From positions 159,799 through 223,798 of the forward strand of contig CAVSLC010000011.1 of NCBI GenBank assembly GCA_963728565.1: a stretch of DNA of 64,000 bases. The letters are read 5' to 3'. The position numbers and the translations under genes are program-made. The notes under the pieces were generated by a model. It was given only the letters and a program-made list of their open reading frames with translations. It did no database searches and was not told the origin of the DNA. The stretch comes from an uncultured delta proteobacterium (GTDB taxonomy: Bacteria; Desulfobacterota; Binatia; UBA9968). This document shows positions 1-64,000 of this stretch, one piece after another (the stretch's first letter is position 1; each line of letters opens with the position of its first letter).

Positions 1-252
1 GCTGAGTCGGTCCTTAACTTCTCTGAGCTTGCCCGCATACTCTTTAGCGGCGTTAACGTCGTGAATCGAACATGGGCCCAATATAACCAGGAGACGGTCA
101 TCAGCACCGTGCAAGATGCGGTGGATCGCTTGGCGCGTCTGGTATACCGTCTGCGCGGCCTTGCTCGTTATCGCGATATCGCGCAGTACTTGCGCCGGCG
201 GCAGCAGCTCCTTTATTTCCTTTATTCGGAGATCGTCTGTTCTATATTCCAT
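1..252 (-). CDS. aroG: DAHP synthase, class I-alpha (5' part; runs off the window)
   Basis: Not in the ORF track. Manual translation from ATG at 252 gives MEYRTDDLRIKEIKELLPPAQ...DDRLLVILGPCSIHD..AAKEYA, closely matching the AroG N-terminus. Confidence 0.93.
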   Translation of the reverse strand, partial: MEYRTDDLRIKEIKELLPPAQVLRDIAITSKAAQTVYQTRQAIHRILHGADDRLLVILGPCSIHDVNAAKEYAGKLREVKDRLS

Positions 253-581
253 GTGGTTTTCCCGGATAAATATGATAAACCAAAACCGTTGAAAATCCAG
301 TAGACCTCACAGAACCTGCTGTGTGCTGATCCTGTTTCCGCCCGCATCCCCCCAAATGCGCATCGCGAGCCGATAAGACTTTCCTCCGATGATTTATCTA
401 TAACGGAGTGGCGGATCTGGCATCGTCCCGGAGATGGAGAGTTGACGCCTTTGTTTTCGCATGGCTGAGACAACGGCTGGAATGCTCTCCCGACAATTTC
501 CTGTTTTTCGTGGCATGTGCTTTGCGGTTTGTGCCTGCGGTCGTTGCTGCTACTTCAGCGTCGCAAAGCGCGGCAAATCTG

Positions 582-1478
582 ATGAGCGTCAAGCAAGATC
601 TCAAAGATACTTTTTCGCTGCGTGGAGTGAGTGCGATCCAACTCATCAAACGGGTTATCGCCGAAGTGCAGCAGGACAATTGCGCAGTCTACGCGGCCTC
701 GCTTGCCTACTATTTCCTGTTCGCGCTGTTTCCGTTCTTTCTTTTTTTGACCGCATTGTTGGCTTATCTGCCGATTCCAAATCTGATGGACCGGATCATC
801 GGTTTGCTAGCCGAGGTTATGCCGGGTGAAGCATTAAGCCTGGTCAAAGATAATGTCGGCAAGCTGGTTTCACAACAACGCGGCGGTCTGCTCTCATTCG
901 GCATCGTCGCGGCCCTTTGGACCGCGTCCAGCGCGCTTACCGGGATTTCGGATGCTTTAAACCATGCCTATGACGTTGAAGAAGGCCGGCCCTTTTGGAA
1001 AGTTCGCGGTATGGCGATTCTTTTAACCATCGGCTTATCCGTTTTTCTAATCGCCTCGATCGTTCTCTTGATGTTTGGGCCGCAGATCGGCGGTTGGATC
1101 GCGGACCTTGTCGGGTTGGGAAGAGCCTTCGAGATCGCCTGGAATATTCTACGCTGGCCGGTCATCTTAATTCTGGTTATGACCGCCGTCGCCGCGATCT
1201 ATTACTTCGCACCCGATGTCGATCAGAGTTGGAAATGGATAACCCCGGGATCCGTTGTCGCCGTGATCATATGGATACTCATCTCTTTGGGTTTTTCGTA
1301 CTACGTCAATAATTTCGGCTCATACGACAAGACCTACGGCAGTATCGGCGCGATTATCGTGCTGCTGACCTGGATGTACGTCAGCGGATTTGTCATTCTG
1401 GTGGGCGGTGAAATCAATGCCGAACTCGAGCATGCCAGCGCAGCAGGCAAAGCCCCCGGGAGAAAAACCGGCGCTTAG
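582..1478 (+). CDS. YihY/virulence factor BrkB family membrane protein
   Basis: AASLAYYFLFALFP and YGSIGAIIVLLTWMY..G.EINA motifs, about 6 TM helices. ATG 582 preferred over the track start at 408. Confidence 0.9.
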   Translation: MSVKQDLKDTFSLRGVSAIQLIKRVIAEVQQDNCAVYAASLAYYFLFALFPFFLFLTALLAYLPIPNLMDRIIGLLAEVMPGEALSLVKDNVGKLVSQQRGGLLSFGIVAALWTASSALTGISDALNHAYDVEEGRPFWKVRGMAILLTIGLSVFLIASIVLLMFGPQIGGWIADLVGLGRAFEIAWNILRWPVILILVMTAVAAIYYFAPDVDQSWKWITPGSVVAVIIWILISLGFSYYVNNFGSYDKTYGSIGAIIVLLTWMYVSGFVILVGGEINAELEHASAAGKAPGRKTGA

Positions 1479-1621
1479 CAGGCTGCTGAAAAACACCCAT
1501 ATGCTTCGTTGCCGCTCAATCGCCTTCAACGTACTGTAAGTACCCGCGGCTCGTCGATTTTTCGCGCGCCCCGCATCTGGATCTTTTTGAGCAGCCTGCA
1601 AGAGCCTTTTTCAGCACCCTG
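1479..1621. mobile_element. MITE-like non-autonomous element (143 bp)
   Basis: Left IR CAGGCTGCTGAAAAA (1479-1493) and right IR TTTTTCAGCACCCTG (1607-1621) match 14/15. A second internal right IR lies at 1584-1598. Flanked by TTAG direct repeats at 1475-1478 and 1622-1625. Confidence 0.75.
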
Positions 1622-1697
1622 TTAGGGATATCTCGAAACTCATGTGCTTGCGTCTGGCTTGTTGTCATCATGGGCGTCCTGGCGTCTTGGCACGTAT

Positions 1698-2930
1698 CTA
1701 TTTCTGTAGCGTCTCACGAGCGATAAACGCCAGCAGTACAGCCGATAGGATGATCAGCGGAGCATAGACGAGAAACGGCACTCCCGGATTGAAATTGTCT
1801 GCGAGCACGCCGCCCGCCAAAGGCGCGCCGACGCCGCCAAGTTCGGCGATGGTTCGACGAAGCGCCTGTAAGCGTCCTCGGGCGTTTACAGGGATAACGT
1901 CAAAAGTGGAAGTGGCTAGAGAGCCTAACGAGAGGCCATTGGCGATGCCGAGAAACAACAGCAGCAGAGCTAGTTGGAAGAAATTGCCGGCGAACGGTAT
2001 GAGCAGAAACGCCAAAGCCGGGATCCCGGTGCTCGGTACCGTCGCCCATTTACGACCCACTTTGTCGATGACGAAACCTGCGGGCAGAATCATCGCAAAT
2101 GCGCCTACTCCCGAGATTGTAAACAAGAGCCCGACCTCTTTGGGTGATAAGCCGAGCTCAGTCGTGGCGAACAGCGGCAACATACTTTGGGTCGTTACCC
2201 GGTGCATGAAACTGGTGAGAGTGGCAAATACCAGGACAACGTAAGTCGCTCGAAAATGTGGTGGAATCTGATCAACCAAGTCTCTCACATTGCGCAATCG
2301 CTGCAGCCAAGCCGTTATGCTCCGGCCGCCAGCCGTCGCCCCGGCTTGATAACTCTGGGGCGTTCGAGAATCTTCAACCGTTAAGCCGAGCAGCACAGAG
2401 ATTGCCGCGCACATGGCGTAGGCAATAAATGCTCCTTGAAAGCCGCTGGTTTCAGCCAGGAGGCCACCGGCCAGGGGGCCCAGCGCCAGCCCCATATAAT
2501 TAACGCCATGAAATCCACTGAGGACCCGTCCACGTTGATTGGGAAGTGCCAGATCGATGCCGGCTACCTCGCGCGCGATCACCCAAATGCTTTCGGCAAT
2601 GCCGAGAACAAAAAGCAAGAGCAGAATGATACCGAACCACGGCACGATGGCGGCCAATAGCGCGACCGCGCACGCCAGTCCAGGTCCGGCGACCAGTGCG
2701 GTACGTGTCCCGAGACGATCGAGAACCACTCCGCTGATCGGCATGCCCGCAAGCCTGCCGAAGGCTAAGGCGGTGACGATTTGCGCGGCGGTCCCTGGAG
2801 TGATGCCGAAATGAATCGCCATGACAGGGATACTCGGCACGAGCATCGACCACATTCCCGAAAGCAGCGTGCTGGCATAGAGCGTGATCAAACCGCGTGC
2901 GGTGGGTGTAAGTCTTAGCCAAGGTGCCAT
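1698..2930 (-). CDS. MFS transporter
   Basis: About 12 hydrophobic helices; motif A-like GVVLDRLGTR and FVIDKVGRK. Start is 2930 or 2960. Confidence 0.9.
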   Translation of the reverse strand: MAPWLRLTPTARGLITLYASTLLSGMWSMLVPSIPVMAIHFGITPGTAAQIVTALAFGRLAGMPISGVVLDRLGTRTALVAGPGLACAVALLAAIVPWFGIILLLLFVLGIAESIWVIAREVAGIDLALPNQRGRVLSGFHGVNYMGLALGPLAGGLLAETSGFQGAFIAYAMCAAISVLLGLTVEDSRTPQSYQAGATAGGRSITAWLQRLRNVRDLVDQIPPHFRATYVVLVFATLTSFMHRVTTQSMLPLFATTELGLSPKEVGLLFTISGVGAFAMILPAGFVIDKVGRKWATVPSTGIPALAFLLIPFAGNFFQLALLLLFLGIANGLSLGSLATSTFDVIPVNARGRLQALRRTIAELGGVGAPLAGGVLADNFNPGVPFLVYAPLIILSAVLLAFIARETLQK

Positions 2931-3542
2931 GCTGTTGCGATTCAAATCTTGACCCGGCACGGCGTTCAGGTCCGGCTGGTGCCGAAAATCAAATTATGTC
3001 TAAAGTCTGCCATCATGACGGTATCGCATGCTTCGCTCTTGATGTCGTTCGTGCTTATCCGGGTGAAATAGAAAAGACAACATACTTTAACTTGAACTTA
3101 AACACAGACTGCCTGAAAGGGATCTATCCAGCACTGATCCCTTGTGCTGAAACTTGCCGGTAGAAAGCGAATTCCGGGAGCTGTGTGGCTTTTGTCTGAT
3201 AACGGATCATCCGGCAGAAATACACCCGCGCTGATCTCTCGTTTCCCCTCGTACAACTTCCACAATTTGGGATTTCGGCTCACGAGCCGATCTTCCGCGC
3301 CCGCTCTGAGTAGACGCTGTCGCGCGGCCCATCCCTGAATCAGCGGTCCTTCCGAAACTAACCTGAGTGGATCAAGGCTTCGAGGCGGCGAAAATGCGCG
3401 TAGGGCAAGAGAGCCGTTGAACCGATCTCGCAAAATCCATGTCCCGAGCTTACGTGGGACCAACTGAAAAATTATCCAACGACTGGGAAGAGAGCGCTTG
3501 GTCAGTGATTACCGGTGAGGTCGGTGCGGCGACGGGGATTGC

Positions 3543-4634
3543 TTATGCGGGGCTACCAGAAGGCCGAGCTTTCAATGATCGAAAGCTTATCATCTTTCGT
3601 TGCGCTTCATCATACAGTCCTAGTCGCAACGAACTGAAGCTTTTCCAGAGAGTGATGGGTTTGACTTCCTGAAACGCCGGAACCTCATCGTAGCAGCGTT
3701 GCAGGTTGTAGTTGGGAATATTGGGGCGAACGTGGTGGATGTGATGCAAGTTGATGTTGCCTGTAACCCATTGCAGAACTTTCGGCAGCTTCAGATACGA
3801 ACTACCCTCTAACGCTACCCGCATGGGATCCCACTGGTCGTGCCGTGCCCAATACACATTCTCAAACTGATGTTGGACGTAGAACAACAATAATCCAAAG
3901 GTTGCGCCAACCAGAATGATCGGCAACTGGATCAGCAGATACGTCTTAAGACCGATAGTGAAGCCGGCAACGGCGACAACCACCAGCAGCGCTAGGTTGG
4001 TGAAAAGCACGCTATCGCGCTCCCTCTTTCCGGCGCCCTTGGTGGGAAATCGCTGGATGAACAAGAACAAGAGCGCCGCACCAGGGCCAAACAAGACGAA
4101 GGGATTCCGATAGAATCGATACCTGAGTCGTTTGCGTGGGGCCGCTGCCAGATACTCCTCTCTTGTCATCGTCCAGATATCGCCGATACCCCGGCGGTCG
4201 AGATCTCCAGCCGTAGCATGGTGCGAATTATGGCCATACTTCCAATCCTCAAACGGTGTGAATGTGGCAATGCCTGAGGCATAGCCCAGGATTGTGTTCC
4301 CCCACCGAGAGGAGAAGAAAGAACCGTGACAGCAATCATGGAAGAGAATAAAGATACGGACCATCATTCCTCCCGCCACCACCGCCAAGGCGAGAGTGAT
4401 CCAGTATGGATAGCCCCTCTGAATTGTTTGCAACATCAGGGCCCACAAGAGGCAATAAGGAATAAACGTGTTTAGTAGTTGCCAAACCGCTTTGCGGAGA
4501 TTTGAAGATCCGTAAGCAGCAATGGTCTTATGCCACGTTGGTTCGAACCGTTTCAGTTTGGTAGTAACTACATCGGCAAGCGGGTCGCGCTTGCCGGGCT
4601 GAAGAACTTGTTCCTGCGGTAGTGAATTCACCAT
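3543..4634 (-). CDS. des: Membrane fatty-acid desaturase (Des-like)
   Basis: Three histidine boxes (HDCCH, HNSHH, HHIHH) plus QHQF and IPNYNL. Confidence 0.92.
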   Translation of the reverse strand: MVNSLPQEQVLQPGKRDPLADVVTTKLKRFEPTWHKTIAAYGSSNLRKAVWQLLNTFIPYCLLWALMLQTIQRGYPYWITLALAVVAGGMMVRIFILFHDCCHGSFFSSRWGNTILGYASGIATFTPFEDWKYGHNSHHATAGDLDRRGIGDIWTMTREEYLAAAPRKRLRYRFYRNPFVLFGPGAALLFLFIQRFPTKGAGKRERDSVLFTNLALLVVVAVAGFTIGLKTYLLIQLPIILVGATFGLLLFYVQHQFENVYWARHDQWDPMRVALEGSSYLKLPKVLQWVTGNINLHHIHHVRPNIPNYNLQRCYDEVPAFQEVKPITLWKSFSSLRLGLYDEAQRKMISFRSLKARPSGSPA

Positions 4635-4726
4635 GTAACAAATGATCTCGCGTCTCCAAGTACAGCGGCCGCATCAGCTGGCGGTCAAACCAAACCGATA
4701 ATTGACAAGTAAACGGCCCGGGAGTG

Positions 4727-4954
4727 TTAGTAAATGATCGATCCTTTCTCGATCTGTTTTTTGCGGTCGTCGTATTCTTCACGGGATATTCTCTTGTTTT
4801 TATAGTCTTCCTCCAGCTGCTGCATCTGGCGATAAGCCTGATATTCGTAGCCTCCGCCAGCGGCGCCGGCACCTACCAAGGTCCCTGAAATAAATTCACA
4901 TCCCGATTGAGCGAGACCTACTATAAGCAAGGACAGCAACATTAGTTTTTTCAT
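4727..4954 (-). CDS. Small lipoprotein with glycine-rich segment
   Basis: MKK plus hydrophobic stretch plus QSGC lipobox; GGAGG RBS upstream; GAGAAGGGY. Confidence 0.75.
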   Translation of the reverse strand: MKKLMLLSLLIVGLAQSGCEFISGTLVGAGAAGGGYEYQAYRQMQQLEEDYKNKRISREEYDDRKKQIEKGSIIY

Positions 4955-5012
4955 TCAACCTCCCGAATTTTCAATAGGCGCGAAGCAAGCTGAAAAACCC
5001 GCCGGATGGTCC

Positions 5013-5864
5013 CTAAACTGCCGCGGGGAAAACAATCTTGAATGTCGTACCGCGGCCAGGTGCGCTGCTATAGTCGATGGTGCCGTTATGGGCCAAGACG
5101 ATTTGTTCTACAATCGACAGGCCCAAGCCGCTACCATGCACCTTGGTGGTCTGAAATAGTGCGAAAGGATCTATACCCTCTGGCATACCCATCCCCATAT
5201 CGGCGATCTCCAAAACTACAGTGGCGCCCAAGGGATAACCTCTGATCGTTAGATCTCCTCCTTGGGGCATGGCATCCAGGGCATTTCTGCAGAGATTCAA
5301 GATTACCTGCTTTATTTTTGCCGTGTCTAACTTGACCGCCGGCAAGCCGTCCTCGAATTCAAGTTTAAGGTTGACTCCGGCAGTCTGATAGAAAATCAGC
5401 TGTATGGCTAATGCGTCTTCGACTACCTGTCGTAAATCACTGCCTGTAAGACTTACATTTTGCGGCACCGAAGCGGAGCGAAACTCATCGAGCAAGATGA
5501 TCAAACGATCGACTTCTCGCCTGAAACTGCGCATCGTTGTCGTCAATAGCGGATCATGACTTGTTTTGAGGTCGCGCTCGATCAGTTGGAGAGAGGCGGA
5601 CATCCCCTGAAGCGGGCTGGCAACCTCATGTGCAAAGAGGGCGGCCGTCGTATTCAAGAGAGCGGTAAAGCGCCTGACTTGGGCTCGTTGCTGCGACTGC
5701 TTCTGGTGCGGCTGCAATCCGCCGGCTATTGCCCTGAGGTGCGTAACGCCGCCGCTTATATGTTTGGGTTTCGAAGCCGAGGACTTAATCGGAAGGCCGT
5801 TTTCCTCGCCGGTTCGCTCCATCAGTTGTTGCTCCTTTAAGTAAGTATCATGTGCCAGAGGCAC
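5013..5864 (-). CDS. Cytoplasmic histidine kinase (HisKA + HATPase_c) with no evident sensor domain
   Basis: H-box FAHEVASPL, N-box ILNLCRNALDAM, G1 DMGMG, G2 GSGLGL. Start is 5864 or 5822. Confidence 0.88.
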   Translation of the reverse strand: MPLAHDTYLKEQQLMERTGEENGLPIKSSASKPKHISGGVTHLRAIAGGLQPHQKQSQQRAQVRRFTALLNTTAALFAHEVASPLQGMSASLQLIERDLKTSHDPLLTTTMRSFRREVDRLIILLDEFRSASVPQNVSLTGSDLRQVVEDALAIQLIFYQTAGVNLKLEFEDGLPAVKLDTAKIKQVILNLCRNALDAMPQGGDLTIRGYPLGATVVLEIADMGMGMPEGIDPFALFQTTKVHGSGLGLSIVEQIVLAHNGTIDYSSAPGRGTTFKIVFPAAV

Positions 5865-5922
5865 TATTCGAAACGTCGGATCTCTAGACTAGCACTGCGT
5901 ATCGTGAGATCGAAATCGGTAC

Positions 5923-5938
5923 TGTCTAATAGTGGACA
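5923..5938 (-). promoter_or_regulatory. Putative TF site, copy 1 (TGTCC-ACTATT-AGACA on the minus strand)
   Basis: Lies within a 24-bp sequence repeated exactly at 6404-6427; upstream of the kinase. Confidence 0.65.
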
Positions 5939-6100
5939 ATCGTGAAAAATATTTTGTGCGGCTCTCAAGTCTACGAAGGACCTCCGCACTGATGGTCGGC
6001 AGAGGATATTTGCGGCTCACCGCGCATATGGGTGCGATCACTGCCGGTGAGAAGTCAAGCGGCTGAATCTTCTCTGAACCTGAGAACGTTAGGCAGAGGA

Positions 6101-6199
6101 TCAGCGCTTGCCTTTAACCCGGTTCGCATCCCAATGAGCCAAATAAAATACCACTGCCAAAACAAGCACCATCACCACAAACGGGGCTACTGCTTGCAT
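6101..6199 (-). CDS. 32-aa single-TM small protein
   Basis: AAGGAGAA RBS before ATG 6199; MQAVAPFVVMVLVLAVVFYLAHWDANRVKGKR. Confidence 0.6.
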   Translation of the reverse strand: MQAVAPFVVMVLVLAVVFYLAHWDANRVKGKR

Positions 6200-6408
6200 C
6201 GTGTTCTCCTTATTTACCGGTTGAGCTGTTGATAATCTGCCGCCTTTGGACTGAGTCGCTGCCCGTGTTGTATGCAGATGGTTCGATTTCCAGGGGACAT
6301 AGAGCAAACAACCTGGAAAGCCTCAGGAAACACTATTTTGGGTGCCGCCGCGCTGATTGGGTTTGGCCTCGAGTCTCGAACTTCATATCGCGGTCCGGTA
6401 CTGGGTAC

Positions 6409-6424
6409 TGTCTAATAGTGGACA
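6409..6424 (-). promoter_or_regulatory. Putative TF site, copy 2
   Basis: Identical to copy 1; upstream of the small TM ORF. Confidence 0.65.
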
Positions 6425-6958
6425 ATCCTCAATGTGTAATTCGCCGATACTAGCGTCCTCCGCCGCACTGTATGACGTCCAAACGTCATCAAGTTACAGG
6501 GGCTTCAACAGTTGCGATAGCTCCTGCCATAGCTTCAGGATCGAAGCTGTCGGACGATATGGCAATTGCATTTCCGCTGCAACGCTTGAGTGAAAGTGCT
6601 TGCTTGGAAAGAAGAGCAAAGTTCGTTCGTTGTGTTTGGCAGTAGATCGGTATCAAAGAAATTATCGCCGCTCCGCAAAGCGAAATATTACTTGATGCAC
6701 TGCAAGAGATGAGACTGATGTGCAGCAGATCACGATAATCTCACAGCAGAGGCTCATGAGTCTGGGTCTGAACGGCATGGGGCGGTGAGTCTATGGGTTT
6801 GCGGCAACCTGATGAGGCGCGTATAAGCAATGTGCCCCTGATCTCGCGATCCGTATCATGATCAATAAGCGGAGTAAAAGTATACAAGGAATAGCTGTTT
6901 TTTTGCTTTTGAAAGTTCACAACGAGCCTTAGTATATAGGAGATTTGACCCCCAATTT

Positions 6959-9944
6959 ATGACAATGGTGGCTAGAAAAAGCGGAAAAACCTTTGCAAAA
7001 AAAGCCGCTAAGCCCGCCAGTCGGAAATTAGCCAAGGGGCGACGAACCAGCGACTCCGCTGCAGTATCTGAAGATCGGAAGGACGGCTTTCACATAGTCG
7101 GAATCGGCGCTTCTGCGGGCGGTTTGAAAGCGCTTGAAAGTTTTTTCTCAGCCATGCCGGTCAATTCCGGGATGAGCTTCATCGTAATTTCTCACCTGGA
7201 TCCAAAGCATAGCAGCATGCTGCCCGATTTGCTGAAGAGATACACCAAGATCATGGTGGACAGAGCCCAAGACGGCATAAGTGTCGAGCGCGACCGCATT
7301 TACGTCATACCGCCCAACAAAGAAATGACCCTCGTACGCGGGACGCTGGTATTGAAAAAACCTTCTGAGCCGCATGGGCAGAGATTTCCCATAGACACTT
7401 TTTTTCGCTCTTTAGCGCGGGACCGGAAGCAGCGGGCTATCTGCATCATCCTTTCGGGAACCGGTACCGACGGGACATTGGGACTCCGGGATGTCAAAGC
7501 CGAAGGCGGCATGGCGATGGCCCAGGCGACAGCGTCGGCCGAATACGATGGGATGCCTCGGAGCGCCATTGCAACCGGTCTAGTCGACTATGTCTTGCCG
7601 GCGGAAAAGATGCCGGCCCAGTTGATGAAGTATGTGAGCGAGCGACATCTTAAACGAGATGTTGGTACGCACGTGGAACAACCTGCAGAATCGATGGAGG
7701 AGTTATTCCACCTGCTTGAGTCCCAAACCGGCCATGATTTTTCATCGTATAAAAACAGCACCATCAGCAGGCGGGTTAAAAGAAGGATGGGCGTGCAGCG
7801 CATCAAGAGCCTGTCTTCCTACCTTGGTTTTATTCGACGAAATCCGTCGGAAATAGACGCCCTTTTCAAAGAATTGCTCATCGGTGTCACCCATTTTTTT
7901 CGGGATCCTGAGGCATTTAAGAGCCTGAGCAAAGTACTCAGTGCGACTTTACGGAAACACCCCAAGGACAGCACATTTCGGATCTGGACTCCCGGCTGCT
8001 CCACCGGGGAGGAGCCCTACTCGCTCGCCATCCTGCTTGATGAGTGCATGAGAAAACTTAAGAAACGCTTTCGAGTACAGATTTTCGCGACGGATGTCGA
8101 CAGCGAGGCAATCAGCTTGGCTCGCGCGGGCGTGTATTCAGAGAGCGTTGTCTTCGAACTCACGGCCGAGCGGTTGAACCGGTTCTTCCTCAAAGACAAC
8201 GGCGTATACCGCGTCAAAAAAGAAATCCGCGACATGGTGGTTTTTGCCGAACAAGATCTCATCAGGGACCCGGCGTTTAGCAAATTGGATTTAATTACAT
8301 GCAGAAACCTCTTGATCTACCTGGAAGCGGAATTACAAAAGCAGTTGTTGCGTCTCTTCCACTATGCTCTGAAGCCCGGAGGTCTTCTCTTTCTAGGCAC
8401 CTCAGAGAGCATCGGCATCTTCAGTCATTTCTTTTCTCCAGTGGATAAGAAATGCAAAATTTTTAGACGGAGGAATGGCGGAGCTTTCGCCAATGAAGCC
8501 GTTGGCGAGTTCCTTGTCAGGCCTCTAACGCATGCCCGACCCGACCTTGTGCCTGGGCGGCCCGGAAAGAAGAAGGACGACAACGGCCCGGTCATCACGA
8601 ATCTGACTGAAAAGAAGCTCCTGGAAGAATATACTTCCCCATCTGTGCTCATCAATCAGAACGGCGACATCGTGTATGCCTTCGGCCGAACTGGAAAGTA
8701 CCTGGAGCTGCCTCAGGGGCACGCCGCGTTGAATATTCACGATATGGCCCATCCAGGTATCAAAGATGCGTTGGCTGCCGCCATTCACGAATCCGCGATC
8801 CGAAAGAAACGGGTTGTGGTGGAAGGTTTGATCTCGAGCCCCGAGGCGGAACTTAAGAGGATCAAAATCAGCATCGAGCCGTTACAGGTCAAGCCGGAGG
8901 GAAGCGTCGGGATGATGGTGGTTACTTTTGAGGATATTGGCGTTGAGATGAAAGAGGGTACGCCAAAGCGTAGAGGAGGGCCATGGCACTCAACTGGAGG
9001 GCGAGTTGAAGCTTGCTCGACAGCGTCTCAAAAGGAGCATCGAAGATTTGGAGGTGTCCAACGAGGAGCTTAAATCGGCAAATGAAGAGTCTCAGTCCAC
9101 TAATGAGGAATTGCAAAGCGCGAACGAAGAATTAGAAACCTCGAAGGAGGAACTGCAATCGATTAACGAGGAACTGGTGACAGTCAATGCGGAGCTTCAG
9201 GGTAAGATCGACGAATTAACGGTCATGAACGACGACGTAAGGAATCTGCTCGATAACACAAATATTGCCACGATTTTTCTCGATAAGCAGCTGCGCATCA
9301 AGCGATTCACTCCCGCAGCGACCAAAATCGTCAATTTGATCCCAACTGATATTGGAAGACCCCTGAATCATCTTGTTTTCAACCTGGAATTGCCCGTCCA
9401 TGCGGAAGCGAAGAAAGTCCTTGAGACGCTCATCCCCAATGAGATGGAGGTGAGAAACAATGAGGGTCGATCCTACCTCAGTCGCGTCATGCCTTACCGT
9501 ACCGTGGACGACTTGGTTGACGGTGTTGTGATCACATTCACGGATATCACTGAAAGTAAGAGGGCTTTGGCCCAGCAGGAGATGCTGGATTATCTTAAGA
9601 GCATCGTCGCGACGATCCGCGATTCACTGGTGGTTCTGGATGGTGATTTGAAGGTAATTACGGCTAGCCGGTCTTTTTACCAAACCTTCCAAGTGCAACC
9701 CGAGTCCACGGAAGGGGTGTTGCTCTACGAGTTGGGCGACGGGCAGTGGAATATCCCCAGCCTGAGAGAATTGCTTGAGAAAATCCTAACCACTAACGCT
9801 TCTTTTCAAGATTTCGCCGTTGAGCATGATTTTCCTGGTATTGGACACAAGAAGATGCTCTTGAACGCCCGTAAAGTTTACCGGGAGGATATCGATACGG
9901 GCAGAATTCTGCTCGCCATCGAGGACACTACGGGAGCGCAGTGA
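6959..9944 (+). CDS. CheB methylesterase-CheR methyltransferase-PAS fusion (frameshift near 8960-9000)
   Basis: CheB motifs GASAGG, ISHLDP and GTGTDG. CheR motifs FFRDP, GCSTGEEPYS and CRNLLIY. The 9006-9944 frame supplies the EELQSxNEEL coiled coil and PAS domains typical of this single-chain family. Confidence 0.9.
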
Positions 9945-9986
9945 GCGCAAGCAGAGGCCTCTTACTCTGCGAGAAAGGCGGACTAC

Positions 9987-11600
9987 GTGATGCGCGAAAA
10001 AGATAAAGAAGAAGTCAACCTGCGTAAGAGGGCGGAGGACTTGCTGAAAAAGACCGGCAAGAGCACGCCGCGGATCGTCAATCAACGTGCTGCCGAGGTG
10101 ATCCACGAATTGGATGTGCACCGTGTCGAACTGGAGATGCAAAATGAAGAGCTGCGCAGAAGTCAGGTGAGCGCGGAAGAGTCGCAGCGCAAGTATGCCG
10201 AGCTGTACGAATTTGCCCCCATTGGCTTTTGCAGCTTTGACCGAAAGGGACAGATTCAGCAGGTCAACCTCGCCTGTGCTCAGATGCTGCGCACAGAGAA
10301 GCGTTATCTGCATAAGAGATGGTTCCGGAGTTTTGTCAGTCCCGGGTTCCGGGATGAATTCGACCGGTTGTTTCACAAGCTTTTTCAACCCGGACATCGA
10401 GAATCCTGCGAGTTGCAGCTCACGCGCCACGACGGCGGTCTAATCGATGTTGAATTGGTCGGGGGTGCGGTAGCCGATCCTGCTCTGGGCGTTGCGCATG
10501 AAAGCCAGGTCGCCATCCTCGACATTTCACAAAGAAAGAAGGCCGAAAGCTGGTTCCGCAGGCTGGTCGAAACAACCCAGGACGCGGTTTTATCCATCGA
10601 CAGAAAAGGCAGAATCGTGCTGTTCAATGCGGCGGCAGAGCGAACTTTCGGCTATAGCAGGAACGAAATAGCGGGGCAAAAAGTAAACGTACTCATGTCG
10701 GAACCCTATGTGTCGCAGCATGACGAATACATTGCTCGTTACGAGAGGACCGGCGAAGCTCACGCCATTGGCCGAATTCGCACTGTGACGGCGAAACGCA
10801 AGAACGGCGATCTGTTTCCCATTGAGCTGTCTGTCACCGAGATTCCAACCGACGAGGACGTTCACTATGCGGCGTTTATTCGCGATATATCGGACAAGAC
10901 CCGGCTGCAGGAGCAATTGGTCGAAAGCGAGCGACTCGCGGCGATCGGCGCGACGGCAGCCAAAATCGCCCATGAGATTGCCAATCCGCTTAACAATATC
11001 TATATGACCACTCAATTACTGGAGCGCGAGCTGGCGAAGGAGGAGATCCCGGTGCATGGACAGCTCGCATCCGATCTTAAGACTATCATCAGCGAGACTG
11101 CCCGTCTGAACGCATTGCTGCAGCAATTCCGCATGATCTCACGGAAGGAGACGTATGACTTTCATCCGGTAAGTATCGCTGCGCTGATCAAAGAGGTAGC
11201 GGACACTTGCCGCGCGATTTGGGCGCATCAGAAAATTCATTTCGACCACCTCTCTGAGCCGAATCTCCCATCGATCTCTGCCGACCGTGACAAATTAAAA
11301 CAGGTCCTCCTTAATCTCTACAAGAACGGCGCGGAGGCCATGCCCGGCGGCGGCAAGATCACCGTCAAGGCGTCGTCGACGGAAACTGGCGTTCTTGTTG
11401 AAATTACTGACACCGGCACGGGGATTCCGCCGGATATGGATATCTTCGAACCCTTCGCCACGACCAAAATCGGCGGAACGGGTATCGGCATGGTGGTGGT
11501 TCGTCAAGTAGTCACGGCCCACGGCGGATCGATTACGTACCACAGTGAACCGGGCAAAGGGACGTCATTCTTCATTGCGTTACCGGCTTTAAAAAGTTAG
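9987..11600 (+). CDS. PAS-PAS histidine kinase
   Basis: HELDVHRVELEMQNEEL coiled coil; second PAS is FixL-like (HDEYIARY..TGE.H.IG); IAHEIANPL; HATPase boxes. Confidence 0.92.
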   Translation: MMREKDKEEVNLRKRAEDLLKKTGKSTPRIVNQRAAEVIHELDVHRVELEMQNEELRRSQVSAEESQRKYAELYEFAPIGFCSFDRKGQIQQVNLACAQMLRTEKRYLHKRWFRSFVSPGFRDEFDRLFHKLFQPGHRESCELQLTRHDGGLIDVELVGGAVADPALGVAHESQVAILDISQRKKAESWFRRLVETTQDAVLSIDRKGRIVLFNAAAERTFGYSRNEIAGQKVNVLMSEPYVSQHDEYIARYERTGEAHAIGRIRTVTAKRKNGDLFPIELSVTEIPTDEDVHYAAFIRDISDKTRLQEQLVESERLAAIGATAAKIAHEIANPLNNIYMTTQLLERELAKEEIPVHGQLASDLKTIISETARLNALLQQFRMISRKETYDFHPVSIAALIKEVADTCRAIWAHQKIHFDHLSEPNLPSISADRDKLKQVLLNLYKNGAEAMPGGGKITVKASSTETGVLVEITDTGTGIPPDMDIFEPFATTKIGGTGIGMVVVRQVVTAHGGSITYHSEPGKGTSFFIALPALKS

Positions 11601-11627
11601 ATCAAATGTTGCGCGGCGCCGCCGCAA

Positions 11628-12308
11628 TCAGGCGATTTGCGCGAGATAGTCGGTGAGCTTATTTTCTTTGATGACGAGAAAACGGTCTTTGTTGGTCTCG
11701 ATTAATCCCAGGTTGTGAAATCTTTGCATAAACAAGCTGATCCGGGGCCGGGTGGTCCCGACCATCTCCGACAATTCTTCGTGCGTAATCCTAAGCTCGA
11801 TGCGAATACTGCGCGGGTCCTTCTTGCCCATGGTCCGGGCCAGCTGCAACAATGTCTGGCCCAGCCGCTGCTCGCTGTCGACCGTCACCAGATTGGCGAT
11901 GATCTGCTGCTGGTCGGCGATGCGCACGGCGAGGTAACGCACGAACCCCTGCCAGAGCGAATCCCGGCCTAAACGCGCGAAGAATTGAATGGAAGGTATT
12001 TGCTTTAAGCTCGTTGACTTCATCGCAGTGGCTGTCTCCAAGCGTTCGCCCAAACCGGAGAGGCACAGCTCGCCGAAGATGTCGCCCTCAGTGTGGATGC
12101 CCAGTATGCATTCTTTGCCTTCGCTGGAGAGCATTAACAGCTTTACTTGTCCGGTCTCGATAAAATAGATCATCCCGTCGCCATCGCCACTATTGTAGAC
12201 ATTTTCATGTCGCGGGACTTTGACGGAGCGGGAATTGAGCGTTTCGTTCTGCAATGAATCGCGTAACTGTTGTTTGAACTTGTCTATCTCAGGATTATCT
12301 TGAATCAT
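11628..12308 (-). CDS. Crp/Fnr-family transcriptional regulator
   Basis: cNMP-type domain (GQVKL...GDIFGELCL) and HTH ITHEELSEMVGTTRPRISLFM. Confidence 0.93.
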   Translation of the reverse strand: MIQDNPEIDKFKQQLRDSLQNETLNSRSVKVPRHENVYNSGDGDGMIYFIETGQVKLLMLSSEGKECILGIHTEGDIFGELCLSGLGERLETATAMKSTSLKQIPSIQFFARLGRDSLWQGFVRYLAVRIADQQQIIANLVTVDSEQRLGQTLLQLARTMGKKDPRSIRIELRITHEELSEMVGTTRPRISLFMQRFHNLGLIETNKDRFLVIKENKLTDYLAQIA

Positions 12309-12792
12309 AATGGCTCCTTCCGATCCGCTCGATTATTGCGCGGGGCGGGTATGCCTCGCGCGACTCGGCGTCGTTGTTGCGAGCGATGGAGCGTGTTTTT
12401 GCTAGATATCTTTTTACCTCGAATATCTTGTTCAAGGTATCCCGAGCTTATCGCGTATCTCTTCCGCGTCAAGGCCGAGCCCAGCACAGATGCTCACAAA
12501 TGAATACGGTGAATGCTGATCATCGCTGAAGAACCATCTCGTCGCCTCCTGCGCCCTGCGGCCGCTGCTGATGAGGCGAGCCGGCGAACTTTTCCTGAAA
12601 ACAGAGTAACGCATCCTCGAGCACGGCATACATCAGAGCTGTCTCCGGACACACGCTAGCGAGGCTGATTCGAGTATTGAAGAACTGTTCCGGAAGCGCG
12701 TTGATATTGGATCGTCGGTCATGCAAGCCGTGCCGTTGTCGAGCCTCGGACCGGCGATGTTTTGGGCTGACTGGGGCACGTTTGGAGTACAT
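12305..12792 (-). CDS. Conserved hypothetical protein (PE-x-ALM-x-AVLEDA...SFVSIC-x-x-LGLD), split by one or two frameshifts
   Basis: Track ORFs 12520-12792, 12432-12629 and 12305-12487 join into one coherent protein; the last frame's TGA overlaps the crp ATG (ATGA). Confidence 0.6.
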
Positions 12793-12856
12793 ATCATTCT
12801 CCGATATTTAAATTCCAATGTGAGTTGATCATGGGTTCGCCGTTTGTGAATCGATT

Positions 12857-14314
12857 TTAACCGACACTGCCCTCAAGGCTGACGCCCAAAAGTTTCTGCG
12901 CCTCGACGGCAAATTCCATCGGCAGCTCGCGAAAGACCTGTTTACAAAAACCATTGACGATCAGAGTGACAGCGTCTTCAGGCGAAATGCCGCGCTGCCG
13001 GCAGTAGAAGAGCTGATCCTCACCGATCCTCGATGTCGAGGCCTCATGCTCCACCTGTGATGAGTTGTTCATCACCTCAAGGTAGGGGAAGGTATGCGCG
13101 CCGCATTTATCGCCCAGGAGCAACGAATCACATTGCGAATAATTGCGCGCACCGGCAGCGCCCTTCATGACCTTCACTAGCCCCCGATAGGTGTTCTGCC
13201 CGTGGCCGGCCGAGATTCCCTTCGAAATGATCGTGCTTTTGGTGTTCTTGCCAATATGGATCATCTTGGTGCCGGTATCGGCCTGCTGATAGTTGTTGGT
13301 GAGCGCCACCGAGTAAAATTCACCCACCGAGTTGTCGCCTTGCAGTATGCAGCTGGGATACTTCCAGGTAATTGCCGATCCGGTCTCCACCTGGGTCCAA
13401 GAGATCTTAGAGTTTTTACCCAGACACTTGCCGCGCTTGGTGACGAAATTGTAGATCCCCCCCTTGCCGTCCTTATCGCCCGGATACCAGTTCTGTACGG
13501 TCGAGTACTTGATCTGCGCGTTGTCCAGAGCAACCAGCTCCACCACGGCGGCATGCAGTTGATTTTCATCGCGCATCGGCGCCGTGCAGCCCTCAAGGTA
13601 GCTGACGGAACTACCCTCATCGGCAATGATCAAGGTGCGCTCAAATTGCCCTGTTTCAGCAGCATTGATGCGAAAGTAGGTCGAAAGTTCCATCGGACAG
13701 CGCACGCCTCTGGGGATGTAACAGAACGATCCATCACTGAAGACAGCGGCGTTCAAGGCGGCGAAAAAGTTATCGCTGTACGGCACCACCGAGCCAAGAT
13801 ATTTTCTAACGATGACTGGATGCTTCTGCACCGCTTCCGAAAACGAACAAAAGATAACTCCCAACGACGCCAGCTTATCCTTGAATGTCGTCGCTACCGA
13901 AACGCTGTCGAAGACTGCGTCAACGGCGACGCCGGTCAGCCATTTTTGCTCCAGCAACGGAATACCCAGCTTGTCATAGGTCTCGAGCAGCTTGGGATCG
14001 ACTTCTTCGAGACTCTTTGGCCCCACGTTGGTCTTGGGCGCCGAATAGTAGATGAGGTCCTGATAATCGATTGCCGGATAGTGGACATTGGCCCATTTTG
14101 GCTCGGCCTGAGACTTTGCCAGCTTGACCCAGTGGCGGTAGGCCTTTAGACGCCAGTCCAGCATAAAACTCGGTTCGTTCTTTTTGGCCGAAATCAAACG
14201 GACAGTTCCCTCGTTGAGGCCGCGCGGCACGGTGTCAGTTTCAATTTCCGTAACAAACCCATACTTATATTCCTGGCTGACCAGGTCCTCGGTTGTTTGT
14301 GTGGCATTGTTCAT
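12857..14314 (-). CDS. sufB: Fe-S cluster assembly scaffold SufB
   Basis: [55 protein letters not shown]. Confidence 0.97.
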
Positions 14315-14398
14315 GGCTGCAGTTTTCCTATTCAGGAGACTCGTTAGCGGCTCTCTACGTTAGTAACTTAAAAGTACACCGGCATCCGATGTAATTAC

Positions 14399-14414
14399 TG
14401 TCTAATAGTGAACG
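14399..14414 (-). promoter_or_regulatory. Putative TF site, copy 3 (CGTTC-ACTATT-AGACA), upstream of sufB
   Basis: Shares TACTGTCTAATAGTG with copies 1 and 2; TACTTT -10-like hexamer 22 nt downstream. Confidence 0.65.
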
Positions 14415-14573
14415 ATTTCAGAGTCTCAAGACTCCAGAGCAGGTCGGCGGCGTACGCCGCGGCATCAAAGCGAGTTGGCCGGCAACCAGCCTTACACCAT
14501 TCGTTGAGTTCCCGGGCTGGTCAGGCTCTGCTGCTTCTGAGGAATTCGCGTTAGATCAGGTAGATACGCTTAT

Positions 14574-14912
14574 TTAATTCTGTTTAACCTTTGCAAAGCA
14601 GCGATCGAAAAACGCTCCCAAGGGACCGCGCGCCGCCTTTCTCATAATTCCATGCAGCTCGGCTGGTTTTAGCCAAATGCCTTGACAGCTGTCACAGCGG
14701 TGTAGGACAAAGCCCATGAAGCCATACTTTTCGAGTTTGCCCGCGCACATGGGACAGTTACCGACCTGTCTTTCCCGTCTGGCTGCTTCAGCGTTTTGAA
14801 AGTCGACCTTCATCTCGTCAATGCGTTCATGCTCTTTTAACGCAAAATACCTGTCTTCGTTGGCTCGCTCGTCAAACTCTACGTTTTCACCGAAGCGATT
14901 TTGATTTTTCAT
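14574..14912 (-). CDS. zf-TFIIB-like Zn-ribbon protein
   Basis: CPMC...CDSCQGIWL..EL; N-terminal EDRYF helix. Confidence 0.8.
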   Translation of the reverse strand: MKNQNRFGENVEFDERANEDRYFALKEHERIDEMKVDFQNAEAARRERQVGNCPMCAGKLEKYGFMGFVLHRCDSCQGIWLKPAELHGIMRKAARGPLGAFFDRCFAKVKQN

Positions 14913-15018
14913 GGCTCTACCTCATTTTTAATAACTCTTGGCCTGACGCAAAATTGCATTCCGCCTCAATCTAATTCTGCTCTTCTCGTCGGCCCCTTTG
15001 CTTCCCAATCCCAGTGAT

Positions 15019-15345
15019 TCAGGCGCTAAAAGAGGTGCCACATCCACAGGTGCTCTTCACGTTGGGATTGATAAATATGAAGCCCGATTGCATTAGGTCG
15101 TCTTTATAATCGAGCTCCGTTCCGTTCAGATGAACGGCGCTAGTTGCATCAAGCAAGATGCGCGCGCCGTTTTTCTCAATGACCCGATCTTGCGCTGTGG
15201 GTGCATCGATAGCCATCTTGTACTCAAAGCCCGAACAGCCGCCGGCGACAACTTTGAGACGCAACCCCTTTTCGTCGCTGTTTCCAGCGAGAAGTTGCCG
15301 AATCTTTTCGGCGGCGCGATCGCTGAGGGTAATTTCCCCGACCAT
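15019..15345 (-). CDS. iscA: A-type Fe-S carrier (IscA/ErpA/HesB family)
   Basis: GGCSGFEY and CGCGTSF motifs. Confidence 0.93.
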   Translation of the reverse strand: MVGEITLSDRAAEKIRQLLAGNSDEKGLRLKVVAGGCSGFEYKMAIDAPTAQDRVIEKNGARILLDATSAVHLNGTELDYKDDLMQSGFIFINPNVKSTCGCGTSFSA

Positions 15346-15363
15346 ATTGAGTATCTCCTTTGC

Positions 15364-15870
15364 TTAGATTGCGAGCTCCGGCTCGTGATGAGTTTTCTTA
15401 ACGAGCCATTTTTCGCGCATGATCTTGTCCTGGATCCTGAGCAGTCCTTCTGTAAGCGCTTCAGGCCTTGGCGGGCATCCAGGAACGTAGACGTCGACGG
15501 GGACGATCTTGTCGACGCCTTTACAAACCGAGTAGGCCAGCTGAAAAAGTCCACCACAGCTGGCGCAGCTTCCCATTGCGATGACGTATTTGGGATCCGG
15601 CATCTGATCATAGAGAAGCTTGGTGCGCTTGGCCATTTTATAAGTGAGCGTTCCGGCGACGATCATAAGATCCGATTGACGGGGTGTGGCGCGCGGCACC
15701 GCGCCGAAGCGGTCGACATCAGCGCGCGGTCCTCCCGTTTGCATTAACTCGATGGCGCAGCAGGCCAAGCCGAAAAGCATGTACCACTGCGACGAGGCTC
15801 GGCCCCAATTAAGAAGATCGTCTACCTTCGTGGTCAACACGTTTTCAGGCAACTGGTTTAGTAGTGACGT
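15364..15870 (-). CDS. nuoB: NuoB-like [4Fe-4S] subunit (orphan; apparent ACG start)
   Basis: [29 protein letters not shown] and [18 protein letters not shown] sits 5 nt before an in-frame ACG at 15870. Confidence 0.92.
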
Positions 15871-16448
15871 AAAAGCCTCCTTGATACCCAGCGACGACCG
15901 TACCGTGTCGGAGCGATGCCAGCAGGTCCGATCGTTGGTGTAAGTGCGATCCTGGAAGGAGAGGACGATGTTCCGCTATTGATCGCCCTTACCTTGCGTT
16001 GATATGCCGCTGCTGAGACGAGAACTGTACGCGGCCAATGACTGATGACCGCCGCGGAAGAATTTTCGTGAAAGTCTCTCGAATCTCCTGTGAACCCGCG
16101 CCCTACTCATAATCGCCTGCGGATTGTAGAGTTGATAACGGTAAGAGCAAACTTTAAGTGTGGACCTAATAAGTCCATGTTGCAATAGACACCTAGCTAC
16201 TCTTGGAGTATTGCAGGCTAAACAACAACGCGCTCTGCCGGTGTGAGTGAAGATGGGTTCGGCTCGAAGTGGGGAGTCAACCTCAAGCGGGTTGTGAAAG
16301 GCCTCGGGGCAGTCTAGTTTGCCTCTGGCGGCAAACGCCAAATTTAACCATCGTCCGTCGGATGGACGTGTGGCGGGCAGAATATCAGCGGCGAGCGCTA
16401 CCGATCACGCCGCTGTAAGATAGTGTGTCCCTCAACAGAGCAATGATT

Positions 16449-16892
16449 ATGAAAAAATACAAAAAAATTCCCCAAGTTGGATCGGTTATGACGCCGTTTC
16501 CCTATTCTGTCGATACCGATGATACGATTGCAGAAGTCGAACGCCTCATGGATGAGCACCAGATTCGTCATATTCCCGTCCAACAGGATGGCCGGGTGGT
16601 CGGAATCATTTCGGAACGGGATGTCTATCGTTTGCTCGAACGCTTCCTGCCACAGGCGCAAAAGGAGCAGATTCGAGCTCGCGATATAATGATCGCTGAT
16701 CCGTACGTTGTTTCATTCGAGGCGCCGCTAAATGAGATTGCTCTTGAAATGGCAAAACGCCACATAGGCTCCGTCATCATTCTTCATCACGAAAAACTTG
16801 CGGGTATCGTATCGGCAACCGACATATGCCGTATTCTGGCCGAAATATTCGAGGCGGAATTTTCCGATCACACGGTGGATGACATCGCATAA
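16449..16892 (+). CDS. CBS-pair protein
   Basis: VGSVMT...IRHIPV...VVGIISERD and IGSVII...LAGIVSATD. Confidence 0.9.
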   Translation: MKKYKKIPQVGSVMTPFPYSVDTDDTIAEVERLMDEHQIRHIPVQQDGRVVGIISERDVYRLLERFLPQAQKEQIRARDIMIADPYVVSFEAPLNEIALEMAKRHIGSVIILHHEKLAGIVSATDICRILAEIFEAEFSDHTVDDIA

Positions 16893-16964
16893 AGCTCGGG
16901 TGTCGCAATAGGGCTTTATTGCTAACGATTTCCATCCGACGCCGGTATCTGCTATGGTGCGGCT

Positions 16965-17153
16965 ATGGGAAATCAAACATATCAGAAGCGTCAGAAAGAG
17001 TTGGCGCGGTCACAAAAGAAAAAGGACAAGGCTGCGCGCCGGATACAACGGAAAACGGAAAAGGTAAAAGGCGGGCCGCCGTTGGAGGACGATCCCATGA
17101 CCGGCGGCCGAATGACCTCCGAGTCAAGCCTGCAATCTTCTCCTGCCGTTTGA
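16965..17153 (+). CDS. Small basic protein (TYQKRQKELAR..KK.DK)
   Basis: Lys/Arg-rich helical N-terminus of a type seen beside RRM and cold-shock genes. Confidence 0.6.
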   Translation: MGNQTYQKRQKELARSQKKKDKAARRIQRKTEKVKGGPPLEDDPMTGGRMTSESSLQSSPAV

Positions 17154-17253
17154 GAAGGACCGCTCTCCTCGGCAACTAACCAGTCCTCCGGAAGCACGAT
17201 CTGCGCCTCTGCAGAACGTGTGTCGGCGCTGCAATAGCCGCCTCGGAACTTAG

Positions 17254-17282
17254 TTGACATCATTCCGGTTTATACATAGGTT
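17254..17282 (+). promoter_or_regulatory. Sigma70-like promoter of the RRM gene
   Basis: TTGACA-N17-TAGGTT, implying a leader of about 190 nt. Confidence 0.55.
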
Positions 17283-17481
17283 GAGTTATCTTCTTCAGTA
17301 AAAGGCCTTCTGAGGAAAATAAAAGGCGCGAAGGCCTCTGATCAGTCTCTCTCCTTGCGAAGCAATCTATGAATGAGAATCCGACCGGAGCGTGGTAGAA
17401 TCCCAGTTTACCCATGTTCTGCCCATTTGCAGTGCGGTTCTCAGGGTCAAAGACAATAACATTCTCTCATAGGAGGAGAAC

Positions 17482-17796
17482 ATGGGTAGTAAATTATATG
17501 TCGGCGGATTGCCTTATTCCGTAACCGAGGGACGCTTACAAGAACTTTTTTCGGCGCACGGTACGGTAGAATCCGCGAATGTCATCTCGGATAAATTTAC
17601 CGGGCAATCACGAGGTTTCGGTTTTGTCGAGATGAGCTCGTCTGGCGAGGCGCAAAGAGCGATTTCCGCGATGAATGGTACGCAATTGGATGGCCGCACT
17701 CTGACTGTTAATGAAGCCAAGCCGCAGGCCAGGCGCGATGGCGGCGGGGGCGGCGAAGGCCGCGGCAACCGCGATGGCGGCCGTAACCGCTGGTAA
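17482..17796 (+). CDS. RRM RNA-binding protein (Rbp type, glycine-rich tail)
   Basis: RNP2 LYVGGL, RNP1 RGFGFVEM, AGGAG RBS. Confidence 0.96.
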   Translation: MGSKLYVGGLPYSVTEGRLQELFSAHGTVESANVISDKFTGQSRGFGFVEMSSSGEAQRAISAMNGTQLDGRTLTVNEAKPQARRDGGGGGEGRGNRDGGRNRW

Positions 17797-17820
17797 TTTC
17801 GCAGTCCTCTAAGGGGATCA

Positions 17821-17857
17821 AAATAGGGGGCAACGGTCGGGTGCCCCCTATTTTTTT
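17821..17857 (+). terminator. Intrinsic terminator
   Basis: ATAGGGGGCA...TGCCCCCTAT stem followed by a T-run. Confidence 0.88.
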
Positions 17858-18298
17858 GTAAAGCCTTTCGGCTATCTCGCGTCCTCATCCAGCGTTGATT
17901 CAGATCGATGCTGAACCGATTGCTTCACATGTGGAAAAATTTACATCCGTCACGCCGACTCTCCTTTCGCGCGAGCACGAGCTCTCACCTCAAAGGTGAA
18001 CGGTTTCAGCCCATCCTGAAATGATTAAGCGGGTCGGCGGTAATGAGAGGTAATCCGCGCGAAGGATCAATCTTTACGGTATAGCATTCGACACGTGTTG
18101 ACTTCAGGGGGTATCTTTATCGTCGGGGTCTGTTATAGTCAGCGCGATGTAACTACTGGCAAGCCAAAGTCCAAAATTGAATTCGCTCGGTCCAATTCGG
18201 CCGAGTTTCAAAGAGGCGGCCCCTAGGGTAACCGCCTCTTTACATTTTTCATCCGGGAATAACAAAATCGTCGCGGCTGCCAAGAAGAAGATTCCATT

Positions 18299-20587
18299 AT
18301 GCAACAGAACTCCAGCCATTCCCCCATCAAACGCATCGCATTCATTGGCAATTACCTACCGCGCCAATGCGGCATCGCCACATTCACGACGGACTTGTGC
18401 GAAGCTATCGCCGCCGAACACAGTGACACGACCTGCATTGCCGTGCCGGTTAACGATATCGAAGGCGGCTATGCCTATCCTTCACGTGTTCGCTTCGAGC
18501 TGGTGGAGAAAGATATCGAGTCGTATCACCGCGCCGCCGACTTCTTGAACATCAACAGCGTGGATCTGGTATCTCTCCAATTTGAATACGGCATCTTCGG
18601 TGGACGGACAGGGTCCCACATCCTGGCGCTGCTGCGTGAGCTGCGCATGCCCATCGTGACGACTCTGCACACAATATTGCGCGAACCGGACCAACATCAA
18701 CGCCGGGTTCTGGAAGAAGTTGCCGCATTGTCGGATCGGTTGGTCGTCATGACCAGGCGAGGTGCGGAATTCCTCGAAGAAATTTACCGTGTATCGCCGG
18801 ACAAGATCGATATAATTCCGCACGGTATTCCGGACATCCCTTTTGTCGACCCTAGTTTTCACAAAGACCTTTTCGGCGTCGAAGGCAAAACGGTTTTGCT
18901 CAGTTTTGGTTTGCTGTCGGCGAACAAGGGAATCGAGAATGTCATTGCCGCTCTGCCCGCTATCTTGGCCAAACATCCGAACGTGGTGTATTTTATCGTC
19001 GGGGCCACTCATCCCCACGTTTTGAGGCACGACGGCGAAGCCTATCGTTTGTCACTGCAGTGGCTGGCCCAAGAGAAAGGCGTAGAAGGTCAGGTGATCT
19101 TCTACAACCGGTTTGTCAGTTTAGAGGAGCTCGTTGAGTTTATCGGCGTCACGGATATTTACATCACCCCTTATCTCAATCCCGCCCAGATCGTTTCCGG
19201 TACGCTCGCTTATACCGTGGGTGCTGGCAAGGCCGTTATTTCGACCCCGTACTGGCATGCCGAAGAGATGCTGGCCGAAGAGCGCGGCGTGCTGGTACCG
19301 TTTCGAGATTCGACGGCGTTGGCCGAGCAGGTTATTGAATTATTGGATAACGAGGCGAAGCGCAACGCAATGCGCAAGCGCGCCTATCTGTACGGCCGCG
19401 AGATGATCTGGCCGCAAGTCGCGCATCAATACATGAATAGTTTTCAACGGGCTAAGGTAGAACGGCGCCACTTCAGTCCTCCCGGCTTCGTGGTCAAAGC
19501 GTTGGATAAAAGTCCGGCCGAGCTGCCGCCCCTGAAACTTGATCACTTACGCCGTATGACCGACGACACCGGCATGTTGCAGCATGCTATATTTACCGTG
19601 CCCAACTACTGCGAAGGCTACACGATCGACGATAACGCTCGCGCTTTGATGGTGAGCACGCTGTTAGAAGAACTTGGCACTGAAGAAACGGCGGACTTAA
19701 CCTCACGTTATTTCGCTTTTGTCTGGTATGCCTTCAATACCGAAACCCGGCGCTTTCGCAACTTCATGAGCTATCAGCGCAACTGGTTGGAAAAAAATGG
19801 TTCCGATGACAGCCACGGCCGAACCTTATGGGCGCTAGGTACCGTGCTGGGCCGCTCCAATACGCCTGCCCTCCAGAGTATGGCCGGCTGGGTCTTTGAA
19901 AAAGCGCTACCCGCCATTCTGAAGACCACTAGCCCACGGGCATGGGCGTTCGCGCTGCTCGGCATCGATGAATATCTGCACCGCTTTGCCGGTGACCGCA
20001 GAGTCACCCAAACGCGTGAGGAATTGGCCGGGCGGCTGCTCAGGTTGTATCAAAAAAATCGCGCGGAGGAATGGCACTGGTATGAGGAGTCGCTGACCTA
20101 CTGCAATGCTGCGCTGCCGCATGCATTACTTATGTGCGGACACGGAATGCCGAACAATTCCATGACCGACGCCGCTCTGGAATCGCTCAAATGGTTGGCC
20201 AATTTGCAGCGCGCCGACACCAGTGGAGGTCATTTCGTGCCTATCGGCTCGAACGGATTTTATCGACGCGGAGGCGAGCGTGCGCGCTTCGATCAGCAGC
20301 CGGTGGAGGCACAAGCCATGGTATCGGCCTGCCTCGCCGCACATCGGGTGACGGGAGATAAGAATTGGCACAAAGAAGCGCGGCGCGCCTTTGACTGGTT
20401 TCTCGGGCGCAACGATTTGAATCTGCCGATTTACGATCCGACAACCGGCGGATGCCGCGACGGCTTGCATCCGGATCGCCCGAACGAAAATCAAGGCGCT
20501 GAATCCTCGCTCGCCTTTCTCCAGGCGGTGCTCGAACTACGCTTGGCTGAGACGAACTTACTATCCGTTGAAACAGGAGCTCGATGA
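18299..20587 (+). CDS. GT4 glycosyltransferase fused to a C-terminal glycosidase-like helical domain
   Basis: YLPRQCGIATFT, FGLLSANKGIE, SGTLAY..G.GK..ISTPY; C-terminal GYTIDDNARAL, FDQQPVE, NQGAES. Confidence 0.92.
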   Translation: MQQNSSHSPIKRIAFIGNYLPRQCGIATFTTDLCEAIAAEHSDTTCIAVPVNDIEGGYAYPSRVRFELVEKDIESYHRAADFLNINSVDLVSLQFEYGIFGGRTGSHILALLRELRMPIVTTLHTILREPDQHQRRVLEEVAALSDRLVVMTRRGAEFLEEIYRVSPDKIDIIPHGIPDIPFVDPSFHKDLFGVEGKTVLLSFGLLSANKGIENVIAALPAILAKHPNVVYFIVGATHPHVLRHDGEAYRLSLQWLAQEKGVEGQVIFYNRFVSLEELVEFIGVTDIYITPYLNPAQIVSGTLAYTVGAGKAVISTPYWHAEEMLAEERGVLVPFRDSTALAEQVIELLDNEAKRNAMRKRAYLYGREMIWPQVAHQYMNSFQRAKVERRHFSPPGFVVKALDKSPAELPPLKLDHLRRMTDDTGMLQHAIFTVPNYCEGYTIDDNARALMVSTLLEELGTEETADLTSRYFAFVWYAFNTETRRFRNFMSYQRNWLEKNGSDDSHGRTLWALGTVLGRSNTPALQSMAGWVFEKALPAILKTTSPRAWAFALLGIDEYLHRFAGDRRVTQTREELAGRLLRLYQKNRAEEWHWYEESLTYCNAALPHALLMCGHGMPNNSMTDAALESLKWLANLQRADTSGGHFVPIGSNGFYRRGGERARFDQQPVEAQAMVSACLAAHRVTGDKNWHKEARRAFDWFLGRNDLNLPIYDPTTGGCRDGLHPDRPNENQGAESSLAFLQAVLELRLAETNLLSVETGAR

Positions 20588-21543
20588 CCAACCAACATCA
20601 GGAACTTTTTCGCCGTCAGAAAACCAATCCTATATTGAGCGCTACCGATTGGCCCTATCCAATCAACAGCGTTTTTAATCCGGGCGCGACTTTGCTGGCG
20701 GATGGCACGACTCTGCTGTTGTGCCGCGTCGAAGACAGGCGCGGCCATTCTCATCTGACTGTCGCTCGTTCTACCAACGGCGTGGACAATTGGCAGATCG
20801 AATCACGGCCTACTTTCCGAGCCGACCCTGAACAGTTCCCCGAAGAGCTCTGGGGCATCGAAGATCCACGCATTACCTATGTCCCCGAGTTGAGCAAATA
20901 TGCTGTCGTTTATACCGCTTTCACACGCGACGGGCCGGGAGTTTCACTTGCGCTCACAGAAGATTTTCATAAATTCGAGCGCTACGGCGTCATCATGCCG
21001 CCGGAAGACAAGGATGCGGCTTTGCTTCCCTACCGGATCGAAGGGCAGTGGGCGCTGATCCACCGCCCGGTCAGTGCTCCACGAGCGCACATGTGGTTGT
21101 CTTATTCGCCGGACCTGCGCCACTGGGGCAATCACAAGTTGATGTTAGAGGCACGTCGCGGAGCATGGTGGGATGCCAATAAAATCGGTCTCTCACCGCC
21201 ACCGATCGAAACCCCTCAAGGGTGGCTGGTGATTTACCATGGCGTACGCCATACCGCGGCGGGCTCCATCTACCGGCTGGGGCTTGCTCTATTTGATTTG
21301 TACGCCCCGGAACATTGCTTGAAGCGCGGCGACGAATGGATTTTCGGCCCGCAAGAAACCTACGAGCAGCGCGGCGACGTCGACAACGTGGTATTTCCAT
21401 GCGGGTACACGATGGCGCCTGACGGCGATACTGTTCGGATATATTACGGCGCCGCAGATACCACCATCGGGCTGGCGACAGGTAGCTTGCGCGCGATGCT
21501 GGACTGGCTTGAGAAGCATCAATCAAAAATTGTCGAGCGCTAG
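20584..21543 (+). CDS. GH130-like glycosidase/mannoside phosphorylase
   Basis: VFNPGA, GIEDPRIT, DKDAAL, IHRP, NVVFPCG, YYGAAD; ATGA overlap with the GT gene. Confidence 0.92.
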   Translation: MTNQHQELFRRQKTNPILSATDWPYPINSVFNPGATLLADGTTLLLCRVEDRRGHSHLTVARSTNGVDNWQIESRPTFRADPEQFPEELWGIEDPRITYVPELSKYAVVYTAFTRDGPGVSLALTEDFHKFERYGVIMPPEDKDAALLPYRIEGQWALIHRPVSAPRAHMWLSYSPDLRHWGNHKLMLEARRGAWWDANKIGLSPPPIETPQGWLVIYHGVRHTAAGSIYRLGLALFDLYAPEHCLKRGDEWIFGPQETYEQRGDVDNVVFPCGYTMAPDGDTVRIYYGAADTTIGLATGSLRAMLDWLEKHQSKIVER

Positions 21544-21597
21544 AAATCTTTTTTAAACGAGGCGGGCGTGAGCGCGAGCGTCTCGATCGAGGTCAAC

Positions 21598-21828
21598 GTG
21601 AACAATAATCTTCTATACAAAAATTATTTCATCGATTGTGAATCATTCCAGCGCGAGAAGCACGGCAGCTGGGTTCCGCAATACACAATCACCCGGCAGG
21701 TAACTGAATCAAATGAGTTCCCGTCGCATCAGTATCAATTCACTCATACATTGCCCACTAAAAACGAGGCCGACTGTTTCGCCGTGCAAAAGGCACAGGA
21801 GTGGATCGACAAGAACCAAAAACCCTGA
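21598..21828 (+). CDS. Small hypothetical protein (Y.I...F/L.T..EA..FA...A..WID family), copy A
   Basis: GAGG RBS plus GTG; paralogues at 25361 and 25752. Confidence 0.7.
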   Translation: MNNNLLYKNYFIDCESFQREKHGSWVPQYTITRQVTESNEFPSHQYQFTHTLPTKNEADCFAVQKAQEWIDKNQKP

Positions 21829-22108
21829 GGAGTTCTGTGGGGTGGAATTACCTTGACGATGATGAAATGTATCTCGAGGAGAGTTCGTCGCTATCTCGAT
21901 TTCCTGCCAGAGCGCAGATTCTCTTCAGGGCAAGATTGACAAGCGCCTCAATTGAGACTGATGCTCTTCTGGCTGTTTGCCGACCAATATCCCTCTGATA
22001 TCACATACCATCGCTTTGTGGTGCGCAGCGGCACCACAAGCTGATTTGAACCCGCAATCCTGCCTTGACTGGTTTGCTTCTACTGGGAGATTCTCAGATT
22101 GATTCTTT

Positions 22109-22124
22109 TGTTCAGTATTGGACA
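22109..22124 (+). promoter_or_regulatory. Putative TF site, copy 4 (TGTTC-AGTATT-GGACA)
   Basis: Matches the motif; followed by GCAATCC as in copy 6; upstream of ORF 22208. Confidence 0.55.
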
Positions 22125-22207
22125 GCAATCCCTCTGCAGGGATGTGCAAGGTAAGCGAATGCGACCCGTGATAGAGCCCTAACGGATTGAACCGTTGAGA
22201 AAACATT

Positions 22208-22480
22208 ATGATGATTGTGCTAGGTCACTTCCTTATTGCAGCAGCAGCCGCAATCGCAACATCAGCGATCATCGGGTATTTTCTTACTAAATTGCTGCTT
22301 CGGTTACTTCAAAAGGTGGATCGTTCGATCAGACTTTACAGAGGGAAGGTCCCTGCGTTTTCTGCTCCCCGCATCTCACCGACGCCGCTCTCAAACGTAT
22401 CAAAGAGCTTCTCCGGCAATGGAGCAGAAGAAGTTTGGGAGTACACAGACCCGGCTCCCAGAGAAAAAGTCGTGATATAG
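22208..22480 (+). CDS. Small membrane-anchored hypothetical protein
   Basis: N-terminal hydrophobic helix; downstream of motif copy 4. Confidence 0.45.
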   Translation: MMIVLGHFLIAAAAAIATSAIIGYFLTKLLLRLLQKVDRSIRLYRGKVPAFSAPRISPTPLSNVSKSFSGNGAEEVWEYTDPAPREKVVI

Positions 22481-22702
22481 AAAAAGGCCTCCCTCAACGC
22501 CAAGCAAAATGATGTATAGGTCGAAAAGAGGCGTTGCCACGATTGTTACGCCGGAGGCTGTGGGTCCAGGTTCTCTAAAAGCGATATATAAAGATAGATA
22601 AGCGGCTGAGCGCGTTTCTTTCGAAACATCGAAGGTTGCCGGTGGAATAACTGCGCGGCCAATCGGGCGTGATTCCCTTATTGCAAGAATTCTTTTCTAC
22701 CC

Positions 22703-22718
22703 TGTTCACTATTAGACA
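22703..22718 (+). promoter_or_regulatory. Putative TF site, copy 5 (TGTTC-ACTATT-AGACA)
   Basis: 15/16 identical to copies 1 and 3. Confidence 0.62.
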
Positions 22719-22947
22719 AGGCGCAATTGCTTCCAGCCTAGACGATGGTTATCTTAAACATCGATACGCAGCTGTGTAATGGATTTTCAAAAGCTGTAAT
22801 GGCGCGCAAGAGGTAAGAAGACTGGGCCACGCTCTGAGCAGTGGCATGGGCTTCCGCTCCGGTTTGATTAGCGAACGTATTCCGCGGTTCCCCCACTCCC
22901 TCTTCCAATATCCGAAGGCTATCAGGAGCCCTTCAAGGAGAGAGTTT

Positions 22948-23511
22948 ATGAATCCTCTATATATTATCGCCATCCCGTTAGCGTTGGTGATCATAGGCAT
23001 GATTTTGAACAGCACCGGCCTTGCTTACGATCAACCACCGAGTTCACAAGAACAAGATCCTACGAAAAAACTGGCGGCGGATAAGGAGACCTACCGGAAG
23101 TTCTTCAATCTCCAGAGAACCCGATCGGTCACCAGGCAGAAAAGGGTGGGCCAGTATAGCTGGTTGGTTATGGCCGCCTTTATCGGCGCCTTCATCTGGC
23201 TCTATACCGATACCGTCAACAAGACCAGCCTGTCGAGTCGCATTGCCGGGATGCAAACCTTGGCAACGGAAGAAGGCAAGCAGATGGTCCTGTCGGTGAC
23301 ACAGAGCGACGGCACCAACGTCAAATATCTGATTAAATTACCTCAAGCCGACAAACTGGCGGAAACCACTAAAGCACAAGAAGCCGTTACCAAAGAAAAG
23401 GTCTCATCCTGGGAGCTGGAGAGACTGGGCACGGCTTTGAGCATCGGCAATAATTCACTGCCAAACGGCATCGCGCTGCAGATGTCCCAAGCAGCAGTCG
23501 AAGCCAGATAG
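22948..23511 (+). CDS. Two-TM hypothetical protein, paralogue 1
   Basis: AAGGAG RBS; protein nearly colinear with 26205-26744 despite many synonymous differences. Confidence 0.85.
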   Translation: MNPLYIIAIPLALVIIGMILNSTGLAYDQPPSSQEQDPTKKLAADKETYRKFFNLQRTRSVTRQKRVGQYSWLVMAAFIGAFIWLYTDTVNKTSLSSRIAGMQTLATEEGKQMVLSVTQSDGTNVKYLIKLPQADKLAETTKAQEAVTKEKVSSWELERLGTALSIGNNSLPNGIALQMSQAAVEAR

Positions 23512-23534
23512 AGTCCGGATTCTAGGGATCCACA

Positions 23535-23570
23535 TCAGGCTTGAGGTGGCGAGTCGCACCTCAAGCCTGA
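23535..23570. terminator. Strong hairpin after paralogue 1
   Basis: Perfect 14-bp stem TCAGGCTTGAGGTG/CACCTCAAGCCTGA; weak T-tail. Confidence 0.6.
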
Positions 23571-24072
23571 GATTGTTATCCCGACGTTTAGTTGTCTCCA
23601 GTTGATGATCGCCCTAGATGACGAAAATCGCAGCGCCGATCATCTAGCAGAACAACTGCGAGGTATCGAATCCAATATTCCCGACGTCGTCAAATTACTG
23701 CAACAGATTTCTGAACAGCAGAAACAGTATCGCGGCGAAGTTAGAGAAATGCTGATGCGGAGCGATCCATTCGCGTTCTCGCTTGCCTGACGTTCTATAG
23801 GTCCGTGAATTCTTTGTCCTCTTGGGCACCGGTACAAGTGTAAAGATCCTAGAATAGCCGGAGCTGCTAACGTAAATGCGGTAATTGTACTTGCGGTTCG
23901 CTCGAGGTGGACACACTGGAGACTTCCATGAAATCGCCCGTTACGTTTGGAAAAAAACTGCAGTGATCCCGATGCCAAGAAGCTTCTGCCGCCGATCCGG
24001 CTTACGGATTATGCCATGAGCAACTGGGCCACTCACCTATTCGCTCGCCGAGAGCAGTACTCGAGAAGAGCA

Positions 24073-24960
24073 ATGAATCTGAAAGCGCCATGGATGCTCA
24101 TCAAGGATACCTTTGTTCAATGGCTCGACGATAACCCGCTCCAATTAGCGGCTGCGCTGGCTTATTACACTTTATTCTCCATGGCTCCTCTCCTGTTGAT
24201 CGCGATCGCGGTCGCTGGCTTAGTGTTCGGGCGGGACGCTTCCCAACTTCAGATTATCGGGGTGATTGAGGATTTCATCGGAGTTCGTGGTGCACAGGCA
24301 ATCCAGGCGATAATCGAAAGCGCAGGTCAAAGGCCCGACTCAGGTTTTTTCGCCTCCGTTATAGCCATCATTTTCTTGTTTTTGGGGGCGGGAGGTGTAG
24401 TAGGACAGCTGCAAGAATCGCTTAATACAATTTGGCGAGTCGTGCCGAAAACCGGTCGAGGGGTCAGAGGGTTTTTGCAGGACCGTTTGATCTCTTATCT
24501 AATGGTGTTAAGCGTCGGCTTCTTGTTACTCGTCTCTTTAATAATCAGCGCGGCGTTAGCAGTGATTTCGGGAATACTCGGCGGCTTTCTGACCATCGAC
24601 GCTGCTACGGCATACGCTTTAGATCTCGCTTTCTCGTTTGCGTTCAACACACTGCTGTTCGCCGCGATATATAAATTCGTGCCTGACGTGCGCATTGAAT
24701 GGCGGGATGTCTGGATGGGAGCTGCCATGACGTCCTTGCTATTTTCCGCCGGCAAATTCTTGATCGCCTTTTATCTGGGTCACAGCACGGCGACATCCAT
24801 TTATGGTGCGGCCGGTTCAGTGGTGACGCTGCTTTTGTGGATCTACTATTCATCACTTATGTTCTTCTTCGGTGCCAAGTTAACCCAAGTCTACGCGAGC
24901 CGGTACGGATCTAAAGCCACCTCCGTGAACTGTGCGCGAAGCGCTAAACCGGCGGACTAA
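24073..24960 (+). CDS. YihY/BrkB family membrane protein (second copy)
   Basis: AAALAYYTLFSMAP, LNTIW, YGAAGSVVTLLLWIYYS. Confidence 0.9.
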   Translation: MNLKAPWMLIKDTFVQWLDDNPLQLAAALAYYTLFSMAPLLLIAIAVAGLVFGRDASQLQIIGVIEDFIGVRGAQAIQAIIESAGQRPDSGFFASVIAIIFLFLGAGGVVGQLQESLNTIWRVVPKTGRGVRGFLQDRLISYLMVLSVGFLLLVSLIISAALAVISGILGGFLTIDAATAYALDLAFSFAFNTLLFAAIYKFVPDVRIEWRDVWMGAAMTSLLFSAGKFLIAFYLGHSTATSIYGAAGSVVTLLLWIYYSSLMFFFGAKLTQVYASRYGSKATSVNCARSAKPAD

Positions 24961-25030
24961 AGATTGGAAATCTACGTAAGGTTCTCCGAGTCAAACTGGG
25001 CGATCGATACAGACGAGCGGCCAAAAGTGC

Positions 25031-25225
25031 TTGCAGAAACTTAGACGCTATATCGACCCCAACGACTATCTAGTGATGATGCCTCTTGATCGGGGTTTAT
25101 TAACCTCGGGGCGGCGAGAAGAATTCACCACGTACACTTCTGACAAGAGTTTTACGAGTCCCCAAGAAACACAGATGGAGGCGATCGCAGACACTCGAAA
25201 ATGGATCGATAGCCGGTAAGCCCGT
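25031..25225 (+). pseudogene. Degenerate member of the small ...WID family
   Basis: C-terminus KSFTSPQETQMEAIADTRKWIDS resembles FPTKAEAARFALEVAKKWIDDGKP of 25361; no clear start. Confidence 0.4.
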
Positions 25226-25295
25226 TCTAACGAGGGCGGGGTTAATAGCACGGATTAATGAGGCCAGTCCTTTAGCCTGTATAATGTTTGAGACG

Positions 25296-25311
25296 TGTCT
25301 CGTACTAGACA
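25296..25311 (+). promoter_or_regulatory. Putative TF site, copy 6 (TGTCT-CGTACT-AGACA)
   Basis: Perfectly palindromic arms, about 50 bp upstream of ORF 25361. Confidence 0.55.
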
Positions 25312-25360
25312 GCAATCCGTCATTGAATGAGCAAAGATAGCGTCTAGAGGAACAAAGCCT

Positions 25361-25591
25361 ATGGACCACTACTACAAATCGCACAGCATTCTAATCACCA
25401 CCTGGGGTCGCATGGACGGCTTCACGCCGGAGATTCGCATCAATAAACAACTGGCTCCCCTCGTCTTCGAGACGTTGAAAATAAACCAGCCGTTTCCTAC
25501 CAAAGCAGAAGCTGCACGTTTTGCCCTCGAAGTCGCCAAAAAATGGATTGACGATGGCAAACCTATCCCTCATAAGCATGAATTGAAATGA
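25361..25591 (+). CDS. Small hypothetical protein (...WID family), copy B
   Basis: AGAGG RBS; YYKSHSI...FPTKAEA.RFA...AKKWID. Confidence 0.72.
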   Translation: MDHYYKSHSILITTWGRMDGFTPEIRINKQLAPLVFETLKINQPFPTKAEAARFALEVAKKWIDDGKPIPHKHELK

Positions 25592-25628
25592 CTTGGGTTC
25601 CCGCGATGTCGCATCCCAACCGAGGACA

Positions 25629-25990
25629 GGGCTGGCGAGAGGTAGTTTGCGGCGGGATCCTGGAGCGGCTTGAGAATCATCAGTCAAAAATTGCCGAGCG
25701 CTATTTGTAAACGCGGCGGGCGTAATTGCGAGCGTCTTCATCGGGGTTACCGTGAAAAATGCTCTGTTGTACAGAAACTATCTCATCGGTTGTGAATCAT
25801 TCCAGCGGGAGAAGCACGGTAGCTCGGTTCCTCAATACACAATTATCCGGCACGTAACCGAAGCAAACGATTTCCCGTCACATCCGTTCAATTCAGTCAC
25901 GCATTGCCGACTAAGAATGAGGCCGACCCGTTACGCGGCGCAAAAAGCACAGGAATGGATCGACAAGAACTAAAAGCCCTGATCGGTTCT
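25629..25990 (+). repeat. Diverged duplicate of 21469-21845 (GH130 3' end plus copy A)
   Basis: Colinear blocks GGGCTGGCGA.AGGTAG.TTGC, GGCTTGAGAA.CATCA.TCAAAAATTG.CGAGCGCTA, TGTGAATCATTCCAGCG.GAGAAGCACGG and GGATCGACAAGAAC. Confidence 0.85.
25752..25973 (+). pseudogene. Copy C of the small ...WID protein (locally frameshifted)
   Basis: Near-identical to copy A at both ends; central segment out of frame; conserved W replaced by S. Confidence 0.65.
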
Positions 25991-26204
25991 ATATCGTCGA
26001 GTAAATACTCGCGAAGCTATGTCTCACCGGAAGCTTGCCGTTTCGAATCTGTTTCAGAGCTCTAGGAGTGATCGGAGCGGCCAGATGAAATAGCACCGTT
26101 GGGACTGATGCTCTTCTTCAACGGATCTCTGTGGAAGATGAACTCGAGTCGCCGTTCGGCGCCTCGAGCCCGTTGAACCTGGTCAATCTGCTTGTCTGAC
26201 TTCG

Positions 26205-26744
26205 TTAGTGGGAAATCTTCAATGCCATGCCTAACGGTAACGGATTGTTACCGACGCTTAAGGCCGTGCCTAGTCTCTCGAGTTCCCAAGACGACACCTT
26301 TTCTACCGTCGAACCTTCTTTCGGCGCAGCTTCCAACTTTTCGGCTTGAGGAAGTTTGACTAAGTATTTTACGTTATTGCCATCGCTCAACGTCACCGAT
26401 AAAACCATCTGTTTGCCTTCTTCTGTTCCCAGGGTTTGAAGCGCGGCGATTCGGCTGGAGAGGCTGGTCTTATTCACCGTGTCCGTATACAGCCAAATGA
26501 ACGCGCCGATGAATGCGGCCATCACAAGCCAGCTATACTGGCTCACCCGTTTTTGCCGCTTTAAGGATCGGCTTCTCTGGAGATCGAAGAATTTACGATA
26601 AGATTCCTTCTCCGCAGTCAGTTTTTTGATCGGATCTTGCTCCGGTGAGCTCGCCGGTTGATCGTAAGAGAGCCCAGTGCTGTTCAGTATCATGCCCAGG
26701 ATCACCAATGCTAAGGGAATGGCGATGATCAATAGAGGATTCAT
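26205..26744 (-). CDS. Two-TM hypothetical protein, paralogue 2
   Basis: Paralogue of 22948-23511; AAGGAG RBS. Confidence 0.85.
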   Translation of the reverse strand: MNPLLIIAIPLALVILGMILNSTGLSYDQPASSPEQDPIKKLTAEKESYRKFFDLQRSRSLKRQKRVSQYSWLVMAAFIGAFIWLYTDTVNKTSLSSRIAALQTLGTEEGKQMVLSVTLSDGNNVKYLVKLPQAEKLEAAPKEGSTVEKVSSWELERLGTALSVGNNPLPLGMALKISH

Positions 26745-27193
26745 AACGCTCCTTTGAGGCTCTCGATAGCCTTTGGATATGGGAAGAGGAAGGGATCAGA
26801 ACCGCTAAGATCGCTACCACCAGTGAGGGTGTGGCGGGGCCTTTTACCTCTTACGCGCCAGTACGGCTGAAGGAAAAAGTTTACGTGTCAACTCTATCCG
26901 AATGGAAGCGCTGTAGCAAGGATGAGGCGTCGACGCCAGGAGTTTCTCAGGAGCCAAAACTCTCGCCGCGGCTTACGAACTACATTGCCCGATGTTTCGC
27001 ACCAGAACAGAAGAATCGTTGCGAACGGCAATTGCCGGCTTGAAATCGCATGAACGCGTCGCCGAAATTGTTCATTCCAGCGCGCGTACATGCGATGCTT
27101 GATGTCATCGATGAAGCGGTCGGCTCTGTGACGGAAAGCTTCCCGCCGATGTCTTCCCAGGGCTAATTTCTGGGATGCTTGCACACTCGAGCG

Positions 27194-28111
27194 TTATAGT
27201 TTGAAACCAGCGTTATTCAAGCCTTCTTTGAGTTCGGCCTTGTCTTTCTCCGTAAACGGCATCGTTTCCCAACGCGGGAAGCGCTCCACTTGCAAACCGC
27301 GGAGCTTCATCAACTCGCAGAACACGCCGCGCCCGTGAGTCTTTAAATACTTGCCGACCACCTGCATGAGCCGGGTGAGCAGATCGTGTTCCTTTTGCGC
27401 TCCTTTGAGGTCGCCCAATTTCAAGGCTTCGTACATTTTTACACAGGCTTCAGGGAAAGGCGTTGACGGCGGATGAATCGCGCCGCGCACGCCCACGGAG
27501 TAACCCGTATACAGCGAAAAAATCCCGCCTGGAAAAACTCCGGTAGACTTCGGCAGCTGGTATACGTAACCCAGCAGTTTGTCATAGGCGATAAAAGAAA
27601 CCTTGATGCCGGCGAGCGGGTTGGGCGCAATCGCTTCGATGATTTTGTTAGCTTTGGCTGGAGTAATCTCGACCCACGTCGTTTCGGTGTTGTCGTAGAT
27701 AAAGAGCGGCACGCCCGGCACCGACTTGGCGATCGCCTTGTAGTGAGCGTACACCTCGTAATCGTCGTGGGGATAATAGTATGGGGGTACAACTCCGATT
27801 GCGTCCACGCCAAGGCTGGCCGCGTGCTTGGCCAATTCGATGGAGGAATAGGTATTGGCCGTGCCGATGTGCATGACGACGGGCACTTTTCCGGCAACGC
27901 GCTTAACGATCTGCTCGGCCACCTTCTTGCGCTCGTCGATCTCCATAACCATGCCTTGACCGTGAGTGCCTAAAGGAAAAAAGCCGTGCACTCCCGACGC
28001 AAGATAGAAATCGATGATGGCGTCAGTCGCATTGTGGTCGATGGCGCCGTCGTTCTTGAAAGCCACCGGCATCGGCATCAAAATCCCTTCGATCTTTCTG
28101 TCACTGGGCAT
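27194..28111 (-). CDS. DHDPS/NAL-family class I aldolase
   Basis: GTHGQG, VPPYY, FIYDN, Schiff-base Lys in AGIKVS. Confidence 0.9.
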
Positions 28112-28247
28112 AAAGACTCCTTTCGGGCTTGGATCGATATCAAGTTTCCGTACCCATATCGCACCATCGCCGACAATTCCAGCCGATATGCGTTTCGAAC
28201 GGAAGCCAAAGGTGATAGAAAACTATTATCTCACGCAGGAGGCGGTA

Positions 28248-28760
28248 ATGGCAGAAAAGAATCCTACGGTAACGGTATCAACGAGCATGGGAGACATACA
28301 AATCGAGCTTGAAGCGGACAAGGCGCCGATCACGACGAGAAATTTCCTGGATTATGTCAATGACGGATTTTATGACGGTCTGATTTTTCATCGGGTGATT
28401 CCCGGTTTCATGATTCAGGGTGGCGGAATGGACCCGCAGATGAAACAGAAGAGCACCAAGTCGCCAATTAAGAACGAAGCGACAAACGGTTTGAAAAACA
28501 AAAACGGCACAGTCGCGATGGCGCGAACCAACGTCGTCGACAGCGCTACCGCTCAGTTTTTCATCAACGTTAAAGATAACGATTTCCTGGATCACCGGAG
28601 CACGTCTGCGGATGCGTTCGGATATGCAGTTTTCGCCCGCGTCATCGACGGCATGGACGTGGTGCAGAAGATTGAAAAGGTCAAGACGAGTAGCAGCGGA
28701 ATGCATCAAGACGTTCCGGTGGATCCGGTTGTCATCAACTCGGTGCGGGTGGACCGCTAG
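28248..28760 (+). CDS. Cyclophilin-type peptidyl-prolyl isomerase
   Basis: [28 protein letters not shown]; GGAGG RBS before ATG 28248. Confidence 0.96.
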
Positions 28761-28926
28761 AGCGACCGGTTCAGACCTGTCGCAGAGCCGCGTCGGATTC
28801 AGATGCTAATCCTATGGTCCCATGCCCGTATTCGCGTGGCGGTCGTCATGCGAAGTTCACGCCGCCACATGGATAGCACCATAGCAGGATGCAATGAACC
28901 TTAAACGGGGACCCGCTAGGTGACGC

Positions 28927-29682
28927 CTATGACGTCCAGACCCCTTTGGGATCGTATTTTCTGATAGCAGACAGTTCATCGATGGTCGGCGCCGCAGTCT
29001 CCTGAATGTCCGGCGATATCCGGAGCGGCCAACCCGTTTCATTCTTGATGTTCTCGATGCTCACTCCCGGATGGTTGGCGGTTAGCATCATTTCACGCGT
29101 GTTGGCATCGAATGAGAATATGCCCATGCTGGTAATCACCCGGCTCGGCCCTCCCCCGATGAGACCGTTGCGCGAGCGCCAATCACCACCATCGCCAAAC
29201 CCGGGAGAGGTAATGTAATGAACTCTGGCTGGGAAACGGTGCCGTTCATGGTTCATGATGATGATGCACCGCTTGGCCATCGTCGCGATGTCCGCAGCGC
29301 CGCCGCTGCCCGGCAAACGAATCGGTTTGCGGTTCTCTTCGACCCAGTGCGTATTCAGGTTGCCAAATCGATCCACTTCCGCGCCGCCGATGAAACCTAA
29401 ATCGATTCGATTACTCTGCAAAAGATGCATCACGTCGTTCAGTCCGGCGCAACTCAATGCGCGCGCCACATTGGCTGGATCGCTCATGGTTAGGATCGAT
29501 TCGAGCGCCGGCCAGTCTCTGACAACCCCATTTTCGAAAATACCAATGGCGCTTGGCGCATGAGTCTCCTTGGCTACGGCAAAGCCGAGAAGCGGCAGGC
29601 GCATGCCAACAAAGACTTTATCGCCGTCGCGAATTTCCCGGGAAGCGGCGGCAACCATCAGTTCTCGCAACGTATAATTCAT
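28927..29682 (-). CDS. gctB: Family I CoA-transferase beta subunit (GctB/PcaJ-like)
   Basis: IFENG catalytic Glu, GGAEVDRFGNLN, RLPGSGGA, ITSPG. Confidence 0.88.
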   Translation of the reverse strand: MNYTLRELMVAAASREIRDGDKVFVGMRLPLLGFAVAKETHAPSAIGIFENGVVRDWPALESILTMSDPANVARALSCAGLNDVMHLLQSNRIDLGFIGGAEVDRFGNLNTHWVEENRKPIRLPGSGGAADIATMAKRCIIIMNHERHRFPARVHYITSPGFGDGGDWRSRNGLIGGGPSRVITSMGIFSFDANTREMMLTANHPGVSIENIKNETGWPLRISPDIQETAAPTIDELSAIRKYDPKGVWTS

Positions 29683-29816
29683 AGCGGCTATCCCGAGTCA
29701 CTCGTGAGAGCGATCGGAGAACGAGCTGTCTCGGAGTCTTCTAAAGAGCATGGCTAATTCGACCTGGGACTTCGGCGGCCGGGGTGTCGCGGCCCGCTGC
29801 CACTACAACATCAACG

Positions 29817-30254
29817 CTAGTCTGCCTTGTTGAACGCATCTACGCCGGCCTGGCAAATCTGTTTGTCGACGGCGGCAGGGGCGCCACTAACACCGACGGC
29901 GCCAATGCATTGGCCTTCGATCGTGAGAGGGATGCCGCCTTCGATGCTGATGAACCAGCCGGGACCGACAGCCAAAGTTTGCGCGAGAACTTGGTGATCG
30001 GGAATCTCGCCGCCTTCCCGGTTGGTCTTGCCGGTTGCCGCTGTCGTTAGCGCGGCCGAGCGGGCTTTGGCTAGCGCGATCATCGTGTTGTGGGTCCGTC
30101 CATTAGTCATTCTTTTGAATGAAAACAGGTGACCGCCGCTATCGACCACCGCGATACTGACGATCTGCTTGAGCTCTTTGGCTTTTTCCACGGCGGTGTT
30201 GACAATGATGTCGGCGCCTTCTTGAGTTAACTTAAAAAACGGTGCTGCCTTCAT
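29817..30254 (-). CDS. GlcG/HbpS family (putative heme-binding) protein
   Basis: IAVVDSGG, A.AKARSA, GGIPL...IGAVGVSG; GGAGGAG RBS. Confidence 0.88.
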   Translation of the reverse strand: MKAAPFFKLTQEGADIIVNTAVEKAKELKQIVSIAVVDSGGHLFSFKRMTNGRTHNTMIALAKARSAALTTAATGKTNREGGEIPDHQVLAQTLAVGPGWFISIEGGIPLTIEGQCIGAVGVSGAPAAVDKQICQAGVDAFNKAD

Positions 30255-30286
30255 GGCTCCTCCTGCGTGATAATAGTTTTCCTGAT

Positions 30287-31207
30287 TCAATAGCTAAAAT
30301 TTACCGGCGCGGCCACCAAACTTTGCTGCGGCACGAGTCGTTTTAACCGCTCTTCGCCGAGCCGCTCGAGTAATCCACCGTGGTCGGCGACACTCAAGAC
30401 CCACGTTTGCAGCCATTTTTCGAAACCGTCGAGAGAACGAGTCTCTTTGTGGTATTCGAAATAGAAGGAGTCATCCCGTCGGGTATATCCTTGAGTCGGC
30501 GAGGGGTGTGAACCGAATGGCTGATGGACGACGCTGGAAACTAAGAACCCGGGAATCAATGTTCGGTTCGGATCGCTCAAAATGACCTCGTGATCAATGA
30601 TTTCTTCGCAGGTCAGAATTACCGTTTTAGCGGCGAAGGCAGCTTCCTTCATGACGCCGAAATTTCCCCACGCGTGCGCGTTTCCTTGGCGATCGGCTCT
30701 TTGCACGTGAAGAATCGTCACATCGGGCGAGATCGCTTTGACTGCAAGGAGTTCATCGCCGGTGAACGGGCATTTCACCGAGCCGAACTGCGGGCCGCGG
30801 CTGATGTCGCTGCCCCGAATGGATTTGGTTGGCAAAAACGGCAAGCCGGTGGCTGCAGCCTGCAAGCCTAGGCCGATGGTAAAATTCGAGTGATCCTCGA
30901 TTTCAATCGGCTGCGGTATGCCGGATTCGGCCGCCCGCCGGTAATTGTGACCGAGACCCGCGGCAACATTGCCGACCCAGGACGCGATGATCTTTTTTAC
31001 GCAACCGGCGCCAATCAATTGGTCGAACTGCATGTCGGATATCGGCGCGATCAAGGTGAGGTTTTTCTTCCTCTGTCGTATAATCTCGTTGCTGGCGGCG
31101 AATGGAATCAACGATTCGAGCCCGCACCCCATGGCGATGGAACAGCCGTCATGGATGTCTCGCGCGATAGCGTCATGGAGACTTCGAACCTTGTCCATAT
31201 TCGTCAT
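30287..31207 (-). CDS. gctA: Family I CoA-transferase alpha subunit (GctA/PcaI-like)
   Basis: DQLIGAG, AAATGLPFLP, PDVTILHVQRAD..GN, PFGSHP. Confidence 0.88.
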   Translation of the reverse strand: MTNMDKVRSLHDAIARDIHDGCSIAMGCGLESLIPFAASNEIIRQRKKNLTLIAPISDMQFDQLIGAGCVKKIIASWVGNVAAGLGHNYRRAAESGIPQPIEIEDHSNFTIGLGLQAAATGLPFLPTKSIRGSDISRGPQFGSVKCPFTGDELLAVKAISPDVTILHVQRADRQGNAHAWGNFGVMKEAAFAAKTVILTCEEIIDHEVILSDPNRTLIPGFLVSSVVHQPFGSHPSPTQGYTRRDDSFYFEYHKETRSLDGFEKWLQTWVLSVADHGGLLERLGEERLKRLVPQQSLVAAPVNFSY

Positions 31208-31427
31208 CTGTATCCGCTCTGTGAGTGGAGTTCAACGCAGTTCAACCGTGCTCGCCATCGATGTTCCGGATTTAATTATATTGAGAGGCAGACATGCCGA
31301 GGATTGCGGCATAGCTTGGAGTTCGGGATTCGCTCGATCGCAAAGCAGAGGTAGATCTGTTGGATCGAAACTATCGACGGTGAGTTCAAACCGAGCATGA
31401 TGTCTTTAGTCGCACAGCAAGGCGGAG

Positions 31428-31997
31428 TTGGCCTGTCATCCCGAAACTCCGAGCCAATCGGTGAATACGATCCGAGCGCGCTTATCACAAGTTCCTGATG
31501 GCGGCATCGCGATCACGTACTACCTCGAAGGACAGATCAGCCGGTTATGTCTTCCCGGCAAATCCGCACCGAACAGGGTAGACGGTTTGTGGCAACATAC
31601 TTGTTTCGAGGCCTTTGTAGCCGTCAGAGCTGCGCCGGCATATCATGAGTTTAATTTCGCTCCCTCCGGCCAGTGGGCGGCCTATGCTTTTCAGGGTTAT
31701 CGTCATGGCGGTCCGCTGGCGCAGGCTTCGGACCCGCAGATTACAATCCGCGTTTCTGCAAACCGTTTCGAACTAGATGCCCTCATTCGCCGAGAATCTT
31801 TGCCCGGGCTGCCGGTGAATGGCCGCTTTTTCCTGGGGTTGTCAGCCGTGATCGAAGAAACCAACGGTGCGGTGTCCTACTGGGCGCTCAAGCATCCACC
31901 CGGCCCACCCGACTTTCACGATGCCAGTGCGTTTATTTTGGAATGGGAGCCGCAGGTGGCTGCGGTCCTCGATCCGGCTTATACTGGCAAGCCATGA
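31428..31997 (+). CDS. DOMON-like domain protein
   Basis: LWQHTCFEAF, YHEFNFAPSGQWAAY.F..YR, SYWALKHP...PDFH. Confidence 0.85.
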   Translation: MACHPETPSQSVNTIRARLSQVPDGGIAITYYLEGQISRLCLPGKSAPNRVDGLWQHTCFEAFVAVRAAPAYHEFNFAPSGQWAAYAFQGYRHGGPLAQASDPQITIRVSANRFELDALIRRESLPGLPVNGRFFLGLSAVIEETNGAVSYWALKHPPGPPDFHDASAFILEWEPQVAAVLDPAYTGKP

Positions 31998-33199
31998 AAT
32001 TCGGAATCGACCGCTTGCTGGAAGAACCGGCGCTACGTAAAGCTCTAAAAGGCCGCCGGTCGGCATTGCTCGCGCATCCGGCTTCGGTCACGCGTCATCT
32101 TCAACACTCTCTAGACGCTCTCGCCGGGTGTAGCGATATCAACCTTGCCGCCGCTTTCGGTCCTCAACACGGCCTGCGCGGTGATAAGCAGGACAACATG
32201 ATCGAATCGCCAAACTTCACCGACCCGATCCATGGCATTCCCGTGTTCAGTCTCTACGGCGAAGTTCGCCGGCCAACGCCGGCGATGATGGACAGTTTTG
32301 ATGTTCTGCTGATTGATCTGCAGGATCTCGGTTGCCGGATCTACACCTTCGTCACGACTTTGCGCTACATGCTCGAGGCGGCTGCAGAGCTAAAGAAGAC
32401 CGTCTGGATTCTCGATCGCCCCAATCCTATCGGACGCCCGGTAGAAGGGCTGCGTTTGCGCGATGGCTGGGAAAGCTTTGTCGGCGCCGGGCCCTTGCCG
32501 ATGCGTCACGGCCTGACCTTCGGTGAGCTTGCGAAATGGTTCGTCCGCGCGCTTCGGCTGGACGTCGACTGTGAGGTCGTGACCATGGATGATTGGCAGC
32601 CGTCGATTGAACCAGGCTTTGGTTGGCCTCTCGGCCAACGCAGTTGGGTGAATCCCAGCCCCAATGCGCCCAATCTATCGATGGCTCGCTGCTACAGCGG
32701 TACGGTCATGCTCGAAGGCACGACTCTGTCCGAGGGGCGCGGCACGACCCGACCCTTGGAGCTCTTCGGCGCGCCGGATCTCGAGCCGCGCAAGCTACTC
32801 GCAAAGATGGGCTCGCTTGCGCCTCAGCGGATGCGCGGGTGCAGGCTGCGCGATTGCTGGTTTGAGCCGACCTTTCATAAACATGTCGGCAAACTGTGCG
32901 CCGGTATTCAGATTCATGTGGACGATCCGGCATACGATCACAATTTATTTCAACCGTGGCGCCTGTTGGCCTTGGCTTTGAAAAGCTTGCGAACTCTCCG
33001 GCCGGATTATCCTCTCTGGCGCGATTTCTCTTACGAGTACGAAACCGATCGTCTGGCTATCGACATAATCAACGGCAGTGAATTGCTGCGGCGATGGGTG
33101 GATGACCCTGCCGCCGTGCCGGCCGACCTCGACGAACTCGCCGAACCGGATGAGTCCTCGTGGCTAGAAGAACGAGAGTCTCTGTTACTGTACCGATGA
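31994..33199 (+). CDS. namZ: DUF1343 exo-beta-N-acetylmuramidase NamZ family
   Basis: FGPQHG, SLYG, DLQDLGCRIYTF, LDRPNPIG, RHGLTFGE, SEGRGTTRP; start MKFGIDR overlaps the upstream stop. Confidence 0.9.
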   Translation: MKFGIDRLLEEPALRKALKGRRSALLAHPASVTRHLQHSLDALAGCSDINLAAAFGPQHGLRGDKQDNMIESPNFTDPIHGIPVFSLYGEVRRPTPAMMDSFDVLLIDLQDLGCRIYTFVTTLRYMLEAAAELKKTVWILDRPNPIGRPVEGLRLRDGWESFVGAGPLPMRHGLTFGELAKWFVRALRLDVDCEVVTMDDWQPSIEPGFGWPLGQRSWVNPSPNAPNLSMARCYSGTVMLEGTTLSEGRGTTRPLELFGAPDLEPRKLLAKMGSLAPQRMRGCRLRDCWFEPTFHKHVGKLCAGIQIHVDDPAYDHNLFQPWRLLALALKSLRTLRPDYPLWRDFSYEYETDRLAIDIINGSELLRRWVDDPAAVPADLDELAEPDESSWLEERESLLLYR

Positions 33200-33350
33200 G
33201 CAATGGCGAACGTCATCGAAAAATTTCCCGTTAGCCCGGGAAGCATCTAGGACAACGGCTAACTTATTCGTACGCTGCTCGTATCGATCATTGTTTTACT
33301 TGGTGTGATATCACTTACTCTCTGCTGGCGCAGTCGTTTGTTGGGCGCCC

Positions 33351-33554
33351 ATGTATATCCATTTGCTTGCTGGTTTATCGATTCCTCTAGCCTCGTTACC
33401 GGTGTGGATGGCCTGGGTTGTTGATGATCCTGTAAAAGGCCGGGTGATTTGGTTGGTGGTTGTTTTTCCCGCGCTCGTGTACCCGACGTTCGGGTTCTAC
33501 GGCGGCGTGATCATCAGCAAACACCGAATGACAAGAGACAAACTCGAGGATTGA
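33351..33554 (+). CDS. Possible small two-TM protein
   Basis: Two hydrophobic stretches only; no RBS support. Confidence 0.3.
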   Translation: MYIHLLAGLSIPLASLPVWMAWVVDDPVKGRVIWLVVVFPALVYPTFGFYGGVIISKHRMTRDKLED

Positions 33555-33591
33555 TTAACCGCTTCGACCACCGAAAAGCCCCGTCCTCTCC

Positions 33592-34785
33592 ATGAGAGTG
33601 TTTCTGAGCTATTCATCAAGCGATCGGACACTGGTTGAGCCGATCTATCTTGCTTTGCGCGCGCAAGGACACACGGTGTTTTTCGACCGGGCGGACCTGC
33701 CGGCAGGGGAGGAGTATGATGCGCGAATCCGACGCGCGATCGAAAAATCTCAGCTTGTGCTGTTCATGGTAAGCCCGGACTCGCTCGATCCGGGTAGTTA
33801 CACGCTCACCGAACTGGCCATTGCGCAGAAGACGTGGGGGCATCCCGCCGGAAGGGTATTACCGGTTATACTCCGCCCGATTTCGCTCGAGCGGATTCCG
33901 CCCTATCTGAAGTCGGTCACACTGCTCGAACCTGAAGGAGATCTCACCGCCAGTGTAGCAGACCAAGTCTATCGAATCGCGCAAGCTCGACGCCGTGCTA
34001 GGTTAAAGAACGCTGCTGCGGTGTTGGTCGCTGCCATCGTTTGCGCCAGCGCGTACGCTTATTGGATCTTCCGAGATCCAGCTGCGGAAATCACCGGTAA
34101 TGATGGAGCCATCGCGGTCGTTGTTCCGGCCGGCAATTTCGTTATGGGAGACGACGTGGAGTCGCCGCTGCGAGAGGTTTATTTGGATAACTTCTATATC
34201 GACAAGTACGAGGTGACGCTTTCGCGTTACGCAAAATTCTTAGACGCAACCGGCGGTGCAAGGCCGCCGGAAGGCTGGCAGCAATTAAATCTGGAAAGCG
34301 CCGGCGCATTGCCGGTCGTGGGTGTGGACTGGCACGACGCGGAGGCCTACTGCCGGTGGGCGGGCAAGCGCCTGCCAACCGAGTCCGAATGGGAGAAGGC
34401 CGCCCGCGGCGGAGATGGTCGCAAGTATCCGTGGGGCAGTGAAGACCCCACTCCGGCGCTCGCTAATTTCGGTAAATCCGCGGACGGTCCGTACAGCGGA
34501 GGACTTGTGCCAGTGGAGAGTCGCCCGGCCGGTAAGAGCCCGTACGGCGCGCACAATATGGCGGGCAATGCTTCTGAGTGGGTATCGGATTGGTTCGCCG
34601 CAGGGTTCGTGCGCGGCGACGTGAGAAATCCCAAAGGGCCCGAGAATGGCACGGCAAAGGTGATCCGCGGCGGAGGATGGTACGATCCTCCAGAGCGACT
34701 GAATTCAAGTCGGCGTATGCACGCGAGCACAACGACTCGTGCTGACGACGTCGGTTTCCGCTGCGCTAAAGATTACCGTCAGTAA
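33592..34785 (+). CDS. TIR domain-TM-FGE/SUMF1 (C-type-lectin fold) protein
   Basis: TIR: VFLSYS..D, VFFD...L.AG, SYTLTEL. TM: AAAVLVAAIVCASAYAYWIF. FGE: IDKYEVT, RLPTESEWEKAARG, MAGNASEW, RGGGW, VGFRC. Confidence 0.92.
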   Translation: MRVFLSYSSSDRTLVEPIYLALRAQGHTVFFDRADLPAGEEYDARIRRAIEKSQLVLFMVSPDSLDPGSYTLTELAIAQKTWGHPAGRVLPVILRPISLERIPPYLKSVTLLEPEGDLTASVADQVYRIAQARRRARLKNAAAVLVAAIVCASAYAYWIFRDPAAEITGNDGAIAVVVPAGNFVMGDDVESPLREVYLDNFYIDKYEVTLSRYAKFLDATGGARPPEGWQQLNLESAGALPVVGVDWHDAEAYCRWAGKRLPTESEWEKAARGGDGRKYPWGSEDPTPALANFGKSADGPYSGGLVPVESRPAGKSPYGAHNMAGNASEWVSDWFAAGFVRGDVRNPKGPENGTAKVIRGGGWYDPPERLNSSRRMHASTTTRADDVGFRCAKDYRQ

Positions 34786-34951
34786 AACGGGGTTGCGCTA
34801 AACATTCCTGCCAAAAAAAGTTTAGAGTGGCCAGCGCATTAGTGGTAAAGTCGGGTCGTTCGAAGCCGGCTGAGCTTTCAGAGCAATATCCCGGATATCG
34901 CTACCTGGTCTTCGAACCGCTGGTAACCAACGAAGGAGCATAGAACCAACC

Positions 34952-35308
34952 ATGATCTGGCCTGAAATACGCCGCATCTCCAGCCCCGACCTCGAGCCCC
35001 CTAATTTGCCCAAAAACCCCGCCGATTGCGAAATTCTGTTTCAGCTCTTTGTCGGCCCCAAAGATGATGAAGGGGAAGAGGCTTTCAGCTTTACTGTGAT
35101 GACCGCCGCTCGTTTAGCCAAAGACTCTGACGCACATTGGGGCAGGGGCAAGCTGATTGTGGCGGTTTTTGAATGGTCCGCTGTAATTCAGGCAGTGGCA
35201 GAGTTACTGGCGCAGTGCGCCCGTCCCTCCTGGGGCGAAGTGGTGGCCGAGCTCAACAAGGAATTGATTTGGGATTTTGACGGCTACAAACCCGCCGATT
35301 CTTCGTAG
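34952..35308 (+). CDS. Imm8-like immunity protein
   Basis: SPD...P..P, VGPK..EGEEAFSFTV.T, GRGKLIV, C...SW.EV..EL...L.W.FD.Y pattern, recognised from memory of the Imm8 family. Confidence 0.72.
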   Translation: MIWPEIRRISSPDLEPPNLPKNPADCEILFQLFVGPKDDEGEEAFSFTVMTAARLAKDSDAHWGRGKLIVAVFEWSAVIQAVAELLAQCARPSWGEVVAELNKELIWDFDGYKPADSS

Positions 35309-35358
35309 AGATACAGAGCAAATTGGCGCCGCATGCCAGGATCCGAGCCTGAGATAGG

Positions 35359-36042
35359 TTACTTTACCCGCTGGGTTGCTGTTCCATGGGCAGCTGACCG
35401 CAACTCAATCAGCCGGCGCACCGCTCGGACTGACGGCTGTGCCAACATCACCACCGCGATCCCAGCCGCGAGAAGTCCCAAGGAAATAGGCCAGACAAAC
35501 TTGAACAGAGCGTTGTGAATGTCTGCTTCGACAGCACCTGCCCAGATGCCGATGTGTGTACTGCCGAGCTGGCCATCAAGTATCGGCGCGCGGGTTTCGT
35601 AAATCGGTTTGCCTGCTACGGTGAGTTCTCGCTGATTGACTTGAAGCTCCTGATTCGAAGTAACTGCTGGTTGGAACTCTTGGAATAAATCTGCCGAGCT
35701 ACTGGCGATGATCTTTCCCTCGCGGTCTTGAACAAAAATATAGGCAACTCTGCTCAAGCGGGCGTACTTGGTCACCGTTGTTTTGAGGCGGAGCGCATCG
35801 TTGCTGGCGATATAGCCTGCGGCTGCATCACTCAAATTCGTCGCCATCATGACCGCGCTTTCCTGCATATGGTCCCGCAGCACGCGCGCCACGCGCTGAT
35901 GCACTATCACGACGAAAAAAAGCCCAAGAACCACCAGCATGATCTTCCATGCGAAGCTTAGACCCTGCCAAGAGACCGCTAGAGCGCCCGAGGTCTGGGT
36001 TTTTTTCCCGGCTTTTGTCAGTGCGTCATATACGCTGCTCAT
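35359..36042 (-). CDS. Two-TM protein with periplasmic sensor-like domain and GspB-like N-terminal motif
   Basis: MSSVYDALTKA start; TM, then YIFVQDREGKIIAS...PILDGQLG..HIGI, then TM; no kinase domain. Confidence 0.7.
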   Translation of the reverse strand: MSSVYDALTKAGKKTQTSGALAVSWQGLSFAWKIMLVVLGLFFVVIVHQRVARVLRDHMQESAVMMATNLSDAAAGYIASNDALRLKTTVTKYARLSRVAYIFVQDREGKIIASSSADLFQEFQPAVTSNQELQVNQRELTVAGKPIYETRAPILDGQLGSTHIGIWAGAVEADIHNALFKFVWPISLGLLAAGIAVVMLAQPSVRAVRRLIELRSAAHGTATQRVK

Positions 36043-36065
36043 ATTCTCACCGCGATGTGGCTGCT

Positions 36066-37645
36066 CTACCTGCTTACCGAATTTCGGTTGGCATCAACAC
36101 CTAAACCGGACGAGTCATTCCTCAGGCCTGCTAACCAAATGTGATTGGCCTCCTCGGGATTTTGCAGACCGTCGATTTCAATCCGAAAGAGCAAGAGATC
36201 TTCCGAGACCTTTCTGGGTGTAATCGAGACTTGATAGCTCTTGTTCCTTAAACGCTGCGCGTATTCATCGGCTGTTGTGGGGTTTTGAAACGACGCGACA
36301 ATGAGACGATATGAGCCGTCGGCCTGCCGGCGCAGCAATGTTTCCGGCGTCAGCGAAGGCAGCAAAAGGGCCCGCCCTGCCGCCACTTTCCCGAGACTCT
36401 TGATCCCCGGATTGAACTCTTTGATCAGATCCATGCCGAGGCCGTTCTTGGTTCCATAGGCTTCAGTGGCGATTTTATAGATGCTCGAGCCCTGCGGAAT
36501 GATCACTCGCTGCTCCTTAATTTCAACCTCCACTCGTGCATCGGCCTTCGCCGGCGGGGGCACCTGATGATGACTCATGAACAGAGCCCATTCATTTAAA
36601 TTGCCCTTGGCGGTTTCGAGAGTTCTCCCGGCGTTAACCAGGAAGTTCCTTGGATCAATAAACGAAGCCACGATGATCAAGCCAACAATGACTAAGCAGG
36701 TCTCCAGGCCGAATCTTGCCATGCGCCTCAGTTTGCGCTGAGGAAGGTTGGTTGCCGATTTCGGGGCGGGCATATGGTGTCCGGTTGTGCAACGATCGGG
36801 CTAGAGGTGATTTGCGTCTGAGTGAGCTGTGTTCGCGGTGTTAGCCTAAGATCGCCGGCCACTTCATTGATGATGTCTTTAGAAATGATTTTCTCAGATC
36901 GCCCAAAGGCGCAGAGCAGGGCATTATCGCAGATGATATTTACCAGCCGGGGGATACCATCTGAAGCGACGGCAATCTGCCGATAGGCATCGGGATGAAA
37001 TAGGCGCTTACCGGTATATCCGGCGGCCCTGAGTCGAAAATCGATATAACGACATACCTCCTCGTCCCTGAGCGGAACGAGCCGGCATTGAAGCGCCACA
37101 CGTTGTTTGAGCTGCCGCAAACTAGGTTGATCCAGTCTTGCCTGGAGTTCGGGTTGGCCCATCAGCACGATTTGGATGAGCTTTTCCTGATCGGTTTCCA
37201 AGTTCGAGAGAAGTCGCAGACCTTCGAGCGCTTCGTCGCTTAGGTTTTGGGCTTCGTCCACCAGGACTGACACAATATTGCCGTCCTTCAGTTGCGTGAT
37301 AAGAAAATCGTTCAATTCCTGAAGCAGCTTTACCTTGTTTGCTTCCTTTTGACCCAGGCCCAGATCGTAGTGAATGACCTGCAGCAGTTCGGTGAAATTC
37401 AAATACGTATTGAAAACATAAACCGTATGGATCACCCCTTCCGAGGTGTGCGTCATCAGTTTACGGAGCAAGGTGGTCTTTCCTGTGCCCACTTCACCGG
37501 TGATGACTATGAAACCCTTTTTGGCCTCGATACCGTAGCGTAAATTGGCGTAGGCTTCCTCGTAAACCGGATTGCTGTAAAATAAACTCGGATCGGGGGT
37601 AACACGAAAAGGGGAGACCGAAAATCCAAAGTAGCTATTGTACAT
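36066..37645 (-). CDS. ExeA/GspA-family AAA ATPase with TM, LysM-like and SPOR-like domains (probable frameshift near 36775)
   Basis: MY..YFG...PF..TPDP, GEVGTGKTT, VDEAQNL, GIPRLVNIICDNAL. The 36066-36773 frame has a TM, FNPGI and YRLIVASF. Confidence 0.85.
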
Positions 37646-37879
37646 CGTACCTAGACCGTCCTTTTGCAGTGGCTGATCGAGGTCATAGGTTTAACGAGGG
37701 AGAATCAGTCCATTGCGGGCGTCAGCGCTGGCCAACCTTAGATCAAAGCCAAAACAAGAGTCAAGATGAAATTCGATTTATCGCCCGAGACTTGTGCGAT
37801 CAGGCCGAAGCTGCGACCCTAGACCCGATCGGTATGGTTAGCATTACCGGGTGACCACGAGGCCTTAGGAGTAGAGTGA

Positions 37880-39204
37880 ATGTTTCTTAGAAATAGATTC
37901 ATGATTGTCGTTGGTTTGTTTGCTTGTGCCGGATTGATCTTGTGGGCGACTCCGTCATGGGCTGATCTGGAAAGTTACATCCGCAAACCGGAGCCTGCCT
38001 TCGCTTGGAAACAAAACGGCAAAACTAGTCGCGAGCCGGCGGGAGATCAAATCTATGATCTCCATTTCGTATCCCAGACCTGGCAGGGCAAGAACTGGCA
38101 GCATCAGTTGCAAGTCTACCGGCCGCAGTCCGTCGCACCGGCGGCGATGATGCTGCTATGGGTGACCGGTGGTTCGGCAACGCCCGGACAAATTGCTTTC
38201 GGTATGGAGCTGGCTCGCAAGAGCAAAGCTCCTGTGGCCTTTCTTTATCACATTCCGAATCAGCCGTTATTGGAAGATCAGCTTGTCGAGGATGATCTCA
38301 TCGCCGAGACGTTCGTGCGTTATCTCAAGACCAAAGATGAAAACTGGCCGCTGCTTTTCCCAATGGTAAAGAGTGTCGTTAAAGCCATGGACGTCTTGCA
38401 GGCGTTCGGCAAAGGGGAATGGGGCGAGCCGACGGGCAAGTTCATTGTCGCCGGAGCATCCAAGCGCGGCTGGACGACCTGGCTTGCGGCGGCGGTCGAT
38501 CAGCGAATCGGCGCCATTGCTCCCGTAGTCATCGACACGCTTAACATGCGGGCGCAAATGCCGCGGCAATTAAAAGCCTTCGGCGCGTATAGCGCCCGCC
38601 TGCAACCCTACACCAGCCGTGGCTTGGTGCCCATCCCCGAATCAGCGGAGGGTCAGCGCCTTCTGAGCATGATCGATCCGTGGGCATACCGGGAGCGGCT
38701 GACGTTGCCCAAGTTGATCGTCAATGGCACCAACGATTTTTATTGGGCTACTGACGCGCTCAACCTTTATTGGAACGAGCTGCCAGCTAACAAGTGGGTG
38801 ATCTATGTTCCCAATGCCGGCCACGACTTGAGACGGAAGGACCGAGATGATTCGGATCAAACGGCCGATCTGATTAACGGCTTAGCGGCTTTTTCCCGGC
38901 ATCAAATAAACCGGCGTCCGATGCCTGCCTAAGCTGGAAGCATGAAGATCGCGACGGCAAATTGCGCTTAAGCATCGCGGGGAATCCGCAGCCACTGGGC
39001 GCGCGGCTTTGGGTTGCGCAAACAGCATCAAAGGATTTTCGCGCAGTTAAGTGGATTCAGCAAACCGCCGATGTCTCCGATGGGATCGTTGTCGGCGAAG
39101 TCACTCTACCCGAGCAGGGGCACGTGGCTTTTTTTGGTGAGCTCGATTACGAGATCGATGGGCTGAAATATCAGCTCTCGACCCAAATTCGGGTGACGGA
39201 ATAA
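37880..39204 (+). CDS. PqaA-family (PhoPQ-activated) alpha/beta-hydrolase-like secreted protein (frameshift near 38930)
   Basis: Signal peptide, SQTW, PNQP, EDDLIA, PMVKS, GASKRGWTTW, IDP..Y, PNAGH; C-terminus continues in 38962-39204. Confidence 0.87.
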
Positions 39205-39284
39205 AGCGTATTTGCAAGCGGCTTTCGTTTTGAGCGTTTTTCCCGCGGCAGAATTTAAGATCGATGCCGGTGCTTGTCAAGCCG

Positions 39285-39313
39285 TTGACACTCCCGGTTG
39301 CCGTTCTTACGTT
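39285..39313 (+). promoter_or_regulatory. Sigma70-like promoter of the Hsp20 gene
   Basis: TTGACA-N17-TACGTT. Confidence 0.6.
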
Positions 39314-39347
39314 ATCCTCATTACACCGTTTAGAGAGGAGTCATCCT

Positions 39348-39791
39348 ATGGAATTGGTAACATGGACACCGTTTGAAAGCTTGAACAAGGTTCAGTCGCG
39401 GATCAACGGTTTGTTTGATGAAAATAACGGCCGCTCGCGCTTTAACACCGCAACCGGCAGAACCTGGTATCCCGCTGTCGATATTCTCGAGAGCAAAGAC
39501 GCCTATGTGCTCCGAGCCGAACTTCCAGGAATGAACAAAGAGGATTTCAACCTGGAGCTCGAGGAGGGGACATTGACGGTCACGGGCGAACGGAAGTTTA
39601 GCAAGCCCGCTGAAGGCGTCGAGTATCGCTCCGTGGAACGGGTTACCGGAAAGTTCGTAAGATCCTTCACGCTGCCTGAGAGTGTAAAGCATGACGCGAT
39701 TCAAGCCACGTACAAGGACGGTATACTCGAGGTTCAGATTCCTAAGGCCGAGGAGGCCAAGCCGCGGCAAATACAAATTAGCGTGCACTAA
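39348..39791 (+). CDS. Hsp20/alpha-crystallin small heat-shock protein
   Basis: PAVDI.E, AELPG, ER..GKF.RSF.LP, YKDGIL.V.IPK; GAGGAG RBS. Confidence 0.95.
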   Translation: MELVTWTPFESLNKVQSRINGLFDENNGRSRFNTATGRTWYPAVDILESKDAYVLRAELPGMNKEDFNLELEEGTLTVTGERKFSKPAEGVEYRSVERVTGKFVRSFTLPESVKHDAIQATYKDGILEVQIPKAEEAKPRQIQISVH

Positions 39792-39815
39792 TCTTCGAGC
39801 ACGTTCAGCAGTATT

Positions 39816-39853
39816 AAGAGGGGGGAAGCAGGTTGCTTCCCCCCTCTTGCTTT
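39816..39853 (+). terminator. Terminator hairpin
   Basis: 15-bp stem AAGAGGGGGGAAGCA/TGCTTCCCCCCTCTT. Confidence 0.8.
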
Positions 39854-39925
39854 ACGTTTGCTATCGGGCTTCAGATAGTTGCTTGTGACAATCAGCGTCG
39901 ATCAAAACATCCACCAGGCGCAACG

Positions 39926-41113
39926 TTGAGCCGCGAGTCGAAAAATTTTCTGACGATCTTACAGCCGGTATTTTTCCTGGTAGGGATTTTTCTTCTTAAC
40001 TTTACCGCCAGAATCATTCTCTCACCACTGCTTCCAACCATTGAAAACGAATTGGCGATCAGTCATGGCCAGGCCGGCTTTTTCTTCTTCCTGATTTCGG
40101 CTGGTTATCTGTTCGGGCTACTGGGCTCGGGATTTTTTGCCGCGCGCGCGACGCACAAGCTAATTATTGTTCTCTCCAGCGCGGGCGTTGGCATAGCTCT
40201 GATTGCGATTGCTTTCGCCACGAATTTATTGACTGTTCGGCTCGGCCTGCTGGCTCTCGGCGTCGCAGCCGGGCTTTACATTCCCTCGGCGATCGCGACG
40301 ATCACCTCGGTCATCAAACAAGAGCATTGGGGCAAAGCGATTGCCGTGCATGAGCTGGCGCCAAACCTGGCTCTCTTTGCCAGTCCTTTCATCGCCGAAT
40401 TATTCCTTACCTGGGCAACCTGGCGTGTGGCGCTCGGCTCACTTGGGGCAACGTCGATCATAGCCAGCCTTACCTATCAATGCTACGGCCGCGGCGGTGA
40501 ATTTGCCGGCGAGTTTCCTGGTTCGCGGGCGTTTGGCGCCCTAGTCCGGACCCCAGCATTTTGGCTCATGCTGACTTTGTTTGGTCTGGGCGTGAGTTCG
40601 ACTATCGGAGTGTACGCGATGCTGCCACTGTACCTGGTAAACGAGCGGGCGATGCACCCGAGCTGGGCTAACACGGTGGTGGCGCTTTCGCGGATTCACG
40701 GACCGATGCTCGGACTCGTCGGCGGTTGGGTATCGGACTGGCTCGGACCCAAACGAACGATCGTCGTGAGCCTGATTTTTACTGGAATCGCGACCTTGCT
40801 TCTGGGCGTCGTTTCAGGTTGGTGGACCAGCGCCGTGGTTGTAGTTCAGCCGCTTGTAGCAGTTTGGTTTTTTCCGGCTGCATTCGCCGCATTGGCGCTG
40901 ATCACCGGACCTAATGCTCGGAACCTGGCGGTCGCGTTTACTGTGCCTTTCGGGTTCATGGTGGGCGGCGGCGCGATCCCGACATTTATAGGTATGATGG
41001 GCGATGCCGGTTTGTTTGCCATGGGATTCGTCGTCGCAGGAAGCCTGATTACCTGTGGTGGTCTCCTGGCCATGCTGCTTAACTTGCCCCAAACGGCGAA
41101 AAGATTGGTTTGA
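39926..41113 (+). CDS. MFS transporter
   Basis: About 12 TMs; GGWVSDWLGPK; start uncertain. Confidence 0.88.
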   Translation: MSRESKNFLTILQPVFFLVGIFLLNFTARIILSPLLPTIENELAISHGQAGFFFFLISAGYLFGLLGSGFFAARATHKLIIVLSSAGVGIALIAIAFATNLLTVRLGLLALGVAAGLYIPSAIATITSVIKQEHWGKAIAVHELAPNLALFASPFIAELFLTWATWRVALGSLGATSIIASLTYQCYGRGGEFAGEFPGSRAFGALVRTPAFWLMLTLFGLGVSSTIGVYAMLPLYLVNERAMHPSWANTVVALSRIHGPMLGLVGGWVSDWLGPKRTIVVSLIFTGIATLLLGVVSGWWTSAVVVVQPLVAVWFFPAAFAALALITGPNARNLAVAFTVPFGFMVGGGAIPTFIGMMGDAGLFAMGFVVAGSLITCGGLLAMLLNLPQTAKRLV

Positions 41114-41154
41114 ACGCGGTTGTTTTCCGCGCCTGAGCTGTTCTATAAATTTTT

Positions 41155-41910
41155 ATGATGAACCTGGAAGAATTCGCTGGAGCAATCAGAGAGAGCCGAG
41201 AGATCGTTGTGTTCACTGGCGCCGGGATTAGCACCGAGTCCGGTATTCCCGACTTCCGTAGCCCGGGCGGGATCTGGAGCCGTTACCGGCCGGTGGGTTT
41301 TCAAGAGTTCATCAGCAGCGAGGAATCCCGCGTCGAAGCCTGGAAGCGGCGCTTGGAAACCTACGCGGTGGATCAAAATGCCAAGCCCAACATCGGCCAC
41401 TACTTCGTTCAATCGCTGAACGAAAAAGGCAAGCTCATCGGGCTGATCACGCAGAATGTTGACGGCCTGCACAGTCAATCCGGACTGCCAGAAGACAAAA
41501 TCGTCGAATTGCACGGCAGCAACCGGACTATCCGCTGTCTGGAGTGCAGTAAGGCTTATGATCCGGTCATCATCATGGAACGTTTGACCGGCAACTTCTC
41601 CTCGCCAAGATGTGATGACTGCGGTGGCATTCTGAAATCCGCGACGATCTCATTTGGCCAAGCGATGCCGGAACGAGCCATGCGCCAGGCTCAGGAATGG
41701 ACCGAGCAGGCGCGCATCTTTATCGTCATGGGCTCTTCGTTGCAAGTACAGCCGGCGGCTTCTTTTCCAGTTATCGCCCGGCGCAACGGCGCCGTTCTGG
41801 CAATCATCAACCGCGAACCAACCATGCTCGATGAATACGCAAGCTTCGCCCATCATGGCGCCATCGGGGAGTTTTGTCAGCGGTTCAATTCGATGATAGC
41901 CGACGGATGA
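41155..41910 (+). CDS. cobB: Sir2/CobB NAD-dependent protein deacylase
   Basis: TGAGISTESGIPDFR, ITQNVDGLH, ELHG, CxxC...CxxC, GSSLQV.PAA. Confidence 0.94.
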   Translation: MMNLEEFAGAIRESREIVVFTGAGISTESGIPDFRSPGGIWSRYRPVGFQEFISSEESRVEAWKRRLETYAVDQNAKPNIGHYFVQSLNEKGKLIGLITQNVDGLHSQSGLPEDKIVELHGSNRTIRCLECSKAYDPVIIMERLTGNFSSPRCDDCGGILKSATISFGQAMPERAMRQAQEWTEQARIFIVMGSSLQVQPAASFPVIARRNGAVLAIINREPTMLDEYASFAHHGAIGEFCQRFNSMIADG

Positions 41911-42113
41911 TGTGAATCATGTTGCCGACAGGACGGAATGAAAGATAGACAAGAACGGCTGGACCGCGGGATCGGAAGCTAGCTCTGGGCCGGCGCTCGG
42001 GCTTTCACATAACGAATTGTACGACCTGTCTAGCGTCTAGTGAATCCCTCCGCTCAAAAATAGCAAGTCATCGTAAAGATTGATGCCTACCACGCAGATT
42101 TAGATTGTGAGTA

Positions 42114-43838
42114 TTATGGCTGTGTAGCCCTGGCCTGAGTGCTCTCCGGCCGTATTCGCCTGAAGTACGCATGGTCTAAGTGAACGTACCCTGACATCTC
42201 CGGGTCTTTCAATGAACGTACCAGAAGAAAATTGCCCCGCTTCTGTTCTACTCGCACCTGACTTCCGGGCGGCAATGTTTTCAGTAGAGCCGACTCCATT
42301 CGAGGTTCATCAAACACCAAAGAGTCTGCGGTGACTTCGAACAGGCCTTGAAAAAATCGCTGTTCTCGCTGTGCTCTCGGTGGCTTTGCTGCAGTCGGTT
42401 GGTTCGGCCAGTACTGCGGACCTCTCGCTCTTTGCAGTTGAGGATCCGGCTGAGCTTGTACAGGCCGGCGATCTGTAGGCTCGTACCTTCCCGCGGCTGC
42501 AATAGCGTCGTCGGGCGCAACGCCCTTTTTAGGCGGAGCCGGCGCTATTTTATCCTCAACACTCCGGATGGTGGGACCCGCGGTTGTTTGAGGGTCGTCA
42601 AGATATTTTGATCGATCCTTCGGGAACCTGGTACCTGACGAATCAGGAGCTCTCTCCTTGTTGTTCATCAGAATGCGGCTTACTTCCATCTTTAACTGAC
42701 CGAAATCGGCCCAACCATCTTCAGGATTATCACGACCCTCTTGCGGCCTTGACTGGACCAGAACGCGGTTGTTCGCATCGGCGCTGAAGAACTGTCCGGC
42801 GCCGGCCCCGATCCTTGAGACCAGATTCTTGCCTTGATCATATAGCAGCGAGCTAATGCCGGTTAAGAGACCAAAGACCAATAGAACTCCGAAACCCGCC
42901 GCTAGGGTCCTGCTTGCGTACCGCCGGCCCAAGAACTCTGGCCTGAAGAGATTTGTATCACTTGACAGCGCAGTCGCATCACTCTGAGGCGGCGTCTGGC
43001 CTGCTAAGCCCGACGTAATCTGTGCCGGCCGTGTTTTGACGTGGAGATCTTCAGCGACTTCATCAACGATAGCGGCTGAAACTCTCTTTTTAGAAACTCC
43101 CAGTGCGATAAGCAGAGCATTATCACAAATGATATTGATGAGCCGAGGAATACCGGCTGAGTAAAGAACTATTCTCTTAACTGCAAGTGGATCAAACAAT
43201 TGTTTGCCTTGATATCCGGCTTGGCGCAGCCTGAAATCAATGTAGCGGCCGACTTCGTCCGGTGTCAGCGGCGCAAGAGTCTGGTGCAGCGAAACGCGCC
43301 GCTTCAGGTTGGCGAGTTCTGGGTGGTTGAGCTTTTGCTCGAGCTCCGGTTGCCCGATCAGAATAACTTGCACCAGCTTTTTGTCATCACTGTCGAGATT
43401 AGATAGCCGCAGCAACTGGTTGAGGACATCGAGGCTAATCGTCTGTGCTTCATCGAGAAAAACGGCAAGGTTGCTGCTCCGCGCCGTTTGCGCCGCGTAG
43501 TTATTAAATCGCTCCAGCAACTCGGCCTCGCTATCTGCTGACGAGAGCACCCCGAGATCACGCAAGGCACAGCGAAGCAGCTCGGCAAAACTGAAACTGG
43601 GGTTTAGGATCACCGCGCTCTGCAACGCCGGATCCAAATTACCTTGCAGGAAGGTGGTCAGCAGAGTGGTTTTTCCGGTGCCGATTTCGCCAGTAATCAC
43701 GATCAGACCGCGGCGCGAATTGATGCCCTCGCGCAATGCGGCATAAGCATTTCGATGCGCGGGATTGCTGAAAAGAAATTGCGGCTCCGGCGTAACGCGG
43801 AATGGAAGGTCGCTCAGGCCAAAGTAGTCTTGGTACAT
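42114..43838 (-). CDS. ExeA/GspA-family AAA ATPase with TM and C-terminal SH3-like domain
   Basis: GEIGTGKTT, FLDEAQ, GIPRLINIICDNAL; C-terminal L.PG.QV.V...GNFL.V...GYV. Confidence 0.87.
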   Translation of the reverse strand: MYQDYFGLSDLPFRVTPEPQFLFSNPAHRNAYAALREGINSRRGLIVITGEIGTGKTTLLTTFLQGNLDPALQSAVILNPSFSFAELLRCALRDLGVLSSADSEAELLERFNNYAAQTARSSNLAVFLDEAQTISLDVLNQLLRLSNLDSDDKKLVQVILIGQPELEQKLNHPELANLKRRVSLHQTLAPLTPDEVGRYIDFRLRQAGYQGKQLFDPLAVKRIVLYSAGIPRLINIICDNALLIALGVSKKRVSAAIVDEVAEDLHVKTRPAQITSGLAGQTPPQSDATALSSDTNLFRPEFLGRRYASRTLAAGFGVLLVFGLLTGISSLLYDQGKNLVSRIGAGAGQFFSADANNRVLVQSRPQEGRDNPEDGWADFGQLKMEVSRILMNNKERAPDSSGTRFPKDRSKYLDDPQTTAGPTIRSVEDKIAPAPPKKGVAPDDAIAAAGRYEPTDRRPVQAQPDPQLQRARGPQYWPNQPTAAKPPRAQREQRFFQGLFEVTADSLVFDEPRMESALLKTLPPGSQVRVEQKRGNFLLVRSLKDPEMSGYVHLDHAYFRRIRPESTQARATQP

Positions 43839-44101
43839 AATGCCAGTCCTCAAGGATGTAGAACTACGAGTCCGTACGAAACGAGCATTGCTAGAATGCG
43901 CTCAATTTCAATCTAGCATGGAGCGGGATAGCAAAAACATACCCTGCTTGGAATAAGGGATTTGTTCGCAGATTTTGCAAAAACTCCGCACGTTGATCAT
44001 CGACCAAAACAAGCCGAATCGGGTATTTAGAGGAACATCCTGAGAGTTTACTTGAACGCTTGCCGGTCTGGTGTGTAAGCTGACGCTGGCAGCTGCCGAG
44101 C

Positions 44102-45115
44102 TTACTTACTGTATTGTCGATTCATCTCTTCTAAAAATCCGGCGGCTTCAAGCTCGTTGATGAAACGCGCTTCGATAAACCCTTCCGGACTGGTGTTAGT
44201 GGCAAGTTCCGAACCGGTGCGCGACAGTAAATAAAGCATCGATTTCACCACGCGCACCTGCGGAGCCGGCTTGGTCGTGAGCTTTTCTTTATAGTGACCA
44301 TAAATCGCATTTAGAACCTCGCTATCCTGAGTTGCCACGTATTTTTTCAATACACCGAGACTGAACTCCGGCTTGGCTTTTAATAAATAGATTCCTTCGA
44401 TCCAGCCTCTCAAAAAGTTGAGCGTAATTTCGGAGTTTTTGTTGACATAGGCTCGTCGTATAAGAATACCCGATCCGGAAATCTCCAGGGGTAGTTTGGA
44501 ATAGTCGATGAGTTGTTTAAATCCCATTCTGGTGGCGGTTAGCGTCTGTACGCCGGCGATGATGGCGCCATGGATTCGGCCGGTTTGCAGCCCGCTCAGG
44601 CGCGCGCCTAAATCGCCTACCGGAATGATGGTTACCTCCTTCTCCGAGACACCGTTCAGGCGCAGACCTTCACGCAAGAGGATGTCGGTCAGTGAGCCTG
44701 AGGTGCTCATGCCAAGTATTTTGCCCCGGAGTTGTTCGACACTCGTGATGTTTTTTTGCACGACCAGCGAATGCTCGAGTTGATTCATCGGCGATGCAAT
44801 CATGGCGGTGTCGGCGCCGCGCTGATAAGCCTCCAGAGCAGGCATACCGGAGTGATTAACAAATTGTACGCTACCGCCGATCAACGACATGATGCTGCGC
44901 GGGCCGCCTGAGATATACACCAGGTTCAGATCCAACCCGTGTTTTTCGAACAGTCGCGCCTCTTTAGCAACCCAAATCGGCAGCATCGAACCGGAAATAG
45001 CGCCGTAGCTGGCGTTGACCTTCTCCAGGGGCGCGGCAGCCAGTTTTGCAAAAGAGAATGTGATCGCTATCAAAAAGCCCAAGACAGTTGTCGAAACACG
45101 AATTGCGTTGGTCAT
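44102..45115 (-). CDS. NitT/TauT (SsuA/THI5-like) substrate-binding protein
   Basis: Signal peptide, WVAKEA.LFEKHGLD, LRGK.LG, FINELE..GF. Confidence 0.9.
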   Translation of the reverse strand: MTNAIRVSTTVLGFLIAITFSFAKLAAAPLEKVNASYGAISGSMLPIWVAKEARLFEKHGLDLNLVYISGGPRSIMSLIGGSVQFVNHSGMPALEAYQRGADTAMIASPMNQLEHSLVVQKNITSVEQLRGKILGMSTSGSLTDILLREGLRLNGVSEKEVTIIPVGDLGARLSGLQTGRIHGAIIAGVQTLTATRMGFKQLIDYSKLPLEISGSGILIRRAYVNKNSEITLNFLRGWIEGIYLLKAKPEFSLGVLKKYVATQDSEVLNAIYGHYKEKLTTKPAPQVRVVKSMLYLLSRTGSELATNTSPEGFIEARFINELEAAGFLEEMNRQYSK

Positions 45116-45180
45116 ACTAACCCCCTGCTATCATTCTCCGCCCAGTGCGCGCGCAATGATGTCTTGCTTGGAGCGATATA

Positions 45181-46692
45181 TCAGACTGTGATCGACGCCA
45201 GCTTGCCGCGATCAATCTTGCCCAGGCCGGTTCGCGGCAAGCTAGCGATGAACTCGATCACCTTCGGTGCCTTATAGGAAGCGAGAGATGTCTTGCAGAA
45301 TGAGATCAGAGAATCGGCATCGCAGTCTGCCCCTGCGTTGAGAACCACAAAGGCTTTCACCGCCTCACCCCATTCGGAACTTTTGAAGCCGATCACCGCC
45401 ACATCGGCAACTTGAGGATGTTTGCGCAGCGCGTCCTCTATCTCTTCCGGAAATACGCTAATGCCGCCGCTCTTGATCATGTTTTTCTTACGCCCGGAAA
45501 CCGTCAGATAGCCTTTCTCGTCGTAGAAACCGATATCTCCGGTATGACACCAGCCGCCTCTGAAGAACTCTTCGGTTGCATGGGCATTGTTGTCGTAGCC
45601 CTGGATGGCCAATGGAGTGCGCACGCAGATTTCTCCTTCTTGCCGGCGCGGAAGTTCTCGCTGATCATCGCCGGCAATCTTGAGCAAGACGCACCAGATC
45701 GGCTTACCGACGCTTTCCGCGGCGACATTACGGTCTTCCGGCCCGATGATGGTGATCTGGCCGCAGTCGGTTGAGGCATACGCCTCGTAAAGGTGCGGGC
45801 ATATTCGCTCCATAACTTCGTTTGCCAAGTCACGCGAGAGATGGCCTCCGGTGATGCCTAAATACCGCAAGGTCGATTTATCGAACTTGTCCAGATCGGG
45901 GTAGCGCAGTAATCGGTCGCAGAGTGTTGGAACGAGCATCGTGTAGGTGATGCGTTCGTTCTGGACGGCGCTGAGAAACTTTTCTTCATGAAACCGTTCA
46001 TGGAGAAATACGGTACCGCCGAGATAAAGCATGCCCATCATCGATCCGCGGCCGGCATTAAAGTGCAGCGGCAAGGCAATCAGAGCGCGCTGGTCATCGC
46101 TCAAGCCCTTGGTGATGGCATTATTGATGGAGCGCAGCGCGTAAGTTTCGTGATTGATCTGGCAGCCCTTCGGGAAACCGGTTGTGCCAGACGTGATCAT
46201 GATCAGAAATAGATCCTTGCCGTCGATGGCAATCTCAGGATCATCGGCGGAAACGGAAGCCAATGCCTGCTCATACGGCGTATTACGGTGGGCGCTTAGG
46301 CTGCCGATGGCCAGAAGCTTATTGGCATCCATGTGTTCGCTGGCTAGGGCGCACAGATCTTGGGTTTCCTCGCGGCCTTCGAGAACAAATGCGCTTGGCT
46401 CAAAAAATTTCACCATCGCGGCGCATTCCTCGGCGCTCCAGTTGTAATCGAAAGGAACCGCGATGGCGCCGATCTTCGCAATACCAAATAGCATCTCGAA
46501 ATGCTCGGATCGGCTGCCGCAGGACACTGCCACTCGATCGCCTCTGCGAATTCCTTGCTTGACCAGATAATTGCCGAGGCGATTTGTGCGCAGGTGAAGA
46601 TCGAGGTGGGTGATCGATTTGTTTTGATCTACGATCGCAGGTTTGTCTGGGAAGTGTTGCGCGTTACGCGGGAGGGCTTCGCCGATGATCAT
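45181..46692 (-). CDS. Acyl-CoA synthetase (AMP-forming)
   Basis: TSGTTGFPKG, YASTD, HTGDIG, GRKKNMIKSGG, PRTGLGKI. Confidence 0.94.
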   Translation of the reverse strand: MIIGEALPRNAQHFPDKPAIVDQNKSITHLDLHLRTNRLGNYLVKQGIRRGDRVAVSCGSRSEHFEMLFGIAKIGAIAVPFDYNWSAEECAAMVKFFEPSAFVLEGREETQDLCALASEHMDANKLLAIGSLSAHRNTPYEQALASVSADDPEIAIDGKDLFLIMITSGTTGFPKGCQINHETYALRSINNAITKGLSDDQRALIALPLHFNAGRGSMMGMLYLGGTVFLHERFHEEKFLSAVQNERITYTMLVPTLCDRLLRYPDLDKFDKSTLRYLGITGGHLSRDLANEVMERICPHLYEAYASTDCGQITIIGPEDRNVAAESVGKPIWCVLLKIAGDDQRELPRRQEGEICVRTPLAIQGYDNNAHATEEFFRGGWCHTGDIGFYDEKGYLTVSGRKKNMIKSGGISVFPEEIEDALRKHPQVADVAVIGFKSSEWGEAVKAFVVLNAGADCDADSLISFCKTSLASYKAPKVIEFIASLPRTGLGKIDRGKLASITV

Positions 46693-46699
46693 GTCCCGG

Positions 46700-47701
46700 C
46701 TAATTCTTCCATACGGAATCGATAAAGCCGGTTTTTTCTAATTCCCGGATAAAGCTTGAATCGACCACATTGGCGGGATCGAATGTCTTGGCCCGGGGGT
46801 CACGCGCTTCCAAGGTTTTGAGCATGAACTCGATGCCTTTCATGTTGACGTATGGAACGCGGTCCTGGTAGCGGGTGACGACTTCGTAGGTCGGGTTGAG
46901 CACGTTGGGGTCGCGGTTTTGCGCGAAATCAGCGGTGACCTTGAGTACGAACTCTTTATTCTCTTTGTAATAGCGCAGCCCCTCGACAAAAGTTTTCATT
47001 ACCCTCATTACAGTGTCGCGATGGGATTTTATGTAAGTCTTGGTGGTGGCAAAGCAACTGCCCGGGTTATAGAGACCTAGCGTGCTCATATCGATGAGCG
47101 GATTGAGCCCGAGTCTTTCGGCGGCGATGTCTTGCGGCGGAATGAACGTCGAGCCCTGGATCACGCCTTTGCTCAAAGCTGCCAAGCGCGTTGGCGCGCC
47201 GCCGACGGCGACGACGGCGAAGTCGCGATCGGGAATCAAGCCGCGGTCGCGGAGTATGAAGCGGACGACGCTATCCTCCTGGGAGCCAATGGTCGTGACG
47301 CCCAGTGTTTTGCCCTTGAGATCATTGATCGTTTTTATGTTTGGCGTTGTGAAAAAGCGCCAGTAAAGCGTATTGATGCCGCAGGCGAGATAGACCGTGT
47401 CGGCGCCGCCGACGGCGGATGCGATCAGCGCGGCGCCGCCGAGAAACGCCATGGGCACCTGGCCGGACACCATCGCAGTCGTCAGCACCGGGCTGCCTTG
47501 AATGTAAACGAGATCGACGTCGAGACCGTTCTTCCTGAACAACCCCGCTTTGCGCATCACTTCGATGATGCCGAGCGAGGCCACCGGAGCAGGATAGCCG
47601 ATCACGAGCTTTTCCAGTTTCTGCGCGTGAAGGATCTTGAAGTTGCTTGCCAGGATGCACAACAGGCAGAGGACAGATCTGCAAAGAAATCCCATTTTCA
47701 T
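46700..47701 (-). CDS. NitT/TauT substrate-binding protein
   Basis: GLFRKNGLDVDL, DLKGKTLG, VDSSFIRELEKTGF. Confidence 0.9.
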   Translation of the reverse strand: MKMGFLCRSVLCLLCILASNFKILHAQKLEKLVIGYPAPVASLGIIEVMRKAGLFRKNGLDVDLVYIQGSPVLTTAMVSGQVPMAFLGGAALIASAVGGADTVYLACGINTLYWRFFTTPNIKTINDLKGKTLGVTTIGSQEDSVVRFILRDRGLIPDRDFAVVAVGGAPTRLAALSKGVIQGSTFIPPQDIAAERLGLNPLIDMSTLGLYNPGSCFATTKTYIKSHRDTVMRVMKTFVEGLRYYKENKEFVLKVTADFAQNRDPNVLNPTYEVVTRYQDRVPYVNMKGIEFMLKTLEARDPRAKTFDPANVVDSSFIRELEKTGFIDSVWKN

Positions 47702-48687
47702 TTTCCCGCTTTTTTACGCTCATCGTTGAGCGCGCGCAAGATAGTGAAATCGTAAACGCTTTCCGGCATGATTTCTTTTTCTACCTTAAGTTGCTTGCGC
47801 TGAAAAGTTACGATTTTTTCCTGGAGCTCGCGCGAAACGGTGCCATCGAGTGTGTAGCTCTTGAGCGTTGCCTTATAAATCCCGAGCGCGTCGTCGGGGG
47901 AAATCTTGAACCCTTCGGCCATGCGTCCGACGGCTTCTTTCTCATTGGTGCGAAACCAGAGCAGCGCCCTCAGCGTGCCACGGAGAAAACGTCGAACCAG
48001 ATCCGGCTTTTCCTTAAGCATTCGTTCGGTGAGCGCCGCGCCGCCTGAGACGATGTTCAGATCGTAATCGCCATAGAAAAAAAGCTCGTTCAGCCCCTGC
48101 TTGCGTGCGACAAGGCTCTCTGTGGGGTTTGTGATCGCGGCGTCGAGACTGCCGCCGATCAAGGCTGCTAGACGCACTGCGCCGGTCCCGGTTCCTTGAA
48201 TGACCACATCTTTGCGCGGATCGATACCGTTCATTGCCAGGATCTCACGGGTCATTTGATCGGTGTTGGCGCCGAGGCTCGAAACGCCCACCAGTTTGCC
48301 ACCCTTTAAATCCTGTACGCGCCTGATTTTTTTGCTGCCGAAAAACCAGAAAAGCGGCTTGGTGTCGAAAACCATGACATTTTTTAGCGGCGCGCCATGC
48401 AGAATCGCCGCCGAGGTTTGGCCGAGAATTTGGCTGAAGTCAAAACTTCCGCCAACTAGACCCTGAATGCCCGCCTGCGAGGTTGCGGCGATCGTCAGAA
48501 CGTTCAAATTTTCTTCTTTATAGAAGCCTTTTTCCTGAGCGATTTTGTAGATGAGGACATTGGCGCTGGTGCTGCCGGACGTGTGAACCTTCACGTCCTC
48601 GAGAGCCATCGACGGCCGGGCGTGCAGGAAGGACCACGTCAGAACAGCCGCAACAGCGGGCACGACAGCAACAAGTCTAGGTGCCAT
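47698..48687 (-). CDS. NitT/TauT substrate-binding protein
   Basis: IAQEKGFYKEENL, DLKGGK.VG, RLAAL..G..DA; ATG 48687. Confidence 0.88.
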   Translation of the reverse strand: MAPRLVAVVPAVAAVLTWSFLHARPSMALEDVKVHTSGSTSANVLIYKIAQEKGFYKEENLNVLTIAATSQAGIQGLVGGSFDFSQILGQTSAAILHGAPLKNVMVFDTKPLFWFFGSKKIRRVQDLKGGKLVGVSSLGANTDQMTREILAMNGIDPRKDVVIQGTGTGAVRLAALIGGSLDAAITNPTESLVARKQGLNELFFYGDYDLNIVSGGAALTERMLKEKPDLVRRFLRGTLRALLWFRTNEKEAVGRMAEGFKISPDDALGIYKATLKSYTLDGTVSRELQEKIVTFQRKQLKVEKEIMPESVYDFTILRALNDERKKAGK

Positions 48688-48703
48688 GGGATTTTTATGA
48701 TTC

Positions 48704-50262
48704 CTATTTAGTAGCTTCTTCGGGTTCTCGCCCGGCAGCGGCCGCCGCCGCCGCGTTGCGCAATTCCTCGGGCCAGTGACCAAGCTCGTATCCGTGCCAC
48801 GGAGATTTCGGTTTGAGTTGCGGCAATCCCAATTCGTCCCACAACCGCCGCGCGCTCTCCATGTACTCTTTAGCCGGCAGAGCGACGGGCGGGTAGTTCC
48901 ATTTTTTTAGCGCATTGATGAGCAGGGCCGAGGAGCCGTGCGGCTCGGGATAGTGGTGATGCCAACCCGGCTGGGTGGGTGAAACCGCGGACGGATCCAT
49001 CATCGGTCGCCTACCGGTTACGGCTTGGATATCGCGGTGCGGCTGGACCCGAAAAACCAGCGCCCACATGACCGCGTCGAGATCGTGCGGATCGATATCT
49101 TCGTCGACGACAATGAATATCTTGCCGATGCCCGGAGTCAAGCTGGCGGCGGAATTTAGGGCTTGCCAGGCATGGGCCGGTTGGCGGGCTTTGAGTTGGA
49201 TAACGAAAAGCCCCCAACCGCCGCTTTCTTCATGAATCGCGACCTGCTTGATACCGCTCATGCCGACGCTTTCTTTCAGGCCGTGGTAGAAGATTGCTTC
49301 CGTGGAGATCTGCTTCAATTTGCTTCCTTCACAGGGCGGATGAGCTGCCACGAGGTCGAGCAAAATTGGATTTCTGCGCTGCGTGATATGCTTGACGATA
49401 AAGCGCGGATATCGGCCGCGCCCGGCCATGTAACCGGAGAATTCTCCGAACGGCCAGTTATGATCCATCTCGTCGGGAGAAATCGCGCCTTCGAGAATCA
49501 TTTCGGCGTGCGCCGGCACGTAAAGATCGGCGGTGCGGCAGCGAACCAGCGCTAGCGGCTTGCCGGCGATCGCTCCCGCGACGGCATACTCATCGACGCC
49601 GTAGGGAAAAGTAGAAGCGGCGGCGTAGATCAAATTCGGCGTCGGCCCGATCACCACGGCGGCTTTGAGCGGCACGTTTTTCTCGCGCGCTTTGTCCAAA
49701 TGAATGCGTGAATCTTTGCCGGCGCCTAGGCCGACGGAAATTTTTCCGCCGTGGCGAATGTAGCCGCTATAAATGCCGACGTTGCGTTGTCCGGTTTCCG
49801 GATCGGCGGTGACCCAGAGAGCCGCGGTCAAGCGCAGCGAACTGTCAAAGCCGGGATTCCCCAGTGGAACCGGAATGCCATCCACAGCATCATCGAGGCC
49901 GCTGTCGAGGTCGATCTCCTGGACCGGGCCCTCCGGCACGATGACGGGGTCGATGGGATTTTTCTGTGCATTGATCCAGCGATCGAAGATCTCTTCCTCT
50001 CGGCAGCCCATGCCCAAGGCGTAAATCGCGCGTGAAGAGGCGCAGGCCCCGGATAAAACCGACATCTTGTATTTGCGGCCGGTGACGCTCGCAACTTCTC
50101 AAATAGAAACGCGCGCCGCTCGTTTTCCGGGAGGCCGCGGAATTGCCAGCGCACCAGTGGGTGGAGCTCGGTCTCGCGGCAAACTTCACGCTGGATGCGA
50201 AAAAGCTTTTCGCGGCTTTCCAATGTCTGAACGTATTCTCTGAGACTCGGGTAATAGCCCAC
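48704..50262 (-). CDS. UbiD-family (prFMN-dependent) decarboxylase (frameshift near 50085)
   Basis: N-terminus GYYPSLREYV..LE...L..I..EV..ETELHPLVRWQFRGL read from GTG 50262; DPETGQRNVG, VPAHAE.ILEG, PFGE.SGY, IVVDEDIDP.D...V.WA. Confidence 0.88.
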
Positions 50263-50272
50263 GCGGTATCTC

Positions 50273-51276
50273 CTATTTCTTATAGAGTTGCTCGATAAAT
50301 CCGGAGCGGCGAATCTCTTCGACGACGCTGGCGTCCCAAAAATCTTTTTCGCCGAGCTTGGCGGCGCGAGGGTCGTCGAGGGCGGCCAATTCCAGGTGGA
50401 AGCGGATCGACTCTTGACTGGCGCGGAGGTCCTTCTCGAGACGGCGCGTGGTCTCGTCGTAAAGATAGCCCATGGCAATATATCGGAGTTCTGAAAATAT
50501 CTTTGCAAAATTTTCACGCTAGGGTCCTTGTGCTGCGCCATGTAATGAATGCCTTCCATGTAGCCTTTGAGGAAGTTGATCACCATGGCGCGGTTCTGTT
50601 TGAGCAACGCCTCGGTGGTGTTGATCCCTCCGCCCGGAGTTGCCACGTCGAACTTCTCGAGGACTTTCAAGCCATCGTTGCTGGCGATGAGATCCAACGG
50701 CGGGAAAAGCATCGTTCCCTGAATGACTCCCGCCTTTAAAGCGGATAATCGACCGCCCTCGCCGCCGCCGATGGGTAAGAACTTAACGTCTTCGTTCGGG
50801 TTGAGACCATGGTCGCGCAGCAGCTTGGCAAGCCGTATGTAACTCGCGTCGCGTCCGCGCGAGATGCCGAGCGTTTTTCCTTTCAAGTCGCGCACCGACT
50901 GGATATTGTGCTGGGTAAGCAGGGACGAGCCGAGCGTGTTCATCGTCACACCCAGTCGCACCACGGGTAGACCTTGCAAGCGCGCGGTGGTGACGCCCGT
51001 ATCGGATCCCATCAGAAATTGAACGCTGTTGCTGATCAGTGCCGGGACGGCGCGCGCGCCGCCGCTGACGAGAATGGTTTCCACGTCCAAGCCATATTTC
51101 CGCCAGATCCCCGCCTCCGCGGTTATCCACGAAGGCGTCAGGCCGGGAGCCACCGCAGGGTAGGCGACTCGGATCTTTTCGGCGGCGCGAGCCGGGCTTG
51201 CGCCGAACCATAAACCACACGCAATCGCGATCAAAAGCAGTGAGAGACGCTGTCCAGTAAGCGCCCAGTGTGTCAT
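50273..51276 (-). CDS. NitT/TauT substrate-binding protein (frameshift near 50480)
   Basis: GIWRKYGLDVE, DLKGKTLG; C-terminus FWDASVVEEIRRSGFIEQLY in ORF 50273-50473. Confidence 0.85.
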
Positions 51277-51411
51277 TTCGAACGAAGCGAGAGATCCTTC
51301 TTTTCTGAAGCGACACGGCATCGGAAAAATCTCTCGCCGTGCTTGACGTGGCACCGACAAGATTGGATTCCCACGAGAGCGTTTGCCATTCTGAAGAACG
51401 CTTCGTGCCAT

Positions 51412-52260
51412 CTAAAACCACCTTCCTGTGAGAAAATGATTGATGTTTCTCTGCACCATGCGCGTCTTGCCGAATGACGCGTAGGTTCCGCTCAGCATGT
51501 GTCGGGCCACGTCTTCAGCGTTTTGACGGCCGGCTTTGACTTCGACCATGCGGCCGTGAAAATCCTCCAGGTAGTCGTACATCTTTTTGAAATAGGCTTT
51601 GCCAGCCTGCTCGCCCTCCACCGCCGGACCATGGCCGGGGAGGAGTTGCTTATAATGGCTTTCGAAGAGCGACTTCAAGGCCGTCAGCCAGTTGGGGATA
51701 TTGCCAAAGAACGTCACAGGGTGAACTTCCGTGTAGAGCAGGTCGCCGGCGAGGAAAATTTCTTCCTCTTCAAAAAAAATCGTCGTATCGCCTCTGCTGT
51801 GGCTGTGGCCGTTCTCGGCGCAATATCTGAGATGCAGCGTCACACCCGGCAAGGCGATTTTTGTTGAATCGCGGAACACGACGTCGGGCAACGTCAAGCA
51901 GAGGCCGGGGAAGCGCTCGTAAAGCTCCGGCACCGGCTTCATCATGCGCTCGAAATCCGGCCCGCCCTCGTCGCGCATGGCAGCGGCGCAGCCGGCGCTG
52001 GCGACGACGGGTATGCCGCGCTGAGCAAAATAAAAATTCGCCGAGGTGTGGTCGAAGTGCTCGTGGGTGTCGATGAGATAGCTGATTTTAGAACAGCCGG
52101 TTAGCTGCAGCGCTTCTTCGATCTCGTCAATGCGGCGGATATCGGCGTCGATGAGCGCGGCGCTGCTGTCGCTTCCTTTGACGATGCCGAAGTTGGTCGA
52201 GCCTTCCGGGCCGATCATGGCATACACGGATCGACTTAATTGTTTGATTGTGGATTCCAT
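51412..52260 (-). CDS. Metallo-beta-lactamase-fold hydrolase (cyclase-like)
   Basis: THEHFDH, HSRGD, AGDL, PGHG. Confidence 0.9.
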   Translation of the reverse strand: MESTIKQLSRSVYAMIGPEGSTNFGIVKGSDSSAALIDADIRRIDEIEEALQLTGCSKISYLIDTHEHFDHTSANFYFAQRGIPVVASAGCAAAMRDEGGPDFERMMKPVPELYERFPGLCLTLPDVVFRDSTKIALPGVTLHLRYCAENGHSHSRGDTTIFFEEEEIFLAGDLLYTEVHPVTFFGNIPNWLTALKSLFESHYKQLLPGHGPAVEGEQAGKAYFKKMYDYLEDFHGRMVEVKAGRQNAEDVARHMLSGTYASFGKTRMVQRNINHFLTGRWF

Positions 52261-52374
52261 AGCTCCCTCGATTTATCCGAGTCGCCGCGGGGTTTCAAGC
52301 GTCGGAAGCGGTTGACCGCGAGGAGCGGCGGTGTTATTCGCGTATAAAATTCGAAGCCAAGAAAGGGCTTGTTC

Positions 52375-53151
52375 ATGATCAAGGAAGGCAAGTTTACTTT
52401 GTTGGAAAAACGCGGCGCAGTGGCGAAGATTACGATCAATCGACCGGATAAGAGAAATGCTTTGAGTCGGGATACGATACGAGAGATGCTCAGCGCTCTT
52501 GAAGAAATCCGTAACGACGATTCCATTGCAGTGGTTTTAACCTCGGGCGCTGGGGACATTGCTTACTGCGCCGGACGCGATTTGTCCGAGTTTCCCACCG
52601 AGGGCGGCGCCGCCGTGGAACCGGAGCGCCGGGCCCAGCCGCGAGCCTACCATGTAGCGGAAGCCATTAGAACTTTTCCGAAAGTCACTATTGCCGTCGT
52701 AAACGGCTTTTGCCTGGGAGCCGGTATCACAATTCTTTTGCCGCATGATCTTGCCATAGCCTCGGATCAAGCGCAGTTCGGCTTGCCTGAGATCAAGCGC
52801 GGTTTCCTGCCTTATCCGATCATTGCGACGATGTTCAAAACCCTTATTCCAACCAAATTGGCTTTTGAGTTGATCCTCACCGGCGAGAATTGGGACGCGA
52901 CAAAATCGATGGCAGCCGGGTTAATCAATCGCGTCGTGGCGCACAAGGAACTTGACCAGGCGGCATGGCAGTGGGGCGAAGAAATCGGCCGATTCGATCG
53001 GACAACTTTGAAATATTGTAAAATGGCAGCGCATGCTTCCATGGAGGCGACCAGCGTGCCACTGGCGGCGGAGATCGCGTGGTTGATGCAGGAAGAACAT
53101 AGCAGAGTGAATCCCAAAGCTTATGCCGGGACCAAGCAGTTTCACAAATAA
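52375..53151 (+). CDS. Enoyl-CoA hydratase/isomerase (crotonase) family
   Basis: NRPDKRNAL, YCAGRDL, VNGFCLGAG, FGLPEIKRG. Confidence 0.92.
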   Translation: MIKEGKFTLLEKRGAVAKITINRPDKRNALSRDTIREMLSALEEIRNDDSIAVVLTSGAGDIAYCAGRDLSEFPTEGGAAVEPERRAQPRAYHVAEAIRTFPKVTIAVVNGFCLGAGITILLPHDLAIASDQAQFGLPEIKRGFLPYPIIATMFKTLIPTKLAFELILTGENWDATKSMAAGLINRVVAHKELDQAAWQWGEEIGRFDRTTLKYCKMAAHASMEATSVPLAAEIAWLMQEEHSRVNPKAYAGTKQFHK

Positions 53152-53294
53152 ATTTGCGCGCGCCGCTCCATCTGCTGTGAATGGGGCGGGTACAAATAGA
53201 TCGCGTATGTCGTCGACCGCTACCTATGACGGAGCTGAAGGATAATCACGCTGCTTCGGACCAGGATTCGGCAATCGGGGTAAGAGAGGTTGCG

Positions 53295-54221
53295 ATGAGT
53301 ATCAAACTTGAAGGCATTCTTAGCGCCAATGTGACGCCGTTTAAAGAGAACTATGATCTGGACGAGCCTGGACTGCGCAAGCTGATTCGCTATCAAGCGG
53401 CGCCCGAGGGGATCAGCGCGATTGTCTGCAACGCCGGGGCAGGCGAGGGTGCGACGCTCACCCGTCAGGAGCGGGTCCGCATCATCGAAATCATCGGCGA
53501 GGAGATTGGCAACGATCAATGCATCGTCGCGGGTATCGAAGCGCTATCGACGTGCGAAGCTATCGACCAGGCCAAGGAAGCCAAAGCGGCGGGCGCTGCG
53601 GCCATCATGCTCACGCCGCCACATGTTTACGACTGGAGTTCGACCGCCAACCCGGAATTTGCGATTCAATACTTTCATGACGTCGCCAACGCAGTCGAGA
53701 TCCCGATCACGATTTTCCATTATCCGGCTTCAACGGCGTCAGGCTATTCATCGGATACAGCAATTCGGATTGCGCGTGAAGTAGAGAATGTGGCGGCCAT
53801 TAAAGTGGCGAGCGGCGCTAACATCAGGCGCTATGAGCAAGTCCTGCGCGGCATGCGCGCTTTGCCAAGGCGCGTCTCGGTTCTGGCGACGTCTTCTCTG
53901 TTTCAGCACTTCGTTACCGGCGCCGACGGCGCATTAACCGGTTTTGCTAACTTCGCGCCGCAGTTCTGCGTCGATCTCTACAACGCGGTCAAGGCAGGCG
54001 ATCTCGACAAAGCGCGTCGGTTGCACGAAATTAACTGGGCGCTCGAAGCGGCGGTCTACAAGGCGCCCAATGTTTACAAGCACAGCCGCTACAAGGTCGC
54101 GGCTTATTTTACCGGTCTGTTGGACAACATGATCGTGCGCGCGCCGCAAGTGCCCGTGCCCGAGGGTGAGGTGAAACTGATTCATGACGCCATGGAAAAA
54201 TTGGCAATGCTGAAGCGATGA
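53295..54221 (+). CDS. DHDPS-family aldolase-like protein
   Basis: VTPF, NAGAGEG..L, AIKVAS, GADGAL.G. Confidence 0.88.
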   Translation: MSIKLEGILSANVTPFKENYDLDEPGLRKLIRYQAAPEGISAIVCNAGAGEGATLTRQERVRIIEIIGEEIGNDQCIVAGIEALSTCEAIDQAKEAKAAGAAAIMLTPPHVYDWSSTANPEFAIQYFHDVANAVEIPITIFHYPASTASGYSSDTAIRIAREVENVAAIKVASGANIRRYEQVLRGMRALPRRVSVLATSSLFQHFVTGADGALTGFANFAPQFCVDLYNAVKAGDLDKARRLHEINWALEAAVYKAPNVYKHSRYKVAAYFTGLLDNMIVRAPQVPVPEGEVKLIHDAMEKLAMLKR

Positions 54222-54253
54222 TAGGGATTCACTTTCCACAGGAACGAAATGCA

Positions 54254-55219
54254 ATGAATAGATTGATCTGTATTGTTCTACTCGTTTGTGCCTTTATCCC
54301 GGTACCCGGATTTACCCAGGAACGCCGGAAAATCAGAATCTCTAATGCCAACTTAAGCTTTACCGCTCTGCCGTTGGTGGCGGCGCGCGAATGGAAGCTC
54401 TTCGACCAGCAAGGTCTCGACATCGAAGTGATCCTTATGCGCTCATCGGCTGCTGCCGCCGCTTTGGCCTCCGGTGACTTGGATTACCAATCCGGTATAG
54501 GAACTGCCTCAGTGAGCGCGACTCTGAGCGGGCTCGATGCGCGCGCGCTGTGGGCTTCGACGAGCAGGATTGTTTACTGGTTGATGGCAAGCCCTCAATT
54601 CAAAAGCGTGCGGGATTTGCGGCAGAAGAAAATCGGAGTGACGGGTCTTGGCGGCACGAGTCATGTAGCATTAACCGCGGCGCTGGAAAAGAGCGGTCTC
54701 GGCGCAAAAGATTACGTTGCCGTATCGGTGCCTTCGGCGCAGCTGGTGCAGGCTTTGGAGTCGAAGTTTGTCGATGCGGCATCGCTTAATCCGCCCTTTA
54801 TGTTTTTTGCCCAACGCCGCGGTCTCGCCAAGCTCTTGGACATCGGCGCTTTAGTAGAAATGCCGTCGGGCGGTCTCACGGCGCTGTCCAAAACGATTAA
54901 AACCAGACCGGATGAAGTGAAGCGGGTCGTGCGAGCGCTGCAAACGGCGAAGAGCATTATGCTCAAGTCGCGGGAGCGAACCTTGGATCTGATTACCCGC
55001 GTCCTCAAGATGGATAACGAGACAGCCGCGGATACTTACAAATTGGTCGAGTCGAACTTCAACGATACGGGAATCCCCTCACCCGAAGGCATGGCGAATA
55101 TTGTCAAGGCGATCAAAGCTGAAGGCAGGTTCACGGATAGAAATGTCGCTTTTGAAGAAGTCGCCGATCCGCGCTTCGCCATCGAAGTCGCTAAGGAGTT
55201 AGGCTACAAAGTGCCATGA
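54254..55219 (+). CDS. NitT/TauT substrate-binding protein
   Basis: Signal peptide, LFDQQGLDIE, DLRQKKIGVT. Confidence 0.88.
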   Translation: MNRLICIVLLVCAFIPVPGFTQERRKIRISNANLSFTALPLVAAREWKLFDQQGLDIEVILMRSSAAAAALASGDLDYQSGIGTASVSATLSGLDARALWASTSRIVYWLMASPQFKSVRDLRQKKIGVTGLGGTSHVALTAALEKSGLGAKDYVAVSVPSAQLVQALESKFVDAASLNPPFMFFAQRRGLAKLLDIGALVEMPSGGLTALSKTIKTRPDEVKRVVRALQTAKSIMLKSRERTLDLITRVLKMDNETAADTYKLVESNFNDTGIPSPEGMANIVKAIKAEGRFTDRNVAFEEVADPRFAIEVAKELGYKVP

Positions 55220-55238
55220 CCTTGCATGACATTCCGAG

Positions 55239-56186
55239 TTAATTTCCCACCGGCGCGAACAATTCACCGAGCGTCGGGCGTCCGGGAATATAACCTTGCT
55301 CGTGCGCATACTGAACGAATTTCTCGAGCACGACTTGATTCTGCACGGTTAACCCGTGCGACCAGGGATTGTCGCCAAAAACCGCCTCCTCTTCCTCTAG
55401 AATAAGGACCGCGCTGGGGAAGGCCAAGCGCTTGGCATATTCGTAGGATTTCCGGCAGCGTTCCTCCGCTTGATTAAAAGCGTCGAGAAGGCTTGAGACG
55501 AGCCATGGATTTTGATCGAAGAGCGATTGGCGTACGACCAAAGTGTGCGTGATCGGAAAAATTTTCGTCCTGCGGAAGTAGTCGTTTACTGTATCGCGGG
55601 GATCTTTGAAGAGCCGGCGAATGCGAGGATCCTTGGCTCGAAAAGAGGGCACGATATTCGGCGGGATGAGCGCGTCTATTTCACCGTCGAGGAGCATAGC
55701 TTCCGCGGACTTATAAGCTATGGTGATACTGACATTGGCCGGAGGCTGGTATCCCGCGCCCTCGGGCTCGGATGTGACCCAGTCGCACTCCTCCGGGCGC
55801 ACCCCGTAGTGTTCTTGGAGAATACCCCGCGCCCACAGACCGACGGTCAGACGGTACTGATCCATGCCGATTCTTTTGCCTTTCAAATCCTCCGGCCTCT
55901 CGATTGCCGATGCTGGCGAGCAAAAAACATACGGGTGAATCTGCATGCGCAGCGGAAAGATCGGCAATGCGATTACCGGTTCATTGCGGCAGCGCGCCAT
56001 CATATACCATGAGAGTGACATCTCGGCGATATCGAACTCCTCATAAACCGGGCGCATGCAGGCCTCGCCGGTTTCAGCGCGCCGCGGCTGCAGCTTGATG
56101 CCGCGGGCCGTGACGTCACCCTCAAGAATAGGGCGTGTGCGGTGATAATCGGCCAGTAGCAGAGTCAGTTTCATTTCCCGGGTCAT
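55239..56186 (-). CDS. 4,5-dihydroxyphthalate decarboxylase (Pht5/OphC)-like protein
   Basis: Y.RT.PI..G.V, FDIAEMSLS, PIFP.R, DLKGKRIG..Y..T..W.RGIL...YGV, IFPITH, Y.HEQG. Confidence 0.82.
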   Translation of the reverse strand: MTREMKLTLLLADYHRTRPILEGDVTARGIKLQPRRAETGEACMRPVYEEFDIAEMSLSWYMMARCRNEPVIALPIFPLRMQIHPYVFCSPASAIERPEDLKGKRIGMDQYRLTVGLWARGILQEHYGVRPEECDWVTSEPEGAGYQPPANVSITIAYKSAEAMLLDGEIDALIPPNIVPSFRAKDPRIRRLFKDPRDTVNDYFRRTKIFPITHTLVVRQSLFDQNPWLVSSLLDAFNQAEERCRKSYEYAKRLAFPSAVLILEEEEAVFGDNPWSHGLTVQNQVVLEKFVQYAHEQGYIPGRPTLGELFAPVGN

Positions 56187-56205
56187 GTTAGCTCCTTTAT
56201 CTCCT

Positions 56206-57186
56206 TCAATGGCTCTGGCCGAGGGCTTTGGTCAAAAATTGTTGGGTGAAGAACTTATCCGGGCCGCCGAGTTTTTTTGCTTCGGCTTCGATTCGCGTCG
56301 CGCTGATGAGCGCGTCGATATCTTTTCTTGAGATCGAGGTCGAGTAAAGGTCGGCGAACTGGTTGATCACTCGCCGCACCATTGCCGGATCGCCGAAGGT
56401 ATTTTTGTTGATGACCACTTCCGCGACCTTTTCACGGCTCTTTTTGAGAAATTCAAGTCCGCGATTGATTGCGCGCAGTAGCGCAACGATCCCATCGGGA
56501 TCGTTATCGATCTTTTGTTTGCCAGACGCGATCACCACGAACGGAAACCCGGGGATAGCCTCGCCGATGTCGAAAATGGCCGGAAACCCTTTTTTCTCGA
56601 GCTCCAATCTTTCCAAGAAAGAGAACGGCGACGCCTGGATTTTGCCGATTTCCAAAGCCTGGGCGCGGGCGGGACTGTTGCCGACACCGTAAAGAATTTT
56701 GTAATCCCGGTCGCGCAGCATGCCTTTTTTTGCGAGGCCTTCCACAGCCGCGAATTCGGCAACGCCGCCCGGACCGGTGACACCAACGACCTTGCCCTTG
56801 AGATCGTTCACCGTGCTGAGCCCTTTGGCGCCGATGAGCGTGTAGTCCATGTAAGGTTGCATGCCGCTGATGATGAGCATCGGCGCATTCTGCGCGATAG
56901 CACGTACCGCCGCTACTCCGGCGACAAACGTGTAATCGACGCCGCCCCCGACCAGCGCGGCCATCGCGGTGGGGCCGCCTCGTATAAATACCGTTTTTAC
57001 TTCCAAACCTTCGGCGGCAAAAAAACCGAAGTCCTGCGCCACGACAATCGGCAGCGTCCCGCTCAAGGTGGGGGTGTTGTAAGCGAAGTTGACCGTTTTG
57101 GCCGAAACATGGGCCGACCAAAAGATCGCGCTCACGACCAGACAGTAAACTAACGTTACCATTCTCCCGGCCGGAAAGTGGGTCAT
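56206..57186 (-). CDS. NitT/TauT substrate-binding protein
   Basis: VAQDFGFFAAEGLEV, DLKGKVVGV. Confidence 0.9.
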   Translation of the reverse strand: MTHFPAGRMVTLVYCLVVSAIFWSAHVSAKTVNFAYNTPTLSGTLPIVVAQDFGFFAAEGLEVKTVFIRGGPTAMAALVGGGVDYTFVAGVAAVRAIAQNAPMLIISGMQPYMDYTLIGAKGLSTVNDLKGKVVGVTGPGGVAEFAAVEGLAKKGMLRDRDYKILYGVGNSPARAQALEIGKIQASPFSFLERLELEKKGFPAIFDIGEAIPGFPFVVIASGKQKIDNDPDGIVALLRAINRGLEFLKKSREKVAEVVINKNTFGDPAMVRRVINQFADLYSTSISRKDIDALISATRIEAEAKKLGGPDKFFTQQFLTKALGQSH

Positions 57187-57189
57187 TTA

Positions 57190-58141
57190 TTATTTACCAA
57201 CGCTTTCCAAAAATTTCTCTTGTTTCAATCGATCGACGATGGAGCTGTCGACGAACTCTTTGGGATCGCGGCGGCCATGGTCGGGATTTTCCGTTGCCAG
57301 GTTTTCCAGAATGAGGCGCACGCCGTCGAGCGTGGGGTAGGGCAGATCGGGAAAGAGCGCCACGTTGAAGTTGTATTCGATGGAAACAAGATTCGCGATC
57401 AGTGAGTTTCATGTATTTGGAAATTATCCGCTCGCTCTCTGATCGGTTGCGTTTCATAAAAGACACGGCTTCGGTGACGGCTTTGACATAACGATAGGCC
57501 AGGTCTCGATTTGCTTCGAGCCAAGTTTCATGCACCACTACGGAGGTCCACGGAAACGGAATTGCCATCTGCTTAGCCGTGGCCAAGACTGTCAATCCTT
57601 GTTTTCGTGCCTGCTCGCTTGCCGCTGCGCCGAGAAACGTATACTGAACCTTGCCGGTTGTCAGGCCGGTCAAGCGGCCGCTATCGCCGCCGAGTTGCAG
57701 TAGCTTGAGATCGCTCTCGCTCAGCCCGTTTTTGCGGAACAGATAACGGAGTCCTTGATGCGAAGACGACGCAAAGCGAGAAACCGCGCCCACTTTTCCT
57801 TTTAGATCGGCGATGCTCTTTATATCCGGATGGCTCACCAAATTTGAGGCGAGCACCGTCAGCGGATTCGCGATGGTCACTAACTTCGGGCCGCGCAGCC
57901 GAGCTTCCAATGCAGCGGGACCGCCGGCGGCGAACTGAACCGTGTTACCGACCAGCGCTTGTACGTTCAGTGAGCCGCTGCTGATAAACACCAGATCGGC
58001 TTCGATGCCGTATTTGGCAAAAAATCCCCGGTCCTGAGCAACCCAGAGCGGTGACTGGCTGGCATTCACCGCCGCGTAGGATGCCTTAACTCGATCGGTG
58101 GCGTCCACCGCTGACTCAAGGAAACCAACCGCTAACAACAA
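57190..58141 (-). CDS. NitT/TauT substrate-binding protein (frameshift near 57390; 5' end possibly truncated)
   Basis: WVAQDRGFFAKYG, DLKGK; C-terminus PYPTLDGVRLIL...FVDSSIVDRLKQEKF in another frame; no in-frame ATG upstream. Confidence 0.8.
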
Positions 58142-58207
58142 AAGTATCGCAAGCGCTCGGCGCGCGCCGGGTGGGACACCGAGTACTAAGTCTTTAGCGA
58201 GATAACG

Positions 58208-58234
58208 GCCCCGCTTCGGCGGGGCTTATTTTTT
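58208..58234 (+). terminator. Terminator-like hairpin upstream of the hemerythrin gene
   Basis: GCCCCGC-TTCG-GCGGGGC-TTATTTTTT. Confidence 0.75.
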
Positions 58235-58255
58235 CACCTACGAGGAGAAGCAGTA

Positions 58256-58789
58256 ATGGCCACAAAAAAGGCTGCAAAGAGACCGGCGAAGAAGTCGGCC
58301 AAGACGACGTCACGTGCGGCCAAAGTTCCAAAGACAGAGGCCATCAGCCAACTTACGGCCGATCACGCGCGCGTCAAGAAAATGTTCAAGCAGTACGAAC
58401 GGCTTGCGAAGGCCGAGGCTGGCGACAGCGAAAAGCAGCAGCTCGCCTCGATGATCTGTGCTGAGTTGACCGCGCATGCGATGGCCGAAGAAGAAATCTT
58501 CTATCCGGCTGCTCGCTCGGTGCTTGACGAGCCGGACTTGATTGACGAGGCCGACGTCGAGCATGCAAGCGCCAAAGAGCTGATCGCGCAAATCGAAGGG
58601 TCATCACCTTCAGACGATCACTACGACGCAAAGGTCAAGGTGCTCGGCGAATACATTAACCATCACGTCGAAGAGGAAGAAGGCGAGATGTTCCCGAAAG
58701 TCCGCAAAGCGAAGCTCGAAACTGTCGCACTGGGCGAGCAAATTGCTCAACGCAAGGCGCAAATCATGCAGAAGAAGGGTATGGCTTAG
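58256..58789 (+). CDS. Hemerythrin/HHE-domain protein
   Basis: L..DH..VKKMF, HAMAEEEIFYP, VEH..AK, HHVEEEE.EMFP. Confidence 0.93.
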   Translation: MATKKAAKRPAKKSAKTTSRAAKVPKTEAISQLTADHARVKKMFKQYERLAKAEAGDSEKQQLASMICAELTAHAMAEEEIFYPAARSVLDEPDLIDEADVEHASAKELIAQIEGSSPSDDHYDAKVKVLGEYINHHVEEEEGEMFPKVRKAKLETVALGEQIAQRKAQIMQKKGMA

Positions 58790-58813
58790 TCCGAGAGGCG
58801 GGCCAGATCCGAC

Positions 58814-58840
58814 AGCGGCACGCATGTGCCGCTTTTTTTT
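58814..58840 (+). terminator. Terminator-like hairpin
   Basis: AGCGGCAC-GCAT-GTGCCGCT followed by a T-run. Confidence 0.75.
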
Positions 58841-58860
58841 CACCCAATACAGGGAAACAG

Positions 58861-61372
58861 ATGGCTACAAAGCGCTCCGGCAGTAAATCCCCCCCGCCAC
58901 CTCAAGACAAGCCGAGCAAACCCGCCGCGGGCGGTTCGGATAAGTCAACAGTCAGCGGTCCGTCGGCGCGAACGCCTGCACGCGCTTCAAAAGGGTTGGT
59001 CTCCCGTGCAGCGTCTGCGCTGCTCGACGGCATGAAGAGCAGCGACCCTGATGTGCGCTCTGAAGCAGCCGCTGGCCGGCTCGCCGGAAAGATGGCCGGC
59101 ACCGATGAGATGAGCCGAGCATTTCGCTTTCAACACCATCAAGCCTGCAGAGTTTGGCCGCAAGGGCGCGCTGAATCCGCCGCAGGGGCAGAGTGCGGAC
59201 GCGCCGTCGACCGATGTTTCCGCGAGCACGATTACCGAGACAAACAGCAACGACAAGACCGGCGATGCAGCCGACGCCGGCGAGAATCCAAATAACGCGC
59301 CGCTTGAAAAAGTTCGCGTCGACTCTGCGGGTCGCGCGCTGACGACCAATCAGGGCGTCGCGATCGCCGACAACCAGAATTCATTGAAGGCTGGCTTGCG
59401 CGGGCCGACGCTGCTCGAAGACTTCATCCTGCGCGACAAGATCACGCACTTTGATCACGAGCGCATTCCCGAACGCGTCGTTCACGCCCGCGGCTCGGCG
59501 GCACACGGATTTTTCGAGTGCTACGAGGCCCTGACGGATCTGACGATGGCCGCGCCGTTCGCGGAAGCGGGAAAACGCACGCCGGTATTCGTGCGCTTTT
59601 CGACCGTCGCCGGTGAACGCGGCTCGTTCGACCTCGCGCGCGACGTGCGGGGTTTTGCCGTCAAGTTTTATACCGATCAAGGCAACTGGGATCTGGTCGG
59701 CAACAACATTCCGGTCTTCTTCATTCAGGATCCGATGAAATTTCCGGACCTGGTGCATGCGGTGAAGCCCGAGCCGCATCATGCGATGCCGCAGGCAGCA
59801 AGCGCGCACGATACGTTCTGGGACTTCGCGAGCCTGATGCCGGAGATCACGCACATGCTGATGTGGGTGATGTCGGATCGAGCGATCCCGCGCAGCTATC
59901 GAATGATGCAGGGCTTCGGCGTTCATACATTCCGCCTCGTCAACGCAAGCGGCGAGTCGGTGTTCGTCAAGTTTCACTGGAGCCCGATGCTCGGCACGCA
60001 TTCGGTCGTGTGGGACGAGGCGGTCAAGATCAACGGCGCTGATCCCGACTTTCATCGGCGTGATCTGTGGGAAGCGATCGAGGGCGGCGCGTATCCGGAG
60101 TACGAGCTCGCGCTGCAGATCTTTACCGAGGAACAGGCCGAGGGCTTCAGCTTCGATGTGCTCGACTCGACCAAGATCATTCCCGAAGAACTGGTGCCGC
60201 TGCGACCCGGTCGGCAGAATGGTGCTGAATCGAAATCCGGACAACTTCTTTGCCGAAACCGAGCAGGTCGCTTTCTGCACGCAGCACGTCGTCCCCGGCA
60301 TTGACTTCAGCAACGATCCCTTGCTGCAAGGTCGAAATTTTTCTTACCACGACACGCAGTTGACTCGACTCGGCGGGCCCAACTTTCACGAGATTCCGAT
60401 CAATGCGTCGGTTGCGCAGGTCCATAACAATCAGCGCGACGGATTTCATCGGCAAGCGATCCCGAGAGGCCGCGTCGCTTACGAGCCGAATTCACTGGGC
60501 GGAGGATGTCCATTCCAGGCGGGAAAACTGGGATTCATATCGTTCCCGGAGCCTATTCAAGGCGACAAGCTGCGTGGCAAGCCGGAAAAGTTCGCTGACC
60601 ACTACACGCAGGCCGCGCTTTTCTTAACAGCCAGACCGCGGTCGAGCAGAACCATATCGTCGAAGCTTTTCGATTTGAATTGACAAAGGTGCAGACGCCG
60701 GCAGTCCGGGCGCGGATGGTTGCTGGCTTGCTCAATGTCGATCGCGATCTTGCATCGCGCGTTGCTCAGGGCCTTGGCATCGATCTGCCCGAGCCATTGC
60801 CGAGCGTTCTTGCGAAGCCTGCGACTCCCGAAGTGACCAGCTCAGGCGCGCTGTCGCTGTTCTCGCGCCCCGGAGATGGCTCGATTCGCACCCGCAAGGT
60901 CGCTTTGATTGTTGCCAATGGCGTCGATGCGGAAGAGCTGCAATCCGTCTATGACGCATTGACTGAGCAGGGCGCGGTCGCGGTGTATGTCGGCCACCGC
61001 CTGGGCACAGTGCAATCCATCTCAGGCGAGGCGATCGAGGTCGAAATCACGATGGAGACGGCGCCTGCGGTGTTGTTCGACGCGCTGGTGTTGCCGAGCG
61101 GAAAGACAGCGATCGAAACGCTTGGCAACAGCGGCCAGGCGATGGAGTTCATGAAACTTCAGTACCGCCATTGCAAGCCGATCCTGGCGCTCGCAGGGCG
61201 CGAGCGCGCTGCTTGAGGGGGCAGGTATTTCGCCACACTGCCCGACGGCAGCGATGACCCAGGGTTGCTGATCGTGGAGGAACAGGACGCTGCAACGGTC
61301 GCGGACGCATTTGTCCGCGCGATCGCACGGCATCGGCACTTCGAACGTCAAATGGATCCACCAATGGTCTAG
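58861..61372 (+). CDS. katE: Large-subunit catalase HPII (several frameshifts)
   Basis: [40 protein letters not shown] and a C-terminal DJ-1-like domain (RHCKPI), spread over at least four frames. Confidence 0.93.
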
Positions 61373-61398
61373 GCAATTCAAACTTGATGGAGACAACT

Positions 61399-61992
61399 AT
61401 GAACGAACAACTGAAAGAACTGCTGTATCAAATGCTCGAGACCGAATTGGGTGGAGTGCAGGTCTACACGACCGCGCTCGAATGCGTCGTCAATGACGAG
61501 CTCGAGGAAGAATGGACGAAGTATCTGGCGCAGACCGAGCGACACGTTGAAGTCATGCAACAACTGCTGACCACTCTGGGTCTTGATACCGACGCCCAGA
61601 CACCCGGCCGGCAGGTGGTCGAGCACATCGGCGAATCGCTGGTGCAGGCGATGCAAATGGCGCTCGCGAGCGGCGGTGAGCCGGAAGCAGCGGAACTCGT
61701 CGCGTGCGAGTGCGTCGTCTTTGCCGAAACCAAGGACCATCTGAACTGGGAGCTTCTGTCGAAGTTTGCGCAGAAGTGCGGCGACAACGAGAAGCAGGCG
61801 TTGACGGCCGCTGTAGAAGAAGTCGAAGATCAGGAGGACGAGCACATTTATCACAGCAAAGGCTGGTGCCGCGAGTTGTGGATTCAATCGCTGGGCATGC
61901 CGGCAGTGCTACCGCCACCGGAAGAAGAAAGAAAGGTCAAGACCGCGCTAGGTGCCGCGCACGCAGAAAAGGCGCGCGAAGAAATGCTTTAG
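61399..61992 (+). CDS. Ferritin-like (DUF892-like) protein
   Basis: LETE.GG..VY, QT.RH, ETKDH.NW, EDQEDEH metal-ligand pattern. Confidence 0.8.
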   Translation: MNEQLKELLYQMLETELGGVQVYTTALECVVNDELEEEWTKYLAQTERHVEVMQQLLTTLGLDTDAQTPGRQVVEHIGESLVQAMQMALASGGEPEAAELVACECVVFAETKDHLNWELLSKFAQKCGDNEKQALTAAVEEVEDQEDEHIYHSKGWCRELWIQSLGMPAVLPPPEEERKVKTALGAAHAEKAREEML

Positions 61993-62078
61993 CGCGTCGG
62001 CCCACCCCTTGACGCTTTGACTATTCAGCATCAGACGGTGATCGTAAACTGGAGCTCAAACCATGATGAGAGTTCAGG

Positions 62079-63784
62079 ATGGCGCGAAACCGCCCGCTGT
62101 CTTCTGCTGTAGTTGAAAAGGCTGCCCTGCAAAAGGCAGCAACCGGCATCCACGGCCTGGACGAAATCACCGGCGGTGGATTGCCGAGGGGACGGCCGAC
62201 GCTGGTATGCGGCGCCGCAGGATGCGGCAAGACGATGCTTGCAGCCGAGTTTCTGGTTCGCGGTGCCGTCAATATGGTGAGCCTGGCGTCTTCATGATGT
62301 TCGAGGAGAGCACGGCCGAGCTCACCGAAAACGTACGCTCCCTTGGCTTTGATCTGGAGAAACTGCAGAAGCAGCGCAAACTTGCGCTTGACTTCGTTCA
62401 CATCGAGCGCAGCGAGATTGAGGAAACCGGTGAATACGACCTCGAGGGGCTTTTCATTCGTCTCGCGCACGCCATCGACCGTATCGGTGCCAAACGCGTC
62501 GTACTCGACACGATCGAAGCCTTGTTTGCGGGAATTCCAAATCAGGCGGTGCTTCGCGCCGAACTGCGACGCCTGTTCAGATGGTTGAAAGATCGCCGAA
62601 TGACCGCGGTGATCACGGGCGAGAGAGGCGAGAAATCTCTGACGCGTTACGGACTTGAAGAGTACGTTGCCGATTGCGTAATTCTGCTGGACCATCGAAT
62701 CAACGATCAGGTTTCGACCCGGCGATTGCGCGTCGTCAAGTATCGCGGCTCCGCGCACGGCACGAACGAATATCCATTCGTCATTGGCGCCAATGGCATA
62801 TCCGTCGTGCCCATCACCTCGTTGCGTCTTGATCACAAGGCCAACAGCCAGCGTGTCGCTTCGGGCATCAAGGGCTTGGACGACATGCTGGAAGGGAAAG
62901 GCGTTTATCGCGGGACCAGCGTTTTGGTGTCGGGGTCTCCGGGCACCGGCAAAAGCAGCATAGGCGCCGCTTTCGCAAACGCCGCGTGTGCGCGCGGCGA
63001 ACGAGCGCTGATGTTTGCCTATGAAGAGTCAGAAAGCCAATTGTTGCGCAACATGCGGTCTGTGCGACTTGACCTTGCGCAGTGGGTTCGAAAAGGCTTG
63101 CTGCAGGTTCATGCGTCGCGACCGACACTGCAAGGGTTGGAGCAGCATCTTGTCTCGATGTACGACGAACATGCGCCAATTCCGCCCGCGGTCGTAGTAG
63201 TGGACCCGATCAGCAACCTGACAATGGAGCGCGAGGACGTCTCATTGAAGCCAACGCTGATGAGACTGATCGATTTTCTGAAGCAACAGGGCATAACGGC
63301 CGTTTACACCAGCCTGACGACGGACACCACCGTGCCGCGTGCCGACTCTGAAGTTGGAGTGTCGTCGTTGATGGACACATGGCTCGTGTTGGGCAACTAC
63401 GAACAAAACGGCGAGCGCACCCGAACGTTGCAGGTGTTGAAGTCGCGCGGGATGGAGCACTCGAATCAGGTCCGTGAGTTCGTGCTGAGCCGCCGAGGGA
63501 TCCAGCTGATTGATGTGTACTTGTCCGGTGCGCAGGTACTCACCGGTACAGCACGCGTAGCCCAGCAGGCGGAGGAACTTGCGTCCGTCAGATTACGAGA
63601 GCTCGATCGCGATCGAAATTTGCGTGAGCTCGGGAATCAGCGTGCTGCAATCGACGCGCAAATTGCCGCACTCGGACCGCCGATAGCGATGCGATTGCCG
63701 CCGGACCGGCTCGATGTTTCGGCAACGAAACGGCGCGGCGCACGATCGAGTACGCGTCGTAGCGACACGAAAAGATCGACCTGA
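62079..63784 (+). CDS. kaiC: KaiC ATPase/kinase (KaiC2-like; frameshift near 62268 and others)
   Basis: [13 protein letters not shown], Walker A GAAGCGKT and [41 protein letters not shown]. Confidence 0.94.
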
Positions 63785-64000
63785 TGGTTACACGATCCAA
63801 GGCTGCATCTAAACACACGGCTGTTGCATCCAAGGGGCAGGCGCCCGAGTGGCAGCTCAGGCTGTACGTCGCAGGTCGCACCGCGAAATCGAACGCAGCT
63901 TTGAAGAACCTGAAGCGGCTGTGTGAAACGCACCTGTCCGGGCGCTATGTCATAGAAGTGATCGATCTACTGGTCAATCCGCGACTCGCTGCAGGCGATC
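63784..64000 (+). CDS. kaiB: KaiB (partial)
   Basis: Not in the track. Manual translation gives ...[50 protein letters not shown]; TGATG overlap. Confidence 0.93.

Follow-up and report, generated by a model that had tools for sequence, protein, structure and literature searches.

A recurrent 16-bp palindrome marks a candidate regulon of a putative new Crp/Fnr subfamily in an uncultured Binatia bacterium

In class II promoters of the CRP/FNR type in Escherichia coli, the activator dimer occupies a 16-bp site centred at −41.5, the −35 element is poor or absent, and a C-terminal domain of the RNA polymerase alpha subunit can dock on an A/T-rich tract immediately before the site. Members of the Crp family also serve stress responses: SdrP of Thermus thermophilus and DdrI of Deinococcus radiodurans, to which the system described here can be likened by description, are tied to stress or the stationary phase and not to carbon catabolism. 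The consensus box of CooA is TGTC-N8-GACA (PMC7306483). According to PMC4320627, MrpC of Myxococcus xanthus binds as a dimer to TGTYN8RAC, an imperfect palindrome, and controls the starvation/dormancy programme as well as its own gene. For Cmr of Mycobacterium tuberculosis, PMC5758884 reports that Pro209 replaces the glutamate reading 4G/13C and that the protein prefers 4C/13G, that is, TGTC...GACA; the same text gives GT/AC at positions 2-3 and 14-15 of a 5-6-5 palindrome as the Crp/Fnr core. The half-sites of the boxes described below differ from TGTGA (CRP) and TTGAT (FNR), as the first-pass annotation had pointed out, but they are not unprecedented, since CooA, Cmr and MrpC read TGTC or TGTY followed by N8 and GACA or RAC. 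A literature search on the box, this Crp clade, the Crp regulons of Binatia or Acidobacteria and their general stress response gave nothing relevant beyond the CooA paper, and a Crp/Fnr meta-regulon paper (PMC8510549) contained no text on a TGTC-type motif.

The stretch analysed here (the window, 64 kb in length) contains the six 16-mers that had been picked out in the first-pass annotation, each at its expected place. Three lie on the minus strand: box 1, TGTCCACTATTAGACA, at 5923-5938, preceding a histidine-kinase gene; box 2, of the same sequence, at 6409-6424; and box 3, CGTTCACTATTAGACA, at 14399-14414, which precedes sufB and is kept in loci L001 and L002. The other three are on the plus strand: box 4, TGTTCAGTATTGGACA, at 22109-22124, kept in L001; box 5, TGTTCACTATTAGACA, at 22703-22718, with the same box before the orthologue in L043; and box 6, TGTCTCGTACTAGACA, the weakest copy, at 25296-25311. 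All of them are situated between family-supported genes, and the only open reading frames that run across them are short ones without a Pfam match, which agrees with their proposed intergenic location. When the 64 kb was scanned with a weight matrix trained on 157 boxes of other genomes, the window and its three closest relatives being excluded, the six boxes ranked first with 24.5, 24.5, 22.1, 24.2, 22.8 and 15.5 bits, respectively, while the next match in the window reached 5.9 bits. Since the best match over 30 Markov shuffles scored 17.1 bits, box 6 taken alone is borderline; its orthologous position in L003 is occupied by GGTCCATTATTAGACA with the same GCAATCCG flank, before a homologous gene. 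The same scan placed no box in the 26-64 kb part of the window, so the boxes are confined to the 5-26 kb zone, as noticed before. The pattern YGTY-N7-RGACA gave 10 strand matches, which represent the six box places (three match on both strands) and a weak place at 57450, against 3.06 ± 1.84 in shuffled sequences, and none of 100 shuffles reached 10; for the looser TGTY-N8-RACA there were 8 matches, a number that 2 of 100 shuffles attained (shuffle mean 2.46 ± 1.67). An exact 24-nt repeat around 5923 and 6409 was present as described and proved to be part of a promoter module of 65 nt that occurs twice (5882-5946 and 6368-6432, 74% identity), box 2 belonging to the second of these copies. No Rfam family and no tRNA (ARAGORN) was detected in the window.

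The protein proposed to bind the box is a Crp/Fnr-family regulator of 226 amino acids encoded at 11628-12308 on the minus strand. At its N terminus it has a beta-barrel domain of the cyclic-nucleotide-binding-like type (PF00027; 49.4 bits, cut-off 27.5) and at its C terminus a Crp-type helix-turn-helix (PF13545; 51.5 bits, cut-off 27), and its full-length matches in the PDB include GlxR, CRP-Mt, CooA, NtcA and CRP, with Thermus Crp-family structures appearing as weak matches. The regulator fell below the cut-offs of CRP proper (NF008732, 60 bits vs 266), FNR (NF008365, 52.6 vs 228) and NtcA (TIGR03697, 55.5 vs 244.95). The N-terminal cysteine cluster that holds the 4Fe-4S centre in FNR is absent, the only cysteines being at positions 67 and 82, and the NtcA box GTA-N8-TAC is not matched, as position 4 of the boxes is C or T and not A. 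Its recognition helix, annotated before as TTRPRISL, was read as GTTRPRISLFM; the Arg-Glu-x-x-x-Arg of the CRP-type helix is thus replaced by R-P-R-I-S-L, and the boxes carry TGTCC or TGTTC instead of TGTGA. The helix G[TS]TRPR[IV]S recurs in 82 of 88 homologues. In its phosphate-binding cassette for cyclic nucleotides, the regulator retains both the Glu and the Arg, and FGEL..L plus the Arg is kept in 85/85 of the homologues readable with this pattern (88 in total); two near-invariant cysteines line the cassette region. The sensor domain alone aligned best to the regulatory subunit of PKA. In our own reading of the alignment, the phosphate-binding Arg is usually followed by Leu, not by Ser/Thr, and DQQQ of the C-helix replaces the adenine-contacting Thr/Ser, hence cAMP is not assured as the ligand.

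Among the described systems, Cmr (Rv1675c) offers a parallel in DNA reading, as it shares with the local regulator a Pro where CRP has Glu181 (CRP-Mt Glu189), a 16-bp TGTC...GACA box and the GT/AC core. With an Arg-Pro helix, 4C and 13G are expected, and both are seen here; the present case would be an independent instance of the association between Pro at the Glu181 position and C at position 4 of the operator. Cmr is at best distantly related, because it does not appear in the PDB matches listed for the regulator, and it differs in its targets and its organism. The DNA-binding domain alone found its best solved match in CooA-1 of Carboxydothermus (PDB 2fmy/2hkx; E 2.7e-10, the next match 7.7e-6), with GTTRQTVS in place of GTTRPRIS, and the boxes conform to the TGTC-N8-GACA operator of CooA. 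The sensor, however, resembles cyclic-nucleotide binders and not CooA, which is absent from the best matches listed for this domain, and no gene of CO dehydrogenase or hydrogenase, the targets of CooA, occurred in the window or among 146 ORFs surveyed downstream of boxes. MrpC can be likened by its motif; it works with FruA and is proteolytically processed, and nothing comparable was seen here.

Conservation of the box was examined in 75 public loci (989 kb, 88 crp genes) fetched via homologues of the Crp protein. The consensus TGTCCAATATTGGACA matched 147 positions with at most three mismatches, while ten Markov shuffles gave 0-5 such positions and an iid model about 3; the enrichment over shuffled DNA that had been set as a check was thus seen both in the window and in the other loci. 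GT at positions 2-3 and AC at 14-15 form an invariant core, while position 4 is C or T and position 13 is G or A. At least one box was found in 64 of the 75 loci, and 11 had none at this threshold, one of which (L050) counts as box-free only since its two boxes duplicate those of the overlapping L004 and were removed. Up to 1 kb from a crp gene there were 0.29 boxes per kb, a density that dropped to 0.04-0.14 at a distance of 6-10 kb, and 37 of the 88 crp genes had a box promoter within 200 bp of the stop codon, directed away from the gene. All loci were picked for encoding the Crp protein, and the controls for this co-occurrence are internal ones only, namely the decay with distance and the 38 kb of the window that carry no box; the counts are also not all independent, because many sites belong to promoters that are paralogous to each other, such as the ones that directly follow crp. 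In box-positive orthologous promoters the surrounding sequence has diverged but the box itself is retained, as seen for the kinase (L010, L022), the desaturase (L006, L026), the 187-residue protein (L043) and box 6 (L003), and conservation ends within about 45 nt of the box.

The geometry of the putative promoters was analysed on 137 boxes oriented solely by the flank G.AAT at positions 17-21. End asymmetry was a weaker guide to orientation, since of 61 boxes oriented in this way 37 pointed in the direction of the nearest crude ORF and 24 did not, and the flank signature was used in its place. The gap between the box and the start of a TANNNT hexamer was 21 nt for 66 of the 137 boxes, 22 nt for 10 and 20 nt for 6, while the opposite orientation gave 2, 0 and 1 at 21, 22 and 20 nt, respectively. 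None of the 66 promoters had a usable −35 element (TTGACA with a spacer of 16-18), the best match being 2/6 in 43 and 3/6 in 23 of them. On the upstream side, a T-tract is found at about 7-14 nt from the box. In the window, the three TA-starting hexamers noticed earlier were recovered as predicted −10 elements on the minus strand: TACGCA (5896-5901), 21 nt past box 1 and fitting the 66/137 spacing peak, TATGAA (6382-6387), 21 nt past box 2, and TACTTT (14371-14376), 22 nt past box 3. The remaining three of the six sites lack TANNNT and have the weak hexamers CAAGGT, TAGACG and AAAGAT. If the start site is assumed 7 nt after the −10 hexamer, the box would be centred at −41.5 from this predicted start, and the class II geometry suggested at first reading gains support from the 21-nt gap in 66 of the 137 oriented boxes and the lack of a −35. 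The likeness to E. coli class II promoters thus includes the −41.5 centre, the missing −35 and the A/T-rich tract that immediately precedes the site, while the half-site TGTCC and the failure of the regulator at both family cut-offs set the system apart from E. coli CRP and FNR.

Considering the comparative enrichment, the fixed −10 gap, the lack of a −35 and the Arg-Pro precedent, all of which favour the original proposal of a 5-6-5 operator at −41.5, we think it probable that the box is the operator of the 11628-12308 protein and its close paralogues and that it acts in class II activation with a centre near −41.5. The boxes and their genes would then form a candidate regulon of a new Crp/Fnr subfamily, which is well supported at the level of sequence comparison. 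A dimer of the protein would bind the box, stand in for the absent −35 and activate the housekeeping RNA polymerase in the class II CRP/FNR manner. The identity of the binder, activation rather than repression and the response to a small ligand are what we infer within this model.

Crp/Fnr proteins repress at some promoters, and the same protein could bind the box but mainly repress by occluding the −35, the targets being turned on when it leaves; the box spans −49 to −34, where a bound protein can block RNA polymerase. We regard this as rather unlikely, as the 66 promoters with a well-placed −10 match the −35 at no more than 3/6 and, having no good −35, should be weak without an activator, and as the strict 21-nt phasing is a hallmark of class II activation, while a repressor needs no fixed helical register. 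It is quite improbable that another DNA-binding protein (a Crp/Fnr paralogue, a zinc-ribbon protein or a response regulator) reads the box and the Arg-Pro Crp is merely one of its targets. Fourteen loci contain a zinc-ribbon gene and 6 contain a second Crp-like family (251 aa), in some loci the crp genes themselves stand behind boxes, and any co-resident factor would co-occur as well because the loci were selected via Crp. However, no other regulator family was present in more than 15 of the 75 loci, the palindrome has the GT/AC core of Crp/Fnr sites (PMC5758884), 4C/13G fits the Arg-Pro helix, and box density is highest beside crp. That the box is no protein operator at all is highly implausible even though TAGACA resembles TTGACA, two window copies duplicate one 65-nt module and many boxes follow shortly after the crp stop codon: a chance motif is excluded by the window shuffles, the comparative shuffles and the iid expectation, TAGACA as a −35 ends 21 nt before the −10, which is too far, a sigma-54 site would have GG-N10-GC and not the TANNNT −10 downstream, a terminator hairpin is contradicted by the short stem (5 bp) and the lack of a following T-run, and a mobile repeat by conservation that does not extend beyond about 45 nt from the box.

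In the relatives, the promoters that would be activated by the Crp/Fnr protein precede a gene set resembling that of a general stress response. The survey of the 146 downstream ORFs, called by a crude longest-ORF heuristic, yielded mainly small membrane peptides, CsbD, Hsp20, SOD, FtsH, CarD, desaturase, kinases, SufB and crp, and the pair of box and regulator recurs ahead of stress-protection genes in many uncultured soil bacteria. Up to four Crp paralogues were found in a single 20.7-kb locus. A tentative extension, which we hold to be possible but on balance doubtful, is that a general stress or dormancy response in Binatia and Acidobacteriota has as its master switch a family of Crp paralogues, combining one helix and one box with differing sensors; they would then take the role of sigma-B, sigma-S or EcfG, and several sensors would converge on one operator. 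These largely uncultured phyla are abundant. The box, its fixed promoter geometry and the regulator together provide a precise hypothesis on the regulation of stress genes. The box may also serve as a search tool, by which dozens of unknown small proteins could be annotated as one stress-linked regulon, and it could be applied directly to metatranscriptomes from soil that is drying or starving.

Six units would be driven by the boxes in the window. The histidine-kinase gene (HATPase_c; 5013-5822, minus strand) behind box 1 probably starts at ATG 5822, which is preceded by AAAGGAG; its predicted control is strengthened by the conservation of the box in 5 of 7 orthologous loci. The candidate target of box 2 encodes a 32-residue hydrophobic, presumably membrane peptide (6101-6199, minus strand) with the strong ribosome-binding site AAGGAG, and this peptide also stands behind the orthologous box in L001. 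Box 3 precedes a true sufB (12857-14314, minus strand; NF008773, 914 bits against a cut-off of 717, with a Pfam match). On the plus strand, the predicted targets are a 90-residue membrane-like protein of no family (22208-22480) for box 4, a 187-residue protein of no known family (22948-23511) for box 5 and a 76-residue protein of no family (25361-25591) for box 6; the predominance of such proteins among box-downstream genes generally is in line with the earlier prediction that small unknown proteins are controlled. The start of the gene after the box at 22703 had been placed at 22846 and is corrected here to ATG 22948. This gene has a paralogue at 26205-26744 and is preceded by a conserved leader of about 155 nt (22793-22947), for which no convincing consensus fold was obtained in the 187-residue family (−3.1 kcal/mol, one compensatory pair).

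Read-through from the sufB promoter may reach the downstream gene of unknown family and crp, and autoregulation via a sufB-hyp-crp transcript in the window is plausible from the gene order. A scan for promoters and terminators over 11500-14600 detected no terminator in the sufB-crp interval. A terminator-like hairpin overlapping the sufB −10 appeared in the same scan and was judged to be due to chance. A co-directional box was located upstream of 30 of the 74 crp genes with sufficient upstream DNA, while the other 44 had none within 4 kb. Beyond the window, the sufB-hyp-crp arrangement occurs only in the two closest relatives. The conserved crp-adjacent gene at 12437-12792 (minus strand) encodes 141 aa in L001 and is broken in the window by single-base insertions; a gene of this type lies immediately upstream of crp in 13 loci.

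A pattern search of the window returned all six 16-mers at exactly the positions listed in the first-pass annotation (5923, 6409 and 14399 on the (−) strand; 22109, 22703 and 25296 on the (+) strand), which had read these 5-N6-5 palindromes (boxes) as the candidate regulon of an atypical Crp/Fnr protein. The pattern YGTY-N7-RGACA gave 10 strand matches in the window versus 3.06 ± 1.84 for 100 dinucleotide-preserving shuffles, of which not one reached 10, and beyond the six boxes it matched a single weak place, at 57450. When the window was scanned with a PWM trained on 157 oriented boxes from other genomes (the window and the public loci L001–L003 left out), the six boxes took the top ranks (24.5, 24.5, 24.2, 22.8, 22.1 and 15.5 bits), the next match scored 5.9 bits, and no box was found at 26–64 kb, which bears out the proposed confinement to the 5–26 kb zone. 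The best score in 30 Markov shuffles of the window was 17.1 bits; thus, the box at 25296 (15.5 bits) is doubtful taken alone. At the orthologous position in L003, 5′ of the homologous small gene, GGTCCATTATTAGACA is followed by the same GCAATCCG as at this box, in otherwise diverged DNA. As had been claimed, the six boxes are intergenic, with family-supported genes on either side, and only short ORFs lacking a Pfam match overlap them. The exact 24-nt stretch common to the boxes at 5923 and 6409 is likewise present; it belongs to a duplicated 65-nt module (5882–5946 and 6368–6432, 74% identity) spanning the box through the predicted −10 element.

In a scan covering a single genome per species, 211 stretches were found to encode a relative of the window Crp protein (P0121, encoded at 11628–12308 on the (−) strand), the proposed binder of the box; the scan returned 75 loci (989 kb in total). 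Together with the window, they contained 4, 34, 63 and 50 matches to the perfect palindrome TGTCCAATATTGGACA at 0, 1, 2 and 3 mismatches, while about three matches in total are expected at up to three mismatches under an iid model. The loci alone held 147 boxes versus 0–5 in ten first-order Markov shuffles, and 64 of the 75 had at least one box with no more than three mismatches; L050, one of the eleven box-less loci, is empty only because both of its boxes, duplicating those of the overlapping L004, had been discarded. As the loci were selected through the regulator, the controls for co-occurrence are the distal part of the window and the decay of box density with distance, from 0.29/kb within 1 kb of a crp gene to 0.04–0.14/kb at 6–10 kb.

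Alignment of the boxes revealed an asymmetric context, with a T-rich tract 7–14 nt upstream, a conserved flank (G at position 17, AAT at 19–21) and conserved T, A and T at positions 38, 39 and 43. In the window, the three TA-starting hexamers reported earlier are present 21, 21 and 22 nt after their boxes, and the remaining three boxes have only weak hexamers at the corresponding place. Using the G.AAT flank alone, 137 of 189 unique boxes could be oriented, and a TANNNT sequence started 21 nt after the box in 66 of these, 22 nt in 10 and 20 nt in 6 (many of the promoters counted are paralogous), against 2, 0 and 1 in the opposite orientation and 0–7 at other offsets. If transcription starts 7 nt past the hexamer, the box is centred at −41.5. 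None of the 66 promoters had more than three of six matches to TTGACA at a 16–18 nt spacer, and the sequence at the −35 place was typically CAGCAA. The fixed 21-nt gap, the −41.5 centre and the lack of a good −35 element agree with the class II geometry suggested by the first reading, and the predicted box promoters have the architecture of class II activator-dependent promoters, a model that comes from E. coli. This architecture rules out both alternatives put forward with that reading: TAGACA is too distant from the −10 to be a −35 box itself, and a sigma-54 promoter or activator site is rejected because the downstream element is a sigma-70-type −10.

The window Crp protein (226 aa) carries both defining Pfam domains of the Crp/Fnr superfamily and did not reach the cut-offs of the named NCBIfam families (CRP, 60 vs. 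266 bits; FNR, 52.6 vs. 228; NtcA, 55.5 vs. 245). The recognition helix G[TS]TRPR[IV]S is shared by 82 of the 88 homologues encoded in the loci; the pattern missed six, mostly truncated ORFs. A structure–function study of Cmr from M. tuberculosis (PMC5758884) describes positions 2, 3, 14 and 15 as the core common to CRP-family sites and positions 4 and 13 as those telling the members apart; in Cmr, Pro209 takes the place of the CRP-Mt Glu that contacts 4G/13C, and the preference is for 4C/13G. The Arg-Pro pair recurs in the window protein, and its boxes carry C/T at position 4 and G/A at 13. The DNA-binding domain alone had its best solved match in CooA-1 of Carboxydothermus (E 2.7e-10 vs. 7.7e-6 for the next), the recognition helix of which is GTTRQTVS. 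The half-site indeed differs from those of CRP and FNR, but it is not unprecedented, given the Cmr preference, the CooA consensus TGTC-N8-GACA (PMC7306483) and the TGTYN8RAC read by MrpC of Myxococcus (PMC4320627). The regulator would read DNA in the manner of Cmr and CooA.

The N-terminal domain alone matched cyclic-nucleotide binders best (top match, PKA regulatory subunit, E 8.8e-9), and the phosphate-binding cassette FGEL..L with its Arg is kept in every readable homologue in the loci. A cyclic nucleotide is a possible ligand and a thiol-based signal is also possible: more than one signal type can be envisaged because the cassette is kept, but the residue after its Arg is usually Leu, the C-helix has an invariant DQQQ, and Cys 67 and Cys 82 are conserved in 81 and 83 of 88 homologues, respectively.

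At E ≤ 0.001 the protein has 4525 relatives; the best 120 are 71–98% identical, and among those with a named source most bear the label Candidatus Binatia MAG, the closest loci being L001 (CAVUZH010000008.1, 98%) and L002 (DASUVS010000128.1, 97%). Farther copies (73–76%) come from records labelled Acidobacteriota, Blastocatellia and others; MAG records may be mis-binned. Among 1.84 billion representatives, 158 clusters matched at E ≤ 1e-30, many with GTTR[PST]R helices and the FGE.CL cassette, which assigns the protein to a sizeable uncharacterised clade. The DNA-binding domain is better conserved than the beta-barrel (86.5% vs. 77% identity; 800 sampled pairs, 75 full-length homologues). Several genomes have multiple crp copies, and twelve loci carry two to four crp genes each, directly next to each other in L056, L072 and L074 and separated by a single gene in L033 and L044; several copies are located at the end of a contig. 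The clustering, the contig-end positions and the identity of Acidobacteriota-labelled copies to the Binatia protein suggest paralogue expansion and possibly transfer between phyla.

For each of 165 box promoters oriented by flank and/or −10, the nearest plausible downstream ORF was taken as the predicted target, genes in the loci being called by a crude longest-ORF heuristic. A downstream ORF followed 160 promoters and reached a stop in 155; after one duplicate entry was dropped, 146 ORFs of at least 40 residues with a stop codon inside the locus were scanned, and 75 had a Pfam match and 71 had none. The most frequent were DUF5670 small membrane peptides (10, two weak) and CsbD-like proteins (7, one under the cut-off), followed by Hsp20, CarD, Ysc84, fatty-acid desaturase and Crp itself (4 each), FtsH, DUF3309, SufB and LapA-domain proteins (3 each), and superoxide dismutase, histidine kinase, receiver-only response regulator, PAS-GGDEF and OmpA (2 each); BON, glycine zipper, entericidin, MlaC, MlaE, phosphoglucomutase and GT4 glycosyltransferase were among the single cases. 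The set of targets is reminiscent of general stress regulons known from other bacteria. Lon, ferritin-like, hemerythrin, VIT1 and flotillin genes also occur in crp neighbourhoods. In the window, the predicted targets are a histidine kinase (5013–5822 (−); box in 5 of 7 orthologous loci), a 32-residue peptide (6101–6199 (−)), sufB (12857–14314 (−); a true SufB, 914 bits) and the genes at 22208–22480, 22948–23511 and 25361–25591 (all (+)). As far as sequence can tell, the predicted operator–promoter–regulator system is a genuine and well-defined one of a new Crp/Fnr subfamily, the regulator of which would work in the manner of a class II activator and, in Binatia and Acidobacteriota, most likely controls a regulon for stress protection.

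The window, L001 and L002 share an arrangement in which the sufB box is followed, 2.09 kb downstream and on one strand with it, by crp. A small unknown gene is all that separates crp from sufB, and a promoter/terminator scan of 11500–14600 in the window found no terminator-like site between the two. Feedback on crp appears common in the family, not universal: where 1.5 kb or more of DNA is available upstream of crp (74 genes), a co-directional box lies within 4 kb, without an opposed gene of at least 100 aa between, in 30 cases, and there is no such box in 44; elsewhere, a box promoter is found within 400 bp upstream of 4 of 88 crp genes, and the small unknown gene, which directly precedes crp in 13 loci, is equipped with a box of its own in four; in the window, feedback is only a candidate. 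The window copy of this gene (12437–12792 (−)) is broken by three separate single-base insertions relative to L001 and L002, which put the sequence out of frame beyond about residue 70 and back into frame close to the end; the L001 counterpart is an intact 141-aa protein. The break could be an assembly indel error or mark a pseudogene. On the (+) strand, a CheB-CheR ORF (6959–9073, 704 aa) and a PAS ORF (9006–9944, 312 aa) share 68 nt in different frames, and their counterpart is a single ORF in L002 (998 aa) and L044 (1148 aa), which points to another frameshift in the window sequence.

Genes for a family of 179–187-aa unknown proteins share a conserved 5′ leader (window 22793–22947 (+) and 26745–26867 (−); L043 16263–16385; from about 10130 in L005, 9980 in L022 and 3330 (−) in L024). 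The leader contains an invariant TGGCGCG[CT]AAGAGG block and a downstream CCTCTTCC block as potential pairing partner; it gave no Rfam match and no convincing consensus fold. At 33592–37645 and 41155–43853, a TIR-domain protein fused to an FGE-sulfatase domain, an Imm8-like immunity protein, two AAA_22/STAND-like ATPases and a SIR2 protein are encoded, a set resembling anti-phage defence genes, and no box lies near them in the window. In L012, a perfect copy of the consensus box is followed first by a ThsB-like TIR-domain gene (883–1278), an unexpected predicted regulon member. Near the end of the window, a KaiC-family double-domain ATPase (62207–63784), a hemerythrin (58256–58789) and a DJ-1/catalase-C-domain protein (60680–61216) are encoded, also without a box at their genes. 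The 44102–58141 region carries eight NMT1/THI5-like substrate-binding protein paralogues, among which lie genes for an acyl-CoA ligase-type AMP-binding enzyme, an enoyl-CoA hydratase and DHDPS-family proteins.
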